Below are positions 1 to 64,000 of a stretch of 64,000 nt of DNA, piece after piece. This stretch comes from TPA_inf: Saccharomyces (taxonomy: Eukaryota). A program made the translations under genes and the position numbers. Positions within the stretch are counted from its first letter, which is position 1; every line of letters begins with the position of its first letter. The notes below the pieces were generated by a model. It saw nothing but the letters and a program-made list of their open reading frames with translations. It searched no databases and was not told where the DNA came from. The stretch covers positions 352,001 through 416,000 of the forward strand of contig BK006946.2 in assembly GCA_000146045.2 (NCBI GenBank), given 5' to 3'.

Positions 1-279
1 TTTATGTGTACTCTTCCTTCCTGTTAACAGAGTAGATAAATATAGGCTTTAAACTTACCGTGTACTGAAACCCAGAAGGCAGCTTTCTTTTTTCCAGAAA
101 GTAAAATAATGACAAAAAAATCGACTACATATGCACAATGCTAAGTTATATGACACTTTCTTTCTTATCCTCACTTATCCATAAGACACCCCTCTTCTTC
201 AGAGAATTTGGTAAGCAATTTCATGTATTTCCATGAGAATGGGCTCGCATCCCAGAGCGCAACTAATATATGAATATAA

Positions 280-370
280 GCGGATTTAGCTCAGTTGGGA
301 GAGCGCCAGACTGAAGAAATACTTCGGTCAAGTTATCTGGAGGTCCTGTGTTCGATCCACAGAATTCGCA
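280..370 (+). tRNA. tF(GAA): tRNA-Phe (anticodon GAA) with an ~18-nt intron after the anticodon, followed by a T-run Pol III terminator at 375-384
   Basis: The sequence gcggatttagctcagttgggagagcgccagactgaaga...tctggaggtcctgtgttcgatccacagaattcgca matches yeast tRNA-Phe, with an intron interrupting the anticodon loop. A downstream oligo-T tract follows. Confidence 0.9.
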
Positions 371-602
371 TTAATTTTTTTTTACTTTTCATTCGTTTTC
401 CTCTTTTGGTGATGAGCAGCATCACAGAAGCGGGTGGGTCATCCATTATTAGACGGTAAGTGAAAAAAATTTGATGATTCAGGTGAACCGCTATGGAAAG
501 GCACGTAGTTCTACTTACTCCTAGCAAGTAGCTATGCGATTTTCCTGCGCCATTTTTTTTCCCACATTAGTTACATACACTCTCTAAAGAATATTGCTAA
601 AT

Positions 603-1136
603 ATGACGTCGAATAGCGACGGTTCAAGTACCAGTCCAGTTGAGAAACCAATTACCGGCGATGTTGAAACTAATGAACCTACCAAACCAATACGGCGGCT
701 TTCAACGCCATCGCCAGAACAAGATCAAGAAGGCGATTTCGACGAAGAAGACGATGATGACAAATTCAGCGTGAGCACATCAACTCCCACCCCAACCATA
801 ACGAAAACTAAGGACAGCAGCGACACAAGTACGGTTACGAGGCGGAAGCAGCCGATCAGGTACATCGAGAATAAGACCCGGAGACATGTCACCTTCTCGA
901 AGAGGCGGCACGGGATCATGAAAAAAGCATATGAGCTCTCCGTCCTAACCGGCGCCAATATTCTGCTTCTAATTCTGGCAAACTCTGGCCTGGTCTACAC
1001 TTTCACAACGCCTAAGCTCGAGCCGGTGGTACGGGAAGACGAGGGTAAGAGCCTCATCAGGGCATGCATCAATGCTTCAGACACTCCTGACGCTACCGAC
1101 ACGTCGCCGGCACAGGAACAATCTCCGGCAAACTGA
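603..1136 (+). CDS. ARG80: ARG80, MADS-box transcription factor of the arginine regulatory (ArgR-Mcm1) complex, 177 aa
   Basis: The ORF starts MTSNSDGSSTSPVEK and carries a MADS box (RYIENKTRRHVTFSKRRHGIMKKAYELSVLTG). I take the start at the third ATG of the 594 ORF to match the known 177-aa product. It is the tandem paralog of the downstream MCM1. Confidence 0.85.
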   Translation: MTSNSDGSSTSPVEKPITGDVETNEPTKPIRRLSTPSPEQDQEGDFDEEDDDDKFSVSTSTPTPTITKTKDSSDTSTVTRRKQPIRYIENKTRRHVTFSKRRHGIMKKAYELSVLTGANILLLILANSGLVYTFTTPKLEPVVREDEGKSLIRACINASDTPDATDTSPAQEQSPAN

Positions 1137-1870
1137 ACATGCGAGAGTAAGAGATGCCCCACGAAGGCATAGGCAGATCCATATAGCACAATACGCGCAT
1201 ATAAAGTAGCATTGCTGCCAAAGGGGGTTGCACAAGGAGTTGCCCTCCTTCGGCACGCGGCTCGGAACATACCGGAGTGTCCCCCTTTGAGTAATTTTTC
1301 TCAAAAGAGGCACTTTTGCGCTGGGCCGCAGGAAATTTCCCTTTCTGTTCAGCACCTGTTGTCCTATATTAAGCTGTGCCAAACAAGGTCATCTCCAAAT
1401 ACTTACCAAAAAGCTAGGGCGTACTGTACTGGAATCTCTGCTTTTTTCTTTACCTTACTTCAATTTGCCTTGTCTGCTTTTTTACGTGTGTTTTGGCGTT
1501 TCTGCTTTTCTTTTTTATTACTCGTTGTTGTAAATCATTTTCTAAGTATTATACATACTATATCATCGCATACCCAATCGGTTTCCTATTCTCACCACTT
1601 TTTTCTGGAAAAATACATAGCCTAACAAGCAATTTTATTTTACGTTTGTTAATTCATTATACTGATAATATTTTTGAATTTTTTTTTTTTTTGATACATT
1701 TTTTTTAATCGCTGTTTTGTCTGTTTTTTTCGATTCAGTTATAGGGAAAAAAACGGGAAAGGAAAGAGAAAAAAAAATTAGTGCAGAGCAATAAGAAGCG
1801 AAAATCAAAAAAAAGTTTTGGATCTGCAAGACTTGCTGTCACGCAACAATATTATAGCCACCCAGCAAAA

Positions 1871-2731
1871 ATGTCAGACATCGAAGAAGGTACGCCTACT
1901 AATAATGGGCAACAGAAGGAGAGAAGAAAGATAGAAATTAAGTTCATCGAGAATAAAACAAGGCGCCATGTGACATTTTCCAAAAGGAAGCACGGTATCA
2001 TGAAAAAGGCGTTTGAGCTTTCTGTTCTAACGGGGACCCAGGTCCTGTTGCTAGTCGTTTCAGAAACAGGTTTGGTATATACTTTCAGCACGCCGAAGTT
2101 TGAACCTATAGTCACGCAGCAGGAAGGTAGAAACCTGATCCAGGCCTGTCTTAACGCCCCTGATGATGAGGAAGAAGACGAGGAGGAAGACGGTGATGAT
2201 GATGATGATGATGACGATGATGGTAATGATATGCAACGCCAGCAACCACAACAACAGCAACCGCAACAACAGCAACAAGTATTGAATGCACACGCAAATA
2301 GCTTAGGCCATCTAAATCAAGATCAGGTACCGGCAGGCGCGCTGAAACAAGAGGTGAAGTCACAATTGCTAGGCGGTGCCAATCCTAATCAAAACTCAAT
2401 GATTCAACAGCAGCAACATCACACGCAGAATTCACAACCACAACAGCAACAGCAACAACAACCACAGCAGCAAATGTCACAGCAACAAATGTCACAGCAT
2501 CCTCGACCACAGCAAGGAATACCACATCCGCAACAATCGCAGCCACAGCAACAGCAACAACAACAACAACAACTGCAACAGCAGCAACAGCAGCAACAAC
2601 AACAACCCCTCACCGGCATTCATCAGCCTCACCAACAGGCTTTTGCCAACGCTGCCTCCCCCTATCTGAATGCTGAACAGAATGCTGCCTACCAACAATA
2701 CTTTCAAGAACCGCAACAAGGCCAATACTAA
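1871..2731 (+). CDS. MCM1: MCM1, essential MADS-box transcription factor, 286 aa, with a C-terminal Q-rich tail and an acidic D/E tract
   Basis: The protein starts MSDIEEGTPTNNGQQKERRKIEIKFIENKTRRHVTFSKRKHGIMKKAFELSVLTG, the canonical MCM1 N-terminus. The track ORF begins 90 nt upstream at an in-frame ATG; I chose the MSDIEEG start. Confidence 0.93.
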   Translation: MSDIEEGTPTNNGQQKERRKIEIKFIENKTRRHVTFSKRKHGIMKKAFELSVLTGTQVLLLVVSETGLVYTFSTPKFEPIVTQQEGRNLIQACLNAPDDEEEDEEEDGDDDDDDDDDGNDMQRQQPQQQQPQQQQQVLNAHANSLGHLNQDQVPAGALKQEVKSQLLGGANPNQNSMIQQQQHHTQNSQPQQQQQQQPQQQMSQQQMSQHPRPQQGIPHPQQSQPQQQQQQQQQLQQQQQQQQQQPLTGIHQPHQQAFANAASPYLNAEQNAAYQQYFQEPQQGQY

Positions 2732-3383
2732 TCTTATCGATTTCCGTATATAATTCATAGACGAGCATTAAGAGGAAAAAGCTGTTTCCGTACCAATTAA
2801 AGAAAGATAGACAACAAGAACAAAAACGTACATTACTCTATATTGAAAAAAGCCCTATGTCGGTAAAAGAATAGGAAGTACCTTAGTCATCGGCACTTAC
2901 CTTTTTTTTTACGATTACTTCTGGTTTGTTTCTTTGCCTCATTTCATTTTGCTGCCACTTTCTTTCATAGGCAAGAAGATTCAATCAAATCTCCCCTTCT
3001 CCTTCCCCGGATATATAAAATATAAATATAAAACTTTAAGAATATAAAAATATGAGAAACCACACATAACTTGTATACTTTACTCACATACACACATTTC
3101 CAAAAAAATTATAATGTTAATTACATTGCTTTTAATGCTAATCTTTTTTTAGTTGTATAATCATTACCATATAAATGCCTCTCGGTCTAATTTCATTGCC
3201 AGTATTGTAAGTTATATACTTTTATACGAGTGTACGGAAAATATCGTGGCTCCCCGTTAACAGTGAAATAAATCTACGCATGTAGCTGCCAGTTTTTTAA
3301 GCGTTATATCAATATTGGTAAAGTAAGAATTGACGAAGAAATTGTTAACTACATTTTTCAGAACGGCGTGTCATTCTCCGATA

Positions 3384-4811
3384 ATGTCTGAAGCGATATT
3401 CCAGCCAACGGACATTGTCCTTGCCAAAGTTAAAGGCTTTTCAGCATGGCCAGCAATGATTATCCCTAATGAACTCATCCCAGATAACATCCTCAAGACC
3501 AAACCTGTGAGTGTCCACAAAGGCAAATCAGGTAGTGATAAAAAAGCAAATGAAGATATAGATGCAGACATGGAATCAGAGGCTAGAGATCGAGAGCAAA
3601 GCGAAGAAGAAGAAGATATAGAGGATTTTGGTGAGAGTGAGGCTAATCCTGAAAAATTTATAATATACACTCCCGTTCTGAAGTTTCGTAAAAATGATAC
3701 GTTGAAATCGACTTACTGCGTCAAGTTTTTTTGCGATGATTCTTATATCTGGGTGAAGCCCATGGATATGAAGATTCTAACAAGCGAAGATTGTCGTAAG
3801 TGGCTAAGCGGCAAACAGCGGAAGAATAAGAAACTCATACCGGCATATGAAATGGCTATGAGAGGCAAAAATGGAATTGATATTTGGGAATTTGTGGAAT
3901 ATGGGTCTTACGGCAAGCCAGATGAAGAGGAATATGTAGAGGAAGAGGAAGAAGAGAACGAACCTGAAAAAAAGGCTATAAGGCCAACCAGGTCTTCCAG
4001 TAGACAGCGTCAGAAGCGCGCCTCAGAAACGGAAAAGAGTGAGGGCGGTAATAGCAATAAAAGGAAAAGAGTTACTAGATCGACTAGGCAACAAGCGATA
4101 GATGCTTCAGAAGAGGAAGAGGAGGAAGAGGAGGAAAAAGTACAAGAGGCTGTTAGAAAGAGGCCGCAAAGGACCAAAACTAAGAAAGTTGTAGTATCCA
4201 AGACTAAACCAAATCCAAAAACAAAGGCAAAGAAAGAGAAACCTAAACCACCTAAGCCAATCAAATATCATTTTGAAGATGATGAAGATTGGAGCATTGT
4301 TGGGTTGGGCCCACAAGATCTATCAATCGAAAAAACGATGGATCCGATTGCGAAAAAACTGTCGCAGAAGAAAAATCTAGAAAAGCATGTGGAGATTAAG
4401 CTAGATCTGGAGGATAAACTAGCAGGTATCAACAAGCTCCTGTGTGATGTCTTATGTTCAGCCATTAACCAGGCTGTTTCGATAAAGGATGATTTCGAAA
4501 TAATATTAGATGAATTGCAGATTGCCCTTGACACCAGGGGGTCCAGAAACGAATTTATAACAATTTTCCAATCAAATAATTCCCTACTGTTAAACTTTAG
4601 GATATTATTTAACTTAAGAAAAAGGGAACTGAACAAATGGGATCTGTGGGATCGTTTCCAGGATATTTTCAAGCATATTTATTCCTACCAGTTCATACCT
4701 GATACGGAAGATTGGCAACTAGAGCAAAATATGGAAATTGAAGAAATGGATCGGGAAAAGCCGAGCTTTAGTGAAGACGTAAAGGAAGAAGAAAGCAAAG
4801 TAGGAGCATGA
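3384..4811 (+). CDS. IOC4: IOC4, PWWP-domain subunit of the Isw1b chromatin remodelling complex, 475 aa
   Basis: It has a PWWP-like N-terminus (DIVLAKVKGFSAWPAMIIP) and long acidic and basic low-complexity stretches. I placed the start at MSEAIFQ to give the known 475 aa. Confidence 0.8.
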   Translation: MSEAIFQPTDIVLAKVKGFSAWPAMIIPNELIPDNILKTKPVSVHKGKSGSDKKANEDIDADMESEARDREQSEEEEDIEDFGESEANPEKFIIYTPVLKFRKNDTLKSTYCVKFFCDDSYIWVKPMDMKILTSEDCRKWLSGKQRKNKKLIPAYEMAMRGKNGIDIWEFVEYGSYGKPDEEEYVEEEEEENEPEKKAIRPTRSSSRQRQKRASETEKSEGGNSNKRKRVTRSTRQQAIDASEEEEEEEEEKVQEAVRKRPQRTKTKKVVVSKTKPNPKTKAKKEKPKPPKPIKYHFEDDEDWSIVGLGPQDLSIEKTMDPIAKKLSQKKNLEKHVEIKLDLEDKLAGINKLLCDVLCSAINQAVSIKDDFEIILDELQIALDTRGSRNEFITIFQSNNSLLLNFRILFNLRKRELNKWDLWDRFQDIFKHIYSYQFIPDTEDWQLEQNMEIEEMDREKPSFSEDVKEEESKVGA

Positions 4812-5004
4812 CCTGTTGCTATTGCAGTTGATGTACTCTGCTTTTGAACAATAGAGGGGAAACCTGTGTACTATAAAATAGACTAAAACTATGTAACTTG
4901 TGTATGTTCTGATATGTATGACGCAGTCTTTGATAGTCCAAAACTCACCTAGACTGTGCTGTATTATTACAATTAAAGTTCTAAGTCTGTTGTGCATTAT
5001 CATT

Positions 5005-5336
5005 TGAGAAATGGGGGAATGTTGAGATAATTGTTGGGATTCCATTGTTGATAAAGGCTATAATATTAGGTATACAGAATATACTAGAAGTTCTCCTCAA
5101 GGATATAGGAATCCTCAAAATGGAATCTATATTTCTACATACTAATATTACGATTATTCCTCATTCCGTTTTATATGTTTCATTATCCTATTACATTATC
5201 AATCCTTGCACTTCAGCTTCCTCTAACTTCGATGACAGCTTCTCATAACTTATGTCATCATCTTAACACCGTATATGATAATATATTGATAATATAACTA
5301 TTAGTTGATAGACGATAGTGGATTTTTATTCCAACA
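5005..5336 (-). repeat. Ty1 3' LTR (delta), 332 bp
   Basis: Canonical delta sequence, identical to the copy at 10587-10918. Confidence 0.95.
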
Positions 5337-5358
5337 TACCACCCATAATGTAATAGAT

Positions 5359-8300
5359 CTAATGAATCCATTTGTTTGTTAATAGTTTGAATGTTTTTAT
5401 CGGAAGAGGTTTGGTCATTACGTCTGCAATATTCTTTTTGGTTTCGATATAGCATACGTGCAGATGATTTCCTGATACTTCATCTCTCAGTCTCATTGCT
5501 TTAGTACCAAAAAATCTGTTTCTAAATTTCTCTTCATTATTGGATATAATTATACTGATTGTAGATTTACTGTCGGTTAGTAATCCTTTGGTAATTGGTT
5601 TCTTGTCGAGTTCTTGTATCAGGTAACTTAGATTATTTAATAATGGGACAGATTCACTTATTGCGTGTATTTCTGCTTCCGTAGTTGAAGTACATGTTAA
5701 TGAAGCCTTGGTGGACTTTCCTCCAATTACTTTTCCATTAAGTAAATATATGTTGCCAATTTGTGATTTATAATACGGTTGGTTACCATACGATGCATCG
5801 CTTATAACAACTAATTTATTTGTTGGCTTAACAGGTTTGCTTTTGTGCCATATTAATTGCTTATCTCTCGTATTCCATATGAACTGTATCAATTCATATG
5901 TCATATCTAACACTTGCTTGGACGGAAATAGTATATGTTGTGCAAGTGTGTTGATGTAGTATAATAGGTCAAATCTAAATTTATATCCAACATATGATGC
6001 TAGACCTATCAGCTTTTGCATTTCATGTACCTTCATTTTGTAATCATCTTCTTCTAGCTCTAGTTCTTGCTGGTCTATATATAGACCTGGTTGACCTGGA
6101 GCGCTAAGTTTCCTTCCTTTTGGGTTCAAAGGTACGTTTAGTTTGGGTATTTTTTCAGTTAATGAGTTTTCCATACCCAATTTCATGTATTTACCTCTTT
6201 GGTATTTGATTTCCAAGCCAAGAATGTCATATTGAATTTCCTCATCACTTTCGCCTAGATTTATAATCTTGGTGTCGTATTGCATCTTAAGCTTGTCTAT
6301 AATTCTTTTGTTTGAATTTAGATTTTTGCTAAACAGTACCATATCATCTACGAATAAACAAATTGTCACTTGACTGTTTTCAAATACGCATGACCATCCA
6401 CGAACTTCTTCCATACCACACTGTTTTATCAGGTATGATTTGATAGTTTCGTACCAGTTCGCTCCACTTTGTTTCAATCCATAAAGTGATTTCTTCAAAC
6501 GTATCAACTTATCATTCATTCCTAAATGTGGTGGAGGTCTTATGTATAATTCTTCTTTGATGTCTGCATACAAATATGCCGAAGATATGTCTAATTGTGT
6601 AATATAGTAGTTATTGTCTAATGCAAGTGACAGGGATGTCATTAATGCATAGTGATGTACGGTATTGGATTGCATGCCTGAGTCGTAAGTGTCAGGATGC
6701 TGAATATCACCTCTTGCAACAAATCTAGCTTTATGAGTACCGTCACGTTTCCTGTTGAAGATAAACATTGAATTTATTACTCTTTTAGGGTCTATTTCTT
6801 TTCTGTCATAATATTTGTCAGTGTCCCAAGTTTTCATCTTCAACAGTTGATTGACTTCTTTGTGGTATGCCTCGATATATTTTTCTTTTTCTTTAATATC
6901 TTTATTATAGGTGATTGCCTCATCGTATCGTAAGGTTGTTCGTATTGGTTTGATTGATTTTACTGCTTTTACAGCTGCAATCAGGTGGATTCGTTTCTTC
7001 GATCTCGGAGGTTCTAAACTACGCATATTCTTAGTATTCCATGTGTCTCGTGATACCTTAATTTCAGTTTCATTATCTTCTAATGATCTTTTCTTACTGT
7101 TGATAGTAGTATAGGCATTAGAGTCACCAATACCACCCAAACTGGAATTAGTTTGACGAGAATTGATCGGTGGAAGTTCTTTAAAGGAGTCTGATAATTC
7201 GGTAGGAGGTTCTGGAGGCAGATCGGGAAGTGGAAGATCAGCAATTATAGATTCCTCTGTATTCTCCTTAGGACAGGTATCTGACGTTTTGATAGGAACG
7301 ACGTGGTGTAGTGAATTACTTTCTGATGAGGAAGTATCGATCGAAGGTGAACGGTGTATGATCCTTTTCTCAGTCTCCTGTTCGCTTGTCTGCGGAACAG
7401 TTTTATTATTGGTACCACCCGTACTGGATATTGGTACGTTTGTATGATTAGTCTCATTGTCACTGTACGAGTCTGAGTGTCTGAAATCTTTAGATTTACT
7501 GGCGTGCGACGACTCATGTGTGTTAGATTGGGACATGGGAGCAAGTAAAGGAACATCTAATCTATGCATACCACCCGAACCGGTACTCTCGATATCGGAA
7601 ATTTGGGGGGTGCTAGATCTCTTCTTAGATGGAAGAATATTAGATTCAGATATGTTGGGGTCAACTTCTCTGGGTGCGCGAATATTGGTTTTGGAAACAC
7701 GTTTCGAATCTTCAGTATGAGTTGACGGAGGTGTGGAATCGGTTGGACTCACAGCTTTTGAAAGGACATTTCTCAGTTGCTCAGGATGTAGTTCAATGTC
7801 AGATTGGAAGTCATGGTCAGATTCTATGTTAAGATCATTGGATTGTTGGATCTCATTTGACGCAATGAACGAATGATATGAAGCAGTTAAACGGTTTAAG
7901 TCTTCATCGAAAGTGAGTGCGTCGTAATTGAATTGATCTAATCTGGATTCCTTGCCCTGAAGAATAACATAGTTAGTTGTATCTACTGTCTTCTTTAAGG
8001 ACGGAAGATAGATGATATATCCATAAGAGTTTCGAGACGGATGTAGAGCGTAGCCTGGGATGCCACGAGGATGTATTTTGGAGTTAGGGTTGTGATCATT
8101 GACGATAACAGGTTGACCGAAAGGTAACAAAGTACTGATATCAAGTCCTGCCAAGCCAGCATGTTGTCTTGCAGATTTTTTGCTTTTAGGTGAAGCTAGT
8201 GAATTTCTCACAATAGTAGAAAATTCGATTGCAGAGAACCATAAATGGTTCGGTAAACCACTACATTGCAGTTGAGTACGGCAGTCATCTAATAAGGTAC

Positions 8301-9078
8301 GGTTTAGCCGTTCAGCGACTCCATGTGCTCGGGAATCCGCTGTGGTTGTATAGCATGGAGTTATACCATTTTTTTCAAGGAATTTATGGAGAGTTCTGTT
8401 AGTATACTCAGAACCACGGTCCATTTGTATAACTAAGACACTGGCCTGAAACTGGTTTTTAATAAAAGCTAGTATCGTAGTAAAAACATCGAGGATAGAG
8501 TCCTCGCGACGGTCGTGTAATGGATAAACCCAACGGAATTTTGTTGTCTCATCAGTAAATGAGATGAAATAGGATGGTGCACTTTTTGGTAGGTTGTGAA
8601 CTGGACCAAATATGTCAGTATGTAGGTATTGAAAGGGTTCGTATGAATTTTGGTATTTTAGTCGTGAACCTTTGATATGTCTGTGTTTGGTGCTTTTGCC
8701 GATTAAACAATCAGGACATTGATAGTCAATAGCACTAGACCAGTCGACATCTGATTCGTTAAAATACGTGATGGTGTTATTTTTAAGTGAGTATCGAATT
8801 GTCTGTGCATTGGCATGTGCAAGCATTCGATGAATGAAAGGATAAGGATATTTGCGTGTACTTTCACTTGTATGGACATTATTGATGGTGGGTACGGAGA
8901 TATTTGATGGAAGCAAGTACTTTTTAGATACCCAGTAAAAGTCTCCATATTTTACGATAGGTGCAAGTACAGTGCCGTCAGATCGTTCTAAGACGTTTTT
9001 GGTAAAGCATGCTGTGATATCTACTGCAGCCAATTCATTCAAACTGAGTAAGTCATAGGCTATGTTAGGAGTGTGCAA
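5359..9078 (-). CDS. TYB: Ty1 TYB (Pol: protease, integrase, reverse transcriptase, RNase H); the ORF shown runs from its first Met
   Basis: The 1239-aa ORF carries integrase (HTDIFGP...DRGSEY) and reverse-transcriptase (YVDDM) motifs. It is expressed as a Gag-Pol fusion after a +1 frameshift at the CTTAGGC heptamer, so the true Pol frame opens upstream to about 9320. Confidence 0.95.
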
Positions 9079-9304
9079 TACCTTTATTGATGTTTTGGTG
9101 TTGTCCTGGAAGTGAAATTGTAGGTCACCAATAGCGTTAATTGGTATATTTCTTTTTTGAGCATCAACTACGTTTATGTCAGGATTAGATGATGCTGAGT
9201 GTATGTGATGAGCAGATCTTATAAGGGTTCGTGATGCTCCTGAATCAAGAAGGAGGTGTCCAGGGAGTTTATCATCAGAATGATTAGTGTGATTTACCGT
9301 AGAT

Positions 9305-10627
9305 TCAGTAAGTTCCTGGCCTAAGGTGAAGGTCGTGTGTATTCTTCAATTGAATCGGTTCAGTAGTCGATCCTCTTATGAGATCGTTATCAGGGCCGGG
9401 AGAGTTATTAAATGTGGATACGTTATGAGCCCTGGCTGTTCTTGATTGCGAATTATTTGGTTTTTGGGAATTCCGAGTTATGGATTTGGGTTTGGTTGTA
9501 TTCGTATAGGTGCGAGAGTCTTTCTTCTCATCACTCGGACTTCTCCTATGAGTAGATTTATTACGTTTTGATTCCTGTTGTTCTTCATACATAGAATGTA
9601 TGTCTGAAAACAGATCAGCAACTGTCATATGTATACATCGATGACGTGCGTAGCGTAAAAATTTGTACTCGCCAGATAGACCTCTCATAATGAATTGGCA
9701 TGCTACCTTGTTATTGATAGGAATACCATTGTTGTTTAGTCTGTCAAGAATGTTTGTGACTTCTGCTTCAAATGCATCTGCAGGTGTACTTCCATTATAA
9801 TGCAAAGTTGCTAGGGTCGTAATGTCATTTACCTCTTGAGTATCAGACTGCATTTTGTTAATGCTTTTGGAAAGAATTTTCATGATATCTGTATAATCAA
9901 CAGATAAGATGTCTTTAACCCAGGGGGGTAAGAATTGAGATGGAGCAAATAGTTGAAAGGTGTGACATAAGAAGGTGAGTTCGTCATCAGTCATCTGACG
10001 TACGGCTTTTCTTGTTGCTGTCGGAATAATATCACCGAGATTCGAATTTTGTAAAAATTTAATGTATATTTTAACCCAATTGAGAAAGTCATTAGGTGAG
10101 GTTAAGATTGGCGGTGGTCTGACATGTTGATTAGTGGATGTCATATTAGACTTTGCTGAGGATGAATCAGGAAATGAATTACCTGACTCAGGTGACGGGG
10201 TGTTCAAATGTGTTCCAACATATTGTGGATATTGTGTAAACTGTGATTGTGCCCCAGGTGGAGCGTACATAGGTGACATTTGATAAGGTGGATACGGCAT
10301 CAAGGATGGGTGCCCGTATACTGGCCAGCCAGAAATATTGGCTTGTTGGGTATTCATCATGCGCTGCTGTGGGTACGGCCCATTTTGTGGCAATGGTACT
10401 TGAGCAGCTTGAGGAGAGGCATGATGATGGTTCTCTGGAACAGCAGATGAGAGAGGTGTTGTTGGCTGTTGAGAATTAGCCTGAGTGGAAACCTTCTCAC
10501 ATTCTTCTGTTTTGGAAGCTGAAATGTCTAACGGATCTTGAGTTGTTTGGACTTCTTTAGAAGTAACCGAAGCACAGGCGCTACCATGAGAAATGGGGGA
10601 ATGTTGAGATAATTGTTGGGATTCCAT
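9305..10627 (-). CDS. TYA: Ty1 TYA (Gag), 440 aa, divergent Ty1-prime-like variant
   Basis: The protein starts [26 protein letters not shown], and its ATG lies inside the 5' LTR. It differs at many positions from the canonical Ty1 Gag found in the second element. Confidence 0.95.
9319..9325 (-). promoter_or_regulatory. Ty1 programmed +1 ribosomal frameshift heptamer CUU-AGG-C
   Basis: The plus strand reads gcctaag, the reverse complement of CTTAGGC, located 12 nt upstream of the TYA stop within the TYA/TYB overlap. Confidence 0.9.
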
Positions 10628-10918
10628 TGTTGATAAAGGCTATAATATTAGGTATACAGAATATACTAGAAGTTCTCCTCAAGGATATAGGAATCCTCAA
10701 AATGGAATCTATATTTCTACATACTAATATTACGATTATTCCTCATTCCGTTTTATATGTTTCATTATCCTATTACATTATCAATCCTTGCACTTCAGCT
10801 TCCTCTAACTTCGATGACAGCTTCTCATAACTTATGTCATCATCTTAACACCGTATATGATAATATATTGATAATATAACTATTAGTTGATAGACGATAG
10901 TGGATTTTTATTCCAACA
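10587..10918 (-). repeat. Ty1 5' LTR (delta), 332 bp; contains the TYA start codon
   Basis: Identical to the LTR at 5005-5336. Confidence 0.95.
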
Positions 10919-11063
10919 TCATTTTCAATGAAGCTGTGACCTTGGCATTCGCACCGCTTGACACTACAGGACGAATAAATTCCATGTTCGGGTGGTGGCT
11001 AGAGGTACATATGCGGTAAATGTACTGTATAGCCCAGCATGTTTTTCTTAACAATCCAAGTTT

Positions 11064-11135
11064 GCCATCTTAGTATAGTGGTTAGTACACATCGTTGTGG
11101 CCGATGAAACCCTGGTTCGATTCTAGGAGATGGCA
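11064..11135 (+). tRNA. tH(GUG): tRNA-His (anticodon GTG)
   Basis: The sequence gccatcttagtatagtggttagtacacatcgttgtggccgatgaaaccctggttcgattctaggagatggca is followed by a T-run terminator. It lies 145 bp from the Ty1 LTR. Confidence 0.9.
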
Positions 11136-11363
11136 TTTTCTTTTTTTTTCAAAGAAAAGAAAAAGGGAAGGCAACAAACGACATGAATTATTGTCTTTTT
11201 CAAAAGGATGTAATTATCGCAGCAGGTCTATGAAGGGTCCCTTTTCTCTTTTTTATCACTTGTTCCATCTATAATTTTATACTCAAAAATTTAACAGGTT
11301 AATTACACTAAATGCATTACAAATTTGTATTTGATTCTATATATAGTTTCGTTATATAATAAC

Positions 11364-14300
11364 TCAGGTCTGCTCTGCAGCGTGGTTTACGATAAACACG
11401 TATGTACCACTGTCTGCATCATAGCTTTCGAACTTAGAATTTGGATTTTTCTTTAAGCGTTCGATATGCCTTTTAACCAGTTGATGATTTGGATCCTTTA
11501 TAGGTTTTCTGGTAGATTTGTCTACAGGATAACAGTTAAAGCAGGTAATCCTGGCCCGAACATTAATGCCCTCCCCTCTCTTCGGTCTGTTTGGTAAGTT
11601 CGCATATATTATACAGGTTTTTGGTTCAAAAGTAATGATTACGCCCCCTAATGAGGTCAAAGGAATTCCAGCGAGGTCAACAGGTTCAAGAAATTCAATT
11701 TTACCATAACTTTTATGACCCACAACTAAATGAGGAACTTTGCGCAGTTGCAAGAGAGAATAAGAGGATAATGTGTCCAGGGATGGTGAGATATAGTAGT
11801 TCTCATTAATGAAGGAGGCATCTTTTTCCGCAACGTCCGCAAAAACAGCCTTTTTATCATCTTCTGAATATTCTTGCTTCTGTAAATCGGCGACATTTTC
11901 TTTATTTTCTTCGTCCATATTCCGGGAATGATGTTTCGTTGCGCTATCTTCCCCATCGTTCTTTGAGGACAAAACCATTCTTTCCCCCCCATTAGCAGTT
12001 TCTTTTTCATCCATCTTTGGCTTTCCCAAGATCGTTTCTTGTTCTTCACTTTTACTTTTAAAATTCATATCGTTGTTCTGTGATCCGTTATTCTTTTCCT
12101 CGGATGCGATCAACATTTTCCTGTTATTAATTAGATTCTTGAATGACCTTTTATCGGGATTGAATAATAACTCAGAAGCTTTTAATATGCTTTCGTCCAA
12201 ATTTTCCTCCTGCTGGTTAGAAATCGCAATCTGATTATTCTTTTTATCAATGGAAATCGACAACTTTGGATCAACCTTGATCTGGGCCTTATCCATGACG
12301 GAATTATTAGTCTTGAGCTTGGCTGTAAATAAAGTTTTAGGAATCATTTTGTATGCGTTCGTCAAACTGGCTTTTTTGCGTTCATCGGCTTTGATCTTTG
12401 TAGCGCTTGGTTGAATTGGATAGGAAACCGTGTTGGTGACAGTTGCTTTCGAAAAAAGCTCATTAGTACCGTAGGGATTGTTATTCTGAATTTGTAATCG
12501 TTGTTGCTGCTGCTGTTGTTGGAGCGCATTTTGTGATTGTGCCATTGACTGGGAAGGTTGGGAAAATAACCCTCCGCCCGAAGTGTTCGTACTAGTGTTA
12601 TTCTGAAATAAGCCTCCAGCATTAGTAGATTGAGAGGTGTTATTACTACCAAACAGGCCCGTTGAACCGTTGGAATTGTTTAGAGACGAGTTGTTATTGT
12701 TTCCAAATAGTCCTCCAGCACTTGTAGAAGCTCCCGCACCAACTGGTTTATTACCAAATAAACCAGTAGAATTGGTGGTGGCCGCCGTGTTAGATGCATT
12801 ATTGGACCCAAATATTCCACCCGAAGAGGCGTTTGGAGCCGTGGAATTAGTACCTCCGAAAAGGGATCCTGTAGCAGGTTTGCTACCAAATAATCCGCCG
12901 CTAGTTGAGGCAGGATTGTTTTGATTTGCAACTTGATTGTTTCCAAATAATCCGCCTCCAACAGTGTTTGATGGTTTTGAACCAAACAGGCCACCCGAAG
13001 CAGGTTGCTGTTTATTTTGGAACAAACCTCCTGATTGCTGCTGCAAATTATTTCCACTTATACCGTTACTTTGATTTGTTGTGCTGTTAGAGAATAAGCT
13101 TGTATTTCCAAAACCAGTTGGTTTCGCTCCAAAAAGACTATTATTCTGTTGTGGTTGTTGTAACCCATTTTGGCCAAATGGCTGATTATTATTTTGATTG
13201 GTCTGGCCAAACAATCCACCAGGTTGGGACTGCGACTGGTTGTTTTGTTGTCCGAATAATCCCCCGGTTGATTGCTGTTGTTGGTTATTTTGCCCAAATA
13301 TAGAATTATTTTGGGCATTACCAGACGCAAAAGTGGATGCTCCCTGCTGTTGTCCAAACAGTCCTCCTGCAGGTTTGCTTCCAAATAATCCGCCTTGTTG
13401 CTGTGGCTGGCCAAATGCGTTTGAGGAGTTTTGTTGTCCAAATAATCCGGATTGGTTCTGGCTTTGGTTATTCTGACCGAACAATCCTCCAGCGTTGGAA
13501 TTTTGTTGCTGGCCAAATAACCCTCCTCCACTTTGCTGCTGATTGGTTTGCCCAAATAAGCCACCAGTGGTACCAGTGGGGTTGGTATTCATTCCGAATG
13601 CTTTTGAACCAGCAGATTGTCCAAATAGTCCACCAGAAGCAGGTTTAGCTCCAAAAAGAGCACCAGTGCCTTGCTGTTGGCCGAAAGCGCCACCATTTGC
13701 GTTAGCGTTTGATTGACCAAATATACCACCACTACCTTGTTGTGTTTGTTGTTGGGGAAAGGCACCACGATTCACCTGACCAAAGGCTCCCCCGTTACTG
13801 ACATTATTCGCCCCAAATGAATTTTGCTGTTGACCAAATAATCCTCCGTTTGTATTTGAGTTCTGCTGGCCGAAAAGGCCTGTATTATTAGTGCCGTTTG
13901 TTGGGTTGTTAGTTGTATTACCAAACAATCCCCCGGAAGTGGCAGGTTTATTTGCTCCAAATGCAGAATTTCCTGAGAGGTTAGTAGAGCTTCCAAACAA
14001 TCCTGTAGAGTTGGTCGCTCCAGAGCCAAAGCCACCACCACTTCCAGTTCCGGTTCCAAACATGCCTGTTGCTGGCTTTTGACCAAATAATCCTCCTGTT
14101 GTAGCAGAAGTAGTGGAGTTATTATTACCCATAATTCCAAATCCAGTATTGGTAGTTCCTTGAGGATTGTTAAAAGTAGTACCAGTGCCATTTTGACTGG
14201 TACCGAATTTTCTACCAGCTTGGTAATCTTGAAATCTCAATTCTTCAAAAGAAAAATTTCTGTATTCAGGCATACAGGTGATACTTTGGAAGACGTTGAT

Positions 14301-14705
14301 GACACCTGTGGTTGGATCCTTCTCTTCGAATGTAGTAAAAGGTTTAATGCTTGTACCTGCAGTAGAATTGGGCACAACAGAAGCGGAACCAGCAGAAAGT
14401 GCTGTGTTATTACCCATTCCACCGAAGATCGAGCCAGAGGCATTGTTGTTCGTCAATTGACTTTGACCAAAAGGAGTACCATTTGCTGTAGTCGAGCCTG
14501 ACATTCCGAAGGGAGAATTAGAAGTTTGGTTACCAAAGTTACCAAACGCAGGTGCTTGTGTTGTATTTGTTTGCTGACTGAGGCCGAAAGCAGAAGTGTT
14601 TGCTACTGGTTGTTGTTGTTGCTGTTGGCCACCAAAGGTTGATCCTGTTGAGCCAAATGGCTGTGTTGTTGCGCTGGGGAATGCGCCACGGCTAACTCCA
14701 AACAT
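11364..14705 (-). CDS. NUP116: NUP116, GLFG-repeat nucleoporin, 1113 aa
   Basis: There are dozens of GLFG/SLFG/FG repeats separated by N/Q/S/T-rich spacers. The C-terminus carries a Nup98-type domain (HKSYGKIEFLEPVDL...). The length matches NUP116. Confidence 0.93.
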   Translation of the reverse strand: MFGVSRGAFPSATTQPFGSTGSTFGGQQQQQQPVANTSAFGLSQQTNTTQAPAFGNFGNQTSNSPFGMSGSTTANGTPFGQSQLTNNNASGSIFGGMGNNTALSAGSASVVPNSTAGTSIKPFTTFEEKDPTTGVINVFQSITCMPEYRNFSFEELRFQDYQAGRKFGTSQNGTGTTFNNPQGTTNTGFGIMGNNNSTTSATTGGLFGQKPATGMFGTGTGSGGGFGSGATNSTGLFGSSTNLSGNSAFGANKPATSGGLFGNTTNNPTNGTNNTGLFGQQNSNTNGGLFGQQQNSFGANNVSNGGAFGQVNRGAFPQQQTQQGSGGIFGQSNANANGGAFGQQQGTGALFGAKPASGGLFGQSAGSKAFGMNTNPTGTTGGLFGQTNQQQSGGGLFGQQQNSNAGGLFGQNNQSQNQSGLFGQQNSSNAFGQPQQQGGLFGSKPAGGLFGQQQGASTFASGNAQNNSIFGQNNQQQQSTGGLFGQQNNQSQSQPGGLFGQTNQNNNQPFGQNGLQQPQQNNSLFGAKPTGFGNTSLFSNSTTNQSNGISGNNLQQQSGGLFQNKQQPASGGLFGSKPSNTVGGGLFGNNQVANQNNPASTSGGLFGSKPATGSLFGGTNSTAPNASSGGIFGSNNASNTAATTNSTGLFGNKPVGAGASTSAGGLFGNNNNSSLNNSNGSTGLFGSNNTSQSTNAGGLFQNNTSTNTSGGGLFSQPSQSMAQSQNALQQQQQQQRLQIQNNNPYGTNELFSKATVTNTVSYPIQPSATKIKADERKKASLTNAYKMIPKTLFTAKLKTNNSVMDKAQIKVDPKLSISIDKKNNQIAISNQQEENLDESILKASELLFNPDKRSFKNLINNRKMLIASEEKNNGSQNNDMNFKSKSEEQETILGKPKMDEKETANGGERMVLSSKNDGEDSATKHHSRNMDEENKENVADLQKQEYSEDDKKAVFADVAEKDASFINENYYISPSLDTLSSYSLLQLRKVPHLVVGHKSYGKIEFLEPVDLAGIPLTSLGGVIITFEPKTCIIYANLPNRPKRGEGINVRARITCFNCYPVDKSTRKPIKDPNHQLVKRHIERLKKNPNSKFESYDADSGTYVFIVNHAAEQT

Positions 14706-14980
14706 AATAATGTTTTAAAAAAGAAATCTTCGAAGCTGAATGGTGCCTCTCAGTTGCCGGGATCTCTATGCAATGCTGATAGTTTCCTTTGCGACCTTAT
14801 GACACTTTATTAACTCTAAGTATAATTTAGTTTTGTTCTTTTTCTAATGAGCATGGTAAGGAAAAATGCCGGGTAATGATAATCTGCAAAAGTGACAATA
14901 ATAAACTGACGCGTAACAAGATCAATGATATACTGGATTAAAATGCCATGAAAACGTGAACAGAAACTTTTATTGAGGTC

Positions 14981-15934
14981 ATGGATCAAGATTTTGACAG
15001 TTTATTACTAGGTTTCAATGACTCCGATAGTGTCCAAAAAGACCCAACTGTACCAAATGGCTTGGATGGTTCAGTAGTTGATCCTACCATTGCGGATCCA
15101 ACCGCAATTACAGCTAGAAAGAGAAGGCCTCAAGTAAAATTAACAGCCGAAAAACTACTCAGTGATAAAGGTTTACCATATGTTTTGAAAAATGCACATA
15201 AAAGGATACGAATTTCCTCAAAAAAAAACTCATATGACAACTTATCAAATATTATTCAGTTTTACCAGCTTTGGGCACATGAATTGTTTCCCAAGGCAAA
15301 ATTTAAGGATTTTATGAAGATCTGTCAAACAGTAGGTAAAACAGATCCAGTTCTTAGAGAATATAGAGTCAGCCTTTTTAGGGACGAGATGGGCATGAGT
15401 TTCGATGTTGGCACACGGGAGACTGGGCAAGACCTGGAAAGACAATCACCTATGGTTGAAGAACATGTCACTTCCGCGGAAGAGAGGCCTATTGTCGCAG
15501 ATAGTTTTGCGCAAGACAAAAGGAATGTAAACAATGTCGATTACGATAATGACGAAGATGACGATATCTATCACCTTTCTTATCGCAACAGAAGAGGACG
15601 AGTTTTGGACGAACGTGGGAATAATGAAACGGTACTTAACAACGTTGTGCCGCCTAAGGAAGATTTGGATGCATTATTGAAGACATTCAGGGTACAAGGG
15701 CCCGTTGGCCTTGAAGAAAATGAGAAGAAGCTCTTATTAGGATGGCTAGATGCGCATAGAAAAATGGAAAAAGGCTCTATGACTGAAGAAGACGTTCAAC
15801 TGATTCAAAGTTTGGAAGAGTGGGAAATGAATGATATAGAGGGACAACATACTCATTATGATTTATTGCCAGGGGGAGATGAGTTTGGCGTAGATCAAGA
15901 TGAGTTGGATGCTATGAAGGAAATGGGCTTTTAG
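14981..15934 (+). CDS. CSM3: CSM3, replication fork protection complex subunit (Tof1-Csm3), 317 aa
   Basis: The 317-aa ORF is recognised by sequence and is positioned between NUP116 and ERB1. Confidence 0.8.
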   Translation: MDQDFDSLLLGFNDSDSVQKDPTVPNGLDGSVVDPTIADPTAITARKRRPQVKLTAEKLLSDKGLPYVLKNAHKRIRISSKKNSYDNLSNIIQFYQLWAHELFPKAKFKDFMKICQTVGKTDPVLREYRVSLFRDEMGMSFDVGTRETGQDLERQSPMVEEHVTSAEERPIVADSFAQDKRNVNNVDYDNDEDDDIYHLSYRNRRGRVLDERGNNETVLNNVVPPKEDLDALLKTFRVQGPVGLEENEKKLLLGWLDAHRKMEKGSMTEEDVQLIQSLEEWEMNDIEGQHTHYDLLPGGDEFGVDQDELDAMKEMGF

Positions 15935-16093
15935 CAATGTCATTGAAGGTAATAATCCAAACGTGCGTGTGGGCATCTATACATATAGGTTTATATATAT
16001 TGTGTAAATAAAGCTTGTAGAAAGAGCCTGGTTCGAGTGTTTGATTTTTTCTTCTTGGGCGTTATTATACAATATCTACTTCAAATTATTTAT

Positions 16094-18517
16094 CTAGGTG
16101 GTCCATAAGCGAGCCGTATTATCAGCACCGGCAGAAAACAGCCAAGCTTCCCTCGGATGCCAAATAGCATCAAGAACACCCAGACTATTGATTACTTTAT
16201 GACCGGTTAGTTTCTTTAGTGGCACAATCATCGGATTTTTCATCATGTCATCATAAACAGTGGCATGGAAAACATGTATGGTACCGTCATCAGCGGCAGA
16301 GCTGAATAGAGGTAACTTTTTGTGGAAATTCACACTTCTGACGGCTTTTTCATGATATCTTAGTGTCTTGTAAGGTGTGCTAGCCAAATCCAGGTCGTGC
16401 CATAAAACTCTCTTGTCAAACGATGACGCAATTAAATTATCACCCCTTGGGTGAATATCGATTTTCGATAACCAACGGGCACCAGGCAACAGTTTCTTGA
16501 CCAATATTTGTTGAGATAAATCATAAATTCTGACATATCTTTGGGAACAGACAAATAATTGAGGTTTAAAAGGATGGAACTTCGCATCCATAATAATGCC
16601 CTTCGATTTTTTGAATGGGGATTGGGTTAAATGCTTGGAAACTTGGTGAATCAAAACAGAAGTGTTACCAGAGTCAGGTTGAACAGTGACAAAGTAATCA
16701 CCTTTTCTATGCCATGAAAGCTTTTTTACTGTTTTTTTGCAAGAAATAGTGATACAAATATCCTTTTCTAGTTGCTTTTGAGAAGGCTTGTTCCATTGGG
16801 CTACTTGTTTTTTTACAGCATTCTTAGCAGATTCATTCTCTCCATCTTCATCGCCATCACCATTCTCGTTCACTTCTAGGTTAGATTTTTTAACAGTCCC
16901 AAAAGTATCGTAGCCAAAACCATCTTCAATCTTAGTTTTGCCGTTATTTTCAATATCGTAGCCGAATATTGGTGGTACTATTAAATGAATGTTTTCACCA
17001 ACAGCAACGGCGAGAATACCATTATTAGCATCAGGATTCCATTCAATGCATTCAATGTGGTAATCTGGGTTTTCCTCGTCATCGATTAAAGTAGTTCTAT
17101 AAACTTCTCTACCAGTTAAAATTTCCCATACCCTGACTGTTCCGTCATCAGATCCTGTTGCTAGCCATAATCCAGAAGGATCAATGGATAATGTGCGTAC
17201 TTTTCCTTTGTGACCAGCGTATATTGTTGAGCAACGAATAGGGAAGGGTCTTAAATCCTTGGGAGAGGGAAGTTCTGGAATTAGAGAATTAGGATCAATA
17301 TTCAATTTGTTTTTACGGACACGAGGAGCTAAATATAAATCCAAAGATCTTTCAAATCTTTCCCTAATAGATTCACCGTAACCAGGGACCTTTCTTAAGG
17401 CAGAATACTTTTGAGGTATGAAGTTTCTTTCTCTTTCACTATATTCAGTATTTTCCCAGGCCTCCTTTTCTTCAGGAGACAAAAGATACTCTTCTGGTGG
17501 ATTATAACTCTCTTCATTAGTTGGTGGAGGTAATTTTGGTGCCCTTAGATGCATTACATGATCATTTGTTTCCGTAGAATCACCCCATAAATCGTATTGA
17601 TAGTTTTCAATTTTTTCCTTTTCTTTCATTTCCTTTAATTTTTTAGGAGGAATAATACGGCCCTCTCTGATAGCTCTTACAATTTTCATAACTCTCTTGG
17701 CTTCGTTTTTGGATGGAACAAATCTTCTTTTTGGCTCCGGAACAGCAGTTAATGGCATCACTTCTTCGTGTCTCGTGAACCAATCGATTAACGGTTCGTA
17801 TGGATTTATGCTATCATCAGTTTGTTCGTTCCTTTGGATTTTGGAAATAAGTTCTAATTCCTCTTTGGTTAAGTTCAAACTTGAACCGGAATTCTTGTCC
17901 AGTAAACCAGTCCAGCCTTCAGGTAGCTCGATAGAATCCAACAGTTGATCTAAAGCAGAACCCTTGGCAGGTCTCATAATCCTTTTACCGTTGATATCGT
18001 ATCCAATGTGTGGCATTTCATCGTATGCAGAAAGTGGAATATTACCAATGGTATTTTGCGTTTCGGCATCACTATCATCGCTATCATAAACTGGATTAAT
18101 TTCAGGTTTGATAATTCTATCACTGCCATCTGCATATTTTGAGTAAATATTCGGATCAACGATCGTTTGCAATTTCACACCCGATAATCTGTCTGTTAAG
18201 GAAGTTGTGTCGTCTGAAAACTCAGAACTGTCATAGTCCTCTTCCCCATCACCTTCTTCTTCGGCAAGCAGTTTGTTTAATTCAGCATCGGAGTCATCAT
18301 CAGAATCATCTTGGGCTTCTTTATCAGAAGATGATTCCTTTTCTTCAACGGCAGACTCGTATTCGTCATCATCCTCGTCACTCTCACTTGCTTCCGCATC
18401 GATCAAACCGTCAACGGATAAAAGCTTGTCCTCATCTTCCTCGACATCAGATTCTTCGCTAGCTGCTCTCTTTTTCGACATCTTTGCCTCGGTAGTTTTG
18501 TTGTTCTTAGCCATCAT
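16094..18517 (-). CDS. ERB1: ERB1, WD40-repeat 60S ribosome biogenesis factor (BOP1 orthologue), 807 aa
   Basis: It has an acidic N-terminus with D/E/S runs and a C-terminal WD40 region. The length is 807 aa. The promoter carries PAC and RRPE motifs. Confidence 0.9.
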
Positions 18518-18604
18518 TGACCTAGTTATGTTAGAACAGATTTAATACAGTACCTTTCTTCGCTAGGATCTATATGCGAATATATCACATATGTAAATTA
18601 TAAG

Positions 18605-18635
18605 CTCATCGCAAAACCAAAAAAAAAAAAATTTT
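18605..18635 (-). promoter_or_regulatory. PAC (GCGATGAG, seen here as ctcatcgc) and RRPE (AAAAATTTT) ribosome-biogenesis promoter motifs upstream of ERB1
   Basis: ctcatcgc sits at 18605-18612 and aaaaaatttt at 18626-18635, about 90-120 bp upstream of the ERB1 ATG. This is the classic arrangement for ribosome-biogenesis regulon genes. Confidence 0.7.
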
Positions 18636-20444
18636 CAATAATTTTTCACTAATCTTCAAAAACAAATGGGGTAACCCGTACAAGAGTTATTAAAACCCAA
18701 AATGACAAAATCGCGACAATTCAATCCTACTTAATTAGCAATAACATACTAGCGGTAGAGCTACTATCACATGTTGAACCTTGAATGCTCAATTCATTGT
18801 ACTCAATACTGCTATCAAAAGAAAAAAAATGTATTAATTATATTCTTGTCAAAATCAATTTTACACTATAAGAGGAAAATGTTCTTCAGTCCTAGTAACA
18901 TTAGTTTTCTCCCTTTGCTAGAGACTTTACATAATATCCTAGAAGGTAAAATTCGATAATACAGCAGTAAAGTCGTATATTGGTAGCAATCCTTGGTGAC
19001 GCTGACTTTTTTTTTTTGTAATTTTATTGTTTAGTTCATGATAAAAAACTTCAAATCACTTTTAATCTGGTAGACAGAGAAAACAAATCGAAACGAAAAT
19101 AGAGAACTACGAATAAAAAAATATAAGTGGAGAAGATCGTCACTACGCATTAAACAATATTGATCGCTCAATGCCAGTACTGCGCGTAAAAGTTTAGTAA
19201 CTTAACGATTTAGGCACAATTTGAGAAAAATTTCGCCCTGCAGTAAGTATGTTATTCAGTACGATATAAAGCTGAGGTTTTATGCTGGCAACGTTCAGAT
19301 TTTTTAGGTTATCAGCAATGTTAAAATATTAAATAGGATACTTTTATTGTTTGAGACCACCCTCAATGCCAGATATGTTAAACGCTTTTTTCTGGAGTGA
19401 GGTATCATAGAAAAAGGCTCGAGTACATCAAGCACTTAAAGGTTCAACACTCTACTGTTACTTCTTTAAGCTAAGCTATTCATACATAATAGTCCATCAA
19501 AGTGGCTCAAATTGCGCATACAGTGTAAAAATGCGTTCAGGGAATAACGATGTCAAGCAGCGTGTGAAAATTGGACACGTTGAATAATAAACTTCCTGGA
19601 AACCGTCGCGCGCCACTGCTGTCAGAAAATAGTAGACTACTTAATTTTCAATTCATATTTAGCCTGCTTTTTGATCTATGAAATCGCCCACTCTAAATCA
19701 GCGGTGTTTTTGCACGGTTTGTAATTTTAACTTCATTATATGTATTATTCGGTGACTTCACTAAAAAAGAAGGATCTATGCAATATTCTTATCTTCTATT
19801 TTTTTTCTTTTCGATTTTTGAAGTTAAACCTTCGTAATGAACAGATTCGAACAGTATACAGCTGATGACAATTACATGTTAAACTTTCATTGATGATAAT
19901 GGCACGCACTCCACCTGTTAAAGAGGCAGAACGAAGAACCTTTGCTTATAACATAGGTCAGTGTATACTGGATAATAGTATCGAATAACCAGCATAATAT
20001 TTTCTCTGGAAATACCTTTAAGGGGTTTTTAGAAGAAAAACAAATCCTAGTGCAACTTGCAAGTCATCAAAAATAATCTATCTTATCTCTATATATATAT
20101 TTGTGTATTTTATATTTTATGACAAAGCTAGAAATATAAAATCAGATACCGCAATAGAAGATATTTCAAATAATAATACCAATCTCATAGCTCAAAACAG
20201 GCACTAAGGGAATACTGAAGAAAGTAATGTCTAGGAGTTAGTATAGCTTGAAGTTGCCATCGGTGTCATTTAGGTAGATCTATCTAGATTACGCGCAGCC
20301 CTCAGAAAAGCAAGTGATTTCCGAAGTTTCAACCTACCCAGACTATTCACATAAGGTTAATTTATGATTGAACAGTTCAAATAAATCTGCGCCATTCATG
20401 AAGATGATTCGATACCGCAATATGCTGCTAAAGTGCTAAAAAAA

Positions 20445-20518
20445 TGATTTCGCCCAGGATCGAACTGGGGACGTTCTGCGTGTTAAGCAGATGCCATAAC
20501 CGACTAGACCACGAAACC
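20445..20518 (-). tRNA. tV(AAC): tRNA-Val (anticodon AAC)
   Basis: The reverse complement reads ggtttcgtggtctagtcggttatggcatctgcttaacacgcagaacgtccccagttcgatcctgggcgaaatca. An A-run on the plus strand, which is the terminator T-run on the minus strand, sits at 20437-20443. Confidence 0.9.
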
Positions 20519-20626
20519 AGGTTTTATTGAAAAATTGCATCTAAAATAACCTATACTAATAAATCTTCTAATAAATCTTCTAACTCTTCGCTGTTCTATG
20601 TGATATCGTTGATAGTTAGGTTTTCG

Positions 20627-20696
20627 TGTTGAAATAATCAATTACATTTATTGACTGGTTTAATATTAATATATTATCATATACAGTGTAAGAAGG
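20627..20696 (+). repeat. Segment 1 of 3 of an old solo delta LTR in plus orientation, interrupted by the Ty1-4 insertion
   Basis: The stretch tgttgaaataatcaattacatttattgactggtttaatattaatatattatcatatacagtgtaagaagg aligns with the delta 5' end (TGTTGGAATAGAAATCAACTATCATCTACTAACTAGTATTTACATTACTAGTATATTATCATATACGGTGTTAGAAGA). Confidence 0.75.
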
Positions 20697-21034
20697 TGAG
20701 ATATATGTGGGTAATTAGATAATTGTTGGGATTCCATTGTTGATAAAGGCTATAATATTAGGTATACAGAATATACTAGAAGTTCTCCTCGAGGATATAG
20801 GAATCCTCAAAATGGAATCTATATTTCTACATACTAATATTACGATTATTCCTCATTCCGTTTTATATGTTTATATTCATTGATCCTATTACATTATCAA
20901 TCCTTGCGTTTCAGCTTCCTCTAACATCGATGACAGCTTCTCATAACTTATGTCATCATCTTAACACCGTATATGATAATATATTGATAATATAACTATT
21001 AGTTGATAGACGATAGTGGATTTTTATTCCAACA
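20697..21034 (-). repeat. Ty1 3' LTR (delta), 338 bp
   Basis: Identical to the copy at 26285-26622. Confidence 0.95.
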
Positions 21035-21056
21035 TACCACCCATAATGTAATAGAT

Positions 21057-24000
21057 CTAATGAATCCATTTGTTTGTTAATAGTTTGAATGTTTTTATCG
21101 GAAGAGGTTTGGTCATTACGTCTGCAATATTCTTTTTGGTTTCGATATAGCATACGTGCAGATGATTTCCTGATACTTCATCTCTTAGTCTCATTGCTTT
21201 AGTACCAAAAAATCTGTTTCTAAATTTCTCTTCATTATTGGATATAATTATACTGATTGTAGATTTACTGTCGGTTAGTAATCCTTTAGTAATTGGTTTC
21301 TTGTTAAGTTCTTGCACAAGGTGACTGAGGTTATTTAATAATGGGACAGATTCACTTATCGCGTGTATTTCTGCTTCCGTAGTTGAAGTACATGTTAATG
21401 AAGCCTTGGTGGACTTTCCTCCAATTACTTTTCCATTAAGTAAATATATGTTGCCAATTTGTGATTTATAATACGGTTGGTTACCATACGATGCATCGCT
21501 TATAACAACTAATTTATTTGTTGGCTTAACAGGTTTGCTTTTGTGCCATATTAATTGCTTATCTCTCGTATTCCATATGAACTGTATCAATTCATATGTC
21601 ATATCTAACACTTGCTTGGACGGAAATAGTATATGTTGTGCAAGTGTGTTGATGTAGTATAATAGGTCAAATCTAAATTTATATCCAACATATGATGCTA
21701 GACCTATCAGCTTTTGCATTTCATGTACCTTCATTTTGTAATCATCTTCTTCTAGCTCTAGTTCTTGCTGGTCTATATATAGACCTGGTTGACCTGGAGC
21801 GCTAAGTTTCCTTCCTTTTGGGTTCAAAGGTACGTTTAGTTTGGGTATTTTTTCAGTTAATGAGTTTTCCATACCTAATTTCATGTATTTACCTCTTTGA
21901 TATTTGATTTCTAAGCCAAGTATGTCGTACTGAATTTCGTTATCACTTTCACCCAGATTTATTATCTTTGTATCGTATTGTTTCTTGAGTGTTGTTATGA
22001 TTTTCTTATTTGCATTTAAGTCTTTGCTGAACAATATCATATCATCAACGAATAAGCAAATTGTTACTTGACTATTCTTAAATACGCATGACCATCCACG
22101 AACTTCTTCCATACCACACTGTTTTATCAGGTATGATTTGATAGTTTCGTACCAGTTCGCTCCACTTTGTTTCAATCCATAAAGTGATTTCTTCAAACGT
22201 ATTAACTTATCATTCATTCCTAAATGTGGTGGAGGTCTTATGTATAGTTCTTCTTTGATGTCTGCATACAAATATGCCGAAGATATGTCTAATTGTGTAA
22301 TATAGTAGTTATTGTCTAATGCAAGTGACAGGGATGTCATTAATGCATAGTGATGTACGGTATTGGATTGCATGCCTGGGTCGTAAGTGTCAGGATGTTG
22401 AATATCACCTCTTGCAACAAATCTAGCTTTATGAGTACCGTCACGTTTCCTGTTAAAGATAAACATTGAATTTATTACTCTTTTGGGGTCTATTTCTTTT
22501 CTGTCATAATATCTGTCAGTGTCCCAAGTTTTCATCTTCAACAGTTGATTGACTTCTTTGTGGTATGCCTGGATATATTTTTCTTTTTCTTTAATATCTT
22601 TATTATAGGTGATTGCCTCATCGTATCGTAAGGTTGTCCGTATTGGTTTGATTGATTTTACTGCTTTTACAGCTGCAATCAGGTGAATTCGTTTCTTCGA
22701 TCTCGGAGGTTCTAAACTACGCATATTCTTAGTATTCCATGTGTCTCGTGATACCTTAATTTCAGTTTCATTATCTTCTAATGATCTTTTCTTACTGTTG
22801 ATAGTAGTATAGGCATTAGAGTCACCAATACCACCCAAACTGGAATTAGTTTGACGAGAATTGATCGGTGGGAGTTCTTTAAATGGGTCAGGGAATTCGG
22901 TAGGAGATTCTGGAGGTAGATCAGGGAGTGGGAGATCAGCGATGATAGATTCCTCGGTATTCTGTTCAGAAACAGTAGTTGGCGTTTTGATAGGAACAAT
23001 ATTGTGCGATGAATTATTTTCCGGTGGAGAAGCATCGATTGAAGGTGAACGGTGTATAATCCTTTTCTCAGTCTCTTGGTCACTTATCTGCGGAACAGTT
23101 TTGTTGTTGGTACCACCCGTACTGGATATTGGTACGTTTGTATGATTAGTCTCATTTTCACTGTACGAGTCTGAGTGTCTGAAATCTTTAGATTTACTGG
23201 CGTGCGACGACTCATGTGTGTTAGATTGGGACATGGGAGCAAGTAAAGGAACATTTAATTTATGCATACCACCCGAACCGGTACTCTCGATATTGGAAAT
23301 TTGGGGGGTGCTAGATCTCTTCTTTGATGGAAGAATATTAGATTCAGATATGTTGGGGTCAACTTCTCTGGGTGCGCGAATATTGGTTTTAGAAACACGT
23401 TTCGAATCTTCAGTATGAGTTGACGGAGGTGTGGAATCGGTTGGACTCACAGCTTTTGAAAGGACATTTCTCGGTTGCTCAGGATGTAGTTCGATGTCAG
23501 ATTGGAAGTCATGGTCAGATTCTATGTTAAGATCATCGGATTGTTGGATCTCATTTGACGCAATGAACGATTGATATGAAGCAGTTAAACGGTTTAAGTC
23601 TTCATCGAAAGTGAGTGCGTCGTAATTGAATTGATCTAATCTGGATTCCTTGCCCTGAAGAATAACATAGTTAGTTGTATCTACTGTCTTCTTTAAGGAT
23701 GGAAGATAGATGATATATCCATAAGAGTTTCGAGACGGATGTAGAGCGTAGCCTGGGATGCCACGAGGATGTATTTTGGAGTTAGGGTTGTGATCATTGA
23801 CGATAACAGGTTGACCGAAAGGTAACAAAGTACTGATATCAAGTCCTGCCAAGCCAGCATGTTGTCTTGCAGATTTTTTGCTTTTAGGTGAAGCTAGTGA
23901 ATTTCTCACAATAGTAGAAAATTCGATTGCAGAGAACCATAAATGGTTCGGTAAACCACTACATTGCAGTTGAGTACGGCAGTCATCTAATAAGGTACGG

Positions 24001-24776
24001 TTGAGCCGTTCAGCGACTCCATGTGCTCGGGAATCCGCTGTGGTTGTATAGCATGGAGTTATACCATTTTTTTCAAGGAATTTATGGAGAGTTCTGTTAG
24101 TATACTCAGAACCACGGTCCATTTGTATAACCAAGACACTGGCCTGAAACTGGTTCTTAATAAAAGCTAGTATCGTAGTAAAAACATCGAGGATAGAGTC
24201 CTCGCGACGGTCGTGTAATGGATAAACCCAACGGAATTTTGTTGTCTCATCAGTAAATGAGATGAAATAGGATGGTGCACTTTTTGGTAGGTTGTGAACT
24301 GGACCAAATATGTCAGTATGTAGGTATTGAAAGGGTTCGTATGAATTTTGGTATTTTAGTCGTGAACCTTTGATATGTCTGTGTTTGGTGCTTTTGCCGA
24401 TTAAACAATCAGGACATTGATAGTCAATAGCACTAGACCAGTCGACATCTGATTCGTTAAAATACGTGATGGTGTTATTTTTAAGTGAGTATCGAATTGT
24501 CTGTGCATTGGCATGCGCAAGCATTCGATGAATGAAAGGATAAGGATATTTGCGTGTACTTTCACTTGTATGGACATTATTGATGGTGGGTACGGAGATA
24601 TTTGATGGAAGCAAGTACTTTTTAGATACCCAGTAAAAGTCTCCATATTTTACGATAGGTGCAAGTACAGTGCCGTCAGACCGTTCTAAGACGTTTTTGG
24701 TAAAGCATGCTGTGATATCTACTGCAGCCAATTCATTCAAACTGAGTAAGTCATAGGCTATGTTAGGAGTGTGCAA
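21057..24776 (-). CDS. TYB: Ty1 TYB (Pol); the ORF shown runs from its first Met
   Basis: The ORF is 1239 aa. Its first ~400 aa are identical to Ty1-3 TYB, with scattered differences in the integrase C-terminus and in RT/RNase H. Confidence 0.95.
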
Positions 24777-25002
24777 TACCTTTATTGATGTTTTGGTGTT
24801 GTCCTGGAAGTGAAATTGTAGGTCACCAATAGCGTTAATTGGTATATTTCTTTTTTGAGCATCAACTACGTTTATGTCAGGATTAGATGATGCTGAGTGT
24901 ATGTGATGAGCAGATCTTATAAGGGTTCGTGATGCTCCTGAATCGAGAAGGAGGTGTCCAGGGAGTTCATCATCAGAATGATTAGTATGATTTACTGTAG
25001 AT

Positions 25003-26325
25003 TCAGTAAGTTTCTGGCCTAAGATGAAGGTCGTGCTTATTGTTCAATTGAATCGGTTCAGTAGTTGATTTACTGATGGAATCGTTGTCCGTGCTGGGAG
25101 AGTTATTAGATGTGGATACATTGTGAGCCCTGGCTGTTTTCGATTTCGAATTATTTGTTTTTTGAGGATTCCGAGCTATAACTTTGGGTTTGGTTGTATT
25201 CGTATAGCTGCGAGAATCATTCTTCTCATCACTCGGATTTCTCCTGTAATTAGGTTTGCTGTTTCTCGATCCCTGTTGTTCTTCATAAATAGCATGGATA
25301 TCTAAGAACAGTTCAGCGACTGTCATATTTAGATGTCGATGACGTGTGTAGCGTAAAAATTTATATTCGCCAGATAGACCTCTCATAATTAATTGGCATG
25401 CGACCTTGTTATTGATATGAATGCCATTATTGTTCAGTCTGTCGATAATGTTTGTGACTTTTGTTTCAAATGCATCTGCAGGTGTACTGCCATTATATTG
25501 CAAATTTGCCAGGGTCACAATGTCGTTTGCCTCTTGGGTATCAGATTGCATTTTTTCAATACTTTTGGAAAGAATTTTCATGATATCCGTATAATCAACG
25601 GATAGGATGTCTTTGACCCAGGTAGGTAGGAATTGAGAGGGAGCAAATATTTGAAAAGTGTTATACAAGAAGGTGAGTTCATCATCAGTGATCTGACGTA
25701 CGGGTTTTCCGTTTACTGTCGGAATAATACCACCGAGATTCGAGTTTTGTAAAAATTTGATGTATGTTTTAACCCAATTTGGAAAATCATTAGGTGAGGT
25801 TAACATTGGTGGTGGTCTGACATATTTTTTAGTGGATGTCATATCAGAGTCCGCTGAGGATGAATCAGTAAATGTATTACCTGACTCAGGTGATGGAGTG
25901 CTCAGAGGCGTTCCAACTGATGATGGATACTGCGGAAACTGTGATTGTGGCCCAGGTGGAAAGTACATAGGCGACATTTGATAAGGTGTATACGGAATCA
26001 TAGATGGGTGTCCGTAAAATGACCAACCAGATGGATTGGCTTGGTTTTGGGTCATCATGCACTGCTGTGGGTACGGCCCATTCTGTGGAGGTGGTACTGA
26101 AGCAGGTTGAGGAGAGGCATGATGGGGGTTCTCTGGAACAGCTGATGAAGCAGGTGTTGTTGTCTGTTGAGAGTTAGCCTTAGTGGAAGCCTTATCATAT
26201 TCTTGAATTTTGGAAGCTGAAACGTCTAACGGATCTTGATTTGTGTGGACTTCCTTAGAAGTAACCGAAGCACAGGCGCTACCATGAGATATATGTGGGT
26301 AATTAGATAATTGTTGGGATTCCAT
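25003..26325 (-). CDS. TYA: Ty1 TYA (Gag), 440 aa, canonical Ty1 type
   Basis: The protein starts [39 protein letters not shown] and ends ...[10 protein letters not shown]. It matches the Ty1-H3-like Gag I remember. Confidence 0.95.
25017..25023 (-). promoter_or_regulatory. Ty1 +1 frameshift heptamer CUU-AGG-C
   Basis: The plus strand reads gcctaag, 12 nt upstream of the TYA stop. Confidence 0.9.
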
Positions 26326-26622
26326 TGTTGATAAAGGCTATAATATTAGGTATACAGAATATACTAGAAGTTCTCCTCGAGGATATAGGAATCCTCAAAA
26401 TGGAATCTATATTTCTACATACTAATATTACGATTATTCCTCATTCCGTTTTATATGTTTATATTCATTGATCCTATTACATTATCAATCCTTGCGTTTC
26501 AGCTTCCTCTAACATCGATGACAGCTTCTCATAACTTATGTCATCATCTTAACACCGTATATGATAATATATTGATAATATAACTATTAGTTGATAGACG
26601 ATAGTGGATTTTTATTCCAACA
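26285..26622 (-). repeat. Ty1 5' LTR (delta), 338 bp
   Basis: Identical to 20697-21034; contains the TYA ATG. Confidence 0.95.
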
Positions 26623-26737
26623 GAAGGTGATCTAAAGATTGAGAAACAGTCACCAGATTTAGGGGAAGCTGAAATGCAATGATTGATAATGTAATAAGAA
26701 GCGAGAGGGAAAGTATAAAAAGGAAGTGATCAATTTG
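26623..26737 (+). repeat. Segment 2 of 3 of the old plus-orientation solo delta; it resumes immediately after the Ty1-4 target-site duplication
   Basis: The stretch gaagg|tgatctaaagattgagaaacagtcaccagatttaggggaagctgaaatgcaatgattgataatgtaataagaag aligns with the delta region GAAGATGACGCAAATGATGAGAAATAGTCATCTAAATTAGTGGAAGCTGAAACGCAAGGATTGATAATGTAATAGGATCAATG. Confidence 0.75.
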
Positions 26738-27061
26738 TGAATAATTTGATAACCGTTGGGATTCTATTGTTCGCAAGGGCTTTATTTTATTATGTGTACA
26801 GAATATAATAAAATTTCCCCTGAGAGATATACCAATCCTCAAATTGGAATCGATACTCCTATATAATACAATTACAATTATTTCTCCCTCCCTTTCGTAT
26901 GTTTCATTATCCTAGTACATTATCAATCCTTATATTTCTGCTTCCATTAAATTTTACGACTGTTTCTCAATGTTTAGATCATCTTCTTACACTGTATATG
27001 ATAATGTACGAGTGGCATGAATACTACTGAACAGATGATATTTTATAGCTTCATTCCAACA
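26738..27061 (-). repeat. Degenerate solo delta LTR in minus orientation, ~324 bp, inserted into the older plus-orientation delta
   Basis: It starts tgaataatttgataaccgttgggattctattgttcgcaagggc, matching the Ty1 LTR start tgag..ataattgttgggattccattgttgataaaggc. It ends ...agcttcattccaaca (reverse complement of TGTTGGAATGA) and is collinear with delta throughout, with many substitutions. Confidence 0.75.
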
Positions 27062-27220
27062 GAAAGAACATAAAGTAATATCGTTACGTAAAACTATCGA
27101 TTCCCTTTTGACGATTCCTACATCCTCGAGAAGAAGTTCTAGTATATTCTGTGTACCTAATATTGTAGGCTCTAACAACAATGGAATCCCAACAATTAAT
27201 CATCTTGATTATTTTATTCC
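27062..27220 (+). repeat. Segment 3 of 3 of the old plus-orientation solo delta (3' part)
   Basis: The stretch ...gattcctacatcctcgagaagaagttctagtatattctgtgtacctaatattgtaggctctaacaacaatggaatcccaacaattaatcatc aligns with the delta 3' end ...GATTCCTATATCCTCGAGGAGAACTTCTAGTATATCTACATACCTAATATTATTGCCTTATTAAAAATGGAATCCCAACAATTACATC. The three segments sum to about 343 bp, close to one full delta. Confidence 0.7.
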
Positions 27221-27302
27221 CCGCGTTTTAGAGCATCAATCTTGCCAGCTTATAGCTGGTCATTGTCGACGATAATCTCAAGCACAGGGCTAAAAAATAA
27301 AT

Positions 27303-27408
27303 TGAAACGGACAGGAATTGAACCTGCAACCCTTCGATTGCAATCTTATTCCGTGGAATTTCCAAGATTTAATTGGAGTCGAAAGCTCTACCATTGAGCC
27401 ACCGCTTC
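27303..27408 (-). tRNA. tW(CCA): tRNA-Trp (anticodon CCA) with a 34-nt intron
   Basis: The reverse complement reads gaagcggtggctcaatggtagagctttcgactccaa[intron]atcgaagggttgcaggttcaattcctgtccgtttca. An A-rich run on the plus strand lies before 27303. Confidence 0.88.
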
Positions 27409-27585
27409 AACTTTTATTGTTTATATTGACACCTGTATAACAATATAACCACAATAAAAGGTTCATTCAAAGCTCCGGCTAGCATTCGGCGATTAATGAA
27501 GAAAGTTAAACCGTGATTTATTACTTCTTGCTCGTTTTTTCCATCATAAGTTCGCACAGAGCAGTATATATAGTGATTTGCAAAT

Positions 27586-28200
27586 ATGAATAGCGGTGGT
27601 AGTGATAGTTTCGATTATCTTCTTCAATTAACAAAAGCTTTAAGTGCAGAGTGTCGGGCTAACAGACAAGAGACCGATCGAATAGAACTATTGTTAAAGC
27701 GCCTTGCCAAACAGTCAGGAATATCTTATGATAATTTGAGCAAAAACATAATTCCAGATTCATGGAAAGATAATGCATCTCAAAAAGCATCTCCCCCCAC
27801 TGAGGCACAGAAGCTTATCAGCGAAAATTTTAAACTCATATACGAGATTGAAAAACAAGAGTACTTCAATACAAAGGCTGTTGCGCTAATTAACAACATA
27901 AATGAGCATTTCTCATATATTAAAAATTTTATCGACGAACAGAATGCAATAAGAGAACGAAATATTGCCACATTTTCATCAGAGAAGCTTGATGAAAGGA
28001 ACAAAAGTCTTCAACAAAATTACGAGTCATTGAAGACAGAAAATGAAGAAACAAAAAAAAAATTGCATTCAATTATCAAACAGTTTGAAAAACTTTTGAA
28101 GGAAGTGGATTGGGATCGTATATCTAAAGATTCCAGAGATTACAGCCGCTTTAAAAAACAGTTGGAATACCTGCAAGACACGTACCAGGTACTGAAATAG
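27586..28200 (+). CDS. FAR3: FAR3, pheromone-arrest / Far complex coiled-coil protein, 204 aa
   Basis: The ORF is 204 aa, predicted coiled-coil, and sits between tRNA-Trp and STB2. Confidence 0.8.
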   Translation: MNSGGSDSFDYLLQLTKALSAECRANRQETDRIELLLKRLAKQSGISYDNLSKNIIPDSWKDNASQKASPPTEAQKLISENFKLIYEIEKQEYFNTKAVALINNINEHFSYIKNFIDEQNAIRERNIATFSSEKLDERNKSLQQNYESLKTENEETKKKLHSIIKQFEKLLKEVDWDRISKDSRDYSRFKKQLEYLQDTYQVLK

Positions 28201-28345
28201 CCTACGATGGATCGAACAAAAGTGTAAGCAGACGTGAAATAGCAAACCTTTGAATGCATTTATATATTTTAATATACTTATAACAACGGATAAATGTTTA
28301 GATCCCTTTTGAAAAAAAAAAAAAATTAGGATGAACCGAAAAAAA

Positions 28346-30898
28346 TCATACTCGTATTCCTCTATCGTCTTCACTGGCATTATTGTGTAAAGAATTATTA
28401 CCAAATAACCACCTGAACCACCCCACAGTATCATTCTTTAAATCTTTAAAATAACGGCGGCTCAGCATCTTTAAACAAAGAGCTTCATAGGTGGGGTTGT
28501 TAGTGGTCATCAAATCATTTACGCATCTATCATATTCGTCTTTATCACTCTTGGGATCTATTGCAGAGCATATTCCAGTTTTACCCTGTCCCTGAAGAGA
28601 GCTTTTCAACCCAATTAATTTGGAATCAAACTGAGCAACACTACTTTCAATATCTCGTACACGAACTTCCAATATCCTCATATCATATTTCAACCTAGAT
28701 GATAAGGAATTTAACTCTTGCATCTCATGGAGAAGAAGTTGTTGCTTATTGTCAATGTCTTCAAATCTCCCTTCAAACACTTTTGCACCATCTGAATACT
28801 TCTTATATAGTTCTTGCAGTCTTTTATATCTTTCGTTGAATTTAGAGTACTGACCAACAGTTCCCTCCTTATTTAATTTACCCATATAATGCTCATCCAT
28901 TTCTTGTATGTGTTGCTGCGCTTGGATGTCGTATTTCATTCGTAACAAATCTCTAGCTATTCGAACAACAGATGGATCAAATGGTAAATCCCATTTTTCC
29001 ACAATATTCTGTACAGCAGAAGAAGAGTTGCATCTATACAAACGAGATGACTTTTCCTTCAGCTCTGAAAGATCTTCATAAATGTTGTCGTGTGTGCGAT
29101 CTTTACAATAGGGAAACGAATTTCTTCGGTAGTATTCTCCTTGATATAATTTGTTGATGCCAAAATTATATGCATATTTGGTATTATCGTAGTTTGGAAA
29201 CATTGATGACACTGTTGCAGATGAGGGCATAGCATTGGTCCTCCCTATGTCTTCAGATGTATCAAGACTGGAAGAACTAACCTTTTTGGAGGCGTGCTTT
29301 TGAGCGTATGCGATTCTTTCCAAACGAAATTTTTCTAGTAGCATTTCCCTTTCTCTTATCTGCCCATCAGGATCGCCTCTCTGGTAGTTAAATTTCAAAA
29401 ATTCTTCATTAGAAATATCCGTACAGCATTTCCTTGGGTGTCCCTTACCTTTCCATAGTAGTCCTACAGAGCCTCCATGAATATTATGAATAAGTGTATC
29501 TAGATCTGTTGTAAGAATTTTGTGTGACAGGTTGATGGGATTTCCCTTTCCTATGATGTCCTGTACCGTTGATGTCACCATTTTCTTCAGTTTAAAAATG
29601 TCTTTGCTAGAAACTTTCGCTGTCACTTCAAAGAGTTTCTCTAACGTTCTTGGGTCTAAATAAACTCTAGATTTTCTTTTATTGAGGCCATGCTTTTTTT
29701 GGAAATTATAAATACCTTGGAAGAAACCAGCTTCATCAAAGGGATCCTTAGAGGAAATGCAATTTTCTATCATCAACTTGAAATAGCAACAAAGGATCAA
29801 ACTAATTAGGCCAGCTACTGTCGTCGGACCCAGTGTGCATTCATTCCTTGGCTTTTCTGTACCAAGGTACAGTTTCCCGTAAGTTTCCCACCATTCATCT
29901 ATAGCTCGCTTGGTGTCTTCACACAAAAGACCATCCGTCTGGTAGTTCTTAGATAACAAATTGAAATAACTCAACGAAATTTGAATTAAAGTTACCATCT
30001 CCACGACTGGTGATTTACTATCGGTATTTCGACACTTTGAATTTCCAACCGTCTTGTATTCTTCCTCAGGCAAACGCGGTTGCTGCTGCTGAATCATTTG
30101 GGGATACTGTGCAATAAAACCATTTGTAGGGATTTTGAACAGTTGTGAAAACTTATCAAGTGATGCCATAGTTGGAGGGCATAACAGATTTGCCGATCTT
30201 CCACCACAATGCAGGTTTTTCAGATCAAAATTAACCTCGAAATCCTTCCAAATTGTTCTCAAGTCACCACATTCCACATGCAACAGATTCAAGCCAAAGG
30301 ACACACCCGAAAGATTGGTAATAAATAGAGTGCCCTTTGGTGTAAATTTTGGCCGCGCAAATTCCATTAATTCTTCAAAATACAGTCTAAATCTCCCTGG
30401 CCACATACTCGTATCCTTTGGCAAAACGACTCTGACTCCCGATATTGTATCCTGAGAGTTTCCTGTATATGACGTAATCAATGTTGACAAATTCCTACAT
30501 GCTACCCATTGCTCCACAATATATATTTCAAACCCGTGTACGATAATTTCTTCATAAGTTAAATCAGCATAGTTGCCTAAATCTAACAAGAACAAAGCCC
30601 TAGAATCTGGGAATATAAAACTGTCGAGAGGCGGGAGCTGGCTCACAGTATCATTCTTTATCAACCCAACCACTTCCGAATCATCTGAGTGACCATAGTA
30701 ACTACTTCCACTGTAATTGGTTTCCTCATTGTTTAATTCATCGTAATAATCACCGTTTGCATCTTTTTGTCCACGTTCTCCAAAGAAATTATCATCGAGT
30801 GTATCCCTAGTGGAGTAAATTCTTTCTAAATCCTGCATATGTTTTCCATCAAACTGGCTAGTTTTGTCTCCTGTGGCAATAGTATCCGCCATAACCAT
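28346..30898 (-). CDS. STB2: STB2, Sin3-binding protein, 850 aa
   Basis: The 850-aa ORF matches the size and position of STB2. Confidence 0.8.
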   Translation of the reverse strand: MVMADTIATGDKTSQFDGKHMQDLERIYSTRDTLDDNFFGERGQKDANGDYYDELNNEETNYSGSSYYGHSDDSEVVGLIKNDTVSQLPPLDSFIFPDSRALFLLDLGNYADLTYEEIIVHGFEIYIVEQWVACRNLSTLITSYTGNSQDTISGVRVVLPKDTSMWPGRFRLYFEELMEFARPKFTPKGTLFITNLSGVSFGLNLLHVECGDLRTIWKDFEVNFDLKNLHCGGRSANLLCPPTMASLDKFSQLFKIPTNGFIAQYPQMIQQQQPRLPEEEYKTVGNSKCRNTDSKSPVVEMVTLIQISLSYFNLLSKNYQTDGLLCEDTKRAIDEWWETYGKLYLGTEKPRNECTLGPTTVAGLISLILCCYFKLMIENCISSKDPFDEAGFFQGIYNFQKKHGLNKRKSRVYLDPRTLEKLFEVTAKVSSKDIFKLKKMVTSTVQDIIGKGNPINLSHKILTTDLDTLIHNIHGGSVGLLWKGKGHPRKCCTDISNEEFLKFNYQRGDPDGQIREREMLLEKFRLERIAYAQKHASKKVSSSSLDTSEDIGRTNAMPSSATVSSMFPNYDNTKYAYNFGINKLYQGEYYRRNSFPYCKDRTHDNIYEDLSELKEKSSRLYRCNSSSAVQNIVEKWDLPFDPSVVRIARDLLRMKYDIQAQQHIQEMDEHYMGKLNKEGTVGQYSKFNERYKRLQELYKKYSDGAKVFEGRFEDIDNKQQLLLHEMQELNSLSSRLKYDMRILEVRVRDIESSVAQFDSKLIGLKSSLQGQGKTGICSAIDPKSDKDEYDRCVNDLMTTNNPTYEALCLKMLSRRYFKDLKNDTVGWFRWLFGNNSLHNNASEDDRGIRV

Positions 30899-31302
30899 AC
30901 ATATTTATTAATAGGTGCTTCTTCCAGGGTCTAGTTCATTACCTCCCCTAAATATCATTCTCAGATCATTATAGCTTCTATTTCCTGTTATGCGGGTAGC
31001 GGGGCTTATTTTTGTTTCTCAAAATAGAGGTGTCCTTTTTTGCCATTTTTGTTTATGTAGTCAACTGCATAGGTAGTTAAGAAAAGACATAGGCCCACGA
31101 AGGTGATTGGAAGTTCAGTGTTGACAATAATAGAATAGTAGCACACTCTTTTTATTTCGTTTTGCTTACAGTTTTGTACTCGCTTTTGCTTTTGCTTGCA
31201 AATAATATCCTCGTGACCTCGAGGCTTACATTAAGGTGCATATCATAATTCGCAACAGACGCATTCTTATTCTCTAAAATTCCTCGAGTTATATGAATAA
31301 TT

Positions 31303-33975
31303 ATGAATCAAGAAGAGGCTATATTCCGGTCAGCAGACATGACGTACGTCCAACTGTACATACCGTTGGAAGTCATAAGAGAGGTAACTTTCTTATTAGG
31401 GAAAATGAGTGTCTTTATGGTGATGGATCTCAATAAAGATTTAACTGCCTTTCAAAGAGGTTATGTTAACCAGTTGAGGCGTTTCGATGAAGTGGAAAGG
31501 ATGGTAGGCTTCTTGAATGAGGTAGTTGAAAAGCACGCCGCAGAGACCTGGAAGTATATTTTACATATCGATGATGAAGGAAACGACATTGCCCAACCCG
31601 ATATGGCGGATCTCATCAATACCATGGAACCACTATCGTTGGAAAATGTTAATGACATGGTGAAGGAAATTACTGATTGCGAATCCCGTGCAAGGCAATT
31701 AGATGAATCTTTAGATAGCCTTAGAAGTAAACTGAACGATCTTTTAGAGCAAAGGCAGGTAATATTCGAATGCTCAAAATTTATTGAAGTCAATCCTGGG
31801 ATTGCTGGAAGAGCTACAAACCCCGAGATTGAACAAGAAGAAAGGGATGTTGACGAGTTTAGAATGACCCCTGATGATATCAGTGAAACATTAAGCGATG
31901 CTTTTTCTTTTGACGACGAAACACCACAGGACCGGGGCGCTCTAGGGAATGACCTCACTAGAAACCAATCAGTCGAAGATCTAAGCTTTTTAGAGCAGGG
32001 ATACCAGCATAGATACATGATAACAGGCTCTATCAGAAGAACAAAAGTAGATATATTGAACAGAATCCTGTGGAGGTTATTGCGTGGTAATTTGATCTTT
32101 CAGAATTTTCCAATAGAGGAGCCATTGTTGGAAGGTAAAGAAAAGGTTGAAAAGGACTGCTTTATTATTTTTACTCATGGTGAAACATTGCTCAAGAAGG
32201 TTAAGCGTGTCATAGATTCCTTAAATGGTAAAATAGTCTCCCTGAATACTCGTTCTAGTGAATTAGTTGACACCTTAAACCGTCAAATAGACGACTTGCA
32301 AAGAATCCTGGATACTACCGAACAAACTTTACACACAGAACTGCTCGTTATACATGACCAGCTGCCAGTATGGTCCGCCATGACGAAAAGGGAAAAATAT
32401 GTTTATACCACATTGAACAAGTTCCAACAAGAATCACAGGGTCTAATAGCCGAAGGTTGGGTGCCTTCCACAGAATTGATCCATTTACAAGACTCATTGA
32501 AGGATTACATTGAAACGTTGGGTTCTGAATACAGTACCGTCTTTAATGTGATCCTAACCAATAAATTACCACCTACATACCATAGAACCAACAAGTTCAC
32601 TCAGGCCTTCCAATCGATTGTGGATGCATACGGTATCGCAACATATAAAGAAATCAATGCTGGTTTAGCCACGGTTGTCACCTTCCCATTTATGTTTGCC
32701 ATTATGTTTGGTGACATGGGCCATGGTTTCATTTTATTTTTGATGGCACTATTCTTGGTGCTAAATGAACGTAAGTTTGGTGCTATGCACAGGGACGAAA
32801 TTTTTGACATGGCATTTACAGGTAGATATGTTTTATTGTTGATGGGTGCATTTTCTGTATATACTGGGCTGTTGTACAATGATATCTTTTCCAAATCTAT
32901 GACAATATTCAAATCAGGCTGGCAATGGCCTTCCACTTTCAGAAAGGGCGAATCGATTGAGGCGAAGAAAACTGGGGTTTATCCGTTTGGATTGGATTTT
33001 GCTTGGCATGGTACTGATAACGGACTACTATTTTCCAACTCTTATAAGATGAAGCTGTCCATTCTAATGGGATACGCACATATGACTTATTCCTTCATGT
33101 TTTCTTATATCAATTACAGAGCTAAAAACTCTAAAGTGGACATAATTGGTAACTTTATCCCCGGTTTAGTGTTTATGCAATCAATATTTGGTTATTTGTC
33201 GTGGGCTATCGTGTACAAGTGGTCGAAGGATTGGATTAAAGATGATAAGCCTGCTCCAGGGTTACTGAATATGCTAATAAACATGTTTTTAGCACCGGGT
33301 ACTATTGATGATCAATTATATTCCGGACAAGCCAAGTTGCAAGTTGTACTACTGCTTGCGGCACTAGTTTGTGTCCCGTGGTTATTGCTGTATAAACCTT
33401 TAACACTGAGAAGGTTAAATAAGAACGGTGGTGGTGGCAGGCCTCACGGATACCAAAGTGTGGGCAATATTGAGCATGAGGAACAAATAGCACAACAGAG
33501 ACATTCAGCGGAAGGTTTCCAAGGGATGATCATCAGTGATGTTGCCAGTGTTGCAGACAGTATCAATGAAAGCGTTGGTGGAGGTGAACAGGGGCCATTT
33601 AATTTCGGCGATGTCATGATTCATCAGGTAATCCATACTATTGAATTCTGTTTAAATTGTATCTCTCATACAGCATCATATCTACGTCTTTGGGCACTAT
33701 CGTTGGCGCATGCGCAATTATCTAGTGTTTTATGGGATATGACAATTTCAAACGCTTTCAGTTCTAAAAACTCAGGGTCGCCTTTGGCTGTCATGAAGGT
33801 GGTTTTCTTATTTGCTATGTGGTTTGTTTTAACCGTTTGTATCCTAGTTTTCATGGAAGGTACTTCCGCAATGTTGCATGCGCTACGTTTGCATTGGGTG
33901 GAGGCAATGTCCAAATTTTTTGAAGGTGAAGGATATGCGTACGAGCCATTTTCATTTCGTGCAATAATAGAATAA
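31303..33975 (+). CDS. STV1: STV1, V-ATPase V0 subunit a (Golgi/endosome isoform), 890 aa
   Basis: It is a V-type ATPase 116-kDa subunit family member with a cytosolic N-terminal domain and C-terminal transmembrane helices that include the conserved LSLAHAQL motif. The N-terminus reads MNQEEAIFRSADMTYVQLYIPLE. Confidence 0.92.
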   Translation: MNQEEAIFRSADMTYVQLYIPLEVIREVTFLLGKMSVFMVMDLNKDLTAFQRGYVNQLRRFDEVERMVGFLNEVVEKHAAETWKYILHIDDEGNDIAQPDMADLINTMEPLSLENVNDMVKEITDCESRARQLDESLDSLRSKLNDLLEQRQVIFECSKFIEVNPGIAGRATNPEIEQEERDVDEFRMTPDDISETLSDAFSFDDETPQDRGALGNDLTRNQSVEDLSFLEQGYQHRYMITGSIRRTKVDILNRILWRLLRGNLIFQNFPIEEPLLEGKEKVEKDCFIIFTHGETLLKKVKRVIDSLNGKIVSLNTRSSELVDTLNRQIDDLQRILDTTEQTLHTELLVIHDQLPVWSAMTKREKYVYTTLNKFQQESQGLIAEGWVPSTELIHLQDSLKDYIETLGSEYSTVFNVILTNKLPPTYHRTNKFTQAFQSIVDAYGIATYKEINAGLATVVTFPFMFAIMFGDMGHGFILFLMALFLVLNERKFGAMHRDEIFDMAFTGRYVLLLMGAFSVYTGLLYNDIFSKSMTIFKSGWQWPSTFRKGESIEAKKTGVYPFGLDFAWHGTDNGLLFSNSYKMKLSILMGYAHMTYSFMFSYINYRAKNSKVDIIGNFIPGLVFMQSIFGYLSWAIVYKWSKDWIKDDKPAPGLLNMLINMFLAPGTIDDQLYSGQAKLQVVLLLAALVCVPWLLLYKPLTLRRLNKNGGGGRPHGYQSVGNIEHEEQIAQQRHSAEGFQGMIISDVASVADSINESVGGGEQGPFNFGDVMIHQVIHTIEFCLNCISHTASYLRLWALSLAHAQLSSVLWDMTISNAFSSKNSGSPLAVMKVVFLFAMWFVLTVCILVFMEGTSAMLHALRLHWVEAMSKFFEGEGYAYEPFSFRAIIE

Positions 33976-34100
33976 TAACCTTAAATTACTGTAAATTTTC
34001 TCATCTACCCACTGCTTTTTTCGTTTTATTTTTTTTTACACATACAGACATATAAACGTTGTAGAATTAAACGATAAAATATAATATTTCTTCACATAGT

Positions 34101-35021
34101 TTACGGTATATATATGTCTGGGTCGGTCAAGTGGTCTACCAATAGGTCATAAATTTGAGCAGGGATCTTAGCGATGAACCCGACGCCCAGCCGAATGATC
34201 TCGTCAGCATCAAAATCCGGAAACTGTCGTAGTAAATTAACAGGGGAATCCGATTTGAAAACCTTGGATCTCATTTTAACTAGGAATGCCACCACAAAGA
34301 GAATATTCATATGGAATCCATATGCAAACATGAAATCCCACAGTTTAATGACCTGATCAAGCGGTTTATTGCAGCTGGATAACGTGAGTATGGAAGGCAT
34401 ACCATAAATCTCTGCTGTAAGTAAATTGTCCGATAGAAATTTACTCAGCTTTGGATCAATGATTCTGAGAGAAATATCTAGTAGTTTGGCGCCGTTCTGG
34501 GCGCCGTTTAGGTTCTTAGTTAGATACGTCGGTATCATTTCATAACAAAGCTTAGTGAAAAGTTGATACGCCATAGGTTCAGAAGGACATGAGTAAAGCA
34601 GAGGAGCTAATAACACGTTCATGCCCTGCACATATGTGCTCACAGGAATGCGACCAAAACGAGTCTTTTGTCTTCTTTGTTGTGTTTGCCAAGCAAAGCA
34701 CGACAGACACCGGATGAGGGCATCCTCTGAGACTCTATTTCTAAAGTTTGGATCCGTCTGAAAAGTTCTGGATGTGTCGTTCTTGATTTTTTGGTAAATG
34801 GTTGTGGAAGGTGGGCCCAGTTTCAAGAGCGCAAGGTACCGTTGTGTAGACGCCTCCATAGAAGTTTGAGAGAGCACCGTCCACACGTAACATCGCGTGC
34901 GCTGCTGCTGTTTATCTTCAGATATGGGAAGCCCTTCACTGAGTATGAGGTAGCGAAGTTGAGAGAGTGAGGAATGCAGTAGCAGGGGAGGATTTGATAT
35001 CAGATCTTCAATTGAGGTCAT
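34101..35021 (-). CDS. BUB2: BUB2, TBC-domain GAP of the mitotic-exit (spindle position) checkpoint, 306 aa
   Basis: It has a TBC/RabGAP-like domain with RCYVW and YVQGMN motifs. The length is 306 aa. Confidence 0.88.
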   Translation of the reverse strand: MTSIEDLISNPPLLLHSSLSQLRYLILSEGLPISEDKQQQRTRCYVWTVLSQTSMEASTQRYLALLKLGPPSTTIYQKIKNDTSRTFQTDPNFRNRVSEDALIRCLSCFAWQTQQRRQKTRFGRIPVSTYVQGMNVLLAPLLYSCPSEPMAYQLFTKLCYEMIPTYLTKNLNGAQNGAKLLDISLRIIDPKLSKFLSDNLLTAEIYGMPSILTLSSCNKPLDQVIKLWDFMFAYGFHMNILFVVAFLVKMRSKVFKSDSPVNLLRQFPDFDADEIIRLGVGFIAKIPAQIYDLLVDHLTDPDIYIP

Positions 35022-35095
35022 GCAAAAGTTAACAAGTTTAAAAGTCTGTTGTTTCTTTTACCTTTACGTCGTTACTATTATTACTATTATTATCA

Positions 35096-35114
35096 TTTTT
35101 TTTTTTTTTTTTTT
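35096..35114 (+). repeat. Poly(dT) tract (19 T) in the BUB2 upstream region
   Basis: Homopolymer T19. Poly(dA:dT) tracts are typical nucleosome-excluding promoter elements in yeast. Confidence 0.8.
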
Positions 35115-35314
35115 CAATGTTTAGCTTGGCGTACGTAAACGGTTCCCTTCCGCACGGCGTTTACTGAATTGTCAGGACATAAATTCAAAGAAGAAAGAAG
35201 ACCTCCAGTGTCATTATAGCATAAGACAGGTATGTAGCAAGAATGAATATGTAAATAAATAGCAAGAATATGTAGAATTTTTAGATTTTATTCGTTTGTT
35301 GTTTTCTTTTTTTT

Positions 35315-36244
35315 TCACTTGAATTTTTTGCCAAACATTATGAGTTGCAACTGATCGTACAATGAGATGACACCAGCTGCAGCGACTCCTCTAAATATGT
35401 TGGCACCACAGCCCTTGAACAAGGAATACGCGCCCTCTTTCTGAACAATCTTTCTCAAACAGTCCAGAGCACCGTCGTACTTGATGGTCTGGCCCGAAGT
35501 CATCATCATCCTTCTTCTTACCGTATCCAAGGGATACGACGCAGTGGAAGCACCCATGGTAATGACCCAACCTAATAGGAAAGAGGCAACAAAGGACCCC
35601 TCTAGAGCCCCCGTCAACAGCACAGGCTTGAAAGAATCGTACAAGCCAAAGTACAGACCTCTGTAGACAATGATACCCAGAACTGAGGGCACAAACCCAC
35701 GGTACAGACCCAACAACCCGTCCGTTTTCAGTGTCTTCTTATACACGTCTAGCAATCCATTAAACTGTCTTTGCGAGGTTGACTTAGAACCCCTAGCATC
35801 CGCTGCAAGCCGCGTCCTTGCGTAGTCCAAGGAATATACAAATAGAAGCGACAAACCACCAGCCGCTCCACCAGAGAAAAGATTTCCAGCAAACCACTTG
35901 GCATACCCATCGCGCTCTCTGTCGTAACTCAACAACGACTTAATTTTGTCTTTGAAGGCAAAATTCAGCGCCTGCGTGGGGAAATACCGGAGAACATTGG
36001 CGGTGTTACCCCTCCAGAACGACACAATACCTTCATGAGTCGCAGTCCTCTTGAAGCAATCTAAAATTCCCTTGTACCGTGTATCCAACGAGCCCTGTTT
36101 AAGCATCTCTTCTTGATTCTGCATCAACAGTTTCACCCGTTCAATGGGAGCGGCACCCGTCTTCGCAATGGCAGCAGAAACGCCGCCCATAAGGAAGTCC
36201 ACACCGAAGTGTGACTGCTGAGTCTGTGTTTCTGTGTGAGACAT
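35315..36244 (-). CDS. AAC1: AAC1, mitochondrial ADP/ATP carrier, 309 aa
   Basis: It has a three-fold mitochondrial carrier repeat, and the RRRMMM nucleotide-carrier signature is present. The N-terminus [29 protein letters not shown] and the 309-aa length match AAC1. Confidence 0.92.
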
Positions 36245-36570
36245 TACTGCTGTAAAAAGGAAAAATAGAAAAGAATAACAGATACGAGAATCTGTGCTGC
36301 CTTCTTTGCGATAATGCCTTGGCTTGCCTATTTCACGGTTACAGGAATAATAACATGTTCATACCGTTTCAGGACCAATAAATGGTCTTCTGCGAGAGAA
36401 AAAGGACACTCTCCGTCCGACAGAAATAAGCTTTACTTTCCGGGTGCGAATCAGCCCGTTGCGCCTGGGGTGGTCCCTACAGTACGCTGAGTCGCCGATA
36501 AAGACCCTCCGCCTAGAGCTAGGCGAGGCTGACTTAGGCAGGCCCAACAGGCAAGGCCCATCTTCAAAAG

Positions 36571-36578
36571 TGCACCCA
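36571..36578 (+). promoter_or_regulatory. Aft1/Aft2 iron-responsive element (TGCACCCA) in the FET3 promoter
   Basis: tgcaccca matches the YRCACCCR consensus, about 250 bp upstream of the FET3 ATG. The position is consistent with the FET3 FeRE I remember from the literature. Confidence 0.7.
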
Positions 36579-36682
36579 TTTGCAGGTGCTCTTATTCTCG
36601 CCAATTGCGACAGAAAATGAAGGATGCACTCAAACAGTCGATCCTTCGAGGGAGTATGCCAAGGCCTCGTGCATGTAGTGCG

Positions 36683-36684
<2 letters not shown>

Positions 36685-36712
<28 letters not shown>
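36685..36712 (+). repeat. (TA)14 dinucleotide microsatellite in the AAC1-FET3 divergent intergenic region
   Basis: A perfect TA repeat followed by tgtatgta. Confidence 0.9.
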
Positions 36713-36720
<8 letters not shown>

Positions 36721-36821
36721 AGCAGGCCATGCCCTATAGCTCTTGTTCTATAAGCGATGGATAGGCATAGGAAACGAAGAGGACCCCAGTGTAAGGAAGA
36801 GTAGCAAAAAATTAGAACTAG

Positions 36822-38732
36822 ATGACTAACGCTTTGCTCTCTATAGCCGTTTTGCTTTTCTCGATGCTCTCGCTAGCACAAGCGGAGACGCACACGTTTA
36901 ATTGGACCACTGGCTGGGACTACAGGAACGTTGATGGGCTAAAGAGCCGTCCCGTGATCACCTGTAATGGCCAGTTCCCATGGCCAGATATAACGGTCAA
37001 CAAAGGTGACCGTGTGCAGATTTACTTGACCAACGGAATGAACAACACCAATACTTCTATGCATTTCCACGGTCTCTTCCAAAACGGAACCGCCTCTATG
37101 GACGGTGTGCCCTTCTTGACGCAATGTCCAATTGCGCCAGGCAGTACTATGCTTTACAATTTCACGGTGGACTACAATGTAGGCACCTACTGGTACCATT
37201 CACACACGGACGGTCAATATGAAGACGGGATGAAAGGTCTTTTCATCATCAAGGATGATAGCTTCCCCTACGATTACGATGAGGAACTTTCTTTATCGCT
37301 TAGTGAGTGGTACCACGACTTGGTCACGGACTTGACGAAGTCGTTCATGAGTGTTTATAATCCGACAGGTGCTGAGCCCATCCCACAGAACTTGATTGTT
37401 AACAACACGATGAATCTGACATGGGAAGTCCAGCCCGATACGACGTATCTTTTGAGAATTGTCAACGTGGGTGGGTTCGTTTCGCAGTACTTTTGGATCG
37501 AGGACCACGAAATGACCGTGGTCGAAATCGACGGTATCACTACCGAGAAGAACGTAACGGATATGCTTTACATCACTGTCGCTCAGAGATATACAGTCCT
37601 GGTTCACACTAAAAACGACACGGACAAAAATTTCGCCATCATGCAGAAATTTGATGACACCATGTTGGATGTCATTCCAAGTGATTTACAGCTGAATGCA
37701 ACCTCTTATATGGTCTACAACAAAACCGCTGCGCTGCCCACACAAAATTACGTGGATTCAATTGATAACTTCTTGGACGATTTCTACTTGCAACCGTACG
37801 AGAAAGAAGCCATCTATGGCGAGCCAGATCATGTGATTACCGTTGACGTTGTTATGGATAACTTGAAAAACGGTGTGAATTACGCCTTCTTCAATAATAT
37901 CACCTATACTGCACCAAAAGTTCCTACTTTGATGACCGTTTTGTCTTCAGGTGATCAAGCAAACAACTCCGAAATCTACGGTTCAAACACGCACACTTTC
38001 ATCCTAGAGAAGGATGAAATCGTGGAGATTGTGCTAAATAACCAGGACACAGGTACCCATCCTTTCCATTTACATGGTCACGCTTTCCAAACCATCCAGA
38101 GAGATCGTACATATGATGATGCCCTAGGTGAAGTTCCTCACAGTTTCGATCCGGACAACCACCCTGCCTTCCCAGAATACCCAATGAGAAGAGATACTTT
38201 ATACGTTAGACCACAATCCAATTTCGTCATCAGGTTTAAAGCCGATAACCCAGGTGTTTGGTTCTTCCATTGTCATATCGAATGGCATTTGTTGCAAGGT
38301 TTGGGTCTTGTTCTCGTGGAGGATCCTTTTGGTATCCAAGATGCTCATTCTCAACAACTCAGTGAAAACCACTTAGAAGTTTGCCAGAGTTGCTCTGTGG
38401 CCACTGAAGGTAACGCCGCTGCCAATACACTGGATTTAACTGATTTAACTGGTGAAAATGTTCAGCATGCCTTCATTCCTACCGGTTTTACCAAAAAAGG
38501 TATTATTGCCATGACATTCTCCTGCTTTGCCGGTATTCTTGGTATTATCACAATTGCAATTTATGGTATGATGGATATGGAAGATGCGACCGAAAAGGTT
38601 ATTCGAGACTTGCACGTGGACCCTGAAGTCTTGCTAAATGAGGTTGATGAAAATGAAGAGCGTCAGGTAAACGAAGATCGTCATTCCACTGAAAAGCATC
38701 AATTTTTAACTAAAGCCAAACGGTTCTTCTAA
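36822..38732 (+). CDS. FET3: FET3, multicopper ferroxidase of the high-affinity iron uptake system, 636 aa
   Basis: It has multicopper oxidase copper-binding motifs (HFHG, HSH, HPFHLHGH, HCHIEWH), an N-terminal signal peptide and a C-terminal transmembrane anchor. Confidence 0.95.
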   Translation: MTNALLSIAVLLFSMLSLAQAETHTFNWTTGWDYRNVDGLKSRPVITCNGQFPWPDITVNKGDRVQIYLTNGMNNTNTSMHFHGLFQNGTASMDGVPFLTQCPIAPGSTMLYNFTVDYNVGTYWYHSHTDGQYEDGMKGLFIIKDDSFPYDYDEELSLSLSEWYHDLVTDLTKSFMSVYNPTGAEPIPQNLIVNNTMNLTWEVQPDTTYLLRIVNVGGFVSQYFWIEDHEMTVVEIDGITTEKNVTDMLYITVAQRYTVLVHTKNDTDKNFAIMQKFDDTMLDVIPSDLQLNATSYMVYNKTAALPTQNYVDSIDNFLDDFYLQPYEKEAIYGEPDHVITVDVVMDNLKNGVNYAFFNNITYTAPKVPTLMTVLSSGDQANNSEIYGSNTHTFILEKDEIVEIVLNNQDTGTHPFHLHGHAFQTIQRDRTYDDALGEVPHSFDPDNHPAFPEYPMRRDTLYVRPQSNFVIRFKADNPGVWFFHCHIEWHLLQGLGLVLVEDPFGIQDAHSQQLSENHLEVCQSCSVATEGNAAANTLDLTDLTGENVQHAFIPTGFTKKGIIAMTFSCFAGILGIITIAIYGMMDMEDATEKVIRDLHVDPEVLLNEVDENEERQVNEDRHSTEKHQFLTKAKRFF

Positions 38733-39098
38733 TAAAGGAAGATCATGTATTTTGCGGTTAACCTGTTTTTTTTTTTTCGGTCAAGGGTTCCAAATGCATT
38801 TGCATGTAAAGTGAATGCCCTTGTCTTACTTAATATTACATAGACATATACTTAATAATCTACCACGTTTCAAATTCAATAATGCATGCTTCTTGGCGGT
38901 TTTTGACATGAGATCCTCATCTGTCACGAGGCTGATGTGCATACTTTTACTTTTAATCGATGACATGATCAGTTTCTTTTGAACAAAAAGCCGTTATGGG
39001 TTGAAAAAAAGTGAAAATGAAAAAGTCATCAGAAATATATGAAAGATATAATAAATTGTCGAAGAGAAATTACGTCGAGGAGGTTGAGGAAAATAAGA

Positions 39099-39485
39099 AT
39101 GGCAACGACAGATATCATATCTCTAGTAAAAAATAATTTACTCTATTTCCAAATGTGGACGGAAGTGGAAATTTTACAAGACGATTTATCATGGAAGGGA
39201 AATAGCCTGAGATTACTGAGAGGTCGTCCGCCTCACAAGCTGAGCAACGATGTAGACACAGAGCATGAAAATAGCTTGTCATCGCCACGCCCGCTAGAGT
39301 TCATATTACCCATCAATATGTCACAGTACAAAGAGAATTTTCTCACTTTGGAATGCTTGAGCCAGACATTTACTCACTTATGTAGTCCATCTACTGAAAG
39401 AATACTGCTGGCCATAATTAACGATGATGGTACAATTGTTTATTACTTCGTTTATAAAGGAGTACGAAAACCGAAAAGAAATTGA
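39099..39485 (+). CDS. SEN15: SEN15, tRNA splicing endonuclease subunit, 128 aa
   Basis: The protein starts [26 protein letters not shown]. The track ORF begins 60 nt upstream at MKDIINC; I chose the internal ATG to match the known 128 aa. Confidence 0.75.
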
Positions 39486-39531
39486 AAAATGAACTTAAAG
39501 ACACCTTTCTGCATTATTTTGTTTATTTTTA

Positions 39532-40515
39532 TTATATGTATTTACAGGCTAAATTATATAATGACATCACAACGTTTCCTTGCTCTCTAAATTGAGGATC
39601 TCTTTGCTCCAAGTTATTACTTGGTCTATGGACGAAGTCATCAATTTTGTTCGACATACTATTCAATAATTCACTTCCAAAGGTTTGTTCCAGTTTTGAA
39701 CGGATGCGGTTACCATCAGGTAGGCCTAACTGAACGTAAAGATTTGCAAGGAAAAGAAGGTCGGAGGAAAGTATTACAGAATCATCCAGTTTTTTACGGG
39801 CAGCCAACCAATTGCTGACGCAACTCTGTAGTCTATTATCAAATTGAAGATTATATTTCACCTGTTGTAGCTCTTGCTTACCCTTAATTTTGTTCTTATG
39901 CGCAATTTTGAAGGTCTTTGATTGTGCTAGTTGCGAGGCTGACTCCATTGCTTTACTTTCTACAAATTCTTCATCATCCTCAAGGGTCAGTGAGCCTATA
40001 ATCTCCTCACAATTTTCACGTGCTTGCGATCTTAGTTGCAATGGCGTATTATACCACATAGGAAAATATAGCAATTTTGAAAACAACTTCTTGGTATATT
40101 CATTGTAATTTTTGGTGTTCAAAAAGAGCTGGTAGTCCGTTAGTCTGGAAATTTCAACGTCAACATAATTCAATAGGGAATACTCTAAAAGGCGATCCTT
40201 TTTTCTAACAATTGCTAAATCTTCTTCATAATCCGTACCTTTCTCATATTTGCTAGTACATATATTTTTATGTAAGAATTGTACGATGTTCACGTAACCA
40301 GATACTTTCGTTCCATTATCTAAAATTAACACTGGTAGTTTTCCATCTGATGATAGGTCTGTATTGTTTGAGAATACGATCTGCAATCCCGCAACCATAC
40401 TCTTTGCCTCTTCTGAAGTACATAACTTGATAAACCATACAAGCGCAATGCTGTCCACTGAAATCAACGATGCTTTGCCATCCTTTCCCCATAAATGCAC
40501 ACTACCTTTAACCAT
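39532..40515 (-). CDS. SAM37: SAM37 (MAS37/TOM37), mitochondrial outer-membrane SAM complex subunit, 327 aa
   Basis: The 327-aa ORF is recognised by its N-terminus [28 protein letters not shown], length and position. Confidence 0.85.
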
Positions 40516-40754
40516 TACTGACTCGATAATAGCCTTGCTTTGCGTTTATTTGAAAAATACAAATTCCAGCATTAAATAGTAGCCATTCTAAATAGCTTAT
40601 TTCTTATTACATTTCCCACTTCGTTTAAAATGATAACAATCGTGACAAAATTGTCGGTTACCTTGTAATAATTAAGAAGAAAAGTGTAGCTTGTGTGATG
40701 AAAGAGTATTCTACAACGAAATAAAAGGCCAAACTGGAGAGTCAAACAAGAGAT

Positions 40755-42788
40755 ATGTCCAGCTCTACGACTCCTGATTTACTATATCCCTCTGCGGACA
40801 AAGTCGCAGAGCCTAGTGACAATATACATGGAGATGAACTACGACTTAGAGAAAGGATTAAAGACAATCCCACGAATATTTTATCATACTTCCAGCTTAT
40901 TCAATATTTGGAAACTCAAGAGTCATACGCTAAGGTGAGAGAAGTATACGAGCAATTTCATAACACATTCCCGTTTTATTCACCTGCGTGGACTTTGCAA
41001 CTAAAGGGTGAATTGGCAAGAGATGAATTTGAGACTGTTGAGAAGATTTTGGCTCAATGTCTTTCTGGCAAGTTGGAAAATAATGACCTATCTCTTTGGT
41101 CAACATATTTGGACTACATACGCAGAAAAAACAACTTAATTACTGGTGGACAAGAGGCGAGAGCTGTTATTGTCAAGGCATTCCAACTAGTTATGCAAAA
41201 GTGTGCAATTTTTGAACCCAAATCATCTTCTTTTTGGAACGAATATCTCAATTTTTTAGAGCAGTGGAAGCCATTCAACAAATGGGAGGAGCAACAGCGA
41301 ATTGACATGCTCAGAGAATTCTACAAGAAAATGCTATGTGTTCCTTTTGATAATCTAGAAAAAATGTGGAATAGATACACTCAATGGGAACAAGAAATAA
41401 ATTCCCTAACAGCCAGAAAATTTATTGGCGAGTTATCAGCCGAATACATGAAAGCCCGTTCCTTATACCAGGAATGGTTGAACGTTACTAATGGATTGAA
41501 AAGGGCATCTCCAATTAATCTGCGCACAGCAAACAAGAAAAACATACCACAACCAGGTACCTCAGACTCAAACATTCAGCAGTTACAGATTTGGTTGAAT
41601 TGGATAAAATGGGAAAGGGAGAATAAGTTGATGCTTAGTGAAGATATGCTATCACAAAGAATCAGTTACGTTTATAAACAAGGTATTCAATACATGATAT
41701 TTTCTGCTGAAATGTGGTACGATTATTCAATGTATATATCTGAAAATTCGGATCGACAAAATATCTTATATACTGCGTTATTAGCTAATCCCGACTCACC
41801 TTCTCTTACATTCAAGTTATCCGAATGCTACGAACTGGATAATGATTCTGAAAGTGTTTCTAACTGTTTTGACAAGTGCACTCAAACTTTACTATCGCAG
41901 TATAAAAAGATCGCCTCCGATGTAAATTCGGGTGAAGATAATAACACAGAGTATGAACAAGAGCTGCTATACAAACAGAGGGAAAAATTAACATTCGTGT
42001 TTTGCGTGTATATGAATACGATGAAAAGAATATCAGGACTATCCGCAGCACGTACTGTATTTGGTAAATGTCGTAAACTGAAGCGTATATTAACACATGA
42101 CGTCTACGTGGAAAATGCATATTTAGAATTTCAAAATCAAAACGATTATAAGACTGCTTTTAAGGTTTTAGAATTGGGTTTAAAATACTTCCAAAACGAT
42201 GGAGTTTATATCAACAAATACTTAGATTTTTTAATATTTTTAAATAAGGATTCGCAGATCAAAACCTTATTTGAAACATCAGTGGAAAAAGTGCAAGATT
42301 TAACCCAGCTGAAGGAAATATACAAGAAAATGATAAGTTATGAATCGAAATTCGGTAACTTAAACAACGTTTATTCTCTAGAGAAAAGATTTTTCGAACG
42401 GTTCCCCCAAGAAAATTTGATTGAAGTTTTCACAAGTCGTTATCAAATTCAAAACTCCAACTTAATAAAGAAATTAGAGTTAACTTATATGTATAATGAG
42501 GAAGAAGACAGTTACTTTTCTTCTGGAAACGGGGATGGCCATCATGGCTCTTACAATATGAGTTCGTCAGATAGAAAGAGACTAATGGAGGAAACTGGAA
42601 ACAATGGAAACTTCTCCAATAAGAAATTCAAAAGAGACTCAGAGCTTCCAACAGAGGTTCTTGATTTATTGAGCGTTATACCAAAACGTCAATATTTTAA
42701 TACAAATTTACTCGATGCGCAGAAATTGGTGAATTTTTTAAATGATCAAGTAGAGATTCCAACAGTTGAGAGCACCAAGTCAGGTTAA
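40755..42788 (+). CDS. RNA14: RNA14, cleavage factor IA subunit (CstF-77 homologue) with HAT repeats, 677 aa
   Basis: It has HAT/TPR-like repeats with W..Y..E spacing and is 677 aa. Confidence 0.9.
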   Translation: MSSSTTPDLLYPSADKVAEPSDNIHGDELRLRERIKDNPTNILSYFQLIQYLETQESYAKVREVYEQFHNTFPFYSPAWTLQLKGELARDEFETVEKILAQCLSGKLENNDLSLWSTYLDYIRRKNNLITGGQEARAVIVKAFQLVMQKCAIFEPKSSSFWNEYLNFLEQWKPFNKWEEQQRIDMLREFYKKMLCVPFDNLEKMWNRYTQWEQEINSLTARKFIGELSAEYMKARSLYQEWLNVTNGLKRASPINLRTANKKNIPQPGTSDSNIQQLQIWLNWIKWERENKLMLSEDMLSQRISYVYKQGIQYMIFSAEMWYDYSMYISENSDRQNILYTALLANPDSPSLTFKLSECYELDNDSESVSNCFDKCTQTLLSQYKKIASDVNSGEDNNTEYEQELLYKQREKLTFVFCVYMNTMKRISGLSAARTVFGKCRKLKRILTHDVYVENAYLEFQNQNDYKTAFKVLELGLKYFQNDGVYINKYLDFLIFLNKDSQIKTLFETSVEKVQDLTQLKEIYKKMISYESKFGNLNNVYSLEKRFFERFPQENLIEVFTSRYQIQNSNLIKKLELTYMYNEEEDSYFSSGNGDGHHGSYNMSSSDRKRLMEETGNNGNFSNKKFKRDSELPTEVLDLLSVIPKRQYFNTNLLDAQKLVNFLNDQVEIPTVESTKSG

Positions 42789-43053
42789 CATTACGTTAAT
42801 AAATAGGTATATATGAATATTTATACCAACACATCTATTATAATAGGCGAACCTCTGTATGTAATTAAGTAAAAAAAAAACGATGTGACAGGATAGTTAA
42901 GGTGCCTCGTACATAAATAAAAACGGAAATAGTTAATTCTTTCAAAAATATGGCAATAGCCAAACTCATTCAGAAGGTACAGGAAACACTCTGTTTCTGT
43001 GCGTTTATATAACCATGCTTATAAAAGAAAGATTGAACAAAATATACATGAAT

Positions 43054-44379
43054 TTATGAACGGTAATCACCGTTAATTGTTACATATTCATGTGATAAAT
43101 CACAAGTCCAAAATTGTGCTGCCTGATCACCGGTTCCCAAGTCGACAGACACTTCCAAATCATTCAAAGCCAATATTTCAGAAGCCCTTGTTTCATCGAT
43201 CTCCAATTGTGGCACACCATTAGCGACAAGCTTCAGCTCACGAGGTTCTGAATTGTCGGTAGCAATAAAGCTAACATTAATTTTGTTGACATCTAGAGAT
43301 TTTAAGTCATTCAGCTTTGCATACCCGATCGCGCACAATATTCTTCCCCAATTGGCATCTTGCCCATATAGTGCGGTTTTGACCAACATAGAGTTTGAGA
43401 TTGATTCAGCAATTATTTTGGCGTCTTCAAAATGCAAAGCATTTTTAACGTTAACAGTAACAAACTTTGTCGAACCTTCACCATCGCGAACGACTAACTG
43501 GGCCAAGCGCTGAGCAAATTCTGTGACCTGCAATTTTACTTGTTCAAAATCTTTAGAGTCTTCGTTAATTTCTTTGGTGTCAATAGCACCGTTGGCCAAC
43601 ATGCAAATTGTGTCATTGGTGCTCATATCACCGTCCACCGATATACAATTAAATGAACGGGTAGTAGCGAAAGTCAGCATCTTCTGCAACGCCTTGCTTT
43701 CAATAGGAAGATCTGTAACTATGAAACCTAATAAGGTAGCCATATTCGGACAAATCATACCCGCGCCCTTTGCCATACCTGTCAAAGTATACTCAGTACC
43801 ACTAGGTAATTTGAATCTAGATGTAACTAATTTTGGGAAAGTATCAGTAGTACAGATTGATTTGGCTACGTTCAACCAAGAGTTAAAATCACTGCCGAAC
43901 TTTTCTTCTCCAAAAATTTTATTGATACCAGTGCTGATCTTGTCCATCTGTAGTCGTTGTCCAATAACGCCTGTAGACATGACTAGGGTAGAATTTTTTT
44001 GACCAATTTTATCGTTAACCAAATCAATCATTACTTGGGCATCTTTCATACCAAGATCACCTGTGACCGAGTTAGCACAACCGGAATTGACTACAATAGC
44101 GTTGATGTTTTTACCACGAGCAGTTTCAAGGACTTTTTTCGATGTCAAAACTGGCGCAGCTTTGAATTTATTGGTCGTGAAAACAGCTGCTGCGGTTGAA
44201 GGACGAGATTTATTGGTATTCAAGATTACACCCAGGTCCAGGCTCCCGTTTTTTTTGACTCCAGATGCAGTGTAGCCTACTTCAAATCCTTTAGGAAAAG
44301 AGCCCGTCTTGGGCACGTATAATGCATACTTATCTATAAGCTGCTTCGAGCGTTGAAGCAATGTTGATGATATTCTCAT
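43054..44379 (-). CDS. ARG7: ARG7 (ECM40), mitochondrial glutamate N-acetyltransferase / ornithine acetyltransferase (ArgJ family), 441 aa
   Basis: It shows ArgJ-family features, including the autoproteolysis-site region ...[10 protein letters not shown] (the ATML/TLLG motif). It has an N-terminal mitochondrial presequence and is 441 aa. Confidence 0.9.
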
Positions 44380-44524
44380 GCTATGTTGAATTTTGGACTT
44401 CTTTAAATAAAGGGAATAGAAGTATTGCTGATACTAGCCCAAAAATCGTCACCTTTGTGCGGCGAGCCGAGGATGAGGCTTTTATATACTCGACGACTAA
44501 AGAAGTTGGCAACGAATTACGCAG

Positions 44525-44531
44525 TGAGTCA
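44525..44531 (+). promoter_or_regulatory. Gcn4 response element TGAGTCA (reverse complement TGACTCA) upstream of ARG7
   Basis: A perfect GCRE heptamer lies 146 bp upstream of the ARG7 ATG (the gene is on the minus strand). Amino-acid biosynthesis genes are typically under general amino acid control. Confidence 0.55.
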
Positions 44532-45076
44532 TCCTACCTGTCCATCGCAGTAGAAAAAGACCTTCGCCAAGAAAACACCGTCAATAATGATTGCTAAGCA
44601 CTCTCACTTAGTACTACTATCAACGCTACCTTCAATTTGGGTCTAACCACGGCCCTATTGCATCACTACTCTCTTTATTCTATGATACAGCGTGGGGGTG
44701 AAGCCAAGAGCCCTGTGTTTTACTTCAGCATACCAACAAAGTATAAGATTACTTTTGCTATACAGCGATGAAAAATGTATTTTAATGTTTGTAAATTTAT
44801 GATCTACTGACACGTCTCAGACAGATCACATTTACAACACAGCATGCTATGACTATATACAAAACATGACTTTTCTTTATCACTAAAAGTAACTGCCAAT
44901 TTATTGTCGAATCTCGCTATAGTTTGATTTTCACCAGCGGCGCGCGCAAGTATAAGCTAAGAAACAATGAATATAGATAGATAGTGATGAGCGTTGAGAA
45001 CCGGGAAATGAGTAGAGACGTCCTTCTAAACAAAGATTTATACGGTTGAGACAGATTCATTGAGGAAAAGAGGAGA

Positions 45077-45796
45077 ATGGTTAGCATGATCCATATTGTG
45101 GTGTTTTTGCTAGCAATCACAACCATGTTCGAAATACTTCCGCTAATAACCGTCCCCGTGACCAAGTACCTATCGTTATCGTCATTCAGAAACCACTATT
45201 ATGGCCTGTTTGGCTGGTGTGTACGTGGTCAAAACCAAGAATTGATGTGCACGAAAATGAAGATAGGATATGACAGTACAGATGTCGACTCCTCCGGGCA
45301 CGTTTTGACCCTGCCATCGAACTCAAAAGTGGTCGTCTCCAATTTATTAGTGGTTCACCCGATTTCACTGGCATTCACAGGAACGCTATTAATTTTAGCA
45401 GTGATTATCATGGTAACTCCACTAGGGGACTCACCTGAGATGTTATTGTTCACGGCCCTTTTTTCGCTGCCAACGTTCATGCTATGTCTTTTATGTTTTT
45501 TGGTAGATATTCTTCTGTTCATCTCCAAACTGGACTGGCCCGGCTGGCTAATGCTAGCCGCTACTATTAGCGTAGCACTTTGTTGTTCCATGCTGTGGGT
45601 CATGAGAAGAGTTGTGTCAGTCAAAAAATATGAATCGCAACAGTCAATTGCGCATGCGTGCTCAATGGAACAGTACTCAATTTCCGACATTTACCAGAGT
45701 AAACAGAACGGCAATAGCTCAGAATATGAAGTGGCTCCAACACATACAGATAGTCTGATTGCTCCAGAAGTGACATATAGAGGGTTCATTGAATAA
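45077..45796 (+). CDS. RIM9: RIM9, SUR7/PalI-family four-TM membrane protein of the Rim101 pH pathway, 239 aa
   Basis: The 239-aa ORF has four predicted transmembrane segments. Confidence 0.8.
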   Translation: MVSMIHIVVFLLAITTMFEILPLITVPVTKYLSLSSFRNHYYGLFGWCVRGQNQELMCTKMKIGYDSTDVDSSGHVLTLPSNSKVVVSNLLVVHPISLAFTGTLLILAVIIMVTPLGDSPEMLLFTALFSLPTFMLCLLCFLVDILLFISKLDWPGWLMLAATISVALCCSMLWVMRRVVSVKKYESQQSIAHACSMEQYSISDIYQSKQNGNSSEYEVAPTHTDSLIAPEVTYRGFIE

Positions 45797-45899
45797 GTAA
45801 CATCATGTGTCATTTTGCACGTTACATCGGTTTGCCAATCGGCTTCCAAATATTTGTACATTTTTTTCTTCCTCCATCACTATCTGTTAAGGGTCTTAG

Positions 45900-47459
<1,560 letters not shown>

Positions 47460-47701
47460 ATCGTCTATATTAAAAAAAAGGCAGCATAAGAGCAACTCAC
47501 TGCAAAGGGAATTGCGCATTCCACGCAAATAAACAATGTAAATAAGAATACGTACTGTAACTGTGTCACACTAGCGGGTTGTTTTATCATAATTGTTTGG
47601 GATTAATCCTGAACAAATTTTCTATATATAAACACTGGTTCGGAATACCAATGAAGTATACATATTCTGGTTCAACAACTGTTTCTATTCAAAAACTTTG
47701 A

Positions 47702-49216
47702 ATGTTTGAAATGCGCTACGTCTATTTGTTTGCAATTTGTATTAAGTTTGTTTCAAGCTCCGAACTAGGAAAAATCAACAATCTGCTGCAAGGAAGATTG
47801 ATATACACAGATAATTCCGTTGCGACAAATGTATTAGAATCCAAATTTCCATTCTTGAAATCAACATGTGTTAAAGACGCACTAAAATTATTTTTGCCAC
47901 AATGTATTGCAAATGGACTTGAATCCATTGACGCTGAAACAAGGGTAGAAACGGCCATTAAACTTTCAATATGCGAGTTTCAGGCATCTGGCTTGGGCGA
48001 AATACCAGAAAATTGCATGGTTGACGACCTAGGATCAATGATGGATTGTATGTTTGAACTAGAATCATCTTCACAGTGGTGGACAACTTATAGTGGAAAT
48101 TATCAGCGACTATCGAGTATTTGTTATGAAAATCTTCTTCCTTTTGAAAAAGAACAGATACTGAAACTTTTTCTAAATATCACTGAACTTTATGATTCAT
48201 TTGGGGATGATGTCGATACTAAGTTAAATCATCTGATGTTTCAAATGGAGCAAGATTCTCAAAATTTTTTGGACGATCTGGCCAGGATGTTCCGCAACTA
48301 TGACAATGAACTGCGAAATGCGACCGAAAGCAATCGAATAATCTTAGAAAACGACCTCTCATTTTTTAGAAATAAAGTGAATGATGTACTCTATGAAACT
48401 TCCGAACAACTAGAGGTCCAAATCATAGAGAAGAACAGTCAACTAATGAATGAAGTTGATACCGTCCATCATATTATGAGCGATCTAGCCGATGAGCTTG
48501 CTAAAAATGACATAAAATCTAAGATAAATGACTTGAAGGACGACAGCCTGAATAATTTACAGGACCTAGTGGAAATGTCCAACGACGTAAAAGAATATTA
48601 CTCTAGAAATAACAAGTTAGTTAATACCGAGTTGGAAAACTTCTCGATGGGTTTAAAAAAACAGTTAGGAGGCATGTCAAAGGATCTTTCTGAATCACAA
48701 ATGGAAGCTATAGAGCTCTTGCAAGGGTTCAATTCCATCCTTCATGATTCATTGTTACCATCCATGACGGATGAGATAGTACCTGAGATGACGAACTTCA
48801 AAAATACCTTACTACAAGAATGGACAGCTATAACATCTACACTAAATGGAGATTTTGCTTTATGGAATGAGGAGATTTTTTCAACTTTTAATGATATTTC
48901 AGAGAAACTGAATGGCACAAAAAAAAAATTAGACGACATTGAAATCAGAGTCTCACTTGTCCATAAAAATGTCATGACAATGATGAGGGTATTGGATTTT
49001 ATGTGGAAAACTAGTAAAATGATTATAAGATGTGGGTACCTTGCAGTCAAGAATAAATACTACTGGTTACTGTGCTCCGTTGTGTGGATTTGGTCAAAAT
49101 ACCGTACGTCTCGAGTAAACGTCAAAATGATTCCTATTAAACGCTATTACCAATGGGCAGCTCTTCTACTTTCAATTTATCTAGGAGCTAAGACTGGCTC
49201 ATTGATTGATTTTTAA
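47702..49216 (+). CDS. KAR5: KAR5, nuclear-membrane fusion protein for karyogamy, 504 aa
   Basis: It has a signal peptide, a Cys-rich N-terminal domain, coiled coils and C-terminal transmembrane segments. The length is 504 aa. Confidence 0.85.
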
Positions 49217-49540
49217 CATTACCGATGTAACAATATATGAAAGCCTATATATACATAGATGTATAGGTATATAGCCGCATTCAAAGTCTAGCAAAATAAA
49301 TATTCTTTAAAAATTCAAGGACACCGGATCATGGTGGCCATAATACGGGCAAGTGAACCTAGAGAAGGTGTCCTACGTCACTATCCAAGTTAATTTGCTT
49401 AAGAGAGTTCGAGTGCAGCACCTACAGCTTTATCATTGAAGACGAAGCAAAAAGATCTTGAGATTCTATATCATGGGCACAGGTAGTATTCATTAGGTAG
49501 TAGTAACGTATTAAACAAGGCCATACTATATTTATAACTC

Positions 49541-52237
49541 ATGTTCAAATACAACCGCTCACTCTGTAGCAGCGCTTTGATAGCAAAGTCTCAGATTCGT
49601 TTTTATAGATTGAAGCGGGCGCCATTGAATTATGCCTCCCATATACCTGAAGTTCTTAATAAGACCATCATAGGGCCAGACGAACCAGAAAAATGTCTCA
49701 TTTTGAAAGGAAAAACATCAGAGGAAATCGAAAATAATCTTCTCAGTAATAAGAAATTTCAGGAGATCAATCCTCTTGATACTATCCAGGAAACGTTCAT
49801 TCAATATCTGAAATTTTGTAATGAAACTAACTTTAAAAGAAGTAACAAGAATTTAAACAGATTAAAAAAAACCTTAGAAAGCAAGGACTCTAATAGCACC
49901 GTAAAAATTAATGCAGTTTTCAATTATTTGCTCGAAGAGTGTGATTTAGAAATCAAAAGATTGAACACGACCGGCCAAACCCAGGTATACAATGAAGAGA
50001 AAGGAAATGAAGATGACTTAGAGCAATCCATAATGAACGATATTTTCCGATCAGCACAAGAACAATTTGAAGATCAAGAGGGCCATATACCGTTAAGGAG
50101 TACATCATTTTTACTGGAGATTTTGAAAAGTTTTAATGAACGGTTTAATGGCATAATCAAACCGAAAGAGTCAATAACAGAAATGGTCACATTCAGCCAA
50201 CTTGCTCAAGCTTTTGAAGTTGTTAAATTGATACCAGTGCAAGAAATGAAGGAGAAAGGGATTTACTTGGTCGGAAATTTACTTTATGGCACAGGGAAAG
50301 TTCGTTTAGATCCTATAAATGAGTCATTCTATATTGAATCCCTACTAGTTTTTGGAAACTATAAGGCTGCATACAGTTTATTTATTACCAATAAAGACAA
50401 AGTAAACGAGCGCTGGTGGAATGAACTAGGATTAATGATCACATTAAGGTCTAACCACTTGAGAAACTTCAGGAAACTTTTAGCCGAGACAGATGCAAAG
50501 TACTCAACAAAGTATTCTTATTTGAGCCCAAGAGTTACCAAATTGAGCATACGAAAATATTTGTCGATTGGCAATGTTACTGAAGCTAATATACTGACTG
50601 ATCGATTTATTAAGTTAGTGGAAGAAGTTGGAATAATCAGAATGAAAGATGAGCAGGAGGAACTTCCCACGGGAGTTAAAAATTTTCAGAATGAGAAACA
50701 TGCAACTGAGTTCTTAAATGAACTAGAAATACCATCGGATCATGATTATATCAGCATTGTTGATTTCCATCTTTATAAGAGAAATATTCCCATGGCGGCT
50801 CAACTTATCAGCAAGTACATGGAAATACCTGGAACGACACAAGAAGATGCCGCATTTCTACTTGTTAAAACCAAGCTAAATATGTTGAAAGATTTTGAAA
50901 AGCTACGAAACATTTTTGCTCAAAATAAAGATTATGTAGTGCCTGAGAATAATGTGAAAATGTTGCAAGAGGCATTTGAGAGCGTTATTACTAAGTATAA
51001 CACTAATTCTCCAATATACAATGAATTGCTGTTTGAGAATGTTTCGGCCTTAACAAAAAGTATTGTATTAACTGATTTTCTGGAAGAGTTCATTACTAAA
51101 CAGGCTTCTGGACAGTGGATGGAATTAAACAGTGTGTCACGTTCCAGAAAGTTTAATGGCTTGTTGAACATACTTCTCGGTACAGGTGAAGAAGAAAAAG
51201 CATATAATATCTTAAAAAAACTAGAAGAAGCCTCAAAGAAATCAAAAACAGATCCAGATTTACTCTATAATCAGTTTTATTCGGAAGTTAATGCATATCA
51301 TTACGCTAAATTTGTTGAATTTTATAGTCTTCAAATTCAAAATATGAAGGCACAAAATACGCCCTCATTTAGAAAAAAGGAATTTAAGCAGAAAGTGAAG
51401 TCACTTTTAAAAAGAATGCAGGAGTCAGAGGTTATCCCAAATGCTGTTTTTTTGAGAGAAATACTCAATTTTTATGATAGCATGTATGACTTTAATTCAA
51501 GTTTTGAGATCATCAATCCGCTACTTGAATCCAAACAACAGGTGAGCTCTGAGTCTTCATTATCCACCTCAAACCCTTGCCGATTTTACAACCGTCGCAT
51601 CATAACAAAACCGCTGTACCACAAGATTTGGTCTGTGTATTGCCATTATTATCATGTTTTACAAAATAATTCTAGGATTTTATCGAAAAAGTCGTCCATT
51701 GTAAAGAAATTAATAAAAAGGCAGATAAAGATTCACCCAACTTGTCACCCAAGAGTATTGTTCCAAATGACGGCAGAAAATGGTGAAATTTTGCCAGACA
51801 AAACTTTTTCTAAATTAATTGTGTCCACGTTCATGAAAAGCGGGGATTTAGAAGCAATACCTGCCATATTAACGTTTCTAACGAAAAAATTTGACTTGAA
51901 TATTGATTACGATTTGAGTATGTATATTCTAAAGGGTTTGAAAAGACAATATTTACGAGATATTAGTAACATCAGTAAAGATGCTTGTGAGTACAAGTTA
52001 CGGAAGGCGGAGCTAATGAATAATGAGTCAATCTTAAAAAACATTCCACAGGGTACAAATCAAGAGAATACAATATCCCATTTGATCAGGGAGATTTTGA
52101 TCTTTATAAAATGGAAGGAAAAAAGTGATTGTTCTACTTTCTTGATGGTAGAAGATGCTTTTAAAGAATTAGGAACAGAGTTTACTTTACTCGAAGAATT
52201 AATAGAAGATGTAAATAAGTTAAAGATAAAAGCCTAA
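49541..52237 (+). CDS. SOV1: SOV1, mitochondrial protein (synthesis of VAR1), 898 aa
   Basis: 898 aa; length and position match SOV1. Confidence 0.75.
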   Translation: MFKYNRSLCSSALIAKSQIRFYRLKRAPLNYASHIPEVLNKTIIGPDEPEKCLILKGKTSEEIENNLLSNKKFQEINPLDTIQETFIQYLKFCNETNFKRSNKNLNRLKKTLESKDSNSTVKINAVFNYLLEECDLEIKRLNTTGQTQVYNEEKGNEDDLEQSIMNDIFRSAQEQFEDQEGHIPLRSTSFLLEILKSFNERFNGIIKPKESITEMVTFSQLAQAFEVVKLIPVQEMKEKGIYLVGNLLYGTGKVRLDPINESFYIESLLVFGNYKAAYSLFITNKDKVNERWWNELGLMITLRSNHLRNFRKLLAETDAKYSTKYSYLSPRVTKLSIRKYLSIGNVTEANILTDRFIKLVEEVGIIRMKDEQEELPTGVKNFQNEKHATEFLNELEIPSDHDYISIVDFHLYKRNIPMAAQLISKYMEIPGTTQEDAAFLLVKTKLNMLKDFEKLRNIFAQNKDYVVPENNVKMLQEAFESVITKYNTNSPIYNELLFENVSALTKSIVLTDFLEEFITKQASGQWMELNSVSRSRKFNGLLNILLGTGEEEKAYNILKKLEEASKKSKTDPDLLYNQFYSEVNAYHYAKFVEFYSLQIQNMKAQNTPSFRKKEFKQKVKSLLKRMQESEVIPNAVFLREILNFYDSMYDFNSSFEIINPLLESKQQVSSESSLSTSNPCRFYNRRIITKPLYHKIWSVYCHYYHVLQNNSRILSKKSSIVKKLIKRQIKIHPTCHPRVLFQMTAENGEILPDKTFSKLIVSTFMKSGDLEAIPAILTFLTKKFDLNIDYDLSMYILKGLKRQYLRDISNISKDACEYKLRKAELMNNESILKNIPQGTNQENTISHLIREILIFIKWKEKSDCSTFLMVEDAFKELGTEFTLLEELIEDVNKLKIKA

Positions 52238-52322
52238 AAAAACGGATGCATTTTATATAATTTTAGCTATACGTGTACATATTTGTAATAAAGTTAAAAG
52301 AGGAGACTGTTTAGCTTTGTAT

Positions 52323-53573
52323 TTATTTTTTACTTAATTTCATCCATTTAGGTACTCTATTTAAAGTCTTTTTGATACTTGTAGCGTTATCAGAAGGGCC
52401 CTGTGGATTGGATTTATTTATCGTATTAACTGATGGGGTTGTCCTCGTTTCGTGTGTGATTTTTTGTGCGTCTTCCAAAAGATGAGCCTTTATTAATGGG
52501 CCATTAGAATTTGAATTTGTTTCAAAAAGCAGCATTGTTTTAGAGCCAAATTCCAGGTCATCCAGTAGCTTCTTATCGTCTTTAGCCAAGGGTTTGAAAG
52601 GATGAGATTGGTTTAACGTAAAAGGCATGTTCTCATCGATCAGGAACTGCGACACGACGTTATAAACTGTACGCATGTCTTCATTGGGTTTGAATGCTAT
52701 TTGAATATGGCTTCTATCGGGGAACTTGACTCTCAGCAAACACTCAGATATAGCCTTATTTTTCTTTGGCAAGTTGTTGGCTGATTGCTCTCTAAGTCTC
52801 TTTGTCAAAATAGGACCACCCAAAGTACCAGCCTTCGATGATAACATTTTTTGGTATTTCTTGGCTTGTTCTACTGTCAATTCATAATCTTCTTCATCCT
52901 CGATTTGATCCTTGATAACTGCTAATGGCTCATCCGAGGGCAAAAACACAGAAGGTTTATGTAGTTCGTGAGGTGGTAGTGAAGCAACCGTTTCCGGGTT
53001 CGTCATCGTAGGGGGAGTTTGTTTTGGGTGAATAGCGCTATTAGCGCTAATGCCCTCAGAATGAGATGTATTATTAAAAATCAATCTAACTGACGAAGGC
53101 TCCTGAATCCCTAAATTTTCGAGAGTCAAATTCTCATCCTTAATTGTTTTGAACTCTATTATCTTGGAAAAGACCTGGATCTTAAAATCATCTCCCGCAG
53201 CGCCGCTCATCTGTCGCAAGATAGGGGCAATTGGTTGGTCAGATGGCATTTCTTTAACCACGGAATCTCTTCCTGGGATTTGAAACCGTATTTTGATCGT
53301 ATTGAATGGAATATCTTCGCGGTTGGTCTTATTCGCCACCGGAAAATTACTACTTTTAGATAATTCTAAGTTGACACCCGTTGGTAAGTTTAGAAGCCTC
53401 CATGGCAAATCTAATGGCACCGGTTTATCCAAATGTATCAATGACCAGTCGTTTGACGAGGTGTGCAGTTGAAAGAATTGTATGGATTGGTGTAACACAT
53501 CGTTTAGTGTTGAATTCAACGAAACTTTACATTTGAAAAGTTGGAAGTTATACTTCACGGTAACCATAGGCAT
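52323..53573 (-). CDS. UBX4: UBX4, UBX-domain Cdc48 cofactor, 416 aa
   Basis: It is 416 aa with a C-terminal UBX-like region. Confidence 0.8.
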   Translation of the reverse strand: MPMVTVKYNFQLFKCKVSLNSTLNDVLHQSIQFFQLHTSSNDWSLIHLDKPVPLDLPWRLLNLPTGVNLELSKSSNFPVANKTNREDIPFNTIKIRFQIPGRDSVVKEMPSDQPIAPILRQMSGAAGDDFKIQVFSKIIEFKTIKDENLTLENLGIQEPSSVRLIFNNTSHSEGISANSAIHPKQTPPTMTNPETVASLPPHELHKPSVFLPSDEPLAVIKDQIEDEEDYELTVEQAKKYQKMLSSKAGTLGGPILTKRLREQSANNLPKKNKAISECLLRVKFPDRSHIQIAFKPNEDMRTVYNVVSQFLIDENMPFTLNQSHPFKPLAKDDKKLLDDLEFGSKTMLLFETNSNSNGPLIKAHLLEDAQKITHETRTTPSVNTINKSNPQGPSDNATSIKKTLNRVPKWMKLSKK

Positions 53574-54303
53574 TGTATTGTGCGCTTATTAGTCTGCCTT
53601 GCTATTCTTCGCAGTACGTAGATTTATCTTAGTTTTTGCATTTTTTGGTTTTCTTTTTTTTTTGCCACACATAGTACAATAAAAGAGAACTTGAATCTTT
53701 GAAGAAACGTCTAAATTAACATCGAAGATAGAAGACAGGGAAACATCTAGGATTGCAAGAAATAGTGCTGAAATTTTGTAATAAAGTTGCAAGAAATAGC
53801 ATCTAGCGTTTTATAAGGCGTACATCTTTCTTGGCAAGAGTTCCAAGAGAAAAGAGGAGCAAAACAGCGGTTGAGGCGCCCGCTATCTTGAATATTATAC
53901 AGTTTCTTTAAAAACGCTTGTACAACACTGCATAAACATGGACAAATTATTGAAATTGTTTCAAGATATTTCCCATATCATATTCCAATAGCGTTACTCT
54001 CTCATCGCTTATTCTGGAATCATTATTTTAATAAAGATAACTCACACGATATACGTGTACTGAGCTGACCTTTATACCTACCCTTACCTGCTTATTCCTG
54101 ATAAAAATGTTCGTGCAACTAATTGTTTGATTTCTCTTGCGGCCCGGTTATTCCGGAGTTGATACTTTTTTTCTTCTGTCTTAATTACGTTTTTTTCCTC
54201 TAGACTTTTTTGATCTGGTACAATTGAAAATGTATAAATCAACTGGACCCTAAAAATAAAAAAAAAAAACGCCCATTAGAAAAGAGGATATATTGAACAA
54301 AAG

Positions 54304-55584
54304 ATGTTGAAAGAGCCCTCAGTTCGCTTGCGGGAGGCTATTATTGAAGGCAATTTACTTATAGTGAAAAGATTATTGCGACGGAATCCGGATTTGCTAA
54401 CCAACATAGACTCAGAGAACGGATGGAGTTCATTACATTACGCCTCATACCATGGAAGATACCTTATATGCGTGTATTTAATTCAGCTGGGGCACGACAA
54501 GCATGAACTAATAAAAACCTTTAAAGGAAACACCTGTGTGCATTTAGCATTAATGAAAGGGCACGAGCAAACCTTACATTTACTTTTGCAACAATTTCCG
54601 CGATTTATCAACCATCGCGGAGAGAATGGTAGAGCCCCCATCCATATAGCATGTATGAACGATTACTACCAATGTCTGAGTCTGTTGATAGGAGTTGGTG
54701 CTGATTTATGGGTAATGGACACTAATGGCGACACGCCGCTGCATGTATGCCTGGAGTATGGCAGTATAAGTTGTATGAAGATGCTTCTCAATGAAGGTGA
54801 GGTGTCCTTGGATGATAATGTCAGGGACAAGGGAAATTGGAAGCCAATAGATGTAGCACAAACGTTTGAAGTAGGTAATATATATTCAAAAGTGTTAAAA
54901 GAGGTGAAAAAGAAGGGGCCACCGTTGGGTGCAGGCAAAAAACCAAGTTCATTCAGAACTCCTATACTAAATGCGAAGGCCACTTTCGAGGACGGGCCTT
55001 CCCCAGTTTTAAGCATGAATTCGCCATATTCGCTCTATTCCAATAATAGTCCGTTGCCGGTATTACCAAGAAGGATATCAACGCATACAACAAGCGGTAA
55101 CGGTGGGAATCGGAGGAGTTCTATCACAAATCCAGTATTCAACCCACGAAAACCAACCTTGTCTACGGACAGTTTTTCGTCAAGCTCAAATTCCAGCTCG
55201 AGACTAAGAGTGAACTCCATCAACGTCAAGACTCCAGTAGGTGTGTCGCCCAAGAAAGAGCTTGTATCTGAATCAGTACGACACAGTGCAACACCAACAA
55301 GTCCGCACAACAACATCGCGTTGATTAATAGATACTTGTTGCCTAACAAGAGCAATGACAACGTGAGAGGAGACTCACAGACAGCTACAATCAACGATGA
55401 CGGTGGCGGCGGCAATGGCGGTGATGCCACTATAGGAATGGGACTAAGAAAGGACCCGGACGATGAGAACGAGAACAAGTACAAGATTAAGGTAAACAAT
55501 GGCGAGCCGAGGAGACGAGTGTCACTTCTGAACATACCCATCTCAAAATTAAGAAATAGCAATAACACGCGTGCAGAAGATTGA
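54304..55584 (+). CDS. AVO2: AVO2, ankyrin-repeat subunit of TORC2, 426 aa
   Basis: N-terminal ankyrin repeats (G.SLHYAS.HGR, TPLH..) are followed by an S/N-rich tail. The length is 426 aa. Confidence 0.88.
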   Translation: MLKEPSVRLREAIIEGNLLIVKRLLRRNPDLLTNIDSENGWSSLHYASYHGRYLICVYLIQLGHDKHELIKTFKGNTCVHLALMKGHEQTLHLLLQQFPRFINHRGENGRAPIHIACMNDYYQCLSLLIGVGADLWVMDTNGDTPLHVCLEYGSISCMKMLLNEGEVSLDDNVRDKGNWKPIDVAQTFEVGNIYSKVLKEVKKKGPPLGAGKKPSSFRTPILNAKATFEDGPSPVLSMNSPYSLYSNNSPLPVLPRRISTHTTSGNGGNRRSSITNPVFNPRKPTLSTDSFSSSSNSSSRLRVNSINVKTPVGVSPKKELVSESVRHSATPTSPHNNIALINRYLLPNKSNDNVRGDSQTATINDDGGGGNGGDATIGMGLRKDPDDENENKYKIKVNNGEPRRRVSLLNIPISKLRNSNNTRAED

Positions 55585-55708
55585 GAAGACTACTACGTAT
55601 TTTTTTTTATATGCATCCTTTTTTCCACATATGTATGCGCGGTGCGCGCGCGCCATTAAAAGATTTTTTTCTTAGCTCTTTTTCTTTTTTCTTTTTCTTT
55701 CCACTGAG

Positions 55709-56566
55709 ATGCGTTCTTCGGTATATAGTGAGAACACTTACAACTGTATACGAACATCGAAGGAGCACCTAACAGAAAGAAGGAGGGTCGCCATGGCGCC
55801 AATGTTCCAACATTTCTTAAACTTATGCGTGGAAAAATTTCCTGAATCCATCGAGCACAAGGATACAGATGGAAACGGTAACTTCACCACCGCTATTTTA
55901 GAAAGGGAGATTATCTACATCCCCGAAGATGACACTGACAGTATTGACAGCGTTGACAGCCTCAAGTGTATAAACTACAAGCTGCACAAATCTCGCGGCG
56001 ACCAAGTGCTGGACGCCTGTGTGCAATTGATAGACAAGCACCTGGGCGCCAAGTATCGCCGGGCCTCGCGCATTATGTACGGCAACAGGAAACCATGGAA
56101 GGCAAACAAACTCGCAGAGATGAAAAGCGCCGGCCTTGTGTATGTCTGTTACTGGGACAACGGCGTGCTAGGTGCATTTACTTCATTCATGCTTACAGAG
56201 GAGACGGGTCTCGTCGAAGGTGACGCTTTACACGAGGTTAGCGTGCCCGTGATATACCTTTACGAAGTACATGTAGCTAGCGCGCACCGCGGGCATGGAA
56301 TCGGTCGGCGGCTACTGGAGCATGCACTGTGCGATGGCGTAGCTCGACACACCCGCCGCATGTGCGACAATTTCTTCGGTGTAGCACTCACCGTATTCAG
56401 TGATAACACTCGGGCCCGGCGACTATATGAGGCGCTTGGGTTCTACCGCGCTCCGGGATCACCCGCACCAGCATCACCCACAATTCGTCACACGCGACAT
56501 GGTGGGGGACGTGTAGTCGTGCCCTGCGATCCGCTTTATTACGTATATTGCCTTCACATGCCGTGA
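55709..56566 (+). CDS. NAT4: NAT4, GNAT-family histone H4/H2A N-terminal acetyltransferase, 285 aa; the gene is strikingly GC-rich
   Basis: It is 285 aa and has a GNAT acetyl-CoA motif region (HRGHGIGRRLLEHAL). Confidence 0.85.
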   Translation: MRSSVYSENTYNCIRTSKEHLTERRRVAMAPMFQHFLNLCVEKFPESIEHKDTDGNGNFTTAILEREIIYIPEDDTDSIDSVDSLKCINYKLHKSRGDQVLDACVQLIDKHLGAKYRRASRIMYGNRKPWKANKLAEMKSAGLVYVCYWDNGVLGAFTSFMLTEETGLVEGDALHEVSVPVIYLYEVHVASAHRGHGIGRRLLEHALCDGVARHTRRMCDNFFGVALTVFSDNTRARRLYEALGFYRAPGSPAPASPTIRHTRHGGGRVVVPCDPLYYVYCLHMP

Positions 56567-57153
56567 AAGCCGACAGGGACAACGCGCGATAAAAAAAAAA
56601 TTAAAAGTAAAACTACGTACGCGGCGGCGCGACTCGAATCCTTGACTCCGACTGAGGAGACCCGAACAACGCTCCCTGCTCTCCGCCTTCGGCGCCTTCC
56701 GATAACTGCGCACGGCAAGGAGTAGTGGCGATAACGGTGTTTATTGCCGGTTTTTTCGTTTTTCTTCTTGATTTTCTTCTTTTTTTTCCTCAAAAGATGT
56801 GCTGTAGCCTCCGCTGTTGTTTTTTTTTATCCTACCAAGGCGCATCATCCTGTCATGATCTGCGCTGGATAGTATTTATACTACTACTCCGTCTGGATTT
56901 ACTAAACTTTGTCTCTCTTTTGATGTAAAGTTAAAGAAGAATTACGAAAAAAGAGAGAAAAAATAGAAACAAATAATAGGAATTAAGGCCTTGTAGCAAT
57001 CAAAAAAAAAAAGAAAAAAAAGGAATTTTTTTTGGAAGAAAACTTGAACAAAACAATTCCTCAAGAAGGAACAGGTACAAGAAAAGATTTAACAGAAGGA
57101 AAACTAATAGGCAACAGTAGGCAAATAGTAAAGGGACATATCATATTTGAGCA

Positions 57154-58626
57154 ATGAATGCGGACCATCACCTGCAACAGCAGCAGCAACAGCGACAACA
57201 GCATCAACAACAACAGCATCAACAACAACAGCATCAGCATCAGCATCAACAGCAGCAGCACACGATATTACAAAATGTGTCGAACACTAACAATATCGGC
57301 AGCGATTCGCTGGCGTCACAGCCTTTCAACACGACTACTGTTTCCTCTAACAAGGACGACGTTATGGTGAACTCTGGGGCAAGAGAACTTCCAATGCCCT
57401 TACATCAGCAGCAGTATATATACCCTTACTATCAGTATACAAGTAATAACAGTAACAACAATAATGTGACGGCTGGTAACAATATGTCTGCGTCGCCGAT
57501 TGTCCATAACAACAGCAACAACAGCAACAACAGCAATATTTCTGCTTCTGATTACACTGTCGCAAACAACAGTACTAGCAATAATAACAATAATAATAAT
57601 AATAACAACAATAATAACAATAATATTCACCCAAACCAGTTTACTGCGGCCGCAAATATGAACTCAAATGCTGCAGCGGCTGCTTATTACTCCTTCCCCA
57701 CTGCGAATATGCCAATACCGCAACAGGATCAACAATATATGTTCAATCCTGCTTCATACATAAGCCATTACTATTCAGCAGTTAACAGCAATAACAATGG
57801 TAATAACGCCGCTAACAATGGCAGCAACAACTCTTCTCACTCAGCCCCAGCCCCGGCCCCCGGTCCACCCCATCACCATCACCATCATAGTAATACACAC
57901 AACAACCTCAACAATGGTGGTGCTGTAAATACAAACAACGCTCCTCAGCACCATCCAACGATAATAACGGATCAATTTCAATTCCAACTACAACAAAACC
58001 CTTCTCCAAATTTGAATCTCAATATTAACCCGGCACAACCTCTGCATCTACCTCCTGGTTGGAAAATAAACACTATGCCGCAACCACGTCCTACGACAGC
58101 ACCTAACCATCCCCCTGCGCCGGTGCCTTCTTCGAACCCTGTGGCCTCGAACTTGGTTCCTGCCCCATCATCAGACCATAAATATATCCATCAATGCCAA
58201 TTTTGTGAGAAGTCTTTCAAAAGAAAATCATGGTTGAAAAGGCACCTATTGTCACACTCGCAACAAAGACATTTTCTATGCCCTTGGTGCTTAAGCAGGC
58301 AGAAGAGAAAAGATAATCTTTTACAGCATATGAAACTCAAGCATACAAATTATTTATTAGACGAACTCAAGAAAAACAACATCATCTTTAACTACAACAA
58401 TTCTTCCTCCTCTAATAATAACAACGACAATAATAATAATAATAACAGCAATAGCGCTAGCGGCAGTGGCGGTGCCGGTGCCGCGGCGGCAGCAGCAACA
58501 GCTCCCGAAAATGAAGATGGAAACGGTTACGATACAAACATCAAGACTTTAATCAATGATGGTGTACTGAATAAGGACGACGTTAAACGTGTTTTGAATA
58601 ACCTTATTGTTAGTCACAACAAATAG
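57154..58626 (+). CDS. MOT3: MOT3, C2H2 zinc-finger transcription factor with a Q/N-rich prion-forming N-terminal domain, 490 aa
   Basis: It has N-terminal poly-Q (Q/H) and poly-N tracts and a PHHHHHH run. Two C2H2 fingers (CQFCEKSFKRKSWLKRHLLSH and CPWCLSRQKRKDNLLQHMKLKH) lie near the C-terminus. Confidence 0.93.
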   Translation: MNADHHLQQQQQQRQQHQQQQHQQQQHQHQHQQQQHTILQNVSNTNNIGSDSLASQPFNTTTVSSNKDDVMVNSGARELPMPLHQQQYIYPYYQYTSNNSNNNNVTAGNNMSASPIVHNNSNNSNNSNISASDYTVANNSTSNNNNNNNNNNNNNNNIHPNQFTAAANMNSNAAAAAYYSFPTANMPIPQQDQQYMFNPASYISHYYSAVNSNNNGNNAANNGSNNSSHSAPAPAPGPPHHHHHHSNTHNNLNNGGAVNTNNAPQHHPTIITDQFQFQLQQNPSPNLNLNINPAQPLHLPPGWKINTMPQPRPTTAPNHPPAPVPSSNPVASNLVPAPSSDHKYIHQCQFCEKSFKRKSWLKRHLLSHSQQRHFLCPWCLSRQKRKDNLLQHMKLKHTNYLLDELKKNNIIFNYNNSSSSNNNNDNNNNNNSNSASGSGGAGAAAAAATAPENEDGNGYDTNIKTLINDGVLNKDDVKRVLNNLIVSHNK

Positions 58627-58761
58627 ATAGACTTTATAGACACACAAAATATCCCTTCCCACTCATTTAACAATCAAGATAATAGTAATAATCACAAATT
58701 TAGAAAGTAATTATGCATATATACATTATATACATATAGTTTATGTATGGTACGGAACTGA

Positions 58762-59265
58762 TTACAACATCTCTCTAACAACGGCCTCGTGAGGGAAATC
58801 GTCATCTGTAGGATTTTTGATAATGTTCGTATTCTGGAACTCTTGGTGTTTAGTATATGCTACCGCATAACTGATTGACGATATCGTTAGCCCGACAGCT
58901 ACCACAATTAGACTCGTAGCCATCACTGCAATGGAAATATACTGGATTATCGCCATTGCTAGATAGAAAAGACATCTCCATCCATTTGTTTCAAATCTCT
59001 TGATGAATTCAATGAAATTATCGCTAAGGGGACAGATTTTCAACAAAAATGGTATTTCAATGAATAGGATCACTAACCCTTGGATTATACTAATGATACC
59101 AAAAGCTATCACCCCACTAACGTGGAACAGATTCGCTATCCCGAGTGCAATACACAAGATTATGTTGATATATCCAAACCATCTACCATATACGCTAAAG
59201 TTGAAACTTTTCAAATCCTTCACCATACCACCCACATTGATGAACTGTCCTAAACTTAAAGCCAT
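58762..59265 (-). CDS. TVP18: TVP18, Tlg2-vesicle integral membrane protein, 167 aa
   Basis: It is 167 aa with four predicted transmembrane helices. Confidence 0.82.
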   Translation of the reverse strand: MALSLGQFINVGGMVKDLKSFNFSVYGRWFGYINIILCIALGIANLFHVSGVIAFGIISIIQGLVILFIEIPFLLKICPLSDNFIEFIKRFETNGWRCLFYLAMAIIQYISIAVMATSLIVVAVGLTISSISYAVAYTKHQEFQNTNIIKNPTDDDFPHEAVVREML

Positions 59266-59568
59266 TATTGAAAACTAGTATATTTTAGTTGTTATTGCTC
59301 TTCTCCTGGTGACCTACAATCCCACTTCACTAGTAGGGGAATTCTGGATCTTTACTTCGCTGATATAGCACCTTTTTTCTTTTTTTTTTTTCTTTTGCCT
59401 TTTTTACGAGCCACAGACTTTCCTCCTTTACCCTACTATTCGTAGCCGTCTTTTTTTGTTGTTTTTTTTTTTTGTGAAACAACGTAGCAAGAAAGGGATC
59501 CTCATCCAAACTAGGATAAACAAGTAAACAGATTAACAAAGAAGCCAATCAATTACAACAACAAATAA

Positions 59569-60120
59569 ATGAACAGTTACAGCCTATTAACTAGATCTTT
59601 CCACGAATCTTCTAAGCCCCTTTTCAATTTGGCTAGCACCTTGTTGAAGGCTTCCAAGAGAACGCAGCTTAGAAATGAATTGATAAAACAGGGTCCTAAA
59701 AGGCCCACATCTGCTTATTTCTTATATTTGCAAGACCACAGAAGTCAATTCGTTAAGGAAAATCCAACCTTACGTCCTGCTGAAATCAGCAAGATTGCCG
59801 GTGAAAAGTGGCAAAATTTAGAGGCTGATATAAAGGAAAAATACATTTCTGAAAGAAAAAAGTTGTATTCTGAATACCAAAAGGCGAAGAAGGAGTTTGA
59901 CGAAAAACTTCCTCCAAAGAAACCAGCAGGACCCTTCATTAAGTATGCCAATGAAGTTCGTTCGCAAGTTTTTGCACAACATCCTGACAAGTCTCAATTG
60001 GATCTAATGAAAATTATCGGAGATAAATGGCAATCCTTGGATCAAAGCATTAAGGACAAATACATACAAGAGTACAAAAAAGCTATCCAAGAATATAATG
60101 CTCGCTACCCTCTCAACTAG
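59569..60120 (+). CDS. ABF2: ABF2, mitochondrial DNA-packaging HMG-box protein, 183 aa
   Basis: Two HMG boxes are present (PKRPTSAYFLYLQDHR... and PKKPAGPFIKYANEVR...). It has an N-terminal mitochondrial presequence and is 183 aa. Confidence 0.93.
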   Translation: MNSYSLLTRSFHESSKPLFNLASTLLKASKRTQLRNELIKQGPKRPTSAYFLYLQDHRSQFVKENPTLRPAEISKIAGEKWQNLEADIKEKYISERKKLYSEYQKAKKEFDEKLPPKKPAGPFIKYANEVRSQVFAQHPDKSQLDLMKIIGDKWQSLDQSIKDKYIQEYKKAIQEYNARYPLN

Positions 60121-60267
60121 ACCGCGGTACTCTCACAATGTTTTTTATGCCTTTATTCTTTCCGTTCCTATCCAAACAAATAAATAAATTTAACTTAACC
60201 AAGCAAGTGTGTAGTGTTTTTATATCCTATGTAAGTCTTCAAACTTTTTTTTTATCTCTGGTAACCT

Positions 60268-60873
60268 TTATTCGCATACAACGCCAATGAAACAAACCTG
60301 TAATAATTTTTCATAGTTAACCCATTGATGATACTTATTAAAATATGTAATCAAATCGTCACTATTACGGTGCTTTATTAAGATGTCCGTACCACCTGGA
60401 TGGAACTTCAAATAACTAGAAATGTCATAGACTTTGCCGTTTATAACGCACCATAACTCGTCCTCACCTTTACAATGCTTCTTTACGATTTTTCTGTTTA
60501 TTCTTAAGGGTGGCATTATTTTATAAAGGGGTATCTTTTGGACAAGCAATTGGTTCTTCAGTTGTGAAGGTGAAAACTTGAAGTTATCTTTTTGAAATAC
60601 CGGATCATCGAGTAAATCCTGGATAAGCTGTAGCGAAACGAATTTTGTATAATAATTCGCTGGATTGGAGGTTAGAGAGTGCCAGTCCAGAGCACTGTGC
60701 CCAGGATCTAGTCTTATTTTGGTTCTTACAAGAGGCTTTCTTGACGACTTCGACATGGGCATATGCAGCGGGGATGATATGGCAGGATGAGCAACGCTTA
60801 GTCGCTGAGGAGCAGCGAATCTGACATTTGGTTTCGAGTTTGAAACATCTCTGTTCATGCCGTCACTACTCAT
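60268..60873 (-). CDS. IRC21: IRC21, cytochrome b5-like heme-binding domain protein, 201 aa
   Basis: The C-terminal cytochrome b5 fold motif HPGG is present (LKFHPGGTDIL). The length is 201 aa. Confidence 0.85.
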   Translation of the reverse strand: MSSDGMNRDVSNSKPNVRFAAPQRLSVAHPAISSPLHMPMSKSSRKPLVRTKIRLDPGHSALDWHSLTSNPANYYTKFVSLQLIQDLLDDPVFQKDNFKFSPSQLKNQLLVQKIPLYKIMPPLRINRKIVKKHCKGEDELWCVINGKVYDISSYLKFHPGGTDILIKHRNSDDLITYFNKYHQWVNYEKLLQVCFIGVVCE

Positions 60874-61035
60874 ATCTCTATGAGTGTAATCTAAGCACCT
60901 GCTAATATGTTATATTCTGCTTATTCGTCCTTTTGCTACACATAATTAATGTAACTTTAACTCTAGTTCTATAAAGGATATGATTTGTACTAAATGTAAC
61001 ATTATACGAAAAAACATATTATTCGTTTATATAAA

Positions 61036-61473
61036 CTAATCAAAGAAGTCGTCATCATCTTCGTCGTCATCATTTTTAGCATTCTGCTTGTCAAATGAAT
61101 TCAGATCTTCGCTGAAATCTTTCCGTTCGAAGATAATCTTACTGTTATTTTGTGAATTTTGTTGCTTGGCGATACCATTCAAGATTGAAACAATTTCAGC
61201 TTCAGTGATTTTATGAGTGACGTTGTTTGTAGCAATCAGTTTCTTTAAGTATGTCTCTACTGCTTGGGCCCTGTCTCTACGGACCAAGGCCACTCGAGAT
61301 AATCTTTCTAAAGCTTGTGGCTCCAAGAAATTTGCAATAGCTGCACCAACGGGAGCGGAATTTTCACCTCCACCATTATTAGCACCGCTATTTCTATCGC
61401 CGTTGGTACCCCCACTGTTGTTTTTCAACTGAGCCAATCTGGCTTCCCTAATAGCTTGTAACTCTGGGTCCAT
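61036..61473 (-). CDS. SDD2: YMR074C (SDD2), PDCD5/TFAR19-like protein, 145 aa
   Basis: It has a PDCD5-family core (MDPELQAIREARLAQLK...RVALVRRDRAQAVE) and an acidic D/E tail. I placed the start at the internal Met to give 145 aa; the track ORF extends 29 codons upstream. Confidence 0.75.
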   Translation of the reverse strand: MDPELQAIREARLAQLKNNSGGTNGDRNSGANNGGGENSAPVGAAIANFLEPQALERLSRVALVRRDRAQAVETYLKKLIATNNVTHKITEAEIVSILNGIAKQQNSQNNSKIIFERKDFSEDLNSFDKQNAKNDDDEDDDDFFD

Positions 61474-61981
61474 ATCTGAGCACACACTTCCTCCTGAATT
61501 GTAATCCAGAGAGCAAGAAGATTTTTCAACTTTTACTCTTGGTTCTCCTTGTAGAACCACAAGTGGTATAAAAATTCTCGCTTACCCAGCCCAAAAATTC
61601 TCATCTGTTTCTCATCTGTTTCTCGTCCGAATAAGTTTCCCGTTCGCAGCTAGGATTTCACCTGCTCACCATAATAGGCAACTTTCTTCCTCATGTAGGA
61701 AATTATACTATTGCTCTCTGTTGCAAGGTTATTTTTGAGCCTTAATACCATATTAGTAGATATAAATACATATATATCGTGTTAACCCATAAGTGGTAGT
61801 TTTAGTAGCTCGCTGCAAGATCTGCCTCATTCCTTTGTAGAGAACGACGTACCCACTACGCGTTTGAACATTTGCAACAAGCACGAGAGGAAGGAAGAAG
61901 AATACCAAGTATAAACGAGAATAATCACCATAGAAAAACCTATAAAAGACACTTCCATTACCATCTGCTAATAATAATACA

Positions 61982-64000
61982 ATGGACACCAGCAAGAAAG
62001 ATACTACTAGGTCGCCCTCACATTCCAACAGTTCTTCTCCTTCATCTTCTTCTCTCTCTTCATCTTCTTCCAAAGAGAAAAAACGTCCTAAGAGACTATC
62101 CTCCCAGAATGTAAATTACGATTTGAAAAGGAGAAAGATCATCACTTCTGAAGGTATAGAAAGATCATTCAAGAACGAGCATAGCAATCTTGCAGTTGAA
62201 GACAATATCCCGGAAGAAGAACCCAAGGAACTTCTTGAAAAGGACTCCAAGGGTAATATCATCAAACTTAATGAGCCATCCACCATCTCGGAAGATTCGA
62301 AGGTATCTGTCACTGGATTGCCGTTAAATAAAGGTCCTTCTGAGAAAATCAAGCGAGAGTCTCTTTGGAATTATAGAAAAAATTTGGGAGGCCAATCGAA
62401 CAACTCAGAAATGACGCTGGTCCCCAGTAAAAGATTTACTCAGGTGCCGAAAAATTTTCAGGATTTGAACAGAAATGATTTGAAAACGTTTTTAACTGAG
62501 AACATGACTGAAGAGAGCAATATACGGTCAACTATTGGTTGGAATGGCGATATAATAAACAGAACTCGTGACCGTGAACCTGAAAGCGACCGCGATAATA
62601 AAAAGCTATCAAATATTAGAACCAAAATAATACTTTCAACGAATGCTACCTATGATTCAAAAAGTAAACTATTTGGCCAAAATTCCATCAAGTCAACATC
62701 GAATGCGAGTGAAAAAATTTTCAGGGACAAGAACAATTCAACCATAGATTTTGAGAATGAAGATTTTTGTTCGGCTTGTAATCAGTCAGGTTCTTTTTTA
62801 TGCTGTGATACATGCCCCAAATCCTTTCACTTTCTTTGCTTAGACCCACCAATTGATCCGAACAACCTGCCTAAAGGTGATTGGCATTGTAATGAATGTA
62901 AGTTTAAAATCTTCATAAATAACTCAATGGCAACTTTAAAAAAAATTGAATCCAACTTCATTAAGCAAAATAACAACGTCAAGATTTTTGCTAAATTACT
63001 TTTCAATATCGATTCCCACAACCCAAAACAGTTCCAGCTACCAAATTATATAAAAGAAACCTTTCCTGCTGTGAAAACGGGTTCGAGAGGACAATACTCT
63101 GATGAGAATGATAAGATTCCATTAACTGATAGACAATTGTTTAACACTTCTTATGGCCAAAGCATAACTAAATTGGACTCTTACAACCCGGATACACATA
63201 TAGATTCAAATTCAGGTAAGTTTTTAATTTGTTACAAATGCAATCAAACCAGACTAGGTTCATGGTCTCATCCAGAAAATTCAAGATTAATAATGACTTG
63301 TGATTATTGTCAGACTCCATGGCATTTGGATTGTGTACCGAGGGCTTCTTTCAAGAACTTAGGTTCAAAATGGAAATGTCCTCTACATTCCCCAACTAAA
63401 GTTTACAAAAAGATACACCATTGTCAAGAAGATAATAGCGTAAATTATAAGGTGTGGAAAAAACAACGATTGATAAACAAGAAAAACCAACTTTATTATG
63501 AACCTTTACAAAAAATAGGCTACCAAAATAACGGGAACATTCAAATCATACCAACAACTAGTCATACAGATTATGATTTCAATCAAGATTTCAAAATTAC
63601 ACAAATAGATGAAAATTCCATTAAATATGATTTTTTTGATAAAATTTACAAATCAAAAATGGTTCAAAAAAGAAAACTCTTTCAATTTCAAGAAAGTTTA
63701 ATAGATAAGTTAGTATCAAATGGATCCCAAAATGGCAATAGCGAGGATAATATGGTCAAAGACATAGCCTCTTTAATATATTTCCAAGTTAGCAACAACG
63801 ACAAGAGTAGTAACAATAAATCGGCTTCCAAAAGCAATAACTTAAGAAAATTATGGGATTTGAAAGAACTGACTAACGTAGTCGTGCCGAACGAACTAGA
63901 TTCTATACAATTCAATGACTTTTCCAGCGATGAAATAAAGCATCTGTTATATTTAAAGAAGATTATCGAATCCAAACCAAAGGAAGAACTGTTAAAATTT
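61982..64000 (+). CDS. RCO1: RCO1, PHD-finger subunit of the Rpd3S histone deacetylase complex; 5' partial, 673 codons, running off the window end
   Basis: It is missing from the ORF track because no stop falls inside the window. Translating from the ATG at 61982 gives MDTSKKDTTRSPSHSNSSSP... with two PHD fingers (CSACNQSGSFLCCDTCPKSFHFLCLDPP...WHCNEC and CYKCNQTRLGSWSHPENSRLIMTCDYCQTPWHLDCV). It is in frame through position 64000. Confidence 0.85.
   Translation, partial: MDTSKKDTTRSPSHSNSSSPSSSSLSSSSSKEKKRPKRLSSQNVNYDLKRRKIITSEGIERSFKNEHSNLAVEDNIPEEEPKELLEKDSKGNIIKLNEPSTISEDSKVSVTGLPLNKGPSEKIKRESLWNYRKNLGGQSNNSEMTLVPSKRFTQVPKNFQDLNRNDLKTFLTENMTEESNIRSTIGWNGDIINRTRDREPESDRDNKKLSNIRTKIILSTNATYDSKSKLFGQNSIKSTSNASEKIFRDKNNSTIDFENEDFCSACNQSGSFLCCDTCPKSFHFLCLDPPIDPNNLPKGDWHCNECKFKIFINNSMATLKKIESNFIKQNNNVKIFAKLLFNIDSHNPKQFQLPNYIKETFPAVKTGSRGQYSDENDKIPLTDRQLFNTSYGQSITKLDSYNPDTHIDSNSGKFLICYKCNQTRLGSWSHPENSRLIMTCDYCQTPWHLDCVPRASFKNLGSKWKCPLHSPTKVYKKIHHCQEDNSVNYKVWKKQRLINKKNQLYYEPLQKIGYQNNGNIQIIPTTSHTDYDFNQDFKITQIDENSIKYDFFDKIYKSKMVQKRKLFQFQESLIDKLVSNGSQNGNSEDNMVKDIASLIYFQVSNNDKSSNNKSASKSNNLRKLWDLKELTNVVVPNELDSIQFNDFSSDEIKHLLYLKKIIESKPKEELLKF

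What the first reader, a model, noticed from the sequence alone, without database searches (positions are those of the whole stretch)
5359..26325. The two Ty1 copies are mosaics: near-identical Pol but strongly divergent Gag, with one copy carrying a Ty1-prime-like gag
The first ~400 aa of TYB are identical between the two elements. The Gag proteins differ at a large fraction of positions. The first copy reads [49 protein letters not shown]... The second reads [49 protein letters not shown]... Differences continue through the whole 440 aa, including the C-terminal ...RPGTY in the first versus ...RPETY in the second. The LTR U5 and leader also differ (tgagaaatgggggaatgttgag in the first versus tgagatatatgtgggtaattag in the second). 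Clusters of substitutions also occur in the integrase C-terminus and in RT. This pattern indicates inter-element recombination during reverse transcription, with a breakpoint near the gag-pol junction. Gag is the determinant of copy-number control (the p22 restriction factor), so the coexistence of two Gag types in one 20-kb interval is functionally interesting.
Basis: partly seen in the sequence, partly recalled or inferred. Interest (0 to 1): 0.5.

Follow-up and report, generated by a model that had tools for sequence, protein, structure and literature searches.

The report
Ty1-prime and canonical Ty1 neighbours
The window holds two well-known yeast retrotransposons from the reference genome, one of the Ty1-prime subfamily and one canonical Ty1; their patchwork differences are real but have already been described and explained in published work.

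Summary
The window is S. cerevisiae S288C chromosome XIII. Two full-length Ty1 elements lie on the minus strand: YMRCTy1-3 at 5005-10918 and YMRCTy1-4 at 20697-26622.

- **Divergence:** Gag is 77.5% identical (99 of 440 residues differ). Pol differs at 43 of 1320 residues. Nucleotide differences fall in sharp blocks: U5 plus gag (~14%), the integrase C-terminus (~22%), RT (~20%) and a short RNase H tract. The backbone is about 99% identical. Permutation gives p<=1e-4.
- **Breakpoint:** The 3' edge of the gag block lies at the +1 frameshift site and gag stop codon.
- **Subfamilies:** Copy 1 has Ty1-prime Gag. It is 99.1% identical to YBLWTy1-1 Gag and has the diagnostic V266/T270/F312. Copy 2 has canonical Gag (A266/V270/L312).
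- **Sources of the patches:** The RT and RNase H patches of copy 2 are Ty2-derived. Its gag and integrase patches are closest to another Ty1 lineage.
- **History:** Each copy has identical LTRs and its own 5-bp target duplication, upstream of a tRNA gene. The two copies did not recombine with each other. They are independent insertions from two subfamilies whose mosaic relationship is older.

Kim 1998, Jordan & McDonald 1998/1999, Bleykasten-Grosshans 2013, Czaja 2020 and the DRT2/p18 papers of 2024-2025 already describe all of this. Verdict: already known, low interest.

The parts
5005..10918 (-). Copy 1: full-length Ty1-prime element YMRCTy1-3 (YMR045C/YMR046C), 5914 bp
   Evidence: LTR ends TGTTGGAATA...TCTCA and the PBS were located. 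Gag equals NP_013760.1 (Ty1-MR1). The reconstructed +1 frameshift Gag-Pol equals NP_013759.1.
10587..10918 (-). Copy 1 5' LTR (332 bp); the gag ATG lies inside it at element nt 292
   Evidence: It is 100% identical to the 3' LTR.
5005..5336 (-). Copy 1 3' LTR (332 bp)
   Evidence: Zero differences from the 5' LTR. The polypurine tract GGGTGGTA lies just upstream.
10577..10586 (-). Copy 1 primer-binding site TGGTAGCGCC
   Evidence: Exact pattern match next to the 5' LTR.
9305..10627 (-). Copy 1 gag (TYA), 440 aa, Ty1-prime type
   Evidence: 99.1% identical to Ty1-BL Gag (YBLWTy1-1). Residues V266/T270/F312. In the Gag tree it groups with Ty1-BL, a YJM789 Gag and the truncated Ty1-DR2 at 100% bootstrap.
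9319..9325 (-). Copy 1 +1 frameshift heptamer CTTAGGC
   Evidence: Found at element nt 1594. The fusion protein built across it matches the RefSeq protein exactly.
5359..9321 (-). Copy 1 pol (TYB) in the +1 frame, from the frameshift site to the stop codon
   Evidence: ORF list and fusion reconstruction. Pfam rve and RVT_2 are recorded for homologues.
20697..26622 (-). Copy 2: full-length canonical Ty1 element YMRCTy1-4 (YMR050C/YMR051C), 5926 bp
   Evidence: Element ends located. The Gag sequence is shared identically by six S288C elements. Gag-Pol equals NP_013765.1 (Ty1-MR2).
26285..26622 (-). Copy 2 5' LTR (338 bp)
   Evidence: It is 100% identical to the 3' LTR.
20697..21034 (-). Copy 2 3' LTR (338 bp)
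   Evidence: Zero differences from the 5' LTR.
25003..26325 (-). Copy 2 gag (TYA), 440 aa, canonical type
   Evidence: 99.3-99.8% identical to five other Gags of the canonical cluster, four of them S288C elements (OR, DR3, ML1, BR). Residues A266/V270/L312.
25017..25023 (-). Copy 2 +1 frameshift heptamer CTTAGGC
   Evidence: Found at element nt 1600.
9315..10606 (-). Divergent block A in copy 1 (U5 end plus gag, element nt 313-1604), about 14% different from copy 2 (counterpart 25013-26304)
   Evidence: Difference positions. Synonymous divergence 0.32. Maximum chi-square boundary at nt 1604.
7174..7408 (-). Divergent block B (integrase C-terminus, element nt 3511-3745); counterpart in copy 2 at 22872-23106
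   Evidence: K2P distance 0.218 between the copies. Copy 2 is closest to the unnamed element L003 (39 of 45 sites).
21876..22079 (-). Ty2-derived tract in the RT of copy 2 (copy-2 nt 4544-4747); counterpart in copy 1 at 6178-6381
   Evidence: Copy 2 equals Ty2 at 38 of 38 sites that differ between the copies. It equals the S288C Ty2-C and Ty2-DR1 proteins at 10 of 10 residues. There are 2 differences in 182 bp against L001.
21290..21335 (-). Short Ty2-identical tract in the RNase H of copy 2 (copy-1 coordinates 5282-5327)
   Evidence: Zero differences from Ty2 over 46 bp that hold 8 of the differences between the copies. It matches the 'short hybrid' class described in PMC4022208.
5663..6177 (-). 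515-bp tract (element nt 4742-5256) with no difference between the two copies
   Evidence: Difference positions. Three other canonical-Gag copies (L004, L008, L009) differ from both by about 11% here and are partly Ty2-like; the YER160C copy (L011) is identical to both.
5000..5004 (.). Target-site duplication TCATT of copy 1 (second copy at 10919-10923)
   Evidence: Flanking bases read directly.
20692..20696 (.). Target-site duplication GAAGG of copy 2 (second copy at 26623-26627)
   Evidence: Flanking bases read directly.
11064..11135 (+). tRNA-His gene; copy 1 is inserted 145 bp upstream of it
   Evidence: ARAGORN and Rfam at 61 bits.
20445..20518 (-). tRNA-Val gene; copy 2 is inserted 178 bp upstream of it
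   Evidence: ARAGORN and a local Rfam scan at 53 bits.

Best explanation
These are two independent, recent insertions of LTR retrotransposons from two known Ty1 subfamilies. Each landed in the usual Ty1 target zone upstream of a tRNA gene.

Copy 1 (YMRCTy1-3) is a Ty1-prime element. Copy 2 (YMRCTy1-4) is a canonical Ty1. The two share an almost identical pol backbone. They differ in blocks because the canonical lineage is an old recombinant:
- Its U5 end plus gag, and a patch in the integrase C-terminus, come from a different Ty1 lineage. The literature identifies that donor as S. paradoxus-type Ty1 acquired by horizontal transfer.
- Short tracts in RT and RNase H come from Ty2.

The most likely mechanism is template switching between two different Ty RNAs packaged in one virus-like particle. 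The U5+gag block needs one intermolecular minus-strand strong-stop transfer at R and one internal switch at the gag-pol junction. Retrotransposition of the recombinant would follow.

**Shown here:** the blocks, their boundaries, the subfamily assignments, the Ty2 origin of the RT and RNase H tracts, and the independence of the two insertions.

**Inferred or taken from the literature:** the S. paradoxus donor, the RNA-level mechanism, and the functional consequence. That consequence is that the p22/p18 restriction factor made by canonical gag acts on A266/V270/L312 Gag but not on V266/T270/F312 Ty1-prime Gag.
For: **Identity**
- Gag and the reconstructed Gag-Pol are exact matches to S288C Ty1-MR1 and Ty1-MR2 on a 924,431-bp contig.

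**Independent, recent insertions**
- LTR pairs are 100% identical within each copy. Each copy has its own target duplication, TCATT and GAAGG.
- tRNA genes lie 145 bp and 178 bp away.

**Block structure**
- Sharp blocks with permutation p<=1e-4; boundary at nt 1604.
- Synonymous divergence: gag 0.32, integrase C-terminus 0.60, RT 1.67, RNase H 0.50, backbone 0.02-0.045.

**Subfamily assignment**
- Copy 1 Gag is 99.1% identical to Ty1-BL Gag and carries V266/T270/F312. Copy 2 carries A266/V270/L312.
- These are the diagnostic residues given in PMC12530519. YBLWTy1-1 is the Ty1-prime reference in PMC10951436.
- The Gag tree supports both groupings at 100% bootstrap for the Ty1-prime clade.

**Incongruence between genes**
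- In gag, copy 2 to L003 is 0.113 while copy 2 to copy 1 is 0.159.
- In the backbone, copy 2 to copy 1 is 0.009 while each to L003 is 0.136-0.138.

**Ty2 tracts**
- 38 of 38 sites and 10 of 10 residues in RT. A 46-bp identical tract in RNase H.

**Reassortment of patches among elements with the same Gag**
- Seen in fetched loci L004, L008, L009 and L011, and in the S288C proteins Ty1-H and Ty1-JR2.

**Literature**
- PMC7055915 (Fig 3A and Table 3): S288c has 3 full-length and 1 truncated element with Ty1-prime gag. This fits the named Ty1-prime-type Gags recovered: MR1, BL and the truncated DR2 in one 90% cluster, plus the within-gag recombinant NL1 in a separate cluster.
- PMC4022208: Ty1/2 hybrids arise by recombination during reverse transcription in heterozygous virus-like particles.
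- PMC12530519 reports 78.9% Gag and 91.3% Gag-Pol identity between the subfamilies. Here the values are 77.5% and 92.0%.
Against: - The donor of the canonical gag and integrase patches could not be named. L003 is an unlabelled metagenomic contig, and no named S. paradoxus Ty1 was reachable with these tools.
- The only Ty2 nucleotide reference (L001) is a metagenome scaffold whose 5' end is chimeric. I therefore used only its internal part and cross-checked it against the named S288C Ty2-C and Ty2-DR1 proteins.
- RNA-level template switching cannot be told apart from cDNA-mediated or DNA-level gene conversion followed by a round of transposition.
- The position of R within the LTR comes from memory of Ty1-H3 coordinates. 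I did not test it.
Confidence: 0.93

Rival explanations
1. Simple old divergence without recombination. On this view gag and the integrase C-terminus evolve faster, through relaxed constraint or an arms race with the p22 restriction factor, while pol is conserved.
For: Gag and the integrase C-terminus are the least constrained parts of Ty1 proteins. dN/dS in gag (0.39) is higher than in pol (0.04-0.22).
Against: Synonymous divergence differs 7- to 80-fold between adjacent segments, with abrupt edges. The RT patch is nearly identical to Ty2. The gag and pol groupings disagree. The patches reassort among elements that share the same Gag.
Confidence: 0.02
2. Local exchange. On this view the two neighbouring copies, 10 kb apart and in the same orientation, homogenised their pol by ectopic gene conversion at this locus and left gag unconverted.
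For: The backbone is about 99% identical. There is a 515-bp tract with no difference at all.
Against: In the backbone, copy 1 is closer to the YER160C-locus element L011 (about 5 differences over nt 1701-3500) than to copy 2 (16). Copy 2 is closer to L004 (about 8). L011 shares the same 515-bp tract with zero differences. Both target duplications and both LTR pairs are intact. The same subfamily pattern is seen genome-wide and in other strains (PMC7055915).
Confidence: 0.04
3. The exchanges happened at the DNA level rather than by RNA template switching. Ty cDNA or another genomic copy would convert a chromosomal element, and the converted element would then transpose.
For: cDNA recombination with genomic Ty1 is a documented minor pathway (noted in PMC10951436). 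Many short Ty2 tracts of variable extent look like conversion tracts.
Against: The U5+gag block is carried on both LTRs. Its 5' edge (between nt 238 and 313) spans R, the obligatory strand-transfer site, so a reverse-transcription origin needs fewer steps (inference). The literature favours heterozygous virus-like particles (PMC4022208).
Confidence: 0.25

Closest known systems
Ty1-prime subfamily of Ty1 (reference element YBLWTy1-1; defined by Kim et al. 1998, as cited in PMC7055915)
   Same: Copy 1 Gag is 99.1% identical to YBLWTy1-1 Gag. It has V266/T270/F312 and a Ty1-type pol. It sits in the same 90% cluster as Ty1-BL and the truncated Ty1-DR2.
   Different: Nothing of substance. There are 4 amino-acid differences in Gag. 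I did not find a held paper that names YMRCTy1-3 as Ty1-prime, so the assignment rests on the sequence tests here.
Canonical Ty1 (Ty1c, Ty1-H3 type), a recombinant of Ty1-prime, S. paradoxus-type Ty1 and Ty2 (Czaja et al. 2020, PMC7055915, Fig 3A)
   Same: Copy 2 has the canonical Gag shared identically by six S288C copies, with A266/V270/L312. Against Ty1-prime it is divergent in gag, the integrase C-terminus, 3' pol and the LTRs, as published.
   Different: Against the 'pure canonical' pattern, the Ty2-like part of 3' pol in copy 2 is reduced to two short tracts. The 515 bp between them is Ty1-prime type.
Ty1/2 hybrid elements (Jordan & McDonald 1998/1999; Bleykasten-Grosshans 2013, PMC4022208)
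   Same: Copy 2 carries Ty2-identical tracts in RT (about 180 bp) and RNase H (46 bp). The RNase H tract lies in the last 300 nt of TYB, like the published 'short hybrids with a 60-bp Ty2 segment'.
   Different: Copy 2 lacks the long Ty2-type end of TYB and the Ty2-type U3 seen in long hybrids such as L008 from YJM789.
Retroviral recombination by template switching between co-packaged genomes
   Same: The pattern is mosaic genomes with discrete breakpoints. One edge of the gag block lies at the R strand-transfer region.
   Different: This is only an analogy for the mechanism. Nothing here tests it directly.

Membership tests
Ty1 (Ty1/copia-type LTR retrotransposon, Pseudoviridae) | Direct LTRs of about 334 bp that begin TG and end CA, flanked by a 5-bp target-site duplication | tested here: met
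   LTRs are 332 bp and 338 bp, running TGTTGGAATA...TCTCA. Target duplications are TCATT and GAAGG.
Ty1 (Ty1/copia-type LTR retrotransposon, Pseudoviridae) | Primer-binding site TGGTAGCGCC (initiator tRNA-Met) next to the 5' LTR, and a polypurine tract before the 3' LTR | tested here: met
   Exact primer-binding sites at 10577-10586 and 26275-26284. GGGTGGTA precedes both 3' LTRs.
Ty1 (Ty1/copia-type LTR retrotransposon, Pseudoviridae) | gag (TYA) and pol (TYB, with integrase before reverse transcriptase) joined by a +1 frameshift at CUU AGG C | tested here: met
   The heptamer lies at element nt 1594 and 1600. The 1755-aa fusions equal the RefSeq Gag-Pol proteins. Pfam TYA, rve and RVT_2 are recorded.
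Ty1 (Ty1/copia-type LTR retrotransposon, Pseudoviridae) | Integration upstream of RNA polymerase III genes | tested here: met
   Copy 1 lies 145 bp upstream of tRNA-His. Copy 2 lies 178 bp upstream of tRNA-Val.
Ty1-prime subfamily | Gag groups with YBLWTy1-1 rather than with canonical Ty1 | tested here: met
   Copy 1 is 99.1% identical to Ty1-BL and 77.5% to canonical, with 100% bootstrap for the clade. Copy 2 does not meet this feature.
Ty1-prime subfamily | Dimer-1 residues V266/T270/F312 (PMC12530519) | tested here: met
   Copy 1 has V, T, F.
Canonical Ty1 (Ty1c) | Dimer-1 residues A266/V270/L312, with Met249 and Met259 as the p22 start codons | tested here: met
   Copy 2 has A, V, L. Both methionines are present, and they are also present in copy 1.
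Canonical Ty1 (Ty1c) | gag derived from S. paradoxus-type Ty1 (Czaja 2020) | not testable with these tools
   No named S. paradoxus Ty1 was retrievable. The unnamed element L003 is closer to copy 2 than to copy 1 in gag (0.113 against 0.177) and in the integrase C-terminus (0.116 against 0.330).
Ty1/2 hybrid | Ty2-derived segment in TYB | tested here: met
   Copy 2 has an RT tract with 2 differences in 182 bp against Ty2 and an RNase H tract with 0 differences in 46 bp. At the protein level it matches S288C Ty2-C at 10 of 10 and 3 of 3 residues. Copy 1 has none.
Ty1/2 hybrid | Ty2-derived LTR U3 (the long-hybrid type) | tested here: not met
   Both copies differ from the Ty2-type U3 of L001 (3' LTR) and L008 at about 24 sites in the first 115 bp of the LTR. 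The reference LTR comes from a metagenome scaffold, so this result carries moderate weight.

The most novel reading that the evidence does not exclude
YMRCTy1-4 may be a specific, more recent back-recombinant between the canonical and Ty1-prime lineages. Its Ty2-like 3' pol region is interrupted by a 515-bp tract identical to Ty1-prime, and the YER160C copy shares that tract.

If so, exchange between the two subfamilies would still be ongoing in the S288C lineage. S288C lacks DRT2, and canonical p22 cannot act on Ty1-prime Gag with V266/T270/F312. Co-resident subfamilies with different restriction specificities could then still swap pol segments while keeping gag incompatibility.
Probability: 0.3. 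Interest if true: 0.15.

Novelty: already known. Interest (0 to 1): 0.08.

Why it matters
Gag type decides which restriction factor controls a Ty1 element. Canonical Ty1 is held in check by its own p22/p18. Ty1-prime is restricted by the domesticated Drt2, which S288C lacks. The mosaic history, with horizontal transfer of gag and introgression of Ty2 tracts, explains how copy-number control arose.

These points are established in PMC7055915, PMC10951436 and PMC12530519. This window is simply a clean textbook example from the reference genome, and it adds no new biology.

Tried and rejected
- **Ty2 reference.** I used the metagenome scaffold L001 as a full Ty2 reference, then found that its 5' LTR and first ~80 Gag codons are canonical-Ty1 type. 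I therefore used only its internal part. I checked that part against the named S288C Ty2-C and Ty2-DR1 proteins.
- **Genomic Ty2 locus.** I looked for one through Ty2-OR2 Gag (P0079). No encoding contig was on record.
- **Kim et al. 1998.** I tried to read it by DOI; it is not held. Literature searches for YMRCTy1-3 found no paper that explicitly calls it Ty1-prime.
- **Is the 'SNYPH...IQEYDK' N-terminus and U5 of copy 2 Ty2-derived?** Rejected. Bona fide Ty2 Gag starts MESQQLHQNPHSLHGSAY, and the SNYPH type is the common canonical S288C type.
- **Local gene conversion between the two copies.** Rejected.
- **Rate heterogeneity without recombination.** Rejected.
- **Not run.** The bacterial, phage and plasmid collections, structure prediction and RNA-model tools have no bearing on this finding.

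Full report
**What is there**

The window contains two full-length LTR retrotransposons, both on the minus strand. Copy 1 lies at 5005-10918 (5914 bp, LTRs 332 bp). Copy 2 lies at 20697-26622 (5926 bp, LTRs 338 bp).

Each copy has the following features:
- LTRs running TGTTGGAATA...TCTCA
- the initiator-tRNA-Met primer-binding site TGGTAGCGCC
- a polypurine tract
- a 440-codon gag
- the CTTAGGC +1 frameshift heptamer
- a long pol frame

The two Gag proteins, and the two 1755-aa Gag-Pol fusions I built across the frameshift, are exact matches to S. cerevisiae S288C proteins on a 924,431-bp contig. They are Ty1-MR1 (NP_013760.1 and NP_013759.1) and Ty1-MR2 (NP_013765.1).

The window is therefore reference chromosome XIII. 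The elements are YMRCTy1-3 (YMR045C/046C) and YMRCTy1-4 (YMR050C/051C). The three ORFs between them are 1113, 317 and 807 aa long. From memory, those lengths fit NUP116, CSM3 and ERB1.

**Checking the observation**

- The quoted Gag N-termini, the RPGTY and RPETY ends, and the quoted + strand strings at 5005 and 20697 are exact.
- Gag differs at 99 of 440 residues (77.5% identity).
- The mechanical pol ORF is identical over its first 401 residues. Measured from the true frameshift site, Pol differs at 43 of 1320 residues. Gag-Pol is 91.97% identical.

Two corrections apply.
- The quoted 'U5 and leader' bases are the reverse complement of the U5 end of the 3' LTR. In the 5' LTR the same bases are coding, because the gag ATG lies inside the LTR. 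They cause the SQHSP and SNYPH difference.
- The coordinates given omit the outer LTRs.

**Block structure**

A nucleotide alignment has 346 differing columns out of 5926. They are strongly clustered. Positions are copy-1 element coordinates.

| Region | Position | Divergence |
|---|---|---|
| LTR U3 | 109-156 | small cluster including a 6-bp indel |
| U5 end plus gag | 313-1604, thinning to 1672 | about 14% |
| Integrase C-terminus | 3511-3745 | about 22% (K2P) |
| RT | 4538-4741 | about 20% |
| RNase H | 5257-5329 | 10 differences in 73 bp |
| Backbone | remainder | 0.5-1% |
| 4742-5256 | 515 bp | no differences |

The variance of differences per 100-bp bin is 49. The permutation mean is 5.4 and the maximum is 11.4 in 10,000 permutations. 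The longest identical run is 515 bp, against a 99.9th percentile of 204 bp.

Maximum chi-square puts the 3' edge of the gag block at nt 1604. That is between the frameshift heptamer (1594-1600) and the gag stop (1612-1614).

Synonymous divergence is 0.32 in gag, 0.60 in the integrase patch, 1.67 in the RT patch and 0.50 in the RNase H patch. It is 0.02-0.045 in the backbone. Differences in protein constraint therefore cannot explain the pattern.

**Which copy is which**

Copy 1 Gag is 99.1% identical to Ty1-BL Gag. Ty1-BL is YBLWTy1-1, the element used as the Ty1-prime reference in PMC10951436 and PMC12530519. Copy 1 Gag shares a 90% cluster with Ty1-BL and the truncated Ty1-DR2.

Copy 2 Gag is identical in six S288C elements. 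It is 99.3-99.8% identical to five other Gags of the canonical cluster.

A neighbour-joining Gag tree rooted on Ty2 places copy 1 with Ty1-BL, a YJM789 Gag and Ty1-DR2 at 100% bootstrap. Copy 2 sits among the canonical Gags.

The three Dimer-1 residues that PMC12530519 shows to be fully diagnostic, and to set restriction specificity, are V266/T270/F312 in copy 1 (Ty1-prime). They are A266/V270/L312 in copy 2 (canonical).

The published subfamily identities are 78.9% for Gag and 91.3% for Gag-Pol. Mine are 77.5% and 92.0%.

PMC7055915 Table 3 counts three full-length and one truncated S288c element with Ty1-prime gag. This fits the named Gags I recovered:
- MR1 and BL, with the truncated DR2, in one 90% cluster.
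- The within-gag recombinant NL1 in a separate cluster.

**Source of each block**

I fetched related elements:
- eight loci with exactly the copy 2 Gag from NCBI genome assemblies, six of which yielded full-length elements (L004-L009 and L011; L010 did not)
- a Ty1-prime-type scaffold (L015)
- an unnamed Ty1 relative (L003)
- a S. mikatae element (L017)
- a Ty2 scaffold (L001)

L001 sits in the same 90% cluster as S288C Ty2-C, Ty2-DR1 and Ty2-OR2. Its 5' LTR and first ~80 Gag codons are canonical-Ty1 type, so I used only its interior.

Results:
- **Ty1-prime:** L015 matches copy 1 in every block. Copy 1 is therefore an ordinary Ty1-prime.
- **RT:** copy 2 equals Ty2 at 38 of 38 sites that differ between the copies. 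There are 2 differences in 182 bp. Copy 2 equals the named S288C Ty2-C and Ty2-DR1 proteins at 10 of 10 residues.
- **RNase H:** copy 2 is identical to Ty2 over 46 bp (5282-5327) that hold 8 of the differences. This corresponds to the 'short hybrid with a 60-bp Ty2 segment' class of PMC4022208.
- **gag and integrase C-terminus:** copy 2 is closest to L003. In gag it is 0.113 from L003 and 0.159 from copy 1. In the integrase patch it is 0.116 from L003 and 0.218 from copy 1. In the backbone the two copies are 0.009 apart and both are about 0.137 from L003.

This disagreement between segments is what Czaja et al. 2020 report (PMC7055915, Fig 3A). They describe gag and part of pol of canonical Ty1 as coming from an S. 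paradoxus-type Ty1, and parts of the LTRs and 3' pol as coming from Ty2. In their account Ty1-prime is the resident S. cerevisiae lineage. I could not confirm the species of L003.

**The two copies did not recombine with each other**

Each copy has identical 5' and 3' LTRs and its own 5-bp target duplication, TCATT and GAAGG. Each sits in the Ty1 target window upstream of a tRNA gene. Copy 1 is 145 bp from tRNA-His. Copy 2 is 178 bp from tRNA-Val.

In the backbone, copy 1 is closer to the element at the YER160C locus (L011) than to copy 2. Copy 2 is closer to L004. L011 shares the 515-bp identical tract.

The patches also reassort freely among elements that share the same canonical Gag.
- L008 (YJM789) has a Ty1-prime-type RT patch but a long Ty2 tract from ~4900 into U3.
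- L009 has a Ty2 tract at 4200-4700 and a mostly Ty1-prime-type integrase patch.
- Within S288C, Ty1-H has the Ty1-prime-type integrase patch (19 of 19 residues). Ty1-JR2 has the Ty1-prime-type RT patch (7 of 9).

So the mosaicism is a family-wide, recurrent process and not an event at this locus.

**Mechanism**

The accepted explanation is recombination during reverse transcription in virus-like particles that package two different Ty RNAs (PMC4022208, citing Jordan & McDonald).

The anatomy here fits that explanation. The divergent 5' block is U5 plus gag, and both LTRs carry the same U5 type. Its 5' edge falls between nt 238 and 313. By my recollection of Ty1-H3 coordinates this spans R, the site of the obligatory minus-strand strong-stop transfer.

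One intermolecular strong-stop transfer plus one internal switch at the gag-pol junction would therefore produce the block. This is inference. DNA-level or cDNA-mediated conversion followed by transposition would leave the same product.

**Function**

Both Gags keep Met249 and Met259, the p22 start codons in canonical Ty1. 21 of the 107 residues of the minimal restriction fragment (249-355) differ, including the three specificity residues.

Published experiments show the following (PMC10951436, PMC12530519):
- p18 restricts only Gag with A266/V270/L312.
- Ty1-prime shows no self-encoded copy-number control.
- The Ty1-prime restriction factor DRT2 is absent from S288C.

The proximity of the two copies has no known functional role, because these proteins act in trans.

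**Verdict**

The element pair is part of the reference yeast genome, and its subfamily structure, mosaic origin and functional consequences are all published. Novelty: already known. Interest: low.

Noticed in passing
protein clusters seen (not in the window): Ty1 and Ty2 protein fragments are filed in NCBI under bacteria. Examples are Streptococcus uberis WP_461249341.1, GAA5351190.1 and GAA5349144.1, Parabacteroides merdae MTT11453.1, and Eggerthella sinensis MCB7039452.1. They fall in the same 90% clusters as S288C Ty proteins, which almost certainly reflects yeast DNA contamination of bacterial assemblies.
   Followed up: no
L001:1-600; also L012 and L013: The metagenome scaffold L001 is Ty2 internally. 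Its 5' LTR and first ~80 Gag codons are canonical-Ty1 type. L012 and L013 join a Ty2 and a Ty1 head to tail. These are either assembly chimeras across shared repeats or natural hybrids, so they are unsafe as references for LTRs.
   Followed up: partly
P0037 (Lachancea fermentati LAFE_0H08460g1_2): A Gag annotated in Lachancea fermentati is 64-69% identical to S. cerevisiae Ty1 Gag. That is closer than S. cerevisiae's own Ty2 Gag (46-51%). This is a possible horizontal transfer or contamination.
   Followed up: no
window 20445-20518 (-): The whole-window Rfam scan at gathering threshold did not report this tRNA-Val. ARAGORN found it, and a local Rfam scan found it at 53 bits. The speed filters appear to have caused a false negative.
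   Followed up: yes
window 20658-20703, 26640-26696, 26733-27005 (-), 27075-27198 (+): Degenerate solo-LTR (delta) fragments, 75-86% identical to the LTRs, flank copy 2 on both sides. They are remnants of earlier insertions in the same tRNA-associated hotspot. An intron-containing tRNA lies at 27303-27408 (-) and another at 280-370 (+).
   Followed up: partly
window 5663-6177 and 21367-21881 (element nt 4742-5256): The two copies are identical over 515 bp here. Three other canonical-Gag copies (L004, L008, L009) differ from both by about 11% and are partly Ty2-like. YMRCTy1-4 and the YER160C copy (L011) therefore carry Ty1-prime-type sequence between two Ty2 tracts.
   Followed up: partly
S288C proteins Ty1-H (P0117) and Ty1-JR2 (P0108): Within S288C, Ty1-H combines canonical Gag with the Ty1-prime-type integrase C-terminal patch (19 of 19 residues). 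Ty1-JR2 combines canonical Gag with the Ty1-prime-type RT patch (7 of 9). The pol patches therefore segregate independently of Gag type.
   Followed up: partly

Follow-up and report, generated by a model that had tools for sequence, protein, structure and literature searches.

Layered Ty1 insertions upstream of a tRNA-Val(AAC) gene on chromosome XIII of Saccharomyces cerevisiae

Upstream of the tRNA-Val(AAC) gene on chromosome XIII of S. cerevisiae lies one old solo delta that has been split into three pieces by two insertions, a minus-strand solo delta and a full-length Ty1 element. The window analyzed here is a stretch of 64,000 nucleotides of this chromosome, in which each coordinate equals the sacCer2 coordinate minus 351,999. 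The existence of a layered cluster of Ty1 LTRs at this tRNA gene is already known, being annotated in SGD and by Carr et al. (Carr, Bensasson and Bergman, 2012, PLoS One 7:e50978; PMC3511429). In Files S2/S3 of that work the host delta is YMRWdelta12 (chrXIII_s325+), with three fragments under a single element id, the full-length Ty1 is YMRCTy1-4 (chrXIII_i11-) and the minus-strand solo delta is YMRCdelta11 (chrXIII_st163-). Elements, strands and nesting are identical in that annotation and in the present analysis, and the coordinates agree after subtraction of 351,999. We assign a probability of roughly 0.93 to the reading of this locus as a Ty1 integration hotspot that has recorded a three-step history of layered insertions.

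One old solo delta in three pieces

The cluster is located between a tRNA-Val and a tRNA-Trp gene, as the preliminary description had stated; both genes are on the minus strand. The first is tRNA-Val(AAC) (20444-20519, called by ARAGORN), a Pol III gene whose upstream side, toward higher coordinates, took the insertions. The second is an intron-containing tRNA-Trp(CCA) (27303-27408; Rfam RF00005, 56.4 bits), with the LTR cluster on its 3' side. It reads Trp(CCA) with an intron after position 37, and the Gly(CCC) call made by ARAGORN -i for the same interval was rejected because it misplaces the intron.

The host delta is on the plus strand. Its fragment A (20627-20696; 372626-372695 in File S3 of Carr et al.) starts with TGTTGAAAT and ends with a GAAGG pentamer (20692-20696); fragment B (26623-26726) starts with a second GAAGG (26623-26627), its last five bases being GGAAG (26722-26726), which form the left half of a probable duplication; fragment C (27062-27216) starts with GAAAG (27062-27066), its probable right copy, and runs into a degenerate 3' end at about 27216-27221. 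The RepeatMasker fragments used by Carr et al. end early in degenerate stretches, so that in File S3 fragment B covers 26623-26699 and fragment C covers 27075-27198. A BLAST search of the window with the Ty1 LTR gave three collinear, same-strand matches in these pieces: LTR positions 43-86 to 20661-20703 in the region of fragment A (E 8e-7, weak if taken alone), 92-151 to 26640-26699 in fragment B (E 3e-12) and 192-315 to 27075-27198 in fragment C (E 9e-38). Once the inserts and one copy of the duplication are removed, the fragments are collinear on one strand and do not overlap in LTR coordinates, and the rejoined sequence aligns end to end with the 338-bp Ty1 LTR, with 79.8% identity to the LTR of YMRCTy1-4. 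The three plus-strand pieces are one old solo delta split by two insertions, as first proposed, save that the second piece ends at 26726 and not at 26737. The duplication flanking the host delta itself is weak, TTTCG vs TTCCC (3/5).

The first interruption is YMRCTy1-4 (20697-26622, minus strand, 5,926 bp). A full-length Ty1 was recognized by two delta LTRs in direct repeat, each of about 334-338 bp and ending in TG...CA, a 5-bp target-site duplication, frames for TYA (Gag) and TYB (integrase and reverse transcriptase) within an element of about 5.9 kb and, beside the 5' LTR, a primer-binding site complementary to initiator tRNA-Met. The 3' LTR (20697-21034) and the 5' LTR (26285-26622), each of 338 bp, are identical (338/338), each running TGTTGG...TCTCA in the orientation of the element, and the two GAAGG copies form a perfect, genuine target-site duplication inside the host delta, as first noted. 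The element carries the TYA frame (25003-26325, 440 aa; an identical protein carries PF01021:TYA) and the TYB frame (21057-24776, 1239 aa; an identical protein carries PF00665 rve and PF07727 RVT_2). The reverse complement of 26270-26289 is TCTCA followed by TGGTAGCGCC, which adjoins the 5' LTR and which we take to be the Ty1 primer-binding sequence. With these LTRs, duplication, coding frames and primer-binding site, YMRCTy1-4 is a full-length Ty1, a copia-type LTR retrotransposon of the Pseudoviridae, and its description as a Ty1 with identical LTRs inserted in an older delta proved accurate.

The minus-strand delta and its target site

The second interruption is YMRCdelta11 (26727-27061, minus strand), a delta of 335 bp with TG...CA termini. 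It gives a minus-strand BLAST match of Ty1 LTR positions 52-332 to 27008-26733 (E 1.5e-47), and its end-to-end alignment with the YMRCTy1-4 LTR comprises 248 matches, 82 mismatches and 13 gap columns, corresponding to 75.2% identity. It is a solo LTR by its homology over the full length of a delta, its TG...CA ends and its lack of internal Ty sequence. The preliminary description had correctly seen a degenerate minus-strand solo delta here, but had started it at 26738 and given it 324 bp; in File S3 of Carr et al. it occupies 378731-379060, that is, 26732-27061 in the window, whereas the TG terminus is found at 26727.

The left boundary was examined by comparing anchor-to-anchor spacings within a small delta library from 31 loci. 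With a left end at 26738 the spacing in the host is 78, vs 61-67 in other deltas, leaving 11-17 extra bases, and that end was rejected. The 11 bases at 26727-26737 (TGATCAATTTG) belong to the minus-strand delta, as its degenerate terminus: their reverse complement is CAAATTGATCA, where other deltas read ...CATATATCTCA or ...CCAATTTCTCA. With the boundary corrected, the flanking pentamers are GGAAG and GAAAG, which agree at 4/5 positions and directly adjoin the TG...CA termini; among random or adjacent pentamer pairs, 2-4% agree this well (at least 4/5) by chance. These flanks were identified here, beyond the annotation of Carr et al. The earlier statement that the element has no clean duplication (atttg vs gaaag) arose from the misplaced boundary.

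The spacing of the host anchors is 62 with one pentamer copy and 67 with both, and each value fits a known length class, 67 being that of one class of active LTRs. Moreover, active deltas read GGAATGAGGAA at this site, a purine-rich stretch, so the pentamers could be native sequence. The sole discriminator between the two spacings is a delta of S. paradoxus (described below): with one pentamer copy taken out, the host is collinear with it over the insertion site without gaps, with a spacing of 62 vs 63. Judged from these comparisons, GGAAG/GAAAG is probably the target-site duplication of the minus-strand delta, matching at 4/5 in a purine-rich context, and one base of this older duplication may have decayed. 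If there were no duplication, an uninterrupted orthologous host delta would read GGAAGGAAAG at the site, a reading that would favour a non-integrative origin.

Such an origin had been suggested at first, namely that recombination between different Ty or delta copies placed the minus-strand delta between the flanks it has now, which would explain an imperfect duplication. The pentamers do differ at one position, their purine-rich context could mimic a duplication, and LTR-LTR recombination occurs at this locus, as seen in a chimeric delta (L011) and in a solo LTR (L002) of other strains. Ectopic recombination, however, would delete, invert or replace the host, while fragments B and C share one strand and follow each other in delta coordinates within 5 bp; in addition, the 4/5 match sits exactly at the TG...CA termini, and a single substitution in 10 bases is expected in an element that already differs by about 25% from active LTRs. 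We consider recombination very unlikely: the probable 4/5 duplication allows ordinary integration to suffice, and recombination need not be invoked.

Alleles in other strains and order of events

Alleles of the locus were retrieved by looking up FAR3 and its variants in public assemblies. Short-read contigs (L004-L010, L012, L013 and L029) break at repeats and were not counted among the informative alleles, and S. mikatae (L030) was unusable as an outgroup, its region upstream of FAR3 being rearranged and containing a DUP gene along with fragments of Ty. Three alleles (L014, L015 and L016) have an empty Ty1 site, where the sequence '...CAGTGTAAGAAGGTGATCTAAAG...' is uninterrupted and holds a single GAAGG; they also have the minus-strand delta and fragment C, with 98.5-98.8% identity. 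These alleles show fragments A and B as continuous and therefore prove the A/B junction. In L002 a solo LTR identical to that of YMRCTy1-4 lies between two GAAGG copies; further strains have at this hotspot a tandem Ty1 or a recombined allele with a Ty4-like element. Among the S. cerevisiae alleles with enough flank in public assemblies, none lacks the minus-strand delta by simple absence, and all carry it except L011, in which it was lost through a larger LTR-LTR deletion. The population data of Carr et al. give the same picture: the minus-strand delta is fixed (27/27 strains), as is the host (31/31), and YMRCTy1-4 is polymorphic (3/21) (PMC3511429).

That the plus-strand pieces might be remnants of two or three truncated deltas, standing in order by chance, is scarcely credible: tRNA genes often have truncated LTR fragments nearby (File S3, PMC3511429) and fragment A aligns weakly alone, but the empty-site alleles prove the A/B junction, C takes up the delta coordinates where B leaves off, with an overlap of at most 5 bp and no block missing, and REannotate on its own joined the three pieces as chrXIII_s325+ (PMC3511429).

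The single host delta is interrupted at about position 70 by the Ty1 and at about position 170 by the minus-strand delta, and neither insert lies within the other. The two insertions are side by side in one host LTR and the nesting depth is one; each is labelled "1-nested" in File S3 (PMC3511429). Nesting of depth three was accordingly rejected, and the term "triple-nested", used at first, is a misnomer. The underlying claim, that an old plus-strand delta upstream of tRNA-Val later became the target of a second delta and of a full-length Ty1, is borne out by Carr et al. (2012) and by the empty-site alleles. Similarly, the proposed age order of host, minus-strand delta and Ty1 holds on the basis of nesting and alleles, the precedence of the minus-strand delta over the Ty1 being shown by the population alleles. 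It had, however, been read from degeneracy, which does not give the order: the inner minus-strand delta is more diverged from active LTRs than its host (75.2% vs 79.8% identity to the YMRCTy1-4 LTR), and dating of the two old LTRs by divergence was rejected. The greater divergence of the inner delta could be due to different source subfamilies.

Proposed history and comparison with known systems

According to the three-step history, a Ty1-family element would first have integrated in plus orientation 107 bp upstream of tRNA-Val, and LTR-LTR recombination would have reduced this presumed full-length precursor to the solo delta YMRWdelta12. A second Ty1-family element would then have entered the host delta in minus orientation about 170 bp from its start, about 276 bp upstream of the tRNA, duplicating the pentamer G(G/A)AAG, and its putative full-length form would have collapsed to the solo LTR YMRCdelta11; both old LTRs subsequently became fixed in S. 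cerevisiae. Much later, YMRCTy1-4 inserted in minus orientation and duplicated GAAGG, at a point 70 bp inside the host delta and 177 bp upstream of the tRNA. This element has stayed full length, its LTRs are identical, and it is still polymorphic.

The age of the host LTR may be reflected in the S. paradoxus delta already mentioned (L017, 8720-9036), which lies on the plus strand upstream of tRNA-Val in the same orientation as the host, 110 bp from the tRNA after excision of a sigma element vs 107 bp in S. cerevisiae. Its identity to the host is 81%, and the left flanks align (z = 5 vs shuffles). The right flanks do not align, and separate insertions at the same hotspot in the two species are therefore at least as likely as orthology, which we regard as possible but doubtful. 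If the two deltas were orthologous, the host LTR would be older than the S. cerevisiae/S. paradoxus split, both species would have kept it, and the copy in S. paradoxus would represent the true pre-insertion allele, with a single pentamer at the target of the minus-strand delta.

From a practical perspective, the locus is a textbook case of a Pol III gene targeted repeatedly by Ty1, of little importance beyond bookkeeping. It illustrates that LTR layers are dated more reliably by nesting order and population alleles than by raw divergence, and that an error of a few bases in placing a terminus can mask a target-site duplication and falsely point to recombination.

Integration of Ty1 has been reported to take place upstream of Pol III genes, at distances of up to about 1 kb (PMC3545840), and all three insertions fall in this range, with pre-insertion distances from the 5' end of tRNA-Val (20519) of 107 bp for the host, 177 bp for YMRCTy1-4 and 276 bp for the minus-strand delta. 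The locus is the same in kind as other cases of Pol III-targeted integration, and other strains add hits at the same place. The spacings between the sites, about 70 and 100 bp, are compatible with the reported periodicity of Ty1, a property that three sites cannot test.

Nested clusters of LTR retrotransposons, such as the intergenic nests of maize, are formed by later elements entering earlier ones and thus provide a relative chronology. The cluster at tRNA-Val shares with them this chronology derived from nesting, although its depth is one and its driver is the targeting of a Pol III gene, not a preference for repeat-rich DNA.

An older delta with two insertions side by side

The arrangement noticed in the preliminary description is real, and the interpretation given there holds in its essentials; three points need correcting, namely the boundary and duplication of the minus-strand delta, the depth of nesting and the basis of the age order. 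With the Ty1 LTR as query, a BLAST search of the window recovered the older plus-strand delta (YMRWdelta12, here the host) as three plus-strand pieces at 20661-20703, 26640-26699 and 27075-27198, matching LTR positions 43-86, 92-151 and 192-315, respectively. Once the inserts are removed, the rejoined host gives a single collinear global alignment to the LTR at ~80% identity, so the loss of collinearity that would have spoken against one old delta in three pieces did not appear. The first insert, YMRCTy1-4 (20697-26622, minus strand), is 5,926 bp long, and the same search placed its LTRs, 338/338 identical, at 20697-21034 and 26285-26622. GAAGG lies on both sides (20692-20696 and 26623-26627) and TGGTAGCGCC directly adjoins the 5' LTR; the TYA and TYB ORFs have 440 and 1239 aa, and proteins identical to their products bear PF01021, rve and RVT_2 domains. 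The second insert is the minus-strand solo delta YMRCdelta11. Both are level-1 insertions, adjacent within one host, and for this reason the term "triple-nested" is an overstatement.

This three-element arrangement is already published at base-pair resolution (Carr, Bensasson and Bergman, 2012; PMC3511429), and the phenomenon is ordinary. File S3 of that study lists, in sacCer2 coordinates, the host as chrXIII_s325+_TY1 (plus strand; 372626-372695, 378622-378698 and 379074-379197), together with chrXIII_i11-_TY1 (372696-378621) and chrXIII_st163-_TY1 (378731-379060), both on the minus strand and both scored as 1-nested; File S2 gives the SGD equivalents YMRWdelta12, YMRCTy1-4 and YMRCdelta11. 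Since these coordinates match those of the window after subtraction of 351,999, the window corresponds to ~352,000-415,999 of S. cerevisiae chrXIII in sacCer2. The host was reported as fixed (31/31 strains), as was the minus delta (27/27), and YMRCTy1-4 was present in 3/21 (PMC3511429). Moreover, an S288C-derived assembly is 100% identical to the window over 18000-28285.

ERB1-like and FAR3-like ORFs are present in the region, along with two minus-strand tRNA genes: tRNA-Val(AAC) at 20444-20519, found by ARAGORN, and an intron-containing gene at 27303-27408 (Rfam, 56.4 bits), the sole report of an Rfam gathering-threshold scan of 20000-28000, which missed tRNA-Val. An intron after position 37 leads to the reading tRNA-Trp(CCA), with the anticodon taken from the sequence; the Gly(CCC) call of ARAGORN -i, in which the intron was shifted by the tool, was rejected. 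Ty1 integration takes place in the ~1 kb upstream of Pol III genes and shows a periodicity of ~80 bp (PMC3545840); in pre-insertion coordinates, the three insertions are 107, 177 and 276 bp from the 5' end of tRNA-Val, on its upstream side. A second full-length Ty1, named YMRCTy1-3 in Carr File S2, has its left LTR near 5005-5336 and its right LTR at 10587-10918, and stops 145 bp short of tRNA-His(GTG) (11063-11136), on the upstream side of that gene; its LTRs measure 332 bp and share 96% identity with the Ty1-4 LTRs, and the element is polymorphic (8/26; File S2, PMC3511429).

Boundary and origin of the minus-strand delta

The Ty1 LTR matches the minus delta at 26733-27008 (minus strand), and the 11 bases before 26738, TGATCAATTTG, align with the delta terminus; the start is hence 26727 and not 26738, as initially placed, and the element spans 26727-27061 (335 bp) with canonical TG...CA ends. 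The junction was examined by counting the nucleotides between two conserved anchors within the delta across library copies. This spacing is 61 or 67 in 28 copies and 63 in the S. paradoxus copy; in the host it is 78 with the original junction, which was therefore rejected, 67 with both flanking pentamers and 62 with one removed.

The original statement that the element has no clean target-site duplication stems from the wrong boundary: the corrected flanks, GGAAG (26722-26726) and GAAAG (27062-27066), agree at 4/5 positions. Among random or adjacent pairs of pentamers from the same sequence context, 2.0-4.4% reach at least 4/5. With one pentamer copy removed, the host TATAAAAAGGAAGAACATAAAGTAAT fits the S. 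paradoxus delta TATAAAAGGAAAGAAGATAAGGTAAT free of gaps, which favours a putative decayed 5-bp duplication. The two pentamers could instead be a native purine repeat, as active deltas carry GGAATGAGGAA at the same position. Ordinary integration of the minus delta is put at a probability of about 0.9 or higher; the recombinational origin offered as an alternative is very improbable, because host fragments B (26623-26726) and C (27062-~27216) are contiguous and share one strand, a configuration that would not survive ectopic recombination.

Order of events and alleles in other strains

The proposed order, from host to minus delta to Ty1-4, is upheld on other grounds than degeneracy. The host is older than both inserts because it contains them. 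In three further assemblies (L014-L016) the host runs unbroken through the Ty1 site, where GAAGG occurs once. Since the same assemblies have both the minus delta and fragment C (98.5-98.8% identity), the minus delta is older than Ty1-4. Degeneracy would mislead here, as the inner minus delta is less similar to the Ty1-4 LTR (75.2%; 74.0% to that of Ty1-3) than the older host is (79.8%). Between them, the two old LTRs share only 76% identity and probably go back to separate old source lineages, which means that identity to modern LTRs is no clock at this locus.

Both older elements would have become solo LTRs through LTR-LTR recombination. For Ty1-4 itself such a product is directly visible in one strain (L002, GCA_000975975.3), where a solo LTR at 8358-8695, 338/338 identical to the Ty1-4 LTR and lying between two GAAGG copies, is equivalent to window 20697-21034 fused with 26285-26622. 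L002 also carries an additional delta in minus orientation (9647-9983), with a perfect TATAG duplication and ~90% identity to the Ty1-4 LTR; it is inserted at the equivalent of window 27568-27572, just 14 bp before the FAR3 start codon and ~160 bp upstream of tRNA-Trp. A tandem Ty1-LTR-Ty1, whose middle LTR is common to both elements, occupies the Ty1-4 site in L003 (1-9037; GCA_016858165.1); this middle LTR differs in its terminus (TGAGAAATGGGTGAATG...), and the tandem could be real or an assembly effect. In strain AMM (L011 3057-9636; GCA_947369785.1), host bases 1-19 are followed by a young plus-strand delta whose sequence passes into the host's tail at about LTR position 315. Such a chimera implies a recombinational deletion that removed most of the host together with the minus delta. 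The chimeric LTR is split in turn by a 6,224-bp element, probably a Ty4 judging by its size; its two 371-bp LTRs (3263-3633 and 9116-9486) are identical, and its ATCGT duplication is perfect.

Counterparts in S. paradoxus and S. mikatae

In S. paradoxus (L017), a 354-bp sigma (Ty3 LTR) occupies 8266-8619, 15 bp from the orthologous tRNA-Val on the upstream side, and is flanked by an AAAAA duplication; a plus-strand delta lies at 8720-9036. Excision of the sigma brings this delta to 110 bp from tRNA-Val, also upstream, a position equivalent to that of the S. cerevisiae host (107 bp). Orthology of the two is possible but unproven, because the left flanks can be aligned, with 72 matches, 20 mismatches and z = 5 relative to shuffles, and the right flanks cannot; ~600 extra bp without a counterpart in the window lie between the S. 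paradoxus delta and tRNA-Trp. In S. mikatae (L030 1-2825), Ty fragments (TYA, Pol_BBD) and a DUP-family gene are found in the 4 kb upstream of FAR3, in place of the S. cerevisiae arrangement.

Follow-up and report, generated by a model that had tools for sequence, protein, structure and literature searches.

Regions of 'accelerated' evolution driven by GC-biased gene conversion (gBGC) are known from mammals, and the mouse gene Fxy (Mid1), located at the pseudoautosomal boundary, is the mammalian case with which we compare the NAT4 locus of Saccharomyces. As in Fxy, part of a conserved gene has a very high G+C content at third codon positions (GC3), uses non-preferred GC-rich codons, has undergone GC-directed replacements and shows a raised dN/dS ratio, while the remainder of the gene and the orthologues elsewhere are ordinary.

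[quoted passage not shown] Like these peaks, the NAT4 peak is local, affects synonymous sites as well as flanks, and is strongest in a short gene located between promoter-containing intergenic regions; in UBX4 of S. uvarum and S. eubayanus it also decays away from the promoter. Among the sensu stricto species, S. uvarum is the one whose high-GC3 gene sets are strong and physically clustered, and an earlier study ascribed the strongest gBGC signal to it (PMC9246145). The NAT4 peak resembles these 'Higher GC3%' clustered sets in that S. uvarum shows it much more strongly than S. cerevisiae does. Another Saccharomycetaceae genome, that of Lachancea kluyveri, also contains a GC-rich segment of deviant composition: the left arm of its chromosome C, which PMC10962940 describes as a region of ~1 Mb that is ascribed to introgression and is without meiotic recombination (see also PMC9246145).

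The NAT4 locus differs from each of these systems. The amplitude of its peak lies far above the fitted genome average (NAT4 GC3 of 0.56-0.81, versus ~0.32-0.45; PMC3020949), and the first codon positions and the amino-acid content are visibly shifted. Unlike the L. kluyveri arm, the NAT4 island spans 0.8-5 kb, is syntenic and is congruent with the species tree. Unlike Fxy, NAT4 is not known to have been relocated into a hyper-recombining region, its state is genus-wide rather than that of one species, and the strength of gBGC in yeast is disputed (PMC3649680, PMC9246145). Text searches of the literature found no paper describing a GC peak or hotspot at NAT4.

A GC-rich island covers NAT4

We analyzed a 64-kb stretch of S. 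cerevisiae DNA, referred to below as the window, which has a mean G+C content of 38.4%. An earlier note had estimated by eye that positions 55960-56720 contain 55-65% G+C, and the computed value, 55.5%, agrees with this; the wider region 55590-56730 has 50.7% G+C. The richest 200, 500 and 800 bp segments of the 64 kb (G+C fractions of 0.62, 0.572 and 0.552, respectively) all start between positions 55921 and 56281, and the top 800 bp segment lies ~4 SD above the mean. The view that this is the most compositionally anomalous stretch of the window holds at these three scales, but not at 60 bp, where the island comes second to position 58451 within MOT3 (0.70). The high local G+C content reported for positions 56281-56340 is real, with 41 rather than 40 of the 60 positions being G or C. 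The features of the region are the following:

54304..55584, plus strand: AVO2, the left neighbour of NAT4, whose GC3 was compared by species
55637..55664, no strand assigned: conserved CG-rich motif GCGCGGT-GCGYGCGCCATTTTGA in the otherwise AT-rich NAT4 promoter (7-sequence alignment)
55709..55958, plus strand: 5' third of NAT4, 43% G+C, GC3 0.52, weakly conserved
55959..56566, plus strand: GC-rich 3' two-thirds of NAT4, codons 85-285, GNAT domain, 55.4% G+C, GC1 0.64, GC2 0.44, GC3 0.58
56567..56696, no strand assigned: NAT4 3' flank (3' UTR/terminator region), GC-rich in every species, sequence weakly conserved (alignment)
56697..56762, no strand assigned: noncoding block on the island's right edge, almost unchanged among the 7 aligned Saccharomyces sequences

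Both flanks had been described as GC-rich. This is correct for the 3' side, where positions 56567-56740 have 55% G+C and a CpG observed/expected ratio of 1.66, but the 5' flank (55585-55708) has only 35.5% G+C outside an 18 bp CG run. The first 250 bp of NAT4, held to be ordinary AT-rich coding sequence, indeed have a G+C content of 43%, but their GC3 is already 0.52, so that they are not quite ordinary. Only in S. cerevisiae and in a S. paradoxus-like sequence do the first 31 codons of NAT4 form coding sequence.

All three codon positions of NAT4 are raised in G+C. The GC3 of the whole gene, 0.563, is the highest among the 30 long ORFs of the window, but two others have nearly equal values (0.558 and 0.556). 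What sets NAT4 apart is its GC1 (0.64 in the 3' part) and its choice of Arg and Leu codons, rather than GC3 alone. The codons preferred in S. cerevisiae include AGA for Arg and TTG for Leu. In codons 85-285, CGN accounts for 17 of the 18 Arg codons and AGA for none, compared with a CGN share of 37.7% across 25 further ORFs in the window (binomial P = 7e-7). Likewise, 18 of the 20 Leu codons are CTN and one is TTG, compared with a CTN share of 48.3% in the other 25 ORFs (binomial P = 1e-4). The use of rare GC-rich codons in this part of the gene is thus stronger than had been claimed, and the coding string quoted as an example is present in the sequence. Translational selection on codon usage was rejected as an explanation because the preferred codons are scarce.

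Minus-strand ORFs of 61-79 aa are found within the island, which we took to be the usual artefact of stop-poor, GC-rich DNA. A URS1-like sequence, TCGGCGGCT, occurs at position 56305; it overlaps the coding sequence for the conserved GIGRR motif and has not been retained in the uvarum clade, and is therefore probably incidental.

Noncoding motifs at the edges of the island

The first 180 bp downstream of NAT4 have G+C fractions of 0.51-0.57 in all Saccharomyces sequences compared. The near-invariant block 56697..56762, at the far end of this flank, precedes the MOT3 ATG by ~400-450 bp and is probably an upstream regulatory element of MOT3. Its GC richness is due to constraint and not to drift.

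Two alternating CG runs with the potential to form Z-DNA had been reported on either side of the GC-rich region. Both are present: the second lies exactly at 56620-56636, in the 3' flank, and the first at 55637-55654, one position off from the 55636-55653 given for it. In favour of functional Z-DNA-forming elements bracketing NAT4 is the promoter run GTGCGCGCGCGC, an alternating purine-pyrimidine stretch of 12-13 bp at 55643-55654; two additional CG in the S. cerevisiae promoter motif give rise to the only CGCGCGCG in the 64-kb window (one match, 0.06 expected). In the other Saccharomyces, however, this run is shorter and interrupted (GCGYGCGCC), and the unit that is conserved is the longer motif that includes CCATTTTGA. 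Because the promoter run belongs to a motif conserved throughout the genus, a protein-binding site is likelier than Z-DNA. The second run shows no conservation across the 7-sequence Saccharomyces alignment, and a Z-DNA function for the pair is very unlikely.

The GC peak has the same position throughout Saccharomyces

The island was compared with six other Saccharomyces sequences, representing at least five species. The gene order UBX4-AVO2-NAT4-MOT3-TVP18-ABF2 is common to the Saccharomyces contigs as far as each extends; those of the paradoxus-like (L001) and uvarum-lineage (L006) sequences stop ~300 bp and ~220 bp beyond NAT4, respectively. In each of the six, NAT4 follows UBX4 and AVO2, and MOT3 comes after it on every contig long enough to include that gene.

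The orthologue comparison that the earlier note had proposed placed the peak at the same location in 6/6 other Saccharomyces sequences, with NAT4 GC3 values of 0.53-0.81. In the five species profiled, the peak falls in identical 300 bp bins, with G+C fractions of 0.55 in S. cerevisiae, 0.58 in S. mikatae, 0.61 in S. kudriavzevii, 0.66 in S. eubayanus and 0.67 in S. uvarum. The GC3 of NAT4 is 0.527-0.563 in the cerevisiae, paradoxus-like and mikatae-like sequences (0.563, 0.527 and 0.563, respectively), 0.651 in S. kudriavzevii, and 0.792, 0.804 and 0.807 in the eubayanus/uvarum clade.

The neighbouring genes are also affected. AVO2 belongs to the same regional GC3 domain as NAT4: its GC3 is mildly raised in S. 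cerevisiae (0.46) and reaches 0.54-0.74 in S. kudriavzevii and 0.58-0.90 in the eubayanus/uvarum clade. In the uvarum clade, GC3 is 0.48-0.72 for MOT3 and 0.57-0.58 for TVP18. Across the first 150 codons of UBX4, counted from the divergent UBX4-AVO2 promoter, GC3 drops from 0.64 through 0.48 to 0.28 in S. uvarum and from 0.60 through 0.54 to 0.32 in S. eubayanus, a gradient expected under the conversion-tract model of GC3 in yeast (PMC3020949). The AVO2 values in the uvarum clade are high, fairly flat and without a gradient, which counts against gBGC. In S. cerevisiae, the GC peak sits in mid-gene to 3'. Altogether, the GC-enriched region is ~0.8 kb long in S. cerevisiae but reaches ~5 kb in S. 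uvarum.

The mutation spectrum of yeast is in general AT-biased, which argues against a regional mutation bias, acting without biased gene conversion, as the source of the peak. Such a bias could stem from replication timing, nucleotide pools or error-prone repair of recurrent breaks, with the resulting GC then attracting recombination. It fits the enrichment of coding sequence and unconserved flank, of all codon positions and of the uvarum-clade neighbours equally well, and it is favoured by the possibility that GC-rich DNA itself promotes recombination, which would reverse the causality, and by one S. cerevisiae tetrad study that saw no gBGC (both summarised in PMC9246145). However, the peak is narrow in both S. 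cerevisiae and S. uvarum and is gone within 150 codons of UBX4, and its scale fits that of conversion tracts (~1 kb, PMC3020949) rather than that of replication domains. Moreover, G and C at third positions are raised together, which makes a strand-asymmetric, transcription-linked form of mutation bias unlikely, and this form was rejected. We consider regional mutation bias as a whole unlikely.

NAT4 was inherited vertically

The earlier note had suggested introgression or horizontal acquisition as another possibility. An ancient transfer that brought NAT4, whole or only its 3' part, from a GC-rich donor into the Saccharomyces ancestor, followed by amelioration, would account for a composition and codon usage atypical of the host (55.5% versus 38.4% G+C; CGN for 17 of 18 Arg). 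It would also fit the different neighbours of NAT4 in other genera and the decay of GC on most terminal branches, which amelioration predicts. Several lines of evidence speak against it. The position is syntenic in the 6 other Saccharomyces sequences, the presence of the gene is not patchy, and there is no phylogenetic incongruence, the identities of both AVO2 and NAT4 (identity matrix) agreeing with the species tree. A shared peak with a congruent phylogeny is the very outcome that the earlier note had named as speaking against a transfer. When the GC-rich part was used as query in an exhaustive HMMER search, the best hits outside Saccharomyces were NatD orthologues of Saccharomycetaceae, namely those of Naumovozyma, Kazachstania, Nakaseomyces and Lachancea, with 36-49% identity. 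In the protein searches, all matches with more than 60% identity were from Saccharomyces, followed by sister-genus NatD proteins with 28-49%, and neither the 5.8 billion clusters nor the 1.84 billion representatives contained a closer donor. It is to the same yeast orthologues that the protein aligns in its 5' part and in its 3' part.

The DNA around NAT4 likewise lacks the marks of an insertion. At the island borders, a search for repeats or mobile-element scars found only poly-T tracts, ARAGORN found no tRNA genes, and the only match in an Rfam E-value scan of positions 54000-58000 was a spurious CrcZ in MOT3, far under the gathering score. In the uvarum clade, the enrichment reaches into AVO2, MOT3, TVP18 and the 5' end of UBX4, and S. 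uvarum shows no amelioration. A transfer is accordingly very improbable. In the outgroups (N. glabratus, N. castellii and four Kazachstania/Monosporozyma-type sequences), the GC3 of NAT4 is 0.26-0.36 and equals the local background, which points to the genus stem as the place where the peak originated.

The NatD protein is remodelled in Saccharomyces

The NAT4 product contains a Pfam GNAT domain (PF00583) at residues 137-245 (E = 1e-12), and its orthologue clusters bear the names Nat4p, NatD or NAA40. By sequence, it is classified as a member of the NAA40/NatD GNAT family of histone H4/H2A N-terminal acetyltransferases, with which it shares, besides the GNAT domain, the blocks YLYE..., RG.G.G and LTVF..N that are common to the sister genera. 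The Saccharomyces proteins nevertheless differ considerably from other Saccharomycetaceae NatD proteins, to which they are 28-33% identical over the full length and 36-49% over the GNAT part. Over the last 200 residues, the fraction of Gly, Ala, Arg and Pro is about twice as high in Saccharomyces (0.32-0.40) as in the outgroups (0.13-0.20), and that of Phe, Tyr, Met, Ile, Asn and Lys is lower (0.14-0.22 versus 0.28-0.43). The Arg/Lys counts over the same residues are 18-23/5-9 in Saccharomyces and 8-14/10-19 in the outgroups. The dN/dS ratio is 0.15-0.26 for NAT4 and 0.04-0.15 for AVO2.

These results show that a regional, non-adaptive push towards G and C has acted on coding and noncoding DNA alike. 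This push moved synonymous sites to non-preferred GC-rich codons, including first-position changes from AGR to CGN for Arg and from TTR to CTN for Leu, and it shifted the NAT4 protein towards Gly, Ala, Arg and Pro. Because the elevation extends to the unconserved flank, to all codon positions and to non-preferred codons, it is neither gene-specific nor a form of codon adaptation.

Unusual selective constraint, a third possibility raised earlier, fits these data poorly. Selection for high GC itself could act through nucleosome occupancy or insulation of the AVO2, NAT4 and MOT3 units, through the structure or stability of the NAT4 mRNA, or through an advantage of an Arg/Ala/Gly-rich NatD. The retention of the peak position over the lifetime of the genus would be consistent with this, as would the clear constraint on the two CG-rich noncoding edge motifs and the lower synonymous divergence of NAT4 at deep nodes (S. 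cerevisiae-S. uvarum dS of 1.17, versus 1.90 for AVO2). However, the amplitude of GC3 varies from 0.53 to 0.81 among close relatives, the 3' flank retains its composition but not its sequence, and in the uvarum clade neighbours of unrelated function are enriched too. In addition, the codons in use are non-preferred, the NatD sequences of six other Saccharomycetaceae are AT-rich and Lys-rich, and the lineages of the S. cerevisiae clade lose GC. Selection for GC is therefore a quite improbable explanation.

Substitution pattern and the case for gBGC

Of the three explanations put forward in the earlier note, gBGC would fit best and is the most likely one, acting at a recombination hotspot that would be conserved, although the S. 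cerevisiae branch shows no excess of AT-to-GC changes. The polarised substitutions on this branch comprise 18 AT-to-GC and 27 GC-to-AT changes, and the implied equilibrium GC of S. cerevisiae NAT4, 0.45 (0.30-0.58), falls short of the current 0.54 and does not clearly exceed that of AVO2 (0.37). Much the same holds for the branches of the paradoxus-like, mikatae-like and S. eubayanus sequences, with small counts and wide confidence intervals; S. uvarum alone, with an equilibrium GC of 0.65, is consistent with the maintenance of GC, its counts also being small. The missing excess bears on the present-day drive and not on a past episode.

The magnitude of the peak is a further point against gBGC. 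Yeast gBGC has been reported to be weak and crossover-specific (PMC3649680), and its mean effect, as fitted to S. cerevisiae GC3, adds only ~0.09-0.12 to a base of 0.32-0.33 (PMC3020949), so that a GC3 of 0.8 needs an exceptional or long-lasting drive.

Discussion

The NAT4 island is a regional GC peak of old age and vertical descent. We hold with moderate confidence that it is now a remnant in S. cerevisiae and that recombination-linked gBGC is its likely driver. In this reading, the peak arose on the Saccharomyces stem, once the lineages of Nakaseomyces, Naumovozyma and Kazachstania had branched off, and NAT4, itself inherited vertically, forms its centre. Meiotic heteroduplex would have been repaired with a GC bias, starting from double-strand-break hotspots on either side of this short gene, in the intergenic regions that contain promoters. 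The positions of these hotspots may be conserved genus-wide, since the positions and strengths of hotspots are conserved across Saccharomyces because of their placement in promoters (10.1101/023176). Among the Spo11-oligo coldspots, none is listed between positions 404032 and 412419 of chrXIII (PMC8276760), and coordinate mapping places NAT4 at ~407.7-408.6 kb. The drive would be, or would have been, strongest in the S. uvarum/eubayanus clade, with its domain of ~5 kb, and the lower peak of S. cerevisiae, S. paradoxus and S. mikatae appears to be largely a relic that is slowly eroding.

A more far-reaching version, which we regard as tentative and rather doubtful, is that NAT4 is an exceptionally strong centre of recombination and gBGC, as old as the genus and with an intensity that differs about two-fold among species, which would have roughly doubled the Gly, Ala, Arg and Pro content of a conserved histone N-terminal acetyltransferase. 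If this were true, NAT4 would be a yeast counterpart of mouse Fxy and a tractable locus for distinguishing gBGC from GC-dependent recombination.

With these results, one candidate for horizontal transfer or introgression is removed from S. cerevisiae. The locus does not represent an element of a new kind, but a clean single-locus case of regional, non-adaptive GC pressure in yeast, and it could serve as a compact test case for biased gene conversion versus mutation bias versus GC-stimulated recombination. This pressure has measurably altered the amino-acid content of a conserved enzyme. Analyses of codon usage and dN/dS that involve NAT4 warrant caution.

The GC-Rich Island and Its Codon Use

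By its ORF content the window belongs to S. cerevisiae chromosome XIII. It contains two Ty1 copies, followed by AVO2, NAT4 and MOT3:

54304-55584, + strand, AVO2 (assigned from ORF content)
55709-56566, + strand, NAT4/YMR069W (285 aa, GNAT domain)
57154-58626, + strand, MOT3 (assigned from ORF content)

The protein encoded by NAT4 matches a cluster of S. cerevisiae proteins at 99% identity; the names given to its orthologues are Nat4p, NatD or NAA40. We take window position 1 to be chromosome XIII position ~352001 in SGD coordinates, with which the Ty-sized Spo11 coldspots in a published table agree.

The GC-rich island that an earlier note described by eye is real: positions 55960-56720 are 55.5% G+C, versus 38.4% for the window. 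At 200, 500 and 800 bp alike, the most GC-rich window of the whole 64 kb lies in the island, the 800 bp maximum being ~4 SD over the mean. The sequences quoted in that note are present, although one coordinate was wrong by one, and segment 56281-56340, given as 40/60 G+C, counts 41/60. Only the 3' flank is GC-rich as claimed, the zone extending ~175 bp beyond the NAT4 stop codon; the 5' flank is AT-rich, with a CG run of 18 bp as the exception. Among 60 bp windows, the G+C maximum of the 64 kb (58451-58520; 0.70) is located not in NAT4 but in the 3' region of MOT3 coding for an Ala/Gly run.

Codon choice is atypical, as had been noticed. In NAT4 codons 85-285 (GC1/GC2/GC3 = 0.64/0.44/0.58), 17/18 Arg codons are CGN and none is AGA, and 18/20 Leu codons are CTN, versus 37.7% CGN and 48.3% CTN in the other ORFs (n = 25; P = 7e-7 and 1e-4, respectively). 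Among 30 ORFs, NAT4 as a whole ranks first in GC3 (0.563); with two more at 0.556-0.558, however, GC3 by itself is upper-tail rather than unique. These two, at 603-1136 (0.556; Leu codons 10/10 CTN) and 35315-36244 (0.558), may be more GC3 peaks within the 64 kb.

The Same Peak Is Present across Saccharomyces

We compared the orthologous loci of six other Saccharomyces sequences, assigned from an identity matrix as one paradoxus-like, one mikatae-like, S. kudriavzevii, S. eubayanus, S. uvarum and a further one of the uvarum lineage. In all six, NAT4 is immediately downstream of AVO2, with UBX4 farther upstream, and in those contigs that are long enough it is followed by MOT3, TVP18 and ABF2. 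The pairwise identities of AVO2 and of NAT4 alike match the species tree. The GC peak occupies identical bins in the five species profiled and grows in amplitude along the series (S. cerevisiae 0.55, S. mikatae 0.58, S. kudriavzevii 0.61, S. eubayanus 0.66, S. uvarum 0.67). NAT4 GC3 is 0.56 in S. cerevisiae, 0.53 in paradoxus-like, 0.56 in mikatae-like, 0.65 in S. kudriavzevii, and 0.79, 0.80 and 0.81 in the three eubayanus/uvarum sequences. In every species the 180 bp directly past the stop codon have 51-57% G+C, although they align poorly; this flank preserves its composition but not its sequence.

The enrichment is regional in the eubayanus/uvarum clade. GC3 there is 0.58-0.90 in AVO2, 0.48-0.72 in MOT3 and 0.57-0.58 in TVP18, and in UBX4 it falls from 0.60-0.64 in the first 50 codons to 0.28-0.32 in codons 101-150, the UBX4 body having only 0.28-0.44. 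The three fetched loci of this clade (L005, L006 and L007, ~900-6400) contain a GC3-rich domain of ~5 kb (0.5-0.9), running from the UBX4 5' end via AVO2, NAT4 and MOT3 to TVP18.

Descent of NAT4 and Effect on the Protein

The outgroup NAT4 genes (Nakaseomyces glabratus, Naumovozyma castellii, Monosporozyma unispora and three Kazachstania-type sequences; n = 6) have different neighbour genes from Saccharomyces and a GC3 of 0.26-0.36, the level of their surroundings. With the GC-rich part only as query, HMMER was run exhaustively against 1.84 billion representatives; the best non-Saccharomyces matches were NatD orthologues from Naumovozyma, Kazachstania, Lachancea, Nakaseomyces and Maudiozyma (36-49% identity), and none was closer. 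A word-indexed search of 5.8 billion clusters gave no non-Saccharomyces match above 60% identity. As outgroup GC3 is ordinary and sister-genus NatD is nearest, NAT4 was vertically inherited and its GC rose at the stem of the genus. Synteny, species-tree identities and nearest relatives all contradict the proposal of an introgressed or horizontally acquired segment, and transfer was disfavoured in every test applied.

In the last 200 residues, Gly+Ala+Arg+Pro make up 0.32-0.40 in Saccharomyces versus 0.13-0.20 in the outgroups, Phe+Tyr+Met+Ile+Asn+Lys 0.14-0.22 versus 0.28-0.43, and Arg/Lys counts are 18-23/5-9 versus 8-14/10-19. The dN/dS ratio is 0.15-0.26 for NAT4 versus 0.04-0.15 for AVO2. 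NAT4 remains under purifying selection, but its protein composition has been shifted GC-ward.

In the segment 55709-55801, the annotated NAT4 ATG is kept across species. In S. mikatae-like and S. eubayanus it opens just a 6-7 codon uORF (MHLLSI*, MRLPII*). The conserved start corresponds to Met32 (MFQ...), and the in-frame stretch upstream of it has stop codons in S. kudriavzevii and both uvarum-lineage sequences as well, the 31-residue N-terminal extension being open only in S. cerevisiae and S. paradoxus-like among the seven Saccharomyces sequences.

CG Runs and Conserved Noncoding Blocks

The CG run in the NAT4 promoter is part of a genus-wide conserved motif, GCGCGGT-GCGYGCGCCATTTTGA, of which the S. 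cerevisiae version has just two extra CG; CGCGC, which resembles the Rsc3/Rsc30 site, is a candidate for such a site. The run at 56620-56636 showed no conservation in the Saccharomyces alignment.

A noncoding block of ~66 bp (56697-56762), 400-450 bp upstream of the MOT3 ATG, is near-invariant in 7/7 Saccharomyces sequences. It contains two CGATAAC units, CCGATAACTGCG and GGCGATAACGG, and because these resemble Hap1-type CGGnnnTAnCGG sites, the block is likely to serve as an upstream activating element of MOT3. A second highly conserved block (56835-56900), with TATTTATA ~280 bp upstream of the ATG, is probably the MOT3 core promoter; a long 5' UTR would therefore follow.

A perfect URS1-like core, TCGGCGGCT, the Ume6 site consensus, occurs at 56305-56313, within codons of the conserved GIGRR acetyl-CoA motif, as the sole copy in the window (0.08 expected). 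It is present from S. cerevisiae to S. kudriavzevii and absent in the uvarum clade. Likewise, ACGCGCGATA (56583-56593), directly 3' of the NAT4 stop codon, is conserved from S. cerevisiae to S. kudriavzevii and diverged in the uvarum clade.

Recent Substitutions in the Island

Substitutions in 55959-56696 were polarised by parsimony with one sister and one outgroup, giving small counts.

Polarised substitutions by branch (S>W, G/C to A/T; W>S, A/T to G/C)
Branch; S>W/W>S; equilibrium GC; current GC
S. cerevisiae; 27/18; 0.45 (95% CI 0.30-0.58); 0.54
S. paradoxus-like; 23/9; 0.33; 0.53
S. mikatae-like; 31/16; 0.43; 0.57
S. eubayanus; 19/8; 0.43; 0.62
S. uvarum; 9/10; 0.65; 0.63

Judging from these counts and the implied equilibrium GC, the island seems to be a relic, in slow erosion in most lineages and at most maintained in S. 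uvarum. AVO2 substitutions have the same sign. The polarised counts speak against a strong drive acting in S. cerevisiae today, though not against one in the past.

Cause of the GC Peak

Together, the comparisons show a GC-ward pressure at NAT4 that is regional, vertically inherited, genus-old and non-adaptive as to codon preference. Of the three explanations in the earlier note, GC-biased gene conversion (gBGC) from meiotic break hotspots fits best, as an inferred cause; transfer and selective constraint are disfavoured. Hotspots would lie in the promoter-containing intergenic regions around the short NAT4 gene, and gBGC spreading outward from them would raise GC in NAT4 and its surroundings. 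The scale is right, because conversion tracts are ~1 kb and, in a published model, yeast GC3 drops away from gene ends (PMC3020949); the UBX4 gradient fits too. Saccharomyces species have kept both the positions and the strengths of their hotspots (10.1101/023176), and the published coldspot table lists no Spo11 coldspot within ~4 kb on each side of NAT4. Among the sensu stricto species it is S. uvarum whose high-GC3 gene sets are strong and physically clustered (PMC9246145), and the strongest gBGC signal was ascribed to it by an earlier study, as relayed there. Against gBGC count its small average fitted effect on S. cerevisiae GC3 (PMC3020949) and reports that in yeast it is weak and crossover-specific (PMC3649680) or disputed (PMC9246145), and regional mutation bias or GC-stimulated recombination is a live rival as the origin of the peak. 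Selection for GC as such, which would keep the island, is disfavoured because the amplitude differs among species, neighbour genes take part and the GC-rich flank is unconserved.

The NAT4 peak is well supported but ordinary in kind, a single sharp case of the GC3 heterogeneity already known for Saccharomyces chromosomes. What is notable in it is its age, the two-fold difference in amplitude among species and the visible effect on a conserved enzyme.
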